Positions 1 to 29,991 of a stretch of 29,991 nt of DNA are shown here, one piece after another. The DNA is from Psammoneis japonica (lineage: Eukaryota). The notes under the pieces were generated by a model, which was not told the origin of the DNA, searched no databases, and was given only the letters and a program-made list of their open reading frames with translations. The position numbers and the translations under genes are program-made. The first letter of the stretch is position 1, and each line of letters begins with the position of its first letter. Location of the stretch: the NCBI GenBank assembly GCA_008632985.1, contig QPGO01000181.1:124001-153991 (forward strand), written 5' to 3'.

Positions 1-267
1 GAACAGGATTTAGGTGCGCGTGAAATGTCGCGCGCTATTTAGTTCACCGTGCACAGTTTTGTGTGCTCTTTAGTTCCGCGCGCACGCGCGCGATGTAGTT
101 TGCTTTCGAGCCACAAGGCTCACAAGAATAACAACAGCAGCCCGATTATACCGACTTACACGTCTTTCGGCTCCTGTGACGGTCTCTGAGCGGAGACTCA
201 TCTGCCATTTAGACAGCAGTAAGGAGTTGTTGTTTGAATTCTTGCCATTTGCCTTCAATTTCTGTCA
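1..267 (+). repeat. 5' LTR of Copia copy 1 (truncated by window edge)
   Basis: Ungapped match to 4493-4759; ends TTTCTGTCA. Confidence 0.95.
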
Positions 268-282
268 GATTAACAGTCTTGC
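268..282 (+). promoter_or_regulatory. Putative primer-binding site, complementary to a tRNA-Asn(GUU)-like anticodon arm
   Basis: GATTAACAGTCTTGC directly abuts the LTR; its reverse complement GCAAGACTGTTAATC contains a CTGTTAA anticodon loop. Identical in copy 2 (26199-26213, minus strand). No TGG (anti-CCA) start. Confidence 0.55.
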
Positions 283-1088
283 TCATTGTCAACCCATTGA
301 GCAACCGCCATCGTCGTCGTTGATTTACCGACGACGCTATTTCAATTCTGCGTGGACCTCCGTATATATTCTACGTGTACATCGGCAAGTCTACGCGCAT
401 TCAATACCAGGCATCGGCAGGAATTTAACGTCACCGTCAAGTCTCCTTAACGCTGTATATCTGGATTGATTATACTACCTTTTATCGCTGAAGACATACA
501 TTCAACGGTTATATCCAAGTCTATCCTTGATCCTCATCCCTTCATATACCCATTCAACGGTTAACGGTCAAGAACCCTACATATTCAAAGATCTTCGTCG
601 CTGAAGACATATATATATCTTCACGGCCGAGAACTTGAACCCACTCTTTGGACTACGGCTTTGCTACCACTCTACAAGCACACCGAGTCTATTGTACCTG
701 ATCTACCCCGGACTACTGGTGCTCTACAGTTCTACTAGGTCCACAAGGACGACTGTGAGAGCAAGTGGCCGTGATTGCAGCCTACGTTGGGGCGAGGGTG
801 TTTTCCCGCGTTTGTTCGTTTGTCCACAGCGCCTAACGCCTACGTCAACTGGCCAGCCTGATCGGGAAATCCAACCGATATAAAATAAGAACGGTTCGGG
901 GGTCTTGTCCACCTCCAGTCAGCTCACCTGCAGGGGTTTACAACCCGCTACTCCGCTCGTAAGCAACCCAAAGCGCCACTGGCTGCGGGTTTGGACGTGC
1001 CGGCACAACTCTACGGACCGGATGGGAAGTTTAGCACTTAACAACGAACGGGACAGCACACCCCGGCGACTTCTGATTTTAAGATAGT

Positions 1089-1145
1089 TCAAGATTTCAA
1101 GTCAAGTCCATTTCAAGTCAAGTCCATTCCCACTCAAGTTTCAAG
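1089..1145 (+). repeat. Cluster of 7 TCAAG pentamers just upstream of gag
   Basis: TCAAG at 1089, 1097, 1102, 1113, 1118, 1134, 1141; similar CTTGA cluster at ~25221-25277 in copy 2. Confidence 0.8.
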
Positions 1146-1199
1146 TCTACCTCCGCGTCCTAACAAGAATCACTTGCCCTGACACCGCTTTTGTCCACC

Positions 1200-2720
1200 A
1201 TGGTTCTCACTCGTCAGCAACAAACCGATGGTTTCAAGCACGTTGTTGGAACCGTGCTTGCCCAAGGTGCTGGAAGCCCTCTTCGTTTGGCTTTGACCCA
1301 CGATGGCACGGACTCGCACCAAGAACTGTTCACGTTCATGCCTTCCCAAATCAACTCGCTTGAGTGCGACAACGGCACCAATGTGATCCCATTGCCCCGA
1401 GGTTGCAAGAACATGTTAGCAGCTCTAGTTAGCCTGTACATTGTCAAAGCACACAAGGGCCTTGATGTTGCCAATGACTGTTCGTTGTTCACGCATGATG
1501 AGTTCCTTGCCTGCCGCCTCAGTCCCGACTGCATGTCTTCTGTGTCCGTCAGCAGCTCACCTCTTGCACCTCCGCACGTCACCAACTCGACCAAGGCACA
1601 CGACCCAGTGCGAGAATTCAAGCGAGGCATCAAGCGTGACCCCACTGCTTTCACGGCTCTCAAATCTGACAAACAGTGGCACACTTGGCACACCTCACTT
1701 GTGGCACAAGCCCGTGCCCAAGAGGTCGAGTGCATTCTAGACTCATCGTACAAACCGACCAGCCCCGAAGACAAACTGCTCTTTGCTGAACAGCAAAAGC
1801 ACATGTTCGCCGTCTTCGAATGCATCCTTCTCACTGACAAGGGCAAATCTCTCATTTGTGAAAATGTGGGGTCTTCTGATGCCCAGACCGTCTGCCGCGC
1901 CTTGTCCGAGCATGCGCTCACCTCCACCCGTGCATCTATCGAGTCCTCCACCTTGCTCACGCACCTCACCACCACACGCCTTGGTGATGGCACTTGGAAA
2001 GGTCCAACCCACGGGTTCATCCTTCATTGGCAGGATCAGTTGCGCAAGTGCGAGGCACTCATCCCGGCCAGTGACCACTTCTCTGAAGGAAAGAAGTGCG
2101 TCATGCTCGAGAATGCCGCACATCCTGTTGAGGAACTCCGCGCCGTCAAGAACCAAGTTGATCAACATGGCACGCAGAGTGGCAAGAGCCTCACATGCGA
2201 TCAACATTGTGGCTTGCTCCTCTTTGCAGCGGCTCAATTCGACAGCATGTTTCAACCCAAGATGACACCTCGAGCTCCCGACCGTGCCACACAACGTCCA
2301 CTCCGAGGAACCATCCGATGATGTGTTCTGTGACATCGACAGTGACATTGACGTCCTTCAGGCTGACGCTGCCCACACCTGCAGTCCCAGCCTCACCGGC
2401 AACCAATGGAAACGTCTCCCTCCCGACCACCAGCGGATTTGGGATTTGTTGCCCAATTCCTCCAAGGCGATCATCCTTGAGCATTCTCGTCCGCCTCCTC
2501 GCAACCCACGAGCTGTCAACTGCCATGAGTCTGTTGCGGTCAACCTTCATGACCAACAACTTGGGAGTGACGGTGATGTCAACTTGTCCACCACGACTCT
2601 TGCTGACTCTGGTGATCCCGCTCCGAATGTGGATGCCCCCTCAGACAATCCCATTCTGGCGCATCTCACCAAGCGCAAGCCACCACCACCCGGTGATCTG
2701 CAATGCCTGTTGTCTCCTGC
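1200..2720 (+). pseudogene. Copia gag (frameshifted near 2285)
   Basis: ATG at 1200; FKRGIKRDP..F..LK, AQARAQ, LLTDKGK, FILHWQDQLR are motifs typical of diatom CoDi Gag; continues in ORF 2284-2925; near-identical to the copy 2 gag. Confidence 0.85.
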
Positions 2721-2767
2721 CCCAGCCCCCAAAGCCAGTCGACCGGGCCCATCCGCACCCGCCACCA

Positions 2768-4460
2768 CTGATCCTTCCATTCGAAACCTGCATCTTGATC
2801 CTCCTGATGGGGAGCCACCTGAACCCATCATCAAATCTCGCAATGATGACAACCCCGTCGATTCACCTGATGGGGAGATCAGGACACCCAAGATGCCAGT
2901 TTTCGATCCGCAAGACATCATCTGACGCACCTTCCTCATGCAGCCACAAGAGGACGGACAACGCCACAGAGCTCGCATCGTCAAGGCCGTCGAAGATCAC
3001 GACTGGAAAGTGAATGGCAACCCCGAGCTCACTAAGTTCGTCTGCTCTGTCAACAACGACGAATGCGAGGAAGTCCTGGCCTGCAACGACATCATGAATC
3101 ACATTGAGCAAGAAGACGAAGACACTGCTGTTTGGAAATTTCGATGCATTGTGTCACACAAAGGACCTCTGAAGCCTCATGACCCAACCTGGAAAGGCTC
3201 AAGCTGCAACATCATGCTTGAATGGGAAAGTGGGGAGATCACGTCCGAGCCTCTTGCCATCATCGCCAAGGACGACCCTGTCACCAAGGCCATCCATGCA
3301 CGAGAGAACGGACTTCTCGACACCGATGGCTGGAAGCAGTTCTGCATCATCGCGAGGCGCCAGAAGAAGCTGTTCCACATGGCCAACCAAGCCAAGCTTC
3401 GCTCCTTCCGCACTGCACCTCGCTGCAAGTGCGGACACGAAGTTCCCCGGAACTGCAAACACGCCATGTCCCTGGACGAACGCAACGGCAACCGCAAATG
3501 GGGAGACGCAACCAATCTCGAGATGGACCAACTCGAGATGGGTTCCAGTCCTAGGTGGGACTTTTTGTGACATTGGGCCCACAGAATTCTACGTGCGAGC
3601 TCCGTAGTAAAATTGTTAAGCAATGGATATGTGAATGATCGCCAACAGAAAAAGAGGCAATTTTGCGAACGTATCTCCTCCTCCACACTTGAAATACATT
3701 CTTTACAGCATGCCCGGGTACATTCTTTAGACATTAAAGAACACACCCAGCGCATGTTTATTGACACAAGCGCAGATAACAGAAAGCCTTTGGCTTCGCA
3801 AAACAGGCAGTGTGGAACAATTTTTTATAATGGAACACGTAGAAATGTACGTGCGAAACATGCGACGGATGATAAAAAATAATTATGTCACAGTTCAGTA
3901 GTACGAGGTCCCACCTAGAGCTGGAACACGTCTCGATGAATGTGAAGTCTTTCATGACTGCGGGCCCTCCGAGTCTTCCACTCCTCCTGCGGGACACAAG
4001 AAGATCCGAGTGCACCCAGTGTATGACGTGAAACACGACGGCCGCCACAAGGCACGACTCGTAGCCGATGGACACCTCACGGATGTGCCCATCGATGGTG
4101 TCTGCTCTGGAGCAGTCTCCGCAAGGACTTGTGTCGAGCAGATTATCGACCTGCGCATCACCCTGCGTCACCTCGGCATCCCGATCCATGACATTAGTTG
4201 CATGTTCGGTGACAACAAGTCAGTTGTGGACAGTGCCACCATCCTGCACTCCAAGTTACACAAGCGACACACTGCTCTGTCGTTCCATCGTGTGTGAGAG
4301 GCGATTGCCTCTGGTTGCCTTGAGTTCCAATTCATCGAAGGCTCCCGCAACCCTGCTGACATTCTTGGCAAGCATTGGGGTTGCTCCCAAATCTGGGACC
4401 TTCTCCGTCCCCTCATGTTTTGGAACTTCATTCCATCCGAAGTCGAATCTGTTTCTGTGA
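2768..4460 (+). pseudogene. Copia pol remnants: post-integrase region, RT N-terminus fused directly to RNase H; interrupted by a MITE
   Basis: WKFRCIVSHKGPL...EWESGEITSEPL; EVPRN..HAMSLDERNGNRKW; KARLVADGHLT...SGAVS joined in frame at ~4120 to ARTCVEQIIDLR...FGDNKSVV...LSFHRV...NPADILGKHW. No protease, integrase core or YVDD motif seen. Confidence 0.9.
3537..3932. mobile_element. 396-bp MITE / non-autonomous DNA transposon with 25-bp TIRs and TCGA target duplication
   Basis: TIRs 3537-3561 and 3908-3932 match at 21/25; TCGA at 3533-3536 and 3933-3936; removal restores the Copia reading EMDQLDE(C)EVF. Confidence 0.9.
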
Positions 4461-4470
4461 CTCCTCAAGC

Positions 4471-4481
4471 AAACTGGGGAG
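4471..4481 (+). promoter_or_regulatory. Polypurine tract of Copia copy 1
   Basis: AAACTGGGGAG immediately before the TG of the 3' LTR; same sequence at 21965-21975 (minus) in copy 2. Confidence 0.8.
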
Positions 4482-4759
4482 TGACAGGATTTGAACAGGA
4501 TTCAGGTGCGCGCAAAATGTCGCGTGCTATTTAGTTCACCGCACACAGTTTTGTGTGCTCTTTAGTTCCGCGCGCACGCACGCGATGCAGTTTGCTTTCG
4601 AGCCACAAGGCTCACAAGAACAACAACAGCAGCCCGATCATGCCGACTTGCACGTCTTTCAGCTCCTGTGACGGTCTCTGAGTGGAGACTCATCTGCTGT
4701 TTAGACAGCAGCAAGGAGTCATTGTTTGAATTCTTGCCATTTGCCTTCAATTTCTGTCA
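4482..4759 (+). repeat. 3' LTR of Copia copy 1 (278 bp)
   Basis: TGACAG...CTGTCA; matches 1-267 and, inverted, 21689-21964 and 26214-26489. Confidence 0.95.
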
Positions 4760-5440
4760 CAATTGCACAGACTTGACTGGCCCTCAGTCTACAATCTGAG
4801 CACCACCTGCACAGCAACACCACAAACTGTCCCGATCGGCACCGAATCTGAACACACTTTTGTCCTGCATCATCCAGAGTGAACACAAACTGTTTTTCAT
4901 CTTGCACCAAGCACCTGACACCACTTGCACTGAATGGAATCTTGTTCAAGTTAATCTTGAATGTGCTGTGGCTGAACACCCTAATGCCTTCTCAGATGGC
5001 AAGGCATGCATTGAATTCTTCACGCAACATCCACACGATGTGCAGTTCAATGCTGCAAATCAGCGTTTTTGGAAATGACATCACAAACTCAAAGGACGAT
5101 TCATTCTCCACAACAATTTCCATCTGCTCACCATCTCCAAATGAGCACAGTTATGCCAGTGAAAAAAGTCTTGTCGTTTTCTCTCAATGGGTTCACTTTA
5201 ATCACCCGGACATGTGTCATCATGGACCCTTCAACTTTGCCACGATCAACAGCAGGCAGACACCTGATCAAATGTCGGCTAAAGAATGGAACATTCTGTC
5301 AGCACTGTCTCAATGACATGAGAACGAACCCCCAGCAAACAGCTGTCATGCCTCTCTTTTTCACATCACATGAATGCACACAGTTTCACACTGTCCACCG
5401 AGACCCATCTGTAGAATCTCAAACATCTGCTCTCCTCAGT
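4760..5440 (+). pseudogene. Decayed retrotransposon pol C-terminal fragment (probably diatom Ty3/Gypsy post-integrase tail)
   Basis: KLFFI...EWNLVQV...DG...EFF..HP.D..FNAANQRFW and HGPFNFATINSRQT.D resemble, from memory, pol tails of diatom LTR elements; contains stops/frameshifts; TpA-depleted. Confidence 0.5.
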
Positions 5441-5499
5441 CATGAGCACATGCACAATCATTGGATGCTGAGCTGTCACAAGCTGTCACTTGAATGAGT

Positions 5500-7290
5500 T
5501 GCTCACCAAAAGATTGGCCCCCCCATCTCAAAAGATTGCCCAAAATGGGCACCCCCAAAATTTTCTTCTTGGCATTCACACCCCTCAGGTTTTTGCAACA
5601 ATGCTTTTTCTCCTGGCCCATCATAATCTCTCTCTCTGTCCCCATGATGTTCTGTCTGCTTTTCATTTGGATGTTGCAACAATGTGGCTTTTGCCATCTT
5701 CTCTGGGTGGCTTAAAAGCGGAGCTCATCCAAGCTGATGTCAGCAACTTCCATTCCAGAAAACCATTAGCCATTGGCACATAAATTGCCAATCACCAACA
5801 GTTTTCCCTCTTTCCTCACCACTTTTTCAGTTCACCATGGAGAGTGGCTCATAATCCATGCAGATGATCACTCGCTTTTTATGCCATTCCACTTTTAAGG
5901 TGTCACACAAAGACTCGCGTGCTGCACAGAGGATTCATGCAGGGCTGTGCAAATTAGACACCAGAGGTTGCACAGAAAAATGCAAAATCACCACACTCAT
6001 CCACAACCCAAAAGCAGTGGCAAAATTTCCATTCGTGGTGCGGTGAATCCCGCACTGGAAATTCTTGAAAAGATTTTCCCGGGACTCAACACGCACAACT
6101 TCAAGGAGCTGAACGACAATGATGTCTCTTTGCAAGACAAATGAACCACACATGCATGGAAAGATCATCAAGAGCAGATGTTGATTGCGATGGTCAAACT
6201 GCATCTCACACCTCAGTGTCCCAAGATGTCACAATTTAAAATCCAACGCCTTCATTTTGTGATTTGGCAGAAATCTGATGTGACATCTTCTGACATGATG
6301 GTGTGAGATGCAGTTTGACTCCCCAAACCTTCTTCCCCCACGCATGCTTGTGACACTTTGATGCCTCTTTCTTTGTGATGCTCAACATGTTGATAAAACA
6401 ATCACCGCTGAAAGTCTTTGCTCCACTCAGTCCACTCATCGCAGAATTAGCACTGCGGTCTGCCACCTGCGAGCAACAGCACACGAGTCTTTGTTTGGCT
6501 GTGGCACCCAGAAAATCCAGGGATTCAGTCCCGAGATTTCCATTTGTGACTGCTCTGTTTGCAGTGCCAACCCACTTTCCATGTGACATGGCACCACAAT
6601 GTTGTTTCATGTCAAGTTTTGAAAAGGTCTCAATGGGAAACGAACGGCAAAGGGTCTGGTCTACAAGAGATGCATCTGTCACAAGTGCACAGGTCTGAAT
6701 CCCGGGATTTTTATTTTTGAACATGTCAAAGAGATGTTGATGTTTTCTCATCGAAGTAAAAGCACCCATGTGAGGACTGAAATGTTTGCAATCAATGGCT
6801 GTGTGCTTTTAGAATAATTGGAGGGTCTGTGGTGTTGGAAAGGGTTGATCTGGAGAAATGTGTGGTGGGAGGGTTGCGCGGAGCGTGCTTGGGGCGGGAT
6901 GGAGAGAAAAGGGGTGGGCCAAAAGTGCGGACAGATGACGGTGGAGGAGAGGAGAAGTTGGCAAAACAGCAGGATCATGGCAAAGAAGAAGAAGAGCTTG
7001 GCATGCAGAGAGATGGTTGGAGAGAGCAAAGCCAAGGCTGAGGATTTGAGAGGCCCAGAGTTGAGGGGTTGTAGTGTGACAAGAGGAGCCGAAGCGGTCC
7101 AGTGAAAGTTGTTTCCCAGGCTGCATTGGAGTGCTGGACAAGGAGGTTTTGGATGGTGGGAGCAGTGAGTTGGTGAAAGTGGAGAAGGATGCTTGAGAGT
7201 TGGAAAGGGAGGATGGGCTTGTCCAGGGTGGTTTGGGAGGAAGGGGTGGGATGGAGGAGGATGTTGTGGTGGACGTGCCGAAGAAGAAAA
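5500..7290 (-). other. Unidentified decayed repeat/ORF remnant
   Basis: Strongly TpA- and CpG-poor like the neighbouring TEs; fragmentary ORFs (6236-6769) and a Pro/Ser-rich low-complexity segment 6800-7280; no recognisable domain. Confidence 0.3.
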
Positions 7291-7601
7291 CGTGGAAATG
7301 ATAAAAAAATGTATAATATTTATATTTATGCAACTACGTTTATGTGAAAAAAGCAATATCATCATGGATTTTCCGGGTTCGCGAAGATGATACCCTTCAA
7401 CAACGATGTTGACGTTGAGTTGTGGAGCGAGATCTATTGCATATAAGGTACTGTACACGGGGTAGGTGTCCCACTACTGTATTGCTAATTTTTTGGAAGT
7501 TTTGCATAGTTCATCATCGAGTTATTTTCCTTGCCCGGTCTCACGGTGATTTTCGGAGCATTCCCATAAGGCAGCTACCATACTTTCTTTCGCGAGAAGC
7601 A

Positions 7602-8360
7602 ATGAAGTTCAATATCTTTTTCCTTTCCTCTTTCGTCGCTGCTGTAAGAGGATTTGCACCGGTGTGTACTGATCATGCTAAGCCGGCGTCCGTGGGTGCC
7701 ACGAAAACCGACCTTGAAGCAATCGCCGAGAAGTGCAACCCAATAGTCAAGTTCTACGACCCACTCAACCTTGCTGATGCCAACTTTTGGGGTAAGGGAT
7801 CCGAGGCAACAATTGGATTTCTCCGTCAGTCAGAGATTAAGCACGGTCGCATCGCAATGTTTGCGTTTGTTGGTTATGTTGTTCAGTCAAACGTCCACTT
7901 TCCTTGGCCCCAGACCCTCGCCGGAGCCGCCCATCCTTCTACTGACTTGAGTCCAGAGGCGCAGTGGGATGCGGTCCCTCTGGGGGCCAAATGGCAGATA
8001 TTTGCAGTGATAGCCGCATTGGAGCTCTGGGATGAGTGCGGGGGTGGCACTCTTCCTCATTACATGAATGGGCGCCAGCCTGGCAAGTATCCGAGCTTTC
8101 AGCCGTTCCGAGACGCCGTCCATCCCGTTTTTGATTTGTATGATCCATTCGGTTTCAACTCGAAGATGACCGACGATGTCAAGGAGCGCCGTCTCATTGC
8201 GGAGATCAACAATGGACGCTTAGCCATGCTTGGAATCTTCGGGTTCTTGTGCGCGGATAAGGTCCCTGGATCGGTACCTCTTCTAAATGACGTCGCTATT
8301 CCTTACCCGGGCGATCCGATGGTTCCTTTTGAGGGACAGTTCTCATACTTTGGCAACTAA
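7602..8360 (+). CDS. Fucoxanthin-chlorophyll a/c light-harvesting protein (LHC; Lhcq/Lhcf16-like), 252 aa, intronless
   Basis: Signal peptide ending ...VRG-FAP (ASAFAP-type plastid signal); helix motifs EIKHGRIAM and EINNGRLAM; YDPLNL and YDPFG motifs. True start is ATG 7602, not 7422. Subfamily assignment is tentative. Confidence 0.95.
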   Translation: MKFNIFFLSSFVAAVRGFAPVCTDHAKPASVGATKTDLEAIAEKCNPIVKFYDPLNLADANFWGKGSEATIGFLRQSEIKHGRIAMFAFVGYVVQSNVHFPWPQTLAGAAHPSTDLSPEAQWDAVPLGAKWQIFAVIAALELWDECGGGTLPHYMNGRQPGKYPSFQPFRDAVHPVFDLYDPFGFNSKMTDDVKERRLIAEINNGRLAMLGIFGFLCADKVPGSVPLLNDVAIPYPGDPMVPFEGQFSYFGN

Positions 8361-8390
8361 ACTAACGGGAAATAAGGTACTGATAGATAT

Positions 8391-8487
8391 CTGTTACTTG
8401 TCCTGAGTTTGACTTGTGGAACATTGCTTGTGCATGCCCTCTGTTAGTCCTGAGTTTGAATTGCGGAATATTGCTTGCGAATGCCGC
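8391..8487. repeat. Imperfect ~47-50 bp tandem duplication in the LHC 3' region
   Basis: ctgtta(ctt)gtcctgagtttga.ttg.ggaa.attgcttg.g.atgcc occurs at 8391 and 8441. Confidence 0.75.
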
Positions 8488-8727
8488 CCTTCCCTTAATC
8501 AAGGTTCATTCCTGCTAAAGCAAGTTTTCCGGAGCATCGCTCTCTTCTTGTTGTTTTTGGAATGAAGCTGTCCTAACCCATGTTACCAACACAAAAGAAA
8601 TGTCAGCTCTACATGAACGATGGGCGCTGCAAGAGGCAGGAGCTGACGGGTCAGAAGCGGCTGGCAGGATAATCTGATACCCATTGAGAAACAGAGCAGT
8701 TGTTTCCGGGATAGAACCATCATTGTC

Positions 8728-10206
8728 TTAAGCACTGAACGAAGTGGCTTCAAGACACAAACGCAGGCAAGTATTTCGGCAGTAACAGGTAACAGCCTCG
8801 CGGCCCGCGCAGCCGACATCATCTTCGTCATTCCACCTCGCAATGGAATTCCATATCTCAGAAAACACCATCCAAGTTTCAGGGTCGTGTCTTTTCAATT
8901 GTCCATTCGTGAAGGGAAAAAACTTGTTGCAATGCGAGAAGCGACCAGTGTGGACATCGCGTTGTTCAGACGAGTTCCGTAACCGGCGAAGCACGCTGAG
9001 GTACCTCGGAGAACACCAGAAATCTTCTTTCTTCTTCACATTATCTGCACCCGCTGCATCATTGGGAATTCTATGGCCATGCAAAATCGAGTAACCTCTC
9101 CGGTGCATCCGTTCTACAACATCAGGGGATGTTAGCGGGGGAGAAGCCCGTTTCATACACGACCCATCCTCGTCATCCAGATTGTGATAACCATCGCTTA
9201 GGTATGTCACAGACAACTCGGCGAAAAACTCCTTGTGATTGACCATAGCATAAGCTTCAGTGCAATTTTACAAAAACGGTGAGCAGTGAGAATTTCCAGT
9301 CACTCGTCAACAAGACGGCCAAGAACGGTTGTGAGCTGGCCACTTACCCACATCATTCTCGCAGTCCAACCCTGCCCAGTCTCGCCTTACCGAAAAAATA
9401 GTCCGAAAACATAGAATGATGAAAAACCACAACAGCACAGGAAAGAAAATAACCACACATCCTTGGAGAGCAACGCACCGGAGAGTCCGGTCGTAAAGAC
9501 CGCTGGCTTTCGCTCTCTCGTAGGCATCCTTGACAACAGCGTTGTCCAAACCATCTGGTAGCACTTTTTGGTGCACCAAGTGGCAAATCTCGTGGAGGAT
9601 AAGACCACATCCCTACGACAACGTTTCGAATCGGTGACAAAGTGAAACTCTTCGTGAGCGCAACGCGAATGAACACTGTTGTGGACTAAGTCTTGCTCCT
9701 CACCTGCCAGTGGTTACGCATCGACCGGTACTCAAAACAATTATAGATTTCAATCCCATTCACTTTCTCTGGCTTGTCGCGGGCCCTTGATTTTTGGATA
9801 AAAAAATACCTGTGATTTTGAGAACGCGCGATAATCCGAAGAGTCGTCAAACGAACGATACGACAACGCACCAAAGCAGCCATCCTTCGTGGTGATGTGC
9901 AATCGTGTGGTTGACACGTCGAGGATTTACCCGCGGTCCATAACAATACTTAGCATTTATCCAGATGTTTGTACGCCCCACAAGACGATGCACCGATGAA
10001 GGCAAAATGCCCAAGCAGGCAGACAAATCAGCGTTGAGATCACCGAGGATGAATGGACATCGCAACAATACATCTGGGCGGCACCGCGTTTGAACACCGC
10101 AACGAAGCTTTATGGGTATGTATGTGAGCCCTGAGTTGTTAATGAGAGAGCAAAATTGCTGTGACTTTTCCGTCATATGGATGTCATTCTCAAAATTCAT
10201 TGCCAT
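8728..10206 (-). CDS. Five-exon zincin-type (HExxH) metallopeptidase-like protein; start codon uncertain
   Basis: GT-AG introns 9786-9871, 9613-9703, 9386-9478 and 9255-9347 splice in frame to give ...HHHEGWLLWARDKPEK...HWQGCGLILHEICHLVH...YDRTLRRDWAG...AYAMVNHKEFFAELS...FFPF...LKRHDP (HExxH plus a downstream Glu ligand). Confidence 0.8.
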
Positions 10207-10391
10207 GAAAGCCAAGCAGCGCAGCACGACAGGACGGCAGCGAGTGCAATTGGAAACAAAAAACTCTTTGTACAGTATGGGGGACGTCTTCGGAAGTGAG
10301 ACTGTCGAAGAAAGTTACGTAGAATTTGTACTAAAACAGTCTGTCAATCAGTGCGATTGGGTATTTGGGACCTCTGGACAGATCCTACGTG

Positions 10392-10617
10392 NNNNNNNNN
10401 NNNNNNNNNNNNNNNNNNNNNNNNNNNNNNNNNNNNNNNNNNNNNNNNNNNNNNNNNNNNNNNNNNNNNNNNNNNNNNNNNNNNNNNNNNNNNNNNNNNN
10501 NNNNNNNNNNNNNNNNNNNNNNNNNNNNNNNNNNNNNNNNNNNNNNNNNNNNNNNNNNNNNNNNNNNNNNNNNNNNNNNNNNNNNNNNNNNNNNNNNNNN
10601 NNNNNNNNNNNNNNNNN
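10392..10617. other. Assembly gap (226 N)
   Basis: Run of N. Confidence 1.
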
Positions 10618-12217
10618 AAAAAGAAATTTTACACTGTCTAGCGTGTCGGTTCGTTGGTGCTCCAAATTGTGGGCTGTTGTGAACTCTTGGCGGCAAAGCC
10701 AATCTTCGTGTCTTTTTCCAAATCCTGGTGTTGAGATGTGTTTTCATCCCAGGTGAGAAACGCGCACACGGAGGTGAGACGTTTCATCTGTCCCTTTTCC
10801 GTCACCGTGCTTTTTGTGCGAGCAAATCTGACTGGACTTTCCCCCGATTTTTCGTTTCTTCTTTCCACAGACATGTTTATTTTGAAAAGCCAGCCGTCAT
10901 TCTCATTGGTTGAAGGGTGCGCACAAGAAAAGCGCTGTCTCGAAAGCGGCATTTTTTGGAGTGAAACTGACAGCCATCTGCTCGTTGTTGTTATTCTGGT
11001 GCATTTGAGAGACTATTCTACTGTTTCTTTCACCGAATCTGACTACTTTGAAAGAATGTACGCATTGTTCATTGTATAAAGAGCTCATGCCAAAAAAGAA
11101 CGGCATTCTAACTCTGTCATTTGCATAAGAAAAATCGGGGGAACTGACTTCGCACGTGATTTTTTTGCGCGATCGGCCATTTCAAAGATCGACTGATTTG
11201 TCGACCTGTGTGGGATGCTTGAGTGAACAAAACAATAGGATTGAAATAGCAGCGTCAAAGTTCAATGTGTGTCTGGTTATTATGTGATTTGACATGCCCA
11301 AGTAGAGTTAAAGATGAAATGTTGACAAAATTTCACCGCTCAAAATGACTAGTTCTATCTTAGAATAAAATAAAATGGCTACAACACTGAGATGTCGCTA
11401 ATGGCATTGTTCTACTTTACAATAATGAAACTATCACACTTGCATCTGAGATTCTTTATCCTCACACACCCTCAAAACCGAACACATGACAATTCTCTTG
11501 TCGGCAGCGAAATCTGATTTTGTCGCGCGACCCAAAAGCGTCGTCCATAACGACTCAAAGTGCGGACGACACATTACAAGAATCACAGCAACGTGTCATA
11601 GAAACATTCTTCGTTGTCAGTATCCGGTGTCAAGTAGATGGAGCAGCGCGTTGATGAGAATCCTACTTCGCAAGCTGAGGAAGAGAGAAAGAGGCATCAA
11701 AAATGTCATGAGTCAAAAGGCTGTCCACAAGGCACAACAAAAAACAAAGATCAAATTTTCAACCACATCATCGCACTGAGCGTTGTCTTGTTGACCTGTC
11801 TCGGCATTCTTACCTTCTCAGTCACAACATCCGTTGGTGTAAGAATGGACGAGTTCATGGCGACGGCATGGTGCCATTTTCGGTTTGCGCGAATTGTGGT
11901 TTGTGGTTCGAGACATGGAAAAATATATTTTTGCTGTCATGGAGCTCGTTTTTTACTAAGATTTTTGGCACTAAATGTACGTCTCATGTAGAAACACCTA
12001 GAAAACCTCGTGATGTGTCCAAAAGTTTCTCACCTAGGATGAAAACACATCTTGAATCAACGTGGGGCCACTTGATTGTTCGCATTTGCAGCGCTTCCAT
12101 TGAGGTCGAGTGCCCGAGATCACTTTTTAATCCAACACCCAGTCCGGATCTGTCAAAGAACATCCATTCTCAATTCGTCGTCTGTCCGAGAACCCGTCAA
12201 TTGGGGCAAGTGATGAG
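10618..12217 (-). repeat. Repeat A2 of the YR element (10618-10734 + 12056-12217), split by a MITE
   Basis: After MITE removal, 279 bp align without gaps to 19978-20256. Confidence 0.9.
10735..12051. mobile_element. 1317-bp non-autonomous DNA transposon with 27-bp TIRs and TTGA target duplication
   Basis: TIRs GATGTGTTTTCATCC(C/T)AGGTGAGAAAC at 10735-10761 and 12025-12051 (26/27); TTGA on both sides; the empty site is visible at 20091-20094. Confidence 0.95.
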
Positions 12218-12481
12218 GTTCCCTAGAGTGCAACTCCAACTTGTCAAAGGATGGTGGTGGCCATGATGTCTCCACCCACACTGGGCGCTAAGGTGCCCAC
12301 AGAACACACACTCTAGTGTCAAGGGCTAAACGAGTCTAGCAGTTCAGGGTTTGAACTCTTAAACCCCAAATTGCTGGACTCGAGCTGGTCCTTGTGGTCG
12401 AGCGGCTCGGTCGACACCTCCACCTCCCCCCATGCCGCGTTGCCTCCACAGGAAACCCCTCACTCATTGCCCCCCAAGCGT

Positions 12482-13960
12482 TCACATGGAGAACAGTGTG
12501 ATCACGATGCGGTCCCGTAGGGTCCACTTGTGACACATCACATCAATTGGTTCCCCGCGGCGACTACGACGCCAGTGGGCATGTTCACAAATTTGGTCCT
12601 GCGTGGCCTTGCGATGCTGGCCAGAGTGTGCGCGAGACACGTGGGACCGAGCACCACGTCGGTGGCAATGCAGGGACCAGAGCTTATCAGGGATGGAGTT
12701 GCCCGGCAAACTGTTGAAGGCTCGGAGGAAAGGGTCGCCGGCACGGCATTGAGACTCCAGTGCAGGCCACAAATGCATCTTCCGGCAGTGTTCGGAGGAC
12801 CACTGAGAGCCATCCGAATGGGAAAACATGAGGGTCTGGCTGTGTGGCCAATCGTCCGAACCTAAGCCGTGCGACTGGTGTGTATGCCGGAACCACTTGC
12901 CAGGCTGGAAGCCTGCAAACGTGCGGTGAGACAAGACCACATCCGCCAGTAAATCGCGTCGTCCCTTCGTTTCCAACCCCAGGTTCAAGGTGAGAACACC
13001 ACAGCCCCGCGGCAAGTCCACGGAGAGGGCTTTGGAAGGGGGGATGACGGTCGCATCCTCAAAGGACCGTCCAAAGAGCTCACCGGAACGGAGCCATCCA
13101 AGCCAGAAGATGGTGCGCCGAAGCGCCGGAGAGGCAGAGGCACAGCAACGGCGGTCCAGGTCGTAATCGAGCCACACAACGTGCCGCTCGAGAAGGGCCA
13201 CGGAGGGTTTGGTCTCGTTTCCCAAATGAGCACCCATGCCAGTGGCAAACAATTGAGCACCAAGGTCGTCGGTGGTCCTGCACGGGATGTGCAGGAGCCG
13301 ATTTTTGTCCATGACAGCAGCACCGGGGCGTGCGATCATCATGTCCCATGCGAAAAACTGCGAAGCTGCGCTGCGCAATTGTCGCACCGTCCCAAAGGAG
13401 ACGGGCTCCCCTTTCTTCCCTGGGCGGAGGCCACACTGTTCCTGAGCCCACAGCAAGGTCACCTCGGGTCCATCAGGGGGCCGGGACAGTGGAGTCGTCT
13501 TCAAAATGGGGACTTGAAATGTGGACTCGAATTTGCGCAGAGCATTGAGTTTTTGTTGGCACTGGGCGTGTGTCCCAGATGACCAGGCGTGAGCCACATC
13601 AAGGACCCACATCTGTTCCAGCGCCATGAGCCACCAATCTCCAGACAACGTGAGTTCTCGATCCAAAACGCTCCAGACTGTACACTTCTCGGAAATGAAA
13701 TGTGCCCATTGCCAGATCTTGGAGGGCAACTTGAGTCCACCGGCATGCTTCCGTGGTGTTGTAAATGGTGGCCCAGCCTTGAAGCACCCAGGGTGGTGGC
13801 ACACCCCACACGGTGAACATTGTGCACCGGAACTGAACAAAAAGCCGGTCCCTGCAAAAGAACACGTCACCAACGGGTCACGAGTGGAGGCTCCGCGGTG
13901 GCAGCCCGCGCAGTGTGTCAGCCTGTTTCTCATGCCACAGAACCGTTCCTGCTGGGGCAT
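12482..13960 (-). pseudogene. Tyrosine recombinase of the YR element, with an N-terminal Cys/His-rich finger; putative catalytic Tyr replaced by Cys
   Basis: LGWLRSGELF (Arg I), ETKG, SLHCHRRGA (HxxR), HAHW, and DVM-C at the expected Tyr position (12533-12535); overlaps the pol 3' end in another frame. Confidence 0.85.
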
Positions 13961-16900
13961 GTGGCTCCACCCTGTGAGTTGAAACAGATGGCAAGGTGCG
14001 ACGGTGAGGGCCAAGATGCAGGACAACAATGGGGATTGGCAAACTCGGTGGATGCACGAGGGGCGTCCACGGGTCTTGGGGAAATGTCGTCGGCAGCTCT
14101 TGGATGCACCGCGACAGCCCATGCCAGAAGGCAGGAACAACCCGCGGTACAAAGAGCAGCGCGGACGTTGTGAGAGGGCACTCAGCACACGCCGTGAGGA
14201 GGAAAGTAAGCAGCTGTCGTGCAATTTCCGGAGGCGGGAACCACACAGCAAGTCGGTCGAACACATGCCGGGCTGTCCATGCAGCATTCCACTCCTGAAA
14301 ATGCCAAGAGTCGTGCCGGAGGGTGCTAGCAAACTCACTTGCCAAGGTAGGGTCAGGGATCAAGGGTTCAAAAATCGCCGCATTGAGCTGGCTCTGGTCC
14401 TCGAGTTCATGCAGGACACTGGCCCAAACCCCGCGGCTCAACCCATCCATCATCTGCCGGATCATGACAACCCCCGGCACATGCACCACTTGAAGGCTGC
14501 AGCCCAACTCAAGCTCAATGATCCGAATTTGCTCAATCAGAGCGTGCAGCCCCGGCGATGATGAAGTGCCGGATGCCGCCACCCAGTGCGTCACAAGGTT
14601 GTCGGTGAAGTAGAAAACAGTCACGCCCTGGACGTCCCAAGATGGCAACGTATGCAGGTGTGTGAGGGTCAGGAGGAGAGTCTTCAGCTCCTTCCAGTTG
14701 GACGAGAAATGGTGCACTACAGGGCTCCATTGACTCATCCACATCCGCAGGGACTGGTCCCTGGGCCCCAGTGTCCCCCCAGCCCCGGTGCCGCTTCCGT
14801 CACCCCATGTCGGGAGCAGGGTCGCAGAGCGCACCGAATGGGCAGTCCGCCCCTGACCACTGCGCAAGCACGCTTCCCACCAGCTCAGGTCTCGGAGTAC
14901 GTCTGGAGTCAGTCGGGCCCTCGTACAGTGCGGATCGGCCCCAGTTCCTGATCCCGGGGGATGCACCAACGAGTGAAGCCTCCGCAGGTGAGTGTGCCCC
15001 AGTCAGAGTGGAGTGGCATCCGACAGGGATTCCAAGGTCCCAGAGAGCACCGACAGGGCGAGTCGAGAATGTTCCCAAGTCGGTCCGAGAGATGGGACGT
15101 GCTGCATCACAGCCAACCCCCACTCTTGTTTATCCCTCAGAATCACCAACGTGGGGATCCCCGTTGTGTCGAACAGGAATCTGCAGCACTTCGCCACTTG
15201 GGATGGCGGGTGACATTTCAGAGGATGGCACAAAAGTCCAACATCCATTGCCACATCAAAGAAGAAGCTAAGAGCCTCGCAGGCGCTCTCGTGCGTCGGT
15301 CCATGAATCGCGAAGTCGTCCACAAAGACCCATGTCTTGATTCCCGGGAGGCCGTCCCGTCGCATCAGGACCAGACCATGTCCCAACTTCGGATCGTAGG
15401 TCTCGGTGCACGACAGCTCGGTCCACCAACTGTTGACCCGGGGAGCATCACCAAAGAGCCGGGACGCGCTCTCTCTGAGCTTCCTCACAAAGGCATTCCC
15501 ATGCCGTCCACCTAGGGCCGGGCAATTCCCGCCCCCCACAGGCAGACCTAGCCAATCCAGTAATTCCTGGCTCAACGGATGCATCAACCCGAGCCACGGT
15601 CTGTCGTTTGGGTGCATGGTGAACTGATGGAAAAACTTAGAAGCATCGACCACTGCTGTGTAGCCGCCTTGGCACATTTCATCCAGAATGTGCGTGACCC
15701 GGGGAAGGAATGCTGGATCATTCCCCACCACTTCATTTTGGCCACCACTTCGCATGTCGGCAATCACTCTCCATTCACCCGGTTGCCCCGGTTTGGGGAC
15801 GCAGAACAAAGGCGTTGTCGCCAGAACCGCTGAAGGATCAGGCAACTCATCCACGAATTGCGTGGCGATCTGGAGCTGCTCTTCATCCATTGGCGAGTTC
15901 GGCGTCATCTTGGACTCCGGTGGTTGTAGGAAGTTCATGCGGCTCCCCTCTCGCAAATCGTCCCAATGTTCGGGGGGGAATTCCCACCACAACACCTGCA
16001 AGTGGTGTAGATCGGGACCCACATCATCGTAGTTGTTTCTGTGTCTCTCCAGGGCAACCATCCCTTGACTGATCATGTCTTCGCATCTCTCACGCGGGCA
16101 CCATTCCACCGCACAGAGTAGGTTCTCCAGTCGCTGCAGGTGCCAAACCCCGCCCTCGGAGAGATCCGGCGGTGTCCACTTGAATTCACCATGATCCGCA
16201 TCATCCGACCCATTCCCCGATTCCTCGGGTCGAGCTGAGATGGGTTCGCTAGGTTTTGCAAGCCGGAGGGTGGGCCATCGTTCCGATTCCGGCTCCAACG
16301 TGAAGCTCCTTCCCACATGCTCCCAGTGGAACACGCTTGTGGTCGATCCAGCATCTGTGTGGGCCTCAGGGATGTGCCAGTCCTTGGGAACTCCCAGTCC
16401 ACGCCCAAGCTCCTCCCGAGTGAGACGTCGAACTCGCTTGGGGGTACGAATCCAGGCTCCCGCCTTTACAGGCATGGGCTCTGTCGCCGCTTCATGGATC
16501 CGGGCCCCGCGTGGGATCTCACCTTTGACTCGTCGGACGAGACCTTCGGGCGTGAGTAGGTTGCTCATAGCCCGGGGTCGGGTGCCTCTGTGCAGCGCAT
16601 CCCAAGTCCAGCGAGTCGCACACGGCTTAGCTACTCGCGCGACTAGGAGTCGGCTCTGGTCCATTGCTCCACCCACTTCGGCCGCCGCTACTCGCCGGAA
16701 CCGAGATTCATATCCCAGTCTGGCCCAGCGTGTGCGGGCGGCTTTTCCTGTGGGTCCGTTTTCCCAGGTGATCGCATGTGCTTGCCAGCTTTCTAAGACT
16801 GCCTTCGGGTGAGAGCCTGGGGAGGTAGCGTCCACTAGTTCTTCCCAACGTTCAGAACAAGGTAGTTTCCGTGGTGCACGGATGAACCCCCGCTCCACCA

Positions 16901-17276
16901 CCAGCAAGTCTACTGGATTCTGCGCCAAGAGGCACGTCTTGACCCTGGGGCCAGTGACTGTCACCACCGCATCTGACTTGGGTCCAACGGGATCTCCTTG
17001 CCGGCGGACACACAGCTTTTGCTCCAGCCTTGGCCACGCGACCTTCATGGTCTCAGCACCACACTTGAAGGCACCGTATGACTTGATCCACGCAAGTACT
17101 TTCCTGGGTGGAGGCGCACTCCGCATCTCCATCCCCTCTACAGTCGGGTCCTCAACATCCTGGACACTCTCGGTGTGGACACCTTGAGGTCCGGTTCCAT
17201 CGTCGCTTGTTTCCAGGGCTGACGGATAGTGGATCCAGTCGCGCCCGGCTTCCAGCAATCTCTCCTCCAGTGCCAT
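13878..17276 (-). pseudogene. Pol of the YR element: C5-MTase-like domain - RT - RNase H - Dam-like MT remnant (one in-frame TGA at 15003)
   Basis: RT: PLFCVPKPGQPGEWRVIADM, VDASKFFHQF, LPVG, FVDD. RNase H: GDGSG, SNWKEL, FTDN, HVPG, DGLSR. MT: VWFPPP...LLFVP. ORFs 15003-17366 and 13878-14969 share a frame. Confidence 0.9.
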
Positions 17277-17478
17277 CGTGCAGGATCTATCCACCGCGAT
17301 TACAAGAGTCCGCACACTAATCGTAAGCTTACCTAGTGTGCAGGAGGTCAAGCAGGGAGTGAGCAATCGGGGTGCCTAATAGGATGTACACTGTGCGACG
17401 CGAGGAGGAGCGGCATGGCGTGACAATTGGTTCTTGGGCCGGATAATCCAGGCCCAGTGTTCGCTCCGATTCCGAAGC

Positions 17479-19933
17479 CTATTCCATGTTCAGTTTGGAG
17501 GTGCGTATCTCGGCGATGATGGCCTCGAGATCGCCGTCGGGGTCCTCCTCAAGGCACTTGGTAAGCTCGGCACACGCGGCCTTGACCTTGTCGAGGGTGC
17601 AGTTGGTCTTTGTCACCCCCCTCAGAAGCTTTCTGGCTTGTGATGCCGGGAGATCCTTGGCGGGGCAGTTAGCGCGTCCCTCACCGTGAAGATTGGTTCG
17701 GTGACACACAGCGCACCTGCGGGAGGAGCCCGTGGACGCACTGTTGTGGGATCCAGGTTGGTTAACTGCCGCTCGGAGACTCTGCATCTGATCAAACAGG
17801 TCATCATAGATTTCCTCATGGCGGAAGCGGTGTTGATGATGCGCTTCACAGAGACAAACATGGCACGACAGGATGTGGGATCGGAAATTGGGAGCAAGCA
17901 TTCGAGTGAGCCTGAGTTTTTTGGCATGGTGCTTGACCACACTCTCGGCCCACCCGTCTTTGTACTCCACCTCCCCCTCTTCAGAGTGTGGGGATTCCCG
18001 GGCCAGAGACAATAGAGCCAGACAGCATTCGTGCGTCTTCTGAAGGACTCGAGGTAGAAGCCCGCACCGCAAGTGGTCCTCGATGAACCGGAGCGAGTGT
18101 CGTCGCTCGTAGAGAAAGGCCCGGAACCGGTTGTTCTGAGCCGGCCAGAGCTTCTCCCATGCCTTGGAGACTTCCTTCGTGATCCGCATGAGGTCGGACC
18201 GGTTCTTGATCAACCCCAGAGTGTTTGAATGCTTGGTCTGCCAGGTGCTGTCATGTCCGGTCCGGCTCCGCTCGAGCACACCCAGATGTTTCAAGAGAGC
18301 CACCACAAGCTCCTCCTCGCTGGGTGTGTTTTCAAAGAAATCGGCACTGTACATGCCTGGCAACGCCGTCACATCCACACTCTGATTCAGAAACTCTGCC
18401 CGATCTCTCGCATCCAGCCCCGGTGGGCACAGCAGCTGTTCCACTGCCATCACATTCGAAACTGCTTCGCCAAAGATCTTGGTGGTGTCTCCAATCGACG
18501 GGTCATTGCCCCAATGTTCCGCATTGAGCTGGTGCATCTCCGCAAGGCCGTCCTCATCCGCCATGACCGGAGCGGCGGTCGAGGGTAGAGCCAGTTGCTC
18601 TCGCCCCTGAAATTCCCGTGGATGGTGCAGGTGCGGTCGGTTTAGCCATGGGAGGCACTGGTGACGGAACTCGGGACACCAGGGGAGGTGCTTCCTCCCA
18701 CCACCGTGTAGCCTCGTCACGAGTGGCGAAGGTTCGCACATGTCGGAACCCCCGGCTCAAGGCCAAGGCCACATTCGCGTCAGAGGTGCAGACATGCCGC
18801 TCATGTGAACCGTGCTCGAAGCCATGCCACCGTTCTCCTGGCATTGTGGGTCGACGACGCTGCCACTCTTCTGCTTCTCGTCGAGTGGGGAACGTGGCGC
18901 GCAAGATGGCGCCCACTCCAAGCCAGTGTTCCAAGTCCTCGCGAGCATTGCAAATGCGCCGAGTCTAGTCTGGTTCACTCAACCCACACCAAAGGGGTTC
19001 GGGCCCTGGCAGTGACGGTCGAGATGCAATTGGAGGAGGTGGTGGATTGGCAGCAATGGGATTGGTGCCAGGCCCTGGGAAAGACATCCCGGGGCCAGTG
19101 GCCCCCTGCCCAGAGAGGTCATTCCGAGCTTCAACCGGACATGTCCCAGTTGAAGTCGAAGCCGCAACGGGGGATGCTGCCTGTCGTGACAGATTGTCTG
19201 TCTGCGGAGTGACCGGTGACAGCAGGTGCTCAGTCGTGATCGGCGGGTCGTGCAAATCAGTCCCGCCGAAGGTCACCTGCCTCTGTTCTTGGCGGTTTCC
19301 CCCCCCTCGGATCTCATTGAGCTCCTGCTGAAGGTTCCGGTCCAGATCCGCCATGGCTCGACAGAGCGGAGTGGCACCGGTGAAGGACTCATCGTTGGCA
19401 GTTGCCGCTGACTCTTCGTCCGGCTCTCGATCGTCCAGGAGAGCCTTGGCCACGCGCGACATCTCGTCGTTTTTGGCCGTGACCCGCGAGTCTCGCTCTT
19501 CATGGGTCAATCCCATCCGGAGTCGGTCCAGTCGGCCGTCAACCACGTCCCTGTGCCGTCCACTGGCATTGGGGAACCTCTCATAGAACCAAGGGGGGGC
19601 CCGGTGGGCTGTCTCCTGCGACTTCTTATGGTGCCCACGACGTGTACATCCGTCGCGGGTTGCCCCGCAGATGCAGCAAATCGTCTGCCCACGCTCCTTG
19701 CGGGTCATGTAGACCCGGCACAGGTTGTCCGGAGCAAGGTCAACCAGGTCAGAGGGGGCAACCAGATCATCTTGGAGGGTTGCACTTCCCACCGACGAGG
19801 TCTCAGAGAGTTGTTCGTCCTCGACAGCACCGTCGTCCGCGTCATCCGTGTCCAAGTTGACGGTTTCAGGCCCAGAGACCAAGACACCGGTCATGGTGGA
19901 AGAGTCTGATGGGCTGCCATCGATGCGCGTCAT
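17479..19933 (-). pseudogene. ORF1 (gag-like) of the YR element, frameshifted; two RNase H1 N-terminal (hybrid-binding)-like repeats and Zn-finger-like motifs
   Basis: Pieces 18965-19933, 18554-18934 and 17479-18741; W.G....R.....TFPTRREAEEW and WHG...TFATRDEATRW; N-terminal C..CxC..C..H and C-terminal CAVCHRTNLHGEGRANC. Confidence 0.7.
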
Positions 19934-19977
19934 GGCATTGTAGCCGCCAGGCAGATGGCAGTCCAATTCCCCCCTGC

Positions 19978-20256
19978 AAAAAGAAATTTTACACTGTCCA
20001 GCGTGTCGGTTCGTTGGTGCTCCAAATTGTGGGCTGTTGTGAACTCTTGGCGGCAAAGCCAATCTTCGTGTCTTTTTCCAAATCCTGGTGTTGAATCAAC
20101 GTGGGGCCACTTGATTGTTCGCATTTGTAGCACTTCCATTGAGGTCGAGTGCCCGAGATCACTTTTTAATCCAATGCCCAGTCCGGATCTGTCAAAGAAC
20201 ATCCGTTCTCAATTCGTCGTCTGTCCGAGAACCCGTCAATTAGGGTGAGTGATGAG
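19978..20256 (-). repeat. Repeat A1 (5' terminus) of the YR element
   Basis: Direct repeat of A2; similarity stops after ...gtgatgag at 20256/12217. Confidence 0.9.
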
Positions 20257-20600
20257 TTTTCTTGTGCGTGCAAATTGCACTGGAAAAACCCCCAAACGCA
20301 CTGGCGATCAGACCGCCTTCAACGATCTCACTTCCAAAGACGCCCCCCAAGTAGCCTCTATCCCGCGTGATGAGTTCGTGCACGTGTGGGCACGAACGCA
20401 GAAGTTCGTGCCCCTGGGGGCACGAACGACGCCCTGGTAGAATTCGTGCCGAGTTTTACGTGAAAGGACACATCGTCTCCCATTGACAACATCAAAACAA
20501 GCGACACGCCTCTTGTGAAACAAGATGATGTTCCTGACTACTGCCATTGCTCTGGTGGTCGAAAAGATAATTTCATCACTGCTACAATTATGTGTGACTG

Positions 20601-21688
20601 TCACTGGTTCACAATGGCTGGGTGACAGTGCACAAAGCATGTGTGCACGCCAGCGATTGGTCGATCCCTGTTTTTCCCATCGCGGTACGTTGACGAATCT
20701 TGAAAGTACGGGACACCAGCGCTTTCCGGATGGGGGCTATCACAGCAGTGCCATTGTCTACAGCCAGAGCAGTGCCAATGTGTCTTGCAGTCACACAAAA
20801 TGCATCGTGCCAAAGCTCCACTCCCTTTCTTACTTCCGTCATTTTCATTTGCCCTGAACACAGGTGTGCCGCGACAACTCTTGAATCGCTTAGAAGGGAG
20901 CTATTCAGAACTGTCCTTTGGTTTTAGCAGAGCTTGTGGGTGGGAACGCTTGGGGGACTTTCCAGTTTCTTTTGCTACAAAATTGGTTGGCTCCTTTTGG
21001 ATTTCACCGCACAGCCACCCAGGCCGGGCCACTGGAGTTGCTGGCGATGGTGTGACGATCGTTGTAAAGGGTGAAGGAGTTCCGGCACAACTTGGGAGGT
21101 TTTGCTGGCTCATCTTCTTGAAAAAAAACTTTGACAATAGAAGGAGTGCTTTTCTGAAGCTCATCTTGTGCTTTGCATCGTCTCTGAAGTCGTGAAGGGA
21201 TTTGCACTCGTTGAGATCTTCCTTGGTGATAAACATGGTAGCGCCTTTGTGGATGCCGGACAGTGCTGTCATTTTCATGCGGTCATGTGCCTTAGCTCCA
21301 GCAGATGTGACAGGAATTGGGGCTGATTGGCTTTGGCAGCACTGGGTTTTGACGTCAGACCCATGCTTGGTGTTGTTCCAGTGCGCATCCTGCATGGGAA
21401 TAATCCTTTCACACAGTGGGAGTGGCAAGTGCTGAGGCTTCGTCAGTTCTTTCCAAAAGTACACTGATTTCATAAATGACTCACAGTCCACCTTTACTCA
21501 TGCAGTTTTCACAGCAGCCTTGAGCTCTTTGGTTGGAACGTCGACTCCCTCCTTGCACGCCCACTTCAACGCCGACTCATGCATGTCGTCAATGCACTTT
21601 TTGTAGTTTTCAAGGAACTCATCGGAGCACTCAATCACCACCATTGCTGTAAGGCCCACTCTGTCTCCAGTGGCAAGAATGACATGGT
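20601..21688 (-). pseudogene. 3' part of a piggyBac-like transposase relic with C-terminal Cys-rich domain
   Basis: One frame with two stops (21498, 20901); WNNTKHGSDVKTQ resembles the piggyBac YNxxKGGVDxxDQ motif; RCILCDCKTHWHCSGCRQWHC at the C-terminus. Confidence 0.6.
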
Positions 21689-21964
21689 TGACAGAAATTG
21701 AAGGCAAACGGCAAGAATTCAAACAACAACTCCTTGCTGCTGTCTAAATGGCAGATGAGTCTCCGCTCAGAGACCGTTGCAGGAGCCGAAAGATGTGTAA
21801 GTCGGCACAATCGGGCTACTGTCATTGTTCTTGTGAGCCTTGTGGCTCGAAAGCAAACTGCATCGCGCGCGAATGCATGGAACTAAAGCACACAAAACTG
21901 TGCGCGGTAAACTAAACAGCACGCGACATTTCACGCACACCTAAATCCTGTTCAAATCCTGTCA
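21689..21964 (-). repeat. 3' LTR of Copia copy 2 (276 bp)
   Basis: Reverse complement of the copy 1 LTR; preceded by the PPT on the minus strand. Confidence 0.95.
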
Positions 21965-22498
21965 CTCCCCAGTTTGCTTGAAGAGTCACAGAAACAGATT
22001 CGACTTTGGATTGACTAAAGAACCTTGGAGTCAAAGCACCAAAACATGAGGAGACAAGAAAGGATCAAGATCCTGGAGCAACGCTGCATTCTCCAAGTGG
22101 GTCATCTTGAGATGAGCTGCGTCTCCCCAATTGTAGATGCCGTTGTGCTTTTCAAAGCTCAAGGCACACTTGGGATCTTGTGGGATTCCACATCCGCACT
22201 TGCAATGGAAGGAGCAAAGCTTGGTCTGGTTGACAATGTTGAACGGCGGGGCAACATCGCAGGACAATGCAAACAAGTTGACATCGCCTTCACTTCCTGA
22301 GCGAAGGTCGTAAAGACTGATGGCCGTCTGTTGGTTCTTGGAACGGTCGCCACACTGGGTTGCTGCTAGAAAAACAGAGCAGTGCTCGTGCAGGGTGGCA
22401 TGGCGTTTGCACGACTCGGGGAACAGAGCAAGCATGAGTTCAAAGGCACAAGCGGTGGTCTTGTGTTCCACCAATCCGATCGCAAGCTCAGCTGCATC

Positions 22499-23422
22499 TC
22501 CTGAGAGACTGATCCAATTGGAGAAACGAGTCTCAAGGTGCAAGCCTTCAGGGATCGGATTGGAGCAAGACATCTTGTGGTGCAAGGCTGCAGATGTCTG
22601 ATTGGGGCAACCAGTCCCGTGCTGCAAGACTTCTGGGATCCAAAAGGACTTGCCAGTCTTGTGACACGAGCCTTCGGGGATCCAATCAGGAGGCCAAGTC
22701 TTGAGGTGTGAGACTTGGAGGATCCAATCAGGAGGCCGAGTCTCATGGCGCAAGACTTGAGGGATCCAATCCGAAGGCCCAGTCTCGAGGCACGAGACTT
22801 GAGGCATCCAATCAGGAGGCCTGGTCTCGAGGTACGAGACTTGGGGCATCCAATCAGGAGGCCTGGTCTCAAGGCACGAGACTTGGGGCATCCGATCAGG
22901 AGGCCCAGTCTCGATGTACGAGACTTGAGGCATCCGATCAGGAGGCCCAGTCTCGAGGTACGAGACTTGGGGGATCCAACCAGGAGGCCCAGTCTCGAGG
23001 CATGAGACGTGGAGAGTCCAGTTGGGAGGCCTGGTCTCAAGGCACGAGACTTGGGGCATCCGATCAGGAGGCCCAGTCTCGATGTACGAGACTTGAGGCA
23101 TCCGATCAGGAGGCCTAGTCTCGAGGTACGAGACTTGGGGGATCCGACCAGGAGGCCCAGTCTCGAGGCACGAGACTTGAGGCATCCAATCAGGGGGCCC
23201 AGTCTCGAGGTGCGAGACTTGGGACATCCAATCAGGAGACCTGGTCTCGAGGTACAAGACTTGGGGCATCCAATCAGGAGGCCCAGTCTCGAGGTACGAG
23301 ACTTGGGGCATCCAATCAGGAGGCCCAGTCTCAAGGTACGAGACTTGGGGCATCCAGTCAGGAGGCCTGGTCTTGAGGCACGAGACTTGGGGCATCCAAC
23401 CAGGAGGCCCAGTCTCGAGGCA
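22499..23422 (-). repeat. 42-bp minisatellite (~18 conserved + ~4 degenerate units) reading (Y/C/H)LETGPPDWMPQVS
   Basis: Unit gagacttggggcatccaatcaggaggcccagtctcgaggtac; two further units lie near 23575-23640. Confidence 0.95.
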
Positions 23423-23772
23423 CAATGCTTGGAGGATCCAAAGACAACGAAGCTGCTTGGATGTCCTGAACTCCCCATCTGATGAACCAGTTGAACTGTT
23501 GTGAACAGATTCAATGATGGGAAAAGGAGGCTCCCCATCAGGAGATGCGAGAAGCTATGAGACCAGGCCTCCTGTCAGGAGGCCTGGTCTCGAGGCACAA
23601 GACTTGGGGCATCCAACCAGGAGGCCCAGTCTCGAGGCACGATGCTTGGAGGATCCAAAGACAATGAAGCTGCTTGGATGTCCTGAACTCCCCATCTGAT
23701 AACCCAGTTGAACTGTTGTGAACAGATTCAATGATGGGAAAAGGAGGCTCCCCATCAGGAGATACGAGAAGC
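23357..23772. repeat. 199-bp direct duplication (23357-23555 / 23574-23772) with a fold-back palindrome at the junction
   Basis: 217-bp period; GAGACCAGGCCTCCT-gtc-AGGAGGCCTGGTCTC at 23559-23591. Confidence 0.9.
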
Positions 23773-23789
23773 AAGTTGTCATCTCCATC

Positions 23790-25166
23790 ACTTCCCAAAC
23801 GAAGGTCATGAAGGGTGACAGCGGTGGACACGTGGAGGTTGGCAGCACGTGGTTTGCGGGGAGGCAGACGAGAATGCTCAAGGATGATCGCCTTGGAGGA
23901 ATGGGGCAACAAATCCCAAATCCGTTGGTGGTCGGGGGGGAGACGTTTCCATTGGTCACCGGTGAGGCTGGGACCGCTGGTGTGGGCAGCGTTAGCCTGA
24001 AGGACGTCAATGTTGCTGTCGATGTCATAGAACACATCATCGGATGGTTCCTTGGAGCAGACGTGGTGTGCGCACATGGCATGTCGGGGAGCTCGAGGTG
24101 TCGTCTTGGGTTGAAACGCACTGTCGCATTGGGCCGCCGCAGAGAGGAGCAAGCCACAACATTGATCATGTGTGAGGCTCTTGCCACTCTGCGTGCGATG
24201 CTGATCAGCTTGGTTCTTGACGGCGCGGAGTTCCTCGACAGGATGTGCGGCATTCTCGAGCATGACGCGCTTCTGTCCTTCAGAGAAGTTGTCACTGGCC
24301 GGGATGAGTGCCTCGTACTTGCGCAACTGATCCTGCCAATGAAGGATGAACCCGTCGGTCAGACCTTTCCAAGCACCATCACCAAGACGTGCGGTGGCAA
24401 GGCACGTGAGCAAGGTGGAGGACTCGACAGATGCGCGGGTGGAGGCAAGCGCACACTCGGACAAGGCGCGGCAGACGGTCTGGGCATCAGAAGACCCCAC
24501 ATTTTCACGAATGAGAGCCTTGCCCTTGTCGGTGAGAAGGATGCGTTCGAAGACGGCGAACATGTGCTTTTGCTGTTCAGCAAAGAGCAGTTTGTCTTCG
24601 GGGCTGGTCGGTTTGTACGACGAGTCTAGAATGCACTCAACGTCTTGGGCACGGGCTTGTGCCACAAGTGAGGTGTGCCAAGTGTGCCACTGCTTGTCGG
24701 ATTTGAGAGCCGTGAAAGCGGTGGGGTCACGCTTGATGCCTCGCTTGAAGTCTCGCACTGGGTCGCGTGCCTTGGTCGGGTTGGTGACATGCGAAGGTGC
24801 GAGGGGCGAGCTGCCGACGGACACAGAAGACATGTGGTCGGGGCTGAGGCGGCAGGCAAGGAACTCCTCATGCGTGAACAACGAGGAGTCATTGGCAACG
24901 TCGAGGCCTTTGTGTGCTTTGACAATGTACAGACTAACTAGAGCTGCTAACATGTTCTTATAACCACGGGGCAAAGGGATCACATTAGTGCCGTTGTCGC
25001 ACTCAAGCCAGTCGATTTGGGACGGTATGAACGTGAACAGTTCTTGGCACGAGTCCGTGCCGTCATGGGTCAAAGCTAAACAAAGAGGGCTTCCAGCACC
25101 TTGGGCAAGCACGGTTCCAACAAAGTGCTCGAAACCATCGGTTTGTTGCTGACGAGTGAGAACCAT
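23790..25166 (-). pseudogene. Copia gag of copy 2 (frame open but hypermutated)
   Basis: ATG at 25166; colinear with 1200-2580; many expected Tyr positions read Cys/His. Confidence 0.85.
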
Positions 25167-25733
25167 GACAGACAAAAGCGATGTCAGGACAAGCGATTCT
25201 TGTTGGGAGGCGAAGGTAGACTTGAAACTTGGGTGAGAACAGACTTGACTTGAAACAGACTTGACTTGAAATCTTGAACTACCTTAAAATCAGAAGTCGC
25301 CGGGCTGTGCTATCCCGTTCATTGTCAAGTGCTAAACTTCCTATCCGGTCCGTAGAGTTGTGCCGGCACGTCCGAACCTGCAGCTGGTGGCGCTTTGGGT
25401 TGCTTGCGAGCGGAGTAGCGGGTTGTAAACCCCTGCAGGTAAGCTGACTAGAGGTGGACAAGACCCCCGAACCGTTCTTATTTTACATCGGTTGGATTTC
25501 CCGATCAGGCTGGCCAGTTGACGTAGGCGTCAGGCACTGTGGACAAATGAACAAACGCGGGAAAACACCCTCGCCCCAACGTAGGCTGCAATCACGGCTA
25601 CTTGCTCTCACAGTCGTCCTTGTGGACCTAGCAGAACTGCAGGGCACCAGTAGTCTGGGGTAGATCAGGTGCAATAGACTCGGCGTGCTTGTAGAGTGGC
25701 AGCAAAGCCGCAGTCCAAAAAAGTGGGTTCAAG

Positions 25734-25957
25734 TCCTTGGCCGTGAAGATGTGTGTGTGTGTATGTCTTCAGCGACGAAGATTTTTGAACATGTGGGGTT
25801 CTTGACCGTTAACCGTTGAATGGGCATATGAAGGGATGAGGATCAATCCTTGGCCATGAAGATGTGTGCATGTGTGTCTTCAGCGACGAAGATCCTTGAA
25901 CATGCAGGGTTCTTTACCGTTAACCGTTGAATGAGTGTTTCAAGGGATGAGGATCAA
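25734..25957. repeat. ~112-bp tandem duplication in the 5' UTR of Copia copy 2
   Basis: Units 25734-25846 and 25847-25957; only one full unit in copy 1 (~526-632). Confidence 0.85.
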
Positions 25958-26213
25958 GGATGGACTTGGACATGACCGTTGAATGTATGTCTTCAGTGAT
26001 AAAAGGTGGCACAATCAATCCAGACATCCAGCGGTGAGGAGACTTGACGGTGACGTTAACTTCCTGCCGATGCCTGGTGTTGAATGCGCGTAGACTTGCC
26101 CGATGTACGTAGAACACACACGGAGGTCCACGCAGAATTGAGAGCGTCATCGGTAAATCAACGACGACGATGGCGGTTGCTCAATGGGTTGACAATGAGC
26201 AAGACTGTTAATC

Positions 26214-26489
26214 TGACAGAAATTGAAGGCAAATGGCAAGAATTCAAACAGCAACTCCTTGCTGCTGTCTAAACAGCAGATGAGTCTCCACTCAGAGACC
26301 GTTGCAGGAGCCGAAAGACGTGCAAGTCGGCACAATCGGGCTACTGTCATCATTCTTGTGAGCCTTGTGGCTCGAAAGCAAATTACATCGCGTGCGAACG
26401 CGCGGAACTAAAGCACACAAAACTGTGCACGGTAAACCAAACAGCGCGTGACATGTCACGCGCACCCAAATCCTGTTCAAATCCTGTCA
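26214..26489 (-). repeat. 5' LTR of Copia copy 2 (276 bp)
   Basis: Matches the other three LTRs; followed by the PBS on the minus strand. Confidence 0.95.
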
Positions 26490-26870
26490 GTTGACTCCAA
26501 GAGTGCTTGCATGATGAGCACACTGTAGCGAGGAAGTTGTGGAGACAGAGGTGAGTCACTGCAACAATGACAGTTTCGAATTGCCATTCCGTTTAGCAGC
26601 TCACCTGCACTGCCTCCGAACGCTTGAGCACGAACTTGCGCAATTCAGGTGAATCACATGACACAACAGAAAAATTCACCAACTTGGGAGATGCGCTGAC
26701 GCTCCTTGGCGGCGGCAGCAGATTTGCAACGTGCCTTCATCTCAACAACCGCAACGATGCACTTGCCATCTATTGTGCCAGTGCAAAGGAAGTCTGGACT
26801 GTCCTTTTGATGAGGGCGATTTTGCTTCTGCAGCAGGCCGGCTCTGAAGAGATTATTTGCAACAAAGACT
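26490..26870 (-). pseudogene. YqaJ/lambda-exonuclease-like PD-(D/E)xK domain, upstream part of the 20601-21688 relic
   Basis: GLLQ...P...DSPDFL...VVEMKAR; intron 26523-26604 gives EAVQCAHHASTLGVN, which continues HVILATGD across the Copia insertion. Confidence 0.65.
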
Positions 26871-26981
26871 GACCCGTTTTCGAGTCTCACTCCTTCGCCG
26901 CTTGCAACGCCAAGAAAATCTTTTCCGCACTGTTCTTACAATTCTGCGAATGTTGGCATTGATTTTACCTGCGTGTTTTCA

Positions 26982-28850
26982 ATGCCAGGCTCTCCGCAGA
27001 ACTTCCGACCCACCATGGCATCTTCTTCCGTCGCCGACGGCAGCCACACCCCTCCTAAGAACAATGGTGACACCATGGCGGATGATGTTGCCCTTGATCA
27101 CGCATCCACCAAGCTTTCTTCCAAACCGAAAGAGCGACAATTCGAGGAGATTACTCTCCGTTTTGACATTCGTGGCCCAGAGGCGTCGTGCAAACCCATG
27201 ACCCTTGCTGCGGCTCACCTCCAAGTCTTACAACAGATTCTGTTTACATGCCAATCCGATGCAAGGATCTTTGACAACCACAACAACCGAATCACGAACA
27301 TCAACGTGGCCAAGTGGATTTCGTCCCTGCAGCATGAACATCATTTTGTGGTTTCAACAACTCGCAGCGGTGAAAAACGTCCCGTCACTCATCGACTTTG
27401 TCATCGCATCCTCACCAAGGTTCCTCTTAAAGAAATTCGTGCTCACCCTCACATTCAATCTGTTCTTGACTTGAACAATGTGGGCATGAAACGTCATCAT
27501 TGGAATGAATCTGTTGTTGATGCGGCCACTCCGGCATGCTGTGTTGCAACTCCATCCAAGCATGCACCAGTTGAAGAAGCCACCAAATTGTTCACAAAGG
27601 ATCTTGGCGAATTCAAGACCAAGATGCCACAATTCCGCTTGATTCTGACTGCCATTCATGCGGACAATGATCATTTGGCTCCTCCGATTCGTACAGTGAC
27701 CTGTGCCATTGAAGTGCAGCTTGGCGATTGCCGCACCGCGGGAAAAGCCCTTTTGCATGCGTCCAACAAGCTGCCAACTCACATTGTCCTGGCTAAGACT
27801 CGTCACTTGTCTCCCCTTGCCTTTTGCAATGCTGCAAAAAATTCAGGCCCGCCGCAATCAAGACACACATGTGGTCCCCTTGCTGCACACGAATCCCGAC
27901 CTGATGTTTTATTTCGAAAATCACATTAAAGCCATCAAGGGAGTCAAGGCAATTTACGCGACAAATGCCACCTCAGGACGTTACAACATTTTGGTCCAAA
28001 GAGCCAAGTTCAAAGCTGCCCGTGCCGCCATCTCTGCGTGTGTCATGGATGAAATTCCAAATGTTCCAGAAGAATCATGGCCTTCTGCTCCCTTTTCCAG
28101 ATCATCCCCAAGCATCTGGTGTGTTTGAAGAGCAATCCAATGCCAGCAAGTCCATTGTGTCAGCTGGCATTCGCAGCCTTGAATCATTGACTTTCTCGGA
28201 TGTTTCCCCATTGACCGACACCCAAGCACCCCGATCTGATCCTTCACACTTGACTCATCCGTCTGCTGGCAGAGGGGCCGGTCACGGTGGCATGCCTGGT
28301 TGCGGAACTGCACAGGGTTCTGCGGTCCCTCCACATGTTTTTACCCAGTCAAACGAGCACACTCCATCTTCCTTGCAACCTCTCCGATGTTCTTGCGGGA
28401 TGCAGGGACATCCTGGCATGCAGTCTCCTTCCTGCTCCTGTGCTCAAGCTACTCAGTCATCTACAAGTTCGTCTCTAACGTCCGTTCAGATGGCGGAAGT
28501 TCAACAGCAGCTGAATCAAATGAAGGCCAAGACTGACCAAGCCTTGGAGGAACTCCGTGCTCAACACTCAAAGGAGATTGAATCATTGCACAGTGCATTT
28601 TCCAAACAGCATGCAATGACATGGCAGCATTGCAAGATGCCAACACTGAACAGTTTTCCAGCATGCAGGACAAAATGAATCAGATGGTCACCATGCTCCA
28701 AGCATCTCAACATGCTTTGCCTCCAGCTCGGAAACAACACAACCACATGGAAACTCCAGAATGCTCCTATGATCACACGGACAAAGAGCAGGATTTTTAG
28801 CCAGGGGTTGGATCTCGCCATCTCCACCCCCTCAAACATTAAGGTGCCCT
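26982..28850 (+). pseudogene. LINE ORF1 remnant (frameshifted), with low-complexity and coiled-coil C-terminus
   Basis: Chained ORFs 26973-27929, 27703-28128 and 27965-28678; EVQQQLNQMKAKTDQALEELR; lies upstream of the endonuclease. Confidence 0.6.
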
Positions 28851-29149
28851 CCTGACATCCGTCCTCGAGTGTCTGCTCTGCTTGCTCTCTCTCACATTTT
28901 TTGTCGGACTTCCCGACATTGGACTTTCACCCTTCCTTCAAAGATCTACAACTCATCCATGCTCTCATCCTTCGGTTCAACCTGCTGGCAGCGCTGCAAG
29001 CCCCAGTCTTCTCTTCGGAGGAGCGTGGCCCAACCATGAGCAGCACTGTTTCAACAGACGCATCTTCTTCTACATGGCAGACTCTTTTGGATGGCAGATG
29101 GTTTCAACCTTCAGCCGGACGATGCATTGATTTCTCCTGACTGCAGACC

Positions 29150-29991
29150 AATGAGTCCGTTGGTGACCCTGTGAGGCCCAAGCTCTCACATCATGCCCGA
29201 CTGTGTGCCTTCAATGCAAACGGTGGCAAGTTCGACAAACGTGGAGGAGACTTTGCTGCGTGCTGTCAGATTACGAATGAGATGCAGGCTGACATTGTGG
29301 GCATGTGGAAGTTTGTTTGGACACTGCTCAGCATTCGGTTTTGTCGGTTTGCCGCTCAACGGTGACAAATTCCCTCCATCACGGCAGAGGCACCTTCTCT
29401 TGCAGCTCAACTCCTTTCTCTACACAATGTGGACCTGGTGGTGTGGCCTCATTATCATGCAATGCGGTGTCTGCTCGCTGCTGGTCTCAGGAGGCTGATC
29501 CGTTAGGCCATTGGTCTATCCAGACATTCGATGGCAGGAATGGCAGACAAGTCATGTTCATTTCATGCCACCGAGTTTGCACCAAAAATCAAACAAGGCC
29601 TGGGAAAACAACAGCACATGCTCAGCAGCTTCATCTTTTGCGTCAACAGGGCCACCAGCACCCAGACCCTCGTAAAGCATTCTGCACTGACTTGTCTCGT
29701 TTGTCACAAGAGTTTCTTTCAGATTCCAACCGTGAGGTTGTTGTTTTCGGAGACTTTAACACGGACTTCGTTATTGACACTGACTCTCTGTCTACTTTGG
29801 CCCAACGATTCAATCTTTCCAATGTGATGTTTTCTCTCACAGGCGACACAGCTTTTTCTACTTACACAAGGGGGTCAAAACGTTTGGATTTCGTTTTAGC
29901 TACTCCTGGTGCTTTGGCTGCTGCACGCTTTGGTGGCCATGAAGCCTTTGGATGTCGCATTACTTCGGATCATCACGCTTGCTTCGTGGAC
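29150..29991 (+). pseudogene. LINE ORF2 apurinic-like (EEP) endonuclease remnant
   Basis: AFNANG, ADIVGM.E, DPLG(H)WS, VVFGDFN, TYTRGSKRLDFVL and ITSDHHACFVD motifs across frameshifts. Confidence 0.85.

Follow-up and report, generated by a model that had tools for sequence, protein, structure and literature searches.

Fungal RIP changes C to T mainly at CpA, enriching TpA and lowering GC, and it needs both a duplication and a sexual cycle. A preference for U immediately 5′ of the target base is found in metazoan ADAR hyperediting, in the ADAT2/3-dependent mRNA editing of filamentous fungi, and in engineered TadA base editors, and the natural tRNA substrate of ADAT2/TadA-type deaminases is A34 after U33. 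The described system nearest to the pattern reported here comes from the alga Bigelowiella natans, whose integrated viral DNA is hypermutated at TpA only (Mettrop et al. 2026, bioRxiv 10.64898/2026.01.13.699255). Of the 231 single-nucleotide mutations that the preprint counts in two integrated viral regions, 230 are A>G or T>C, all of them on TpA according to its text. The rate is taken from mutation-accumulation lines, and the giant-virus and virophage insertions are still TpA-rich (Rho 0.45, NCLDV region). The same source describes the process as patchy or episodic, reports that TpA-poor coding sequences are enriched in RT, EN-RT, and DDE domains, discusses the U33-A34 context of ADAT/TadA, and proposes an ADAT2-like deaminase as the candidate enzyme (Mettrop et al. 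2026). An earlier note on the DNA studied here knew of no described system with such a signature, a statement that the preprint overtakes.

Our subject is a 29,991-nt stretch (the window) from the diatom Psammoneis japonica, which is, to judge from its sequence, nuclear. Two host genes stand in it among LTR, tyrosine-recombinase (YR), and LINE-like elements and relics (Table 1). The first encodes a light-harvesting protein that matches Chaetoceros Lhcq8 (6l4t; E about 1e-122 to 3e-122). The second is spliced, as seen in a contig of run X2 that has four GT..AG joints on the minus strand and extends to 7525; its exonic frames have no Pfam match. LTR elements A and B are sister copies (89% identity over 2692 aligned bases), and A has 120 PF07727 homologues, with identity up to 64%. 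The 400-bp segment within A is a later insertion into this copy, absent from other copies of the family: six contigs of run X1 join 3531 directly to 3932. The 1.3-kb abundant element is also an insertion, given that 10618-10734 and 12052-12220 jointly match 19978-20259 in self-BLAST, and its summed contig depth is ~9500 vs 30 for the host genes. The DNA-transposase relic of the earlier note was not recovered as such: with 149 of 191 stop-to-stop frames of at least 70 aa scanned, there was no Pfam family in 4760-7250 or 20260-21688 (the 42 frames outside the scan are the light-harvesting frame and 41 that start at or beyond 22712).

Table 1. Features of the window, with observed/expected (O/E) ratios of TpA.
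Feature	Position	Strand	TpA O/E	Evidence and remarks
LTR element A	1-4759	+		Copia-derived deletion derivative; self-BLAST, LTR alignments, PF07727 homologues
Element A, 5′ LTR	1-267	+		window edge removes its first 11 nt
Element A, spared 5′ LTR and leader	1-1000	+	0.95	
Element A, core	1001-3531		0.12	CpG O/E 0.78
Element A, gag	1164-2318	+		
Element A, fragment leading up to and into RT	2926-3567	+		
400-bp segment	3532-3931		0.76	near-normal TpA
Element A, 3′ part	3932-4759		0.20	
Element A, 3′ LTR	4482-4759	+		
Unclassified repeat relic	4760-7250		0.14	CpG 0.32, CpA 1.67, TpG 1.62 (O/E)
Host promoter and light-harvesting gene	7251-8357		0.65	
Fucoxanthin chlorophyll a/c-binding (light-harvesting) protein gene	7602-8357	+		PF00504, E 2e-25; not hypermutated
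Second host gene region	8358-10391		0.54	
Second host gene	8400-10177 (start approximate)	-		spliced, not hypermutated
Second host gene, introns	9255-9347, 9385-9477, 9612-9702, 9785-9870	-		
1.3-kb abundant element	10735-12051		0.41	within YR retroelement terminal repeat; moderate depletion
YR (DIRS/Ngaro-like) retroelement	12052-20259	-	0.25	terminal direct repeats; RVT_1, homologues
YR element frames	YR 12485-14359, RT 15006-17375, plus others	-		
LTR element B	21689-26489	-	0.30	sister of A, inverted; LTRs 26489-26214 and 21964-21689
42-bp tandem array in element B	22666-23441			TRF row
LINE-like element	26490-29991	+	0.18	runs past window end; endonuclease domain 29293-29991, PF03372, E 9e-9

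Over the entire window, TpA is depleted (O/E 0.32), CpA and TpG are raised (1.40 and 1.33), CpG is at 0.77, and ApA (1.14), TpT, and ApT are all near 1. The loss lies mainly in the mobile DNA, in agreement with the claim that its transposable elements are TpA-poor and CA/TG-rich. The pooled transposon-derived parts hold 282 TpA where 1263.7 are expected (O/E 0.22), vs 122 against 213.0 (O/E 0.57) in the host part, which comprises the two genes with their noncoding flanks (binomial p 4e-16); the depletion is thus not equal in single-copy DNA. This confinement to mobile DNA is seen within a single 30-kb window, and the host comparison rests on about 3 kb. In one stretch (positions 1751-3500, 1750 bp), two TpA remain of ~85 expected. 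Among 79 intact Copia relatives, the median TpA O/E is 0.69 and the minimum 0.31. There is a mild TpA shortage everywhere: the host values (0.54-0.65) are below 1 yet near those of intact transposon relatives. GC is 54%-59% in the worst-affected elements (A core, B, YR) vs 47%-49% in the host part, and the increase exceeds what TpA loss alone predicts.

The depletion is patchy and its edges can be sharp. Besides the two spared parts of element A (Table 1), positions 25251-25750 are also spared (O/E 0.67-0.82), and host noncoding bins stand at 0.85-0.93. The depletion of the relic stops abruptly ~350 bp upstream of the light-harvesting start codon, where TpA O/E goes from 0.08 in the bin at 7001 to 0.85 in the bin at 7251. 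Restriction to repeats, as the earlier note proposed, finds no clear support in this distribution. The YR element is depleted, yet its summed contig depth is 52-83 vs 30 for the host genes (~2-3×, depth being a rough guide to copy number), and in element A, which is extremely abundant, TpA is at a normal level over the first 1 kb; in 1-750, TA in A faces TG or CA in B at 32 sites, and the reverse holds at three. What stands of that proposal is a directional A:T>G:C change at TpA on both strands, in mobile or silenced DNA, with adjacent genes spared.

The direction of change is TpA to TpG/CpA, on either strand. In five transposon frames, conserved Tyr is retained at only 6 of 45 columns (0/8 and 1/10 in the element A frames, 2/10 in element B gag, 0/10 in the YR frame, and 3/7 in the RT frame), and 29 of the 39 lost residues are now Cys (22) or His (7); other conserved columns are retained at 728 of 897 (Fisher p 3e-21). 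The ancestral state had been named beforehand as a refutation test, and outgroups carry Tyr, not Cys or His, at the tested columns. Counting back from A and B gives ~133 ancestral TpA per 2692 aligned positions (4.9%), vs a median of 4.6% in intact relatives. Each peptide that had been quoted for Cys or His in place of Tyr was found where it was said to be, including RCKCGHEVPRNC (3421-3456) and the Cys/Tyr pairs between the gag copies (KCEAL/KYEAL, GCKN/GYKN, FCDID/FYDID). The frames of the LINE-like element contain 0%-0.4% Tyr, 3.1%-5.2% Cys, and 4.7%-6.2% His. The light-harvesting gene does keep its Tyr, as claimed: it retains seven of the eight of Chaetoceros Lhcq8, with no change to Cys or His. 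The YR frame has in addition lost Arg to His, Trp, Gln, or Cys at 8 of 31 conserved Arg. Outside the window, a database protein (P0303) retains none of nine Tyr (five Cys, three His, one Ser).

The change is specific to TpA, with ApA, GpA, and ApT unaffected. A<->G differences are most frequent after T (54/460), less so after C (50/649) and G (25/606), and least after A (19/577). Of the suggested causes, Pol-eta-type repair (WA>WG) fails, because A after A is the least changed, and the modified-adenine (6mA) route is disfavored by the lack of ApT depletion. Ranked by flanking bases, depletion is strongest at ATAT and ATAC/GTAT and weakest at CTAG. CpG decay has been at work here as well (CpG O/E 0.32-0.78 in the affected elements), as a process distinct from the one at TpA. 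The changes are not exclusive to TpA, given that CpG decay and background substitutions have accumulated too; as scored, 109 of 221 transitions between A and B lie outside TA and CG sites, some of these being former TA or CG sites.

We are fairly confident that these observations reflect an in-place, DNA-level process that turns TpA into TpG/CpA in the integrated mobile DNA of this diatom. It would change A:T to G:C on either strand of TpA, a self-complementary dinucleotide, acting in regional tracts with sharp edges and leaving alone the neighboring genes, their noncoding flanks, and younger insertions. In old elements it would approach saturation, destroying Tyr codons and TAA/TAG stops. Episodic action would be in keeping with the patchiness of the tracts and the sparing of younger insertions, and we infer a role in defence against mobile DNA. 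The chemistry may be deamination of adenine after T by an ADAT2/TadA-type polynucleotide deaminase, an assignment we make tentatively; the U33-A34 context of the ADAT/TadA substrate would explain the TpA specificity. Against an in-place TpA process, mutation accumulation in another diatom, Phaeodactylum, is reported to be biased toward GC>AT, with no effect at TpA (PMC6604790).

The rival that survives best, although we think it unlikely, puts the initial event on the other base: a TET/JBP-type dioxygenase would hydroxylate the T of TpA in silenced repeats, and 5hmU or a derivative would sometimes pair with G at replication or be mis-repaired, with T>C as the result. Since TpA reads alike on both strands, this and adenine deamination have the same sequence outcome, and the symmetric signature fits either target. 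There is also a precedent in dinoflagellates, where a TET/JBP homologue is reported to make 5hmU, mostly on repeats, and to aid transposon silencing, and where older work on C. cohnii, as cited there, found T to be replaced preferentially in TA and TC (PMC11572971). However, the base-resolution map in Breviolum is described as having no sequence preference (PMC11071213). Nor is TpC depleted in the window (TC O/E 1.18), and strong mutagenicity of 5hmU is an assumption. We know of no 5hmU or TET/JBP gene in diatoms.

Very improbable, in our view, is editing during retrotransposition, in which an ADAR- or ADAT-like enzyme would act on element RNA (UA>UG) or cDNA before integration, as in APOBEC-edited retroelements. 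It would suit the fact that the affected elements are mostly retroelements, and the excess of Tyr>Cys (a sense-strand A>G) over Tyr>His, 22 vs 7. However, sense-strand T>C is common, as seen in those seven Tyr>His changes and in element A, whose sense strand has more CpA than TpG. The two LTRs of an element are identical upon integration, yet those of A now differ mainly at TpA, with 11 in the 5′ LTR vs 4 in the 3′ LTR; bases differ at 7 of 22 in TA sites, 4 of 40 in CG sites, and 8 of 203 elsewhere. (Parsimony on the four LTRs gives four TA>TG/CA and five apparent TG/CA>TA singletons, but is unreliable because of recurrent hits.) The array units within element B also diverged in place. Over 18 whole units (22666-23421), TpA is gone from 11, by eight T>C and three A>G on the plus strand, and the per-base change is 0.31 at TA, 0.14 at CG, and 0.08 elsewhere. 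In addition, the depletion crosses LTR boundaries into the relic and ends at the gene. The action is thus postintegration, in place, and separate for each copy, and ADAR-type RNA hyperediting, which expects sense-only A>G and like LTRs, is rejected on the Tyr>His changes, the CpA excess in element A, and the LTR counts.

We give equally little credence to the absence of any targeted mutation, be it that the lineages are TpA-poor through UpA selection or GC-biased gene conversion, or that modified bases caused a sequencing or assembly artefact. The TpA shortage in host DNA and intact relatives is in its favor, as is the extreme abundance of the element A family (from contig depth), which makes ectopic conversion possible. 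Biased conversion, however, would favor all W>S changes, and ApA and GpA sites are unaffected. Replacement of conserved, probably catalytic Tyr means that the proteins are dead, not adapted. The commonest double difference between A and B is CA<->TG (25 sites; the next class has five), and at three conserved Tyr columns one copy has His and the other Cys; such opposite outcomes in sister copies can arise only from two separate hits. As for an artefact, contigs of DNA run X1 reproduce the sequence with no differences over 4736-5836 (TpA O/E about 0.1), 7240-10299, and 12392-13015, a check that is not independent because X1 (library type unrecorded) is possibly the source sample of the assembly. 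The same codon changes occur in a metagenome contig (L069) with no nucleotide similarity to the window; TpA O/E there is 0.31, and TGY (seven) or CAY (six) has replaced 13 of 25 conserved Tyr.

Fungal RIP, which expects a TpA excess, a CpA/TpG deficit, and AT enrichment, is rejected, since the reverse is found, and CpG (5mC) decay as the sole cause is unable to remove TpA; on both points the earlier note was right.

Like RIP, the in-place TpA process makes irreversible, dinucleotide-targeted transitions on both strands, which inactivate tracts of mobile DNA and leave a dinucleotide footprint. Unlike RIP, it loses TpA and gains GC; a dependence on repeats is not evident here, with a low-copy element hit and part of an abundant one spared. 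CpG decay likewise yields TpG/CpA and is at work in the same elements, but TpA loss is faster and not proportional to it (CpG 0.78 with TpA 0.12 in the A core; 0.32 with 0.14 in the relic). With A-to-I editors it has in common A>G where T/U is directly 5′ of the edited A; the natural ones act on RNA, whereas in the window the change became fixed postintegration, in the DNA itself and on both strands. To our knowledge, a natural DNA adenine deaminase that acts at TpA has not been described in any alga. A broader proposal, which we hold to be doubtful, is that an old DNA-editing defence, driven by an enzyme, is common to diatoms and chlorarachniophytes, in which a natural deaminase or dioxygenase recruited to silenced chromatin domains rather than to repeats as such would turn TpA into TpG/CpA on either strand of integrated mobile or viral DNA, preferring ATAT and ATAC/GTAT. 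On that proposal, a DNA adenine deaminase as the enzyme would have no natural predecessor in such a role and would be nature's equivalent of the engineered adenine base editors.

Closest of all is B. natans, with which the window shares, as far as the preprint describes it, A>G/T>C at TpA giving TpG/CpA, integrated foreign DNA as the target, and TpA-poor tracts rich in CpA and TpG. B. natans is a rhizarian alga and Psammoneis a diatom (stramenopile); the former offers a measured rate, whereas the window offers the end state alone, near saturation (O/E 0-0.3) in LTR, YR, and LINE retroelements. To the B. natans case as presented, the window adds action after integration and independently in each copy, together with a flank ranking that has no counterpart in the abstract, Results, and Discussion of the preprint (Mettrop et al. 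2026). By this comparison, the two processes are likely of the same kind, and the window would bring an already described signature into the diatoms.

The window as a whole is poor in TpA and rich in CpA and TpG (O/E of 0.32, 1.40, and 1.33, respectively), with CpG at 0.77 and ordinary values for ApA (1.14), TpT (1.17), and ApT (0.94). In the transposon-derived segments, TpA O/E ranges from 0.12 to 0.30 (pooled, 282 observed vs. 1263.7 expected), compared with 0.57 in the host segment (122 vs. 213.0 expected; p = 4e-16 for the difference), where the noncoding bins at 7251 and 8251, at 0.85 and 0.93, show no depletion. Between 1751 and 3500 there are 2 TpA, with about 85 expected. As a baseline, TpA O/E in 79 related Copia loci from metagenome contigs has a median of 0.69 and is never below 0.31; since Tyr was part of both search patterns, this set is biased toward unmutated copies. 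A side effect of TpA loss is the near-erasure of TAA and TAG (0.9 per kb of positions in 1751–3500 vs. 16.1 in the host part), and the window thus holds 108 stop-to-stop frames of at least 100 aa, distributed across all six frames. The earlier note had described the transposons as TpA-poor and CA/TG-rich and the host genes as spared, and both descriptions are borne out; of the 8 Tyr in the Chaetoceros relative of the light-harvesting protein, 7 are conserved in the window, and none has been replaced by Cys or His. The DNA-transposase relic that it also listed was not confirmed: the Pfam scan (20 long frames, then 149 of 191 stop-to-stop frames of at least 70 aa; the other 42 are the light-harvesting frame and 41 that start at or past 22712) returned only RVT_1, Exo_endo_phos, and the light-harvesting domain.

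Features of the window, with positions and strand
Feature	Positions	Strand	Remarks
LTR element A	1-4759	+	Copia-derived deletion derivative: gag and a fragment leading into RT
LTRs of element A	1-267 and 4482-4759	+	ends TG..CA
Repeat relic, unclassified	4760-7250		
Two host genes	7251-10391		
Light-harvesting gene, chlorophyll-binding	7602-8357	+	PF00504
Spliced host gene	8400-10177	-	run X2 contig; introns 9255-9347, 9385-9477, 9612-9702, 9785-9870
Gap, 226 N	10392-10617		
Abundant 1.3-kb element	10735-12051		sits inside terminal repeat of the YR element
Tyrosine-recombinase retroelement (YR element)	12052-20259	-	
Unclassified DNA	20260-21688		
LTR element B	21689-26489	-	sister of A, 89% identity across 2692 aligned bases; holds 42-bp tandem array
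LINE-like element	26490-29991	+	endonuclease domain

Among solved structures, the light-harvesting frame is closest to photosystem-I fucoxanthin chlorophyll a/c proteins from the diatom Chaetoceros gracilis (Lhcq8, 6l4t; E = 1e-122 and 3e-122), and on this basis the window is taken as nuclear DNA from a diatom or an organism close to one. The neighboring minus-strand gene is expressed and spliced, with four short introns (86–93 bp, GT..AG on the minus strand) seen in a contig of the second sequencing run, X2; its exonic frames have no Pfam match. Run X2 is labeled "DNA?" and behaves like RNA in yielding a spliced contig; its cover over the transposons is zero or nearly zero, a value that carries no inference about expression.

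Several features of the repeats should be recorded here. Nowhere in the window is CpG scarcer than in the relic at 4760–7250 (O/E 0.32, with one to three CpG in some 250-bp bins), which has a TpA O/E of 0.14; one of its long frames, at 6751–7473 (minus strand), translates to Pro/His/Ser-rich low-complexity sequence. The part of element A between gag and the RT fragment is replaced in element B by about 18.5 units of a 42-bp tandem repeat, together with a 217-bp higher-order repeat (22666–23441, also 22517–22640 and 23349–23772); the sense frame of the array gives a 14-residue repeat in which the Tyr position is variously Y, C, or H. The 117 bases of YR terminal repeat beside the N gap (10618–10734 vs. 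19978–20094) are 99% identical and the adjoining part (12052–12220 vs. 20091–20259) 94.7% identical; collapse or gap filling at the scaffold gap might account for the difference. Contigs from DNA sequencing run X1 contain another version of the YR element, which is about 90% identical to that in the window (47 differences in 487 bp, 53 in 583 bp), has a similar depth, and is a paralogue or diverged haplotype.

The direction of change was evaluated by aligning five transposon frames with database relatives, counting only columns with 60% or more agreement among those relatives.

Conserved columns kept in the five transposon frames
Frame	Relatives	Tyr columns kept	Replacements of Tyr	Other columns kept
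Copia fragment 2926-3567	120	0/8	C5, H1, W1, G1	109/134
gag of A	53 full-length	1/10	C4, H2, F2, Q1	100/135
gag of B	53 full-length	2/10	C6, H1, F1	124/167
RT frame of YR element	150	3/7	C2, W2	220/248
YR frame	79	0/10	C5, H3, W1, F1	175/213

Over the five frames together, Tyr survives in 6 of 45 columns, compared with 728 of 897 for the other conserved residues (Fisher p = 3e-21), and 29 of the 39 losses are to Cys (TGY) or His (CAY), each a single TpA change from TAY. Among the Tyr lost in the YR frame is the C-terminal one of "IDv.Y" (the window has "IDVMC"), which comes after the HxxR and GRW motifs and, judged by that placement, is probably the catalytic Tyr. Intact relatives contain 3.9% (Copia set), 3.7% (gag-like), 3.4% (YR), and 2.8% (RT set) Tyr, with 1.0% (Copia) and 1.8% (RT) Cys, compared with 0–0.5% Tyr and 3.4–4.2% Cys in the Copia frames of the window. 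As judged from these alignments, the direction of change is TpA to TpG/CpA. Whether Cys/His might be ancestral was a test set by the earlier note, and outgroup relatives carry Tyr at the columns where the window reads Cys or His; the Tyr-to-Cys/His peptide strings it cited are all present where it placed them.

The changes occurred in place, after integration, and independently in each copy. The two LTRs of a retroelement are identical at the moment of integration. In element A, TpA now numbers 11 in the 5′ LTR and 4 in the 3′ LTR, and the pair differs at 7 of 22 bases in TA sites, 4 of 40 in CG sites, and 8 of 203 elsewhere; in an alignment of all four LTRs, an ancestral TpA can be TA in one LTR and CA or TG in another. 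When A and B are compared, the commonest double difference is CA against TG (25 cases; the next class has 5). Each such case requires the dinucleotide to have been hit twice independently, once on each strand, and three conserved Tyr columns have His in one gag copy and Cys in the other. Assigning about 2 of the 25 opposite-outcome sites to CpG origin and doubling the rest for same-outcome hits gives about 133 ancestral TpA in the 2692 aligned positions, or 4.9%, compared with a median of 4.6% in intact relatives. Thus, A and B descend from an ancestor with normal TpA, and nearly the whole deficit arose afterward, in each copy separately. In the tandem array, with its consensus taken as ancestral, 11 of 18 units have lost TpA (8 T>C, 3 A>G), and change per base is 0.31 in TA, 0.14 in CG, and 0.08 elsewhere. 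Parsimony on the four LTRs was uninformative (20 of 44 variable columns shared or homoplastic; singletons 4 TA>TG/CA vs. 5 reverse); it is unreliable because of recurrent hits, so we relied on outgroup proteins, LTR pairs, opposite outcomes, and the array consensus instead.

Pooling strands, A↔G differences between A and B number 54/460 after T, 50/649 after C, 25/606 after G, and 19/577 after A. Those after C are CpG decay, which is also present here (CpG O/E 0.32–0.78; in the YR frame, 20 of 31 conserved Arg remain, and His, Trp, Gln, or Cys has replaced 8 of the 11 that are lost). Their rarity after A is evidence against a WA-type process, so the Pol-eta (WA>WG) candidate of the earlier note is unsupported, as is its modified-adenine candidate, given a normal ApT that lends nothing to 6mA at ApT. 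Relative to intact relatives, the fraction of TpA surviving depends on the flanks, from 0.04 in ATAT and 0.07 in ATAC/GTAT to 0.46 in CTAG and 0.50 in CTAA/TTAG. The excess of Tyr>Cys over Tyr>His (22 vs. 7, p = 0.008) fits a preference for TpA with a 3′ pyrimidine; strand choice by 3′ neighbor at 54 polarizable sites (12:5 vs. 3:5) trends toward TAY and is not significant (p = 0.19). In a sample of read differences too small to rely on (40 listed of 1367), TpA is toggled in 4 and CpG in 15.

Several explanations can be set aside. RIP is contradicted by a TpA deficit accompanied by excess CpA and TpG, and compositional adaptation by the replacement of conserved Tyr. RNA editing followed by retrotransposition was rejected, as the LTRs of a single element differ in TpA, and biased gene conversion likewise, as A↔G differences are low after both A and G. 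CpG decay alone does not track TpA loss; the two do not run in parallel. Assembly artefact was rejected because run X1 contigs reproduce the window, with 0 differences over 4736–5836 (TpA O/E about 0.1), 7240–10299, and 12392–13015, although X1 (library type unrecorded) is possibly the source sample, so that the match is not independent. What acts is a TpA-specific A:T>G:C process on DNA, in place and on both strands.

A similar footprint is found elsewhere. The metagenome contig L069 carries at 1–2759 a Copia relative without nucleotide similarity to the window (TpA O/E 0.31), in which TGY (7) or CAY (6) stands at 13 of the 25 positions where Tyr is conserved; it is the sole such case among the 79 loci, which were chosen with Tyr-containing patterns. 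It looks half-way through the same hypermutation and is independent support for the pattern being no assembly slip. Conserved Tyr are entirely missing from three database proteins related to the YR or RT frame: P0303 (0/9; C5, H3, S1), P0227 (0/4; all 4 replacements Cys/His), and P0264 (0/5; 3 of 5 Cys/His). The footprint is therefore present in other public assemblies; P0244 is likewise a Tyr-poor database protein. An exact 30-base LTR pattern had no match in metagenome contigs, and among gag relatives in the protein database the best are 46–53% identical and none is Tyr-poor.

Depletion is regional and patchy along the DNA. It crosses LTR boundaries into the adjoining relic and ends within about 250 bp at 7250, some 350 bp upstream of the start codon of the host gene. 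The first 1 kb of element A is untouched (TpA O/E 0.95), and from there TpA falls off gradually over about 1000–1750; in the stretch of B that matches the untouched part, 32 sites have lost TpA vs. 3 in reverse. TpA also persists at 25251–25750 (O/E 0.67–0.82). A 400-bp tract at 3532–3931 has a TpA O/E of 0.76 between flanks of 0.12 and 0.20 and is missing from other copies of the family (3531 is joined to 3932 in six contigs), and thus is a younger insertion that escaped. Summed contig depth, a rough guide only to copy number, is 36,000–156,000 at 1–5336, 30–43 across the host genes (30 from position 8672 onward), and 52–83 over the YR element. By this guide, the low-copy YR element was hit and part of the very abundant element A was spared. 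The core of the earlier proposal, A>G change at TpA on both strands, stands; its "repeat-restricted" label, like its Pol-eta and modified-adenine candidates, is not supported. The sharp tract edges, the spared 5′ end of one element, and an apparent independence of copy number would favor recruitment through a domain signal, chromatin-based or RNA-guided, over recruitment by DNA homology.

Because TpA is self-complementary, sequence cannot distinguish whether A or T is the base attacked. An enzyme of the ADAT2/TadA type would deaminate the adenine in TpA. The natural substrate of these enzymes, A34, always follows U33. For this reason, and because an ADAT2-like adenine deaminase is also suggested by the authors of a preprint on Bigelowiella natans (Mettrop et al., bioRxiv 10.64898/2026.01.13.699255), it is the mechanism we favor, albeit tentatively. 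The main alternative, which we consider rather unlikely, is hydroxylation of the T by a TET/JBP-type enzyme. In dinoflagellates such an enzyme is described as placing 5hmU on repeats and aiding transposon silencing, and old data for C. cohnii indicate a TA/TC preference (PMC11572971); however, TpC is not depleted in the window, and the account of Breviolum gives no context preference (PMC11071213).

Such a footprint, near saturation in diatom retrotransposons, would have practical consequences. Erasure of TAA and TAG gives hypermutated elements long spurious frames in all six frames, and profile searches largely fail on them. Unless TpA and CpG sites are masked, LTR divergence would give ages that are too high.

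The earlier note knew of no described system with this signature, a statement superseded by the 2026 B. natans preprint, the only match in a full-text literature search covering diatoms and other organisms. In the mutation-accumulation lines described there, 231 of 302 nuclear single-nucleotide mutations fell in two integrated viral regions, and 230 of these 231 were A>G or T>C, all on TpA according to the text. The rate was about 6e-7 per site per generation, some 1000 times background, in some lines only, and RT, EN-RT, and DDE domains were enriched in TpA-poor coding sequences. Its abstract, Results, and Discussion make no mention of diatoms. For the diatom Phaeodactylum, the mutation-accumulation study reports, in the parts consulted, a GC>AT bias with CG, CC, and TG as mutagenic contexts and no TpA effect (PMC6604790). 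If the same footprint holds in diatom retrotransposons, the process is more than a single-species curiosity and may be widespread in SAR-group algae. The enzyme could then be sought among genes common to affected lineages and missing from unaffected ones, and candidates would be testable in diatoms, which can be transformed and edited. The process in the window is probably of the same kind as the TpA-only hypermutation of B. natans, known so far from that single preprint; there, integrated viral regions of a rhizarian alga are affected, whereas here it is the retrotransposons of a diatom, and the change is near saturation.

What the first reader, a model, noticed from the sequence alone, without database searches (positions are those of the whole stretch)
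1..4759. The two LTRs of one insertion differ only at YpR dinucleotides, showing post-insertion, double-stranded, directional mutation
By-eye alignment of 1-267 vs 4493-4759 gives 19 differences at 15 sites, with no indels or transversions: 7 TA vs CA/TG, 4 CG vs TG/CA and 4 reciprocal TG vs CA. At all 11 polarisable sites the 5' LTR keeps TA/CG and the 3' LTR has lost it. LTRs are identical at integration, and both TA>TG and TA>CA occur on one strand, which argues against RNA (ADAR) editing or RT error and for DNA-level mutation. The ~7% divergence would badly inflate LTR-based age estimates. The A1/A2 repeats of the YR element show the same spectrum.
Basis: seen in the sequence. Interest (0 to 1): 0.85.

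Follow-up and report, generated by a model that had tools for sequence, protein, structure and literature searches.

The report
TpA hypermutation in diatom retrotransposons
The two end-repeats of one jumping gene in a diatom differ only by TA-to-TG/CA and CG-to-TG/CA changes, the mark of a DNA-level hypermutation of repeats reported so far in one unrelated alga, and it makes such elements look much older than they are.

Summary
Window 1-267 and 4493-4759 differ at 19 positions, all transitions, at 15 YpR sites: 7 TA vs CA/TG, 4 CG vs TG/CA, 4 TG vs CA.

Direction was tested against outgroups. At Tyr-consensus columns of homologues from other diatoms, the window's copies carry Cys/His (TGY/CAY). 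In E1, 19 of 24 columns are Cys/His and 2 remain Tyr. In the unrelated YR-type element, 11 of 19 are Cys/His. Arg columns change mostly by CGN>TGN/CAN. No His, Gln, Trp or Cys column became Arg. The neighbouring host light-harvesting gene keeps 7/7 Tyr and 7/7 Arg.

So TpA and CpG both decay to TpG/CpA, on both strands, in repeats only. TpA observed/expected is 0-0.3 in repeats and about 0.55 in the gene island. This is the reverse of fungal RIP.

The TpA part matches the TpA-only A:T>G:C hypermutation reported in 2026 for integrated viral DNA in Bigelowiella natans. The CpG part is ordinary methyl-CpG decay. My searches found no diatom report.

The enzyme is inferred, not shown. The E1 target-site duplication and genome-wide LTR pairs could not be checked.

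The parts
1..267 (+). E1 5' LTR; the window start cuts off its first 11 nt. It keeps TA 11 and CG 20.
268..1199 (+). E1 leader/5' UTR with near-normal TpA. There are 68 TA in 1-1161, and TA o/e is 0.95 for 1-1000.
1200..2321 (+). E1 gag remnant. At the 11 Tyr-consensus columns it reads C4, H3, Y1, F2, gap 1.
2857..3531 (+). E1 pol remnant, homologous to Ty1/copia polyproteins of relatives; the integrase and RT core are deleted. No TA occurs between 1938 and 3032.
3532..3931 (+). 400-bp insertion with about 20-nt terminal inverted repeats. It is absent from other family copies and has normal TpA (24 TA).
   Evidence: (joint 3531>3932 in 6 contigs of X1 and 2 of X4)
3932..4481 (+). E1 pol remnants (RT N-terminal and RNase H-side pieces) and the polypurine tract. 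Tyr columns read Cys/His, and one Arg column is a TGA stop at 4295.
4482..4759 (+). E1 3' LTR, the more mutated partner: TA 4 and CG 16 over the shared 267 columns.
4760..7200 (.). Old repeat-derived flank, strongly depleted in both TpA (o/e 0.04-0.31) and CpG (0-0.62). A sharp boundary to the gene island lies near 7200.
7419..8360 (+). Host fucoxanthin-chlorophyll a/c (light-harvesting) gene, used as the unaffected control: Tyr 7/7 and Arg 7/7 kept.
13863..17156 (-). pol of the RVT_1-type ('YR') retroelement. At 19 Tyr-consensus columns it reads Y6, H8, C3, W2, and one Arg column is a TGA stop.
19978..20259 (-). Terminal repeats of the YR-type element, with partners at 10618-10734 and 12052-12220. 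9 of 10 differences lie in YpR sites.
21689..26489 (-). E2, a second inverted copy of the same family. Its LTRs are 26214-26489 (5') and 21689-21964 (3'). The LTR pair has 22 differences, 19 of them in 17 YpR sites. No clean target-site duplication was found.

Best explanation
E1 is a non-autonomous Ty1/copia-type LTR retrotransposon in a diatom nuclear genome. After integration, its DNA was hit by two context-specific transition processes confined to repeat (probably silenced) DNA. Other repeats in the window were hit in the same way.

(1) A TpA-specific A:T>G:C hypermutation turns TpA into TpG or CpA. It acts on either strand and stops once the TpA is gone. It can run to saturation.

(2) Ordinary decay of methylated CpG to TpG/CpA.

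Both end in TG/CA, so the two LTRs differ only at YpR sites. Where both LTRs were hit, TG-vs-CA 'swaps' result.

Shown here: context, direction, strand symmetry, restriction to repeats, and inheritance of mutated states through later retrotransposition.

Inferred: process 1 is enzymatic deamination of adenine at 5'-TA-3' in DNA (inosine pairs with C), guided by chromatin or repeat status, as proposed for Bigelowiella natans. Also inferred: the CpG part comes from 5mC deamination. The hypermutation removes Tyr codons, TAA/TAG stops and TA-rich signals. It creates no stop codons, so dead copies keep long open frames.
For: Pattern: 19/19 differences are YpR-preserving transitions. The E2 LTR pair has 19 of 22 differences in YpR sites and the YR-element repeats have 9 of 10.

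Direction, Tyr columns: E1 gag plus pol over 24 Tyr-consensus columns reads C12, H7, Y2, F2, W1. E2 gag over 11 columns reads C7, H1, Y2, F1. The YR-type pol over 19 columns reads H8, C3, W2, Y6, while no reference among 60 exceeds 2 C+H. Of 38 gag homologues, 37 have 0-3 C+H.

Direction, Arg columns: YR pol keeps 29/35, and 5 of the 6 changes are H, H, Q, W or a TGA stop. E1 pol keeps 17/21, with Q, H and TGA among the changes. No His/Gln/Trp/Cys consensus column became Arg, so TG/CA is a sink.

Three-state sites: TA/CA/TG/TA at LTR site 11. At 766-767, E2 has TA, E1 has TG and 93% of family depth has CA.

Strand symmetry: TG 23 vs CA 14; pooled Cys 14 vs His 12, p=0.85.

Locality: TA o/e is 0.0-0.3 in repeats and 0.53-0.57 at 7-10 kb. 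There are 8 TA where about 110 are expected in 1201-3400. The host gene keeps Tyr 7/7.

Rates: in E2's 5' 1165 nt, 37/64 TA sites are lost against 11/75 CG sites.

Sister LTRs: both E1 LTRs carry CA at 83-84 (about 98% of family depth has TT) and a CT that about 76% of depth lacks. There are 0 non-YpR differences between them.

Precedent: TpA-only A>G/T>C hypermutation measured in mutation-accumulation lines of B. natans (10.64898/2026.01.13.699255; abstract, Results and Discussion read). Diatom transposons are CpG-methylated (PMC9998398, passages).
Against: No enzyme, DNA inosine, methylation or chromatin data were seen for this organism. Adenine deamination cannot be told from a thymine-side route by sequence alone.

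The E1 target-site duplication is outside the window. E2 has no clean one, so recombination between elements does occur here.

The runs that hold the window (X1-X4, one sample) may be its own source data. Only 4736-5400 was matched without differences, so the copy-specific letters of the 3' LTR have no independent support. The family is very abundant, so assembly or polishing mosaics are possible.

Much of the TpA loss inside E1 is shared with E2. That part predates E1's insertion, and only the LTR differences are strictly post-insertion.

The reason the 5' kilobase of E1 is spared is not explained.

Only 3 of 46 related loci from metagenomes have TA o/e below 0.5, so the process is not general in hosts of this element lineage.
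Confidence: 0.8

Rival explanations
1. The family-level hypermutation is real, but the E1 LTR differences did not arise in place. They would come from inter-element recombination or gene conversion, or from an assembly/polishing mosaic of a very abundant family, which imports variants at sites that are polymorphic between copies (mostly YpR sites).
For: The family is very abundant: 10,515 contig pieces were laid, with summed depth 3e4-3e5 against 35-120 in the flank. E2 lacks a clean target-site duplication. A 226-N gap shows the contig is scaffolded. The copy-specific letters of the 3' LTR were not independently confirmed.
Against: Both E1 LTRs keep two rare family variants: CA at 83-84 (about 2% of depth) and the extra CT at 66-67 (about 24%). 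These lie between changed sites at 50-51, 87 and 96, so a tract imported from a typical copy would have erased them. There are 0 non-YpR differences in the pair, against 5 between E1 and E2 5' LTRs. All 11 single-step changes sit on one LTR (p=0.001).
Confidence: 0.12
2. The same signature arises from the thymine side. An enzymatically modified thymine at TpA (for example a 5-hydroxymethyluracil or base-J-like mark of silent DNA) mispairs with G, giving T>C. There is no adenine deamination.
For: T>C on one strand is A>G on the other, so the counts fit equally well. The link to silent repeat domains would suit a chromatin mark. The mark itself is recalled knowledge, not tested here.
Against: No evidence for such a base in diatoms was seen here. 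The only experimental precedent favours a deaminase hypothesis, itself unproven.
Confidence: 0.15
3. RNA-level A-to-I editing (ADAR-like) of element transcripts, or reverse-transcriptase error, fixed by retrotransposition.
For: The 5'-U preference of ADARs fits TpA (recalled, and cited in the preprint). Mutated states are inherited by both LTRs of a copy at many sites.
Against: It would give A>G on the sense strand only and identical LTRs. Here T>C is as common on the sense strand and the two LTRs of one insertion differ. The YR-type element shows more His than Cys, while the Copia shows more Cys than His.
Confidence: 0.03
4. A RIP-like cytosine deamination (CpA>TpA and CpG>TpG). In that case the TA-rich 5' LTR would be the mutated partner.
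For: Diatoms carry DNMT4 enzymes related to fungal RID (PMC9998398, passages). All the differences are transitions.
Against: Mutated regions lose TpA, down to 0 in 1 kb. Conserved Tyr columns read Cys/His, not the reverse. Three-state sites need a TA ancestor.
Confidence: 0.02
5. TpA poverty is native composition, or selection against UpA in the element's transcripts, rather than mutation pressure.
For: TpA is under-represented in most genomes, about 0.55 in this window's gene island.
Against: Loss of conserved Tyr is deleterious to the element. Relatives have a median TA o/e of about 0.67, and only 3 of 46 fall below 0.5. The two LTRs of one insertion differ. Non-coding old repeats are hit as well.
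Confidence: 0.02

Closest known systems
TpA-targeted hypermutation of integrated viral DNA in the chlorarachniophyte Bigelowiella natans (bioRxiv 10.64898/2026.01.13.699255, 2026)
   Same: Changes are almost only A>G/T>C, only at TpA, giving TpG/CpA on either strand. The process is confined to foreign DNA. It leaves clusters that are poor in TpA and rich in CpA+TpG. TpA-poor coding sequences there are enriched for reverse transcriptase and DDE domains.
   Different: The host is a diatom (stramenopile), not a rhizarian. The targets are LTR and YR-type retroelements and old repeats, not giant-virus or virophage inserts. Depletion is far deeper (0 TA in about 1.1 kb, against Rho 0.45 for the viral region there). 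It is superimposed on CpG decay. It is inferred here from fixed differences, not measured in mutation-accumulation lines.
Repeat-induced point mutation (RIP) of fungi
   Same: Repeat-restricted, DNA-level, dinucleotide-specific transitions on both strands that inactivate transposons and inflate their apparent age.
   Different: The chemistry and direction are opposite. RIP is C>T, mainly CpA>TpA. It enriches TpA and creates stop codons. Here TpA is destroyed and stops are removed. Whether duplication is the trigger here is unknown.
Methyl-CpG deamination decay of silenced transposons
   Same: CpG>TpG/CpA changes at Arg codons and in the LTRs. CpG-poor relatives are common (CG o/e 0.02-1.11 in 46 loci). 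Diatom transposons are CpG-methylated.
   Different: It explains only the 4 CG sites and perhaps some of the swaps. It cannot explain the TpA loss. Relatives such as L022 show CpG loss without TpA loss.
ADAR or APOBEC hypermutation of retroelements
   Same: Deaminase-type, context-dependent transitions in mobile elements.
   Different: Those act on RNA or on single-stranded replication intermediates before integration. They give strand-asymmetric changes and identical LTRs, which is not what is seen.

Membership tests
TpA-targeted A:T>G:C hypermutation (B. natans type) | Changes restricted to TpA, giving TpG or CpA | tested here: met
   7 of 15 LTR sites. 37/64 TA sites in E2's 5' region became TG (23) or CA (14). 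No TA>CG double change was seen.
TpA-targeted A:T>G:C hypermutation (B. natans type) | Direction is A:T to G:C (TpA is ancestral) | tested here: met
   Tyr-consensus columns read Cys/His in 19/24 (E1), 8/11 (E2) and 11/19 (YR element), against 0-3 in 37 of 38 gag references and at most 2 in 60 pol references.
TpA-targeted A:T>G:C hypermutation (B. natans type) | Confined to foreign or repeat DNA, sparing host genes, with TpA-poor and CpA+TpG-rich clusters | tested here: met
   TA o/e is 0-0.3 in repeats and 0.53-0.57 in the gene island. The boundary near 7200 is sharp. Spearman rho between TA and TG/CA o/e is -0.62. The host gene keeps Tyr 7/7.
TpA-targeted A:T>G:C hypermutation (B. natans type) | Very high de novo rate seen in real time, episodic between lines | not testable with these tools
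   This needs mutation-accumulation lines or strain resequencing. Only fixed differences were seen here.
TpA-targeted A:T>G:C hypermutation (B. natans type) | Near absence of other change types in the target | tested here: not met
   CpG>TpG/CpA changes accompany it (4 of 15 LTR sites; 11/75 CG sites). They are read as a second, ordinary process.
Fungal RIP | C>T at CpA (or CpG) with TpA enrichment and new stop codons | tested here: not met
   TpA is lost, not gained. TpA/ApT for the window is 536/1570 = 0.34. Tyr reads Cys/His.
Methyl-CpG decay | CpG>TpG/CpA with CpG as ancestor | tested here: met
   Arg columns changed to H, Q, W, C or a TGA stop. The LTR site at 50 reads TG/CA/TG/CG.
Methyl-CpG decay | Cytosine methylation of the affected DNA | not testable with these tools
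   There are no methylation data for this organism. It is known for other diatoms (PMC9998398).
RNA editing or RT-error hypermutation | Sense-strand A>G only; LTRs identical after integration | tested here: not met
   TG 23 vs CA 14; Cys 14 vs His 12; the LTRs differ at 19 positions.
Ty1/copia LTR retrotransposon (diatom lineage) | LTRs with TG...CA ends, gag, and an RVT_2-type pol | tested here: met
   LTR termini. gag has 38 homologues. The pol remnants match polyproteins of relatives that carry RVT_2 at E about 1e-26. E1 itself lacks the RT core and gave no Pfam hit.
Ty1/copia LTR retrotransposon (diatom lineage) | 5-bp target-site duplication | tested here: inconclusive
   E1's 5' flank is outside the window. 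E2's flanks do not match.

The most novel reading that the evidence does not exclude
Diatoms and chlorarachniophytes share a dedicated, chromatin- or repeat-guided DNA adenine-deamination defence, an 'inverse RIP'. It erases every TpA of an integrated retroelement or virus. Tyr codons, TATA-like and AATAAA-like signals are lost without any new stop codon. It is episodic and tract-wise, which would explain why one LTR is hit and its sister is spared. It is ancient within the SAR supergroup. A bolder form: one dual A/C deaminase makes both the TpA and the CpG changes, which fall together in the same tracts.
Probability: 0.3. Interest if true: 0.9.

Novelty: new member of a known kind. Interest (0 to 1): 0.7.

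Why it matters
1. It would be a second, independent occurrence of TpA-specific DNA hypermutation, in a different major lineage and on a different class of invader (retrotransposons). That supports the idea that editing-type genome defence is widespread in microbial eukaryotes. It also gives a tractable group, diatoms with genetic tools, in which to find the enzyme.

2. It breaks LTR dating. E1's LTRs are 7.1% diverged yet have 0 differences outside YpR sites. Diatom transposon ages are currently computed from identity with one constant rate (10.1101/2025.10.24.684338, passages).

3. It removes TAA/TAG stops. Dead elements therefore keep long open frames on both strands (73 frames of 120 aa or more in 30 kb) that can be mis-annotated as genes.

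4. Cys/His at Tyr positions, together with TpA o/e near 0, gives a simple screen for the process in other genomes.

Tried and rejected
- Whole genome: none is held. Genome-wide LTR pairs, the E1 target-site duplication and candidate deaminase genes could therefore not be examined.
- Earlier findings of this scan: three look-ups returned nothing.
- Sequencing runs: four runs of one sample, all contigs, and no RNA holder listed. Laying them showed family abundance and the kinds of change, but only 40 of 385 variant places were printed. No contig confirmed the copy-specific letters of the 3' LTR.
- Pfam on E1/E2 frames: no hit. Classification rests on relatives.
- The tyrosine recombinase of the 'YR element' was not verified. 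Only RVT_1 was found.
- E2 target-site duplication: not found.
- 42-bp tandem array in E2: the one TA of the unit is CA in 7 and TG in 2 units, but 34 other changes make it weak evidence.
- Transcription-strand bias: none. Cys 14 vs His 12, p=0.85, with opposite trends in the two families.
- Flank preference: TpA with A before it or T after it was hit more often (20/26 against 17/38, p=0.02). This is suggestive only.
- LTR pairs in metagenome relatives: only four usable pairs with few differences (L018 2, L005 1, L014 0, L023 58 with 43 outside YpR). This control is small.
- Literature: seven searches, one more and a term search inside the preprint found no report of TpA hypermutation in diatoms. 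bioRxiv supplements are closed, so the preprint's tables could not be seen.

Full report
**What is in the window**

The window is nuclear DNA of a diatom. The frame at 7419-8360 is a chlorophyll a/c-binding protein (Pfam Chloroa_b-bind, E 2e-25). It is about 80% identical to light-harvesting proteins named from Seminavis, Odontella, Chaetoceros and Discostella.

Positions 1-4759 hold a Ty1/copia-type LTR retrotransposon, called E1 here. It has a gag remnant and pol remnants but lacks the integrase and the RT core. Its pieces align to polyproteins of relatives that carry RVT_2. E1 itself gave no Pfam hit. A second, inverted copy (E2) lies at 21689-26489. The LTR has TG...CA ends and starts 11 nt before the window, so the 3' LTR is 4482-4759.

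**The observation**

1-267 and 4493-4759 align without gaps and differ at 19 of 267 positions, all transitions. The differences sit in 15 YpR dinucleotides:
- 7 TA vs CA/TG;
- 4 CG vs TG/CA;
- 4 TG vs CA.

The 5' LTR holds TA or CG at all 11 single-step sites. About 52% of LTR positions lie in a YpR dinucleotide, so 15 of 15 by chance is about 6e-5, before requiring transitions only.

The same pattern recurs elsewhere in the window:
- E2 LTR pair: 22 differences, 19 of them in 17 YpR sites.
- Repeats of the RVT_1-type 'YR' element: 9 of 10 differences in YpR sites.

**Direction**

Three models were possible:
- C>T only (RIP-like, with TA derived);
- A>G only (with CG derived);

I polarised the changes with outgroup proteins.

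*gag.* It has 38 homologues at 36-53% identity from other diatoms and metagenomes. At the 11 columns where at least half of them have Tyr:
- E1 reads C4, H3, Y1, F2, gap 1;
- E2 reads C7, H1, Y2, F1.

One example is a column with Tyr in 35 of 36 homologues: E1 has TGC and E2 has TAC. At two adjacent Tyr columns E1 reads C, H and E2 reads H, C. Of the 38 homologues, 37 carry 0-3 Cys/His at these columns.

*E1 pol remnants.* Compared with ten polyproteins of relatives, 14 Tyr columns read C8, H4, W1, Y1. Asp (16/16), Trp (7/7) and His (12/13) are kept.

*YR-type element.* This is an unrelated family. Its pol (13863-17156, minus strand) against 60 homologues reads, at 19 Tyr columns, H8, C3, W2, Y6. 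No reference has more than 2 Cys/His.

*Arg columns* change in the CpG manner:
- YR pol keeps 29/35, and 5 of the 6 changes are H, H, Q, W or a TGA stop.
- E1 pol keeps 17/21, with Q, H and TGA among the changes.
- In gag, a column with Arg in 36 of 38 homologues is TGT in E1.

No His, Gln, Trp or Cys consensus column became Arg. TG/CA is therefore the end state of both processes.

*Within the four LTRs.* At 7 of the 11 single-step sites, at least one E2 LTR keeps the TA or CG seen in the E1 5' LTR. Two more sites show TA, CA and TG together, which single steps allow only from TA. Two sites are ambiguous.

*Control.* The host light-harvesting gene keeps 7/7 Tyr and 7/7 Arg columns.

**Where it acts**

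TpA observed/expected over the whole window is 0.32, with CG 0.77, CA 1.40 and TG 1.32. The value is uneven along the window:

| Region | TA o/e or count |
|---|---|
| Gene island, 7-10 kb | 0.53-0.57 |
| Repeats | 0.0-0.3 |
| 6901-7200, then 7201-7500 | 0.06, then 0.81 (sharp step) |
| E1 1-1161 | 68 TA |
| E1 1162-3531 | 8 TA (about 110 expected in 1201-3400) |
| E1 1938-3032 | none |
| 400-bp insertion, 3532-3931 | 24 TA |
| E1 3932-4759 | 9 TA |

The 400-bp insertion is absent from other family copies.

Most of the internal loss is shared with E2, so it predates E1's insertion. Mutated source copies kept transposing in trans. The LTR and leader, which must work in cis, stayed TA-rich in the lineage that was still moving. 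This last point is inference.

After insertion the damage is tract-like:
- E2's 5' 1165 nt lost 37 of 64 TA sites (23 to TG, 14 to CA) and 11 of 75 CG sites. E1 lost 8 and 2 at the corresponding sites.
- E1's 3' LTR took all 11 single-step changes (p=0.001).

TpA and CpG depletion co-vary over 57 windows (rho 0.46, p=3e-4). This fits common targeting of silent DNA. Relatives such as L022 show CpG loss without TpA loss, so they are two processes.

**Strand and context**

TA>TG and TA>CA are about equally common on one strand: 23 vs 14, and pooled Cys 14 vs His 12 with opposite trends in the two families. After one hit the site is no longer TpA on either strand, and no TA>CG double change was seen. 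This fits a strict need for T 5' of the target A. TpA flanked by A before it or T after it was hit more often (p=0.02), which is suggestive only.

**Are the two LTRs sisters?**

The target-site duplication cannot be checked, because the 5' flank is outside the window and no genome is held. Reads give indirect support.
- The family is very abundant in the one sample that holds the window (10,515 contig pieces laid).
- Both E1 LTRs carry CA at 83-84, where about 98% of family depth has TT.
- Both carry a CT that about 76% of depth lacks.
- They have no difference outside YpR sites, against 5 such differences between E1 and E2 5' LTRs.

Caveats:
- The runs may be the window's own source data.
- Only 4736-5400 was matched without differences.
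- E2 has no clean duplication.
- A mosaic from recombination or polishing therefore keeps about 0.12.

Relative to E1, the family shows A>G at 101 places, T>C at 113, C>T at 54 and G>A at 46, with 52 transversions of all kinds. This again shows a transition-dominated spectrum.

**Comparison with relatives**

Among 46 related loci from metagenomes, TA o/e is 0.27-0.94, with a median near 0.67 and 3 loci below 0.5. CG o/e ranges from 0.02 to 1.11. L001, the closest relative, repeats E1's layout: 0.67 in its first 500 nt and 0.04-0.20 further in. P0159 has 0 Tyr, 6 Cys and 3 His at the gag Tyr columns. The process therefore exists in at least a few other hosts or copies, but it is not general. 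The few LTR pairs in relatives show no YpR bias.

**What it is like**

The closest known case is a 2026 preprint on Bigelowiella natans (10.64898/2026.01.13.699255; abstract, Results and Discussion read). In mutation-accumulation lines, two integrated viral regions mutate about 1000 times faster than the rest of the genome. The changes are almost only A>G/T>C, and all fall at TpA. They occur in some lines only. The authors suggest a DNA adenine deaminase (an ADAT2-like candidate).

The diatom signature is the same in context, direction, strand symmetry and restriction to foreign DNA. It differs in four ways:
- the host lineage;
- the targets (retroelements);
- the depth of depletion;
- the CpG decay that accompanies it.

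The preprint does not mention diatoms or retrotransposons. My literature searches found no diatom report.

Fungal RIP is the functional analogue with opposite chemistry. Diatoms do carry RID-related DNMT4 enzymes, whose function is unknown (PMC9998398, passages).

**Mechanism**

Shown:
- DNA-level changes after integration;
- TpA-specific A:T>G:C, plus CpG>TpG/CpA;
- confinement to repeats;
- mutated states passed on through later retrotransposition.

Inferred:
- enzymatic adenine deamination at 5'-TA-3' guided by silent chromatin. A thymine-modification route cannot be excluded from sequence;
- 5mC deamination for the CpG part.

**Consequences**

- Tyr codons, TAA/TAG stops and TA-rich signals are lost.
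- Dead copies keep long open frames: 73 frames of 120 aa or more in the window.
- LTR ages are inflated: E1's LTRs are 7.1% diverged with no ordinary substitutions. Diatom studies date elements from identity with one constant rate.

**Verdict**

It is a new member, in a new lineage and on a new target class, of a kind of hypermutation that was described only very recently. The enzyme is unknown.

Noticed in passing
window 3532-3931: A 400-bp insertion with about 20-nt terminal inverted repeats sits inside E1's pol remnant. It is flanked by a repeated 5-nt stretch and is absent from other family copies (joint 3531>3932 in 6 contigs of X1 and 2 of X4). Its TpA content is normal (24 TA), so it either arrived after the hypermutation or is not targeted.
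   Followed up: partly
window 22488-23543 (inside E2): An array of about 22 units of 42 bp replaces most of pol in E2. The unit's single TA is CA in 7 units and TG in 2.
   Followed up: partly
window 21679-21688 and 26490-26499: E2 has no matching 5-bp target-site duplication. This suggests recombination between elements or a rearranged flank.
   Followed up: partly
window 10392-10617: A run of 226 N (scaffold gap) abuts a terminal repeat of the YR-type element.
   Followed up: no
window, whole: There are 73 stop-to-stop frames of 120 aa or more on both strands in 30 kb. This is a by-product of losing TAA/TAG, and such frames could be called as genes.
   Followed up: partly
window 29293-29991: An open-ended frame has an Exo_endo_phos domain (E 9e-9), probably a LINE-type element. 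It lies in TpA-poor DNA (o/e 0.06-0.28).
   Followed up: no
L001 (metagenome locus), 1-3516: The closest relative of E1 shows the same layout: TA o/e is 0.67 in the first 500 nt and 0.04-0.20 beyond. Its gag still keeps 8 of 11 Tyr columns.
   Followed up: partly
P0159 (281 aa, from a 33.9-kb contig): This distant gag homologue has 0 Tyr, 6 Cys and 3 His at the Tyr-consensus columns. It is a hypermutated copy elsewhere, and its DNA could not be fetched.
   Followed up: no
window 25752-25957: A 111-bp tandem duplication lies in E2's leader. Its two copies differ partly by TG/CA swaps.
   Followed up: partly
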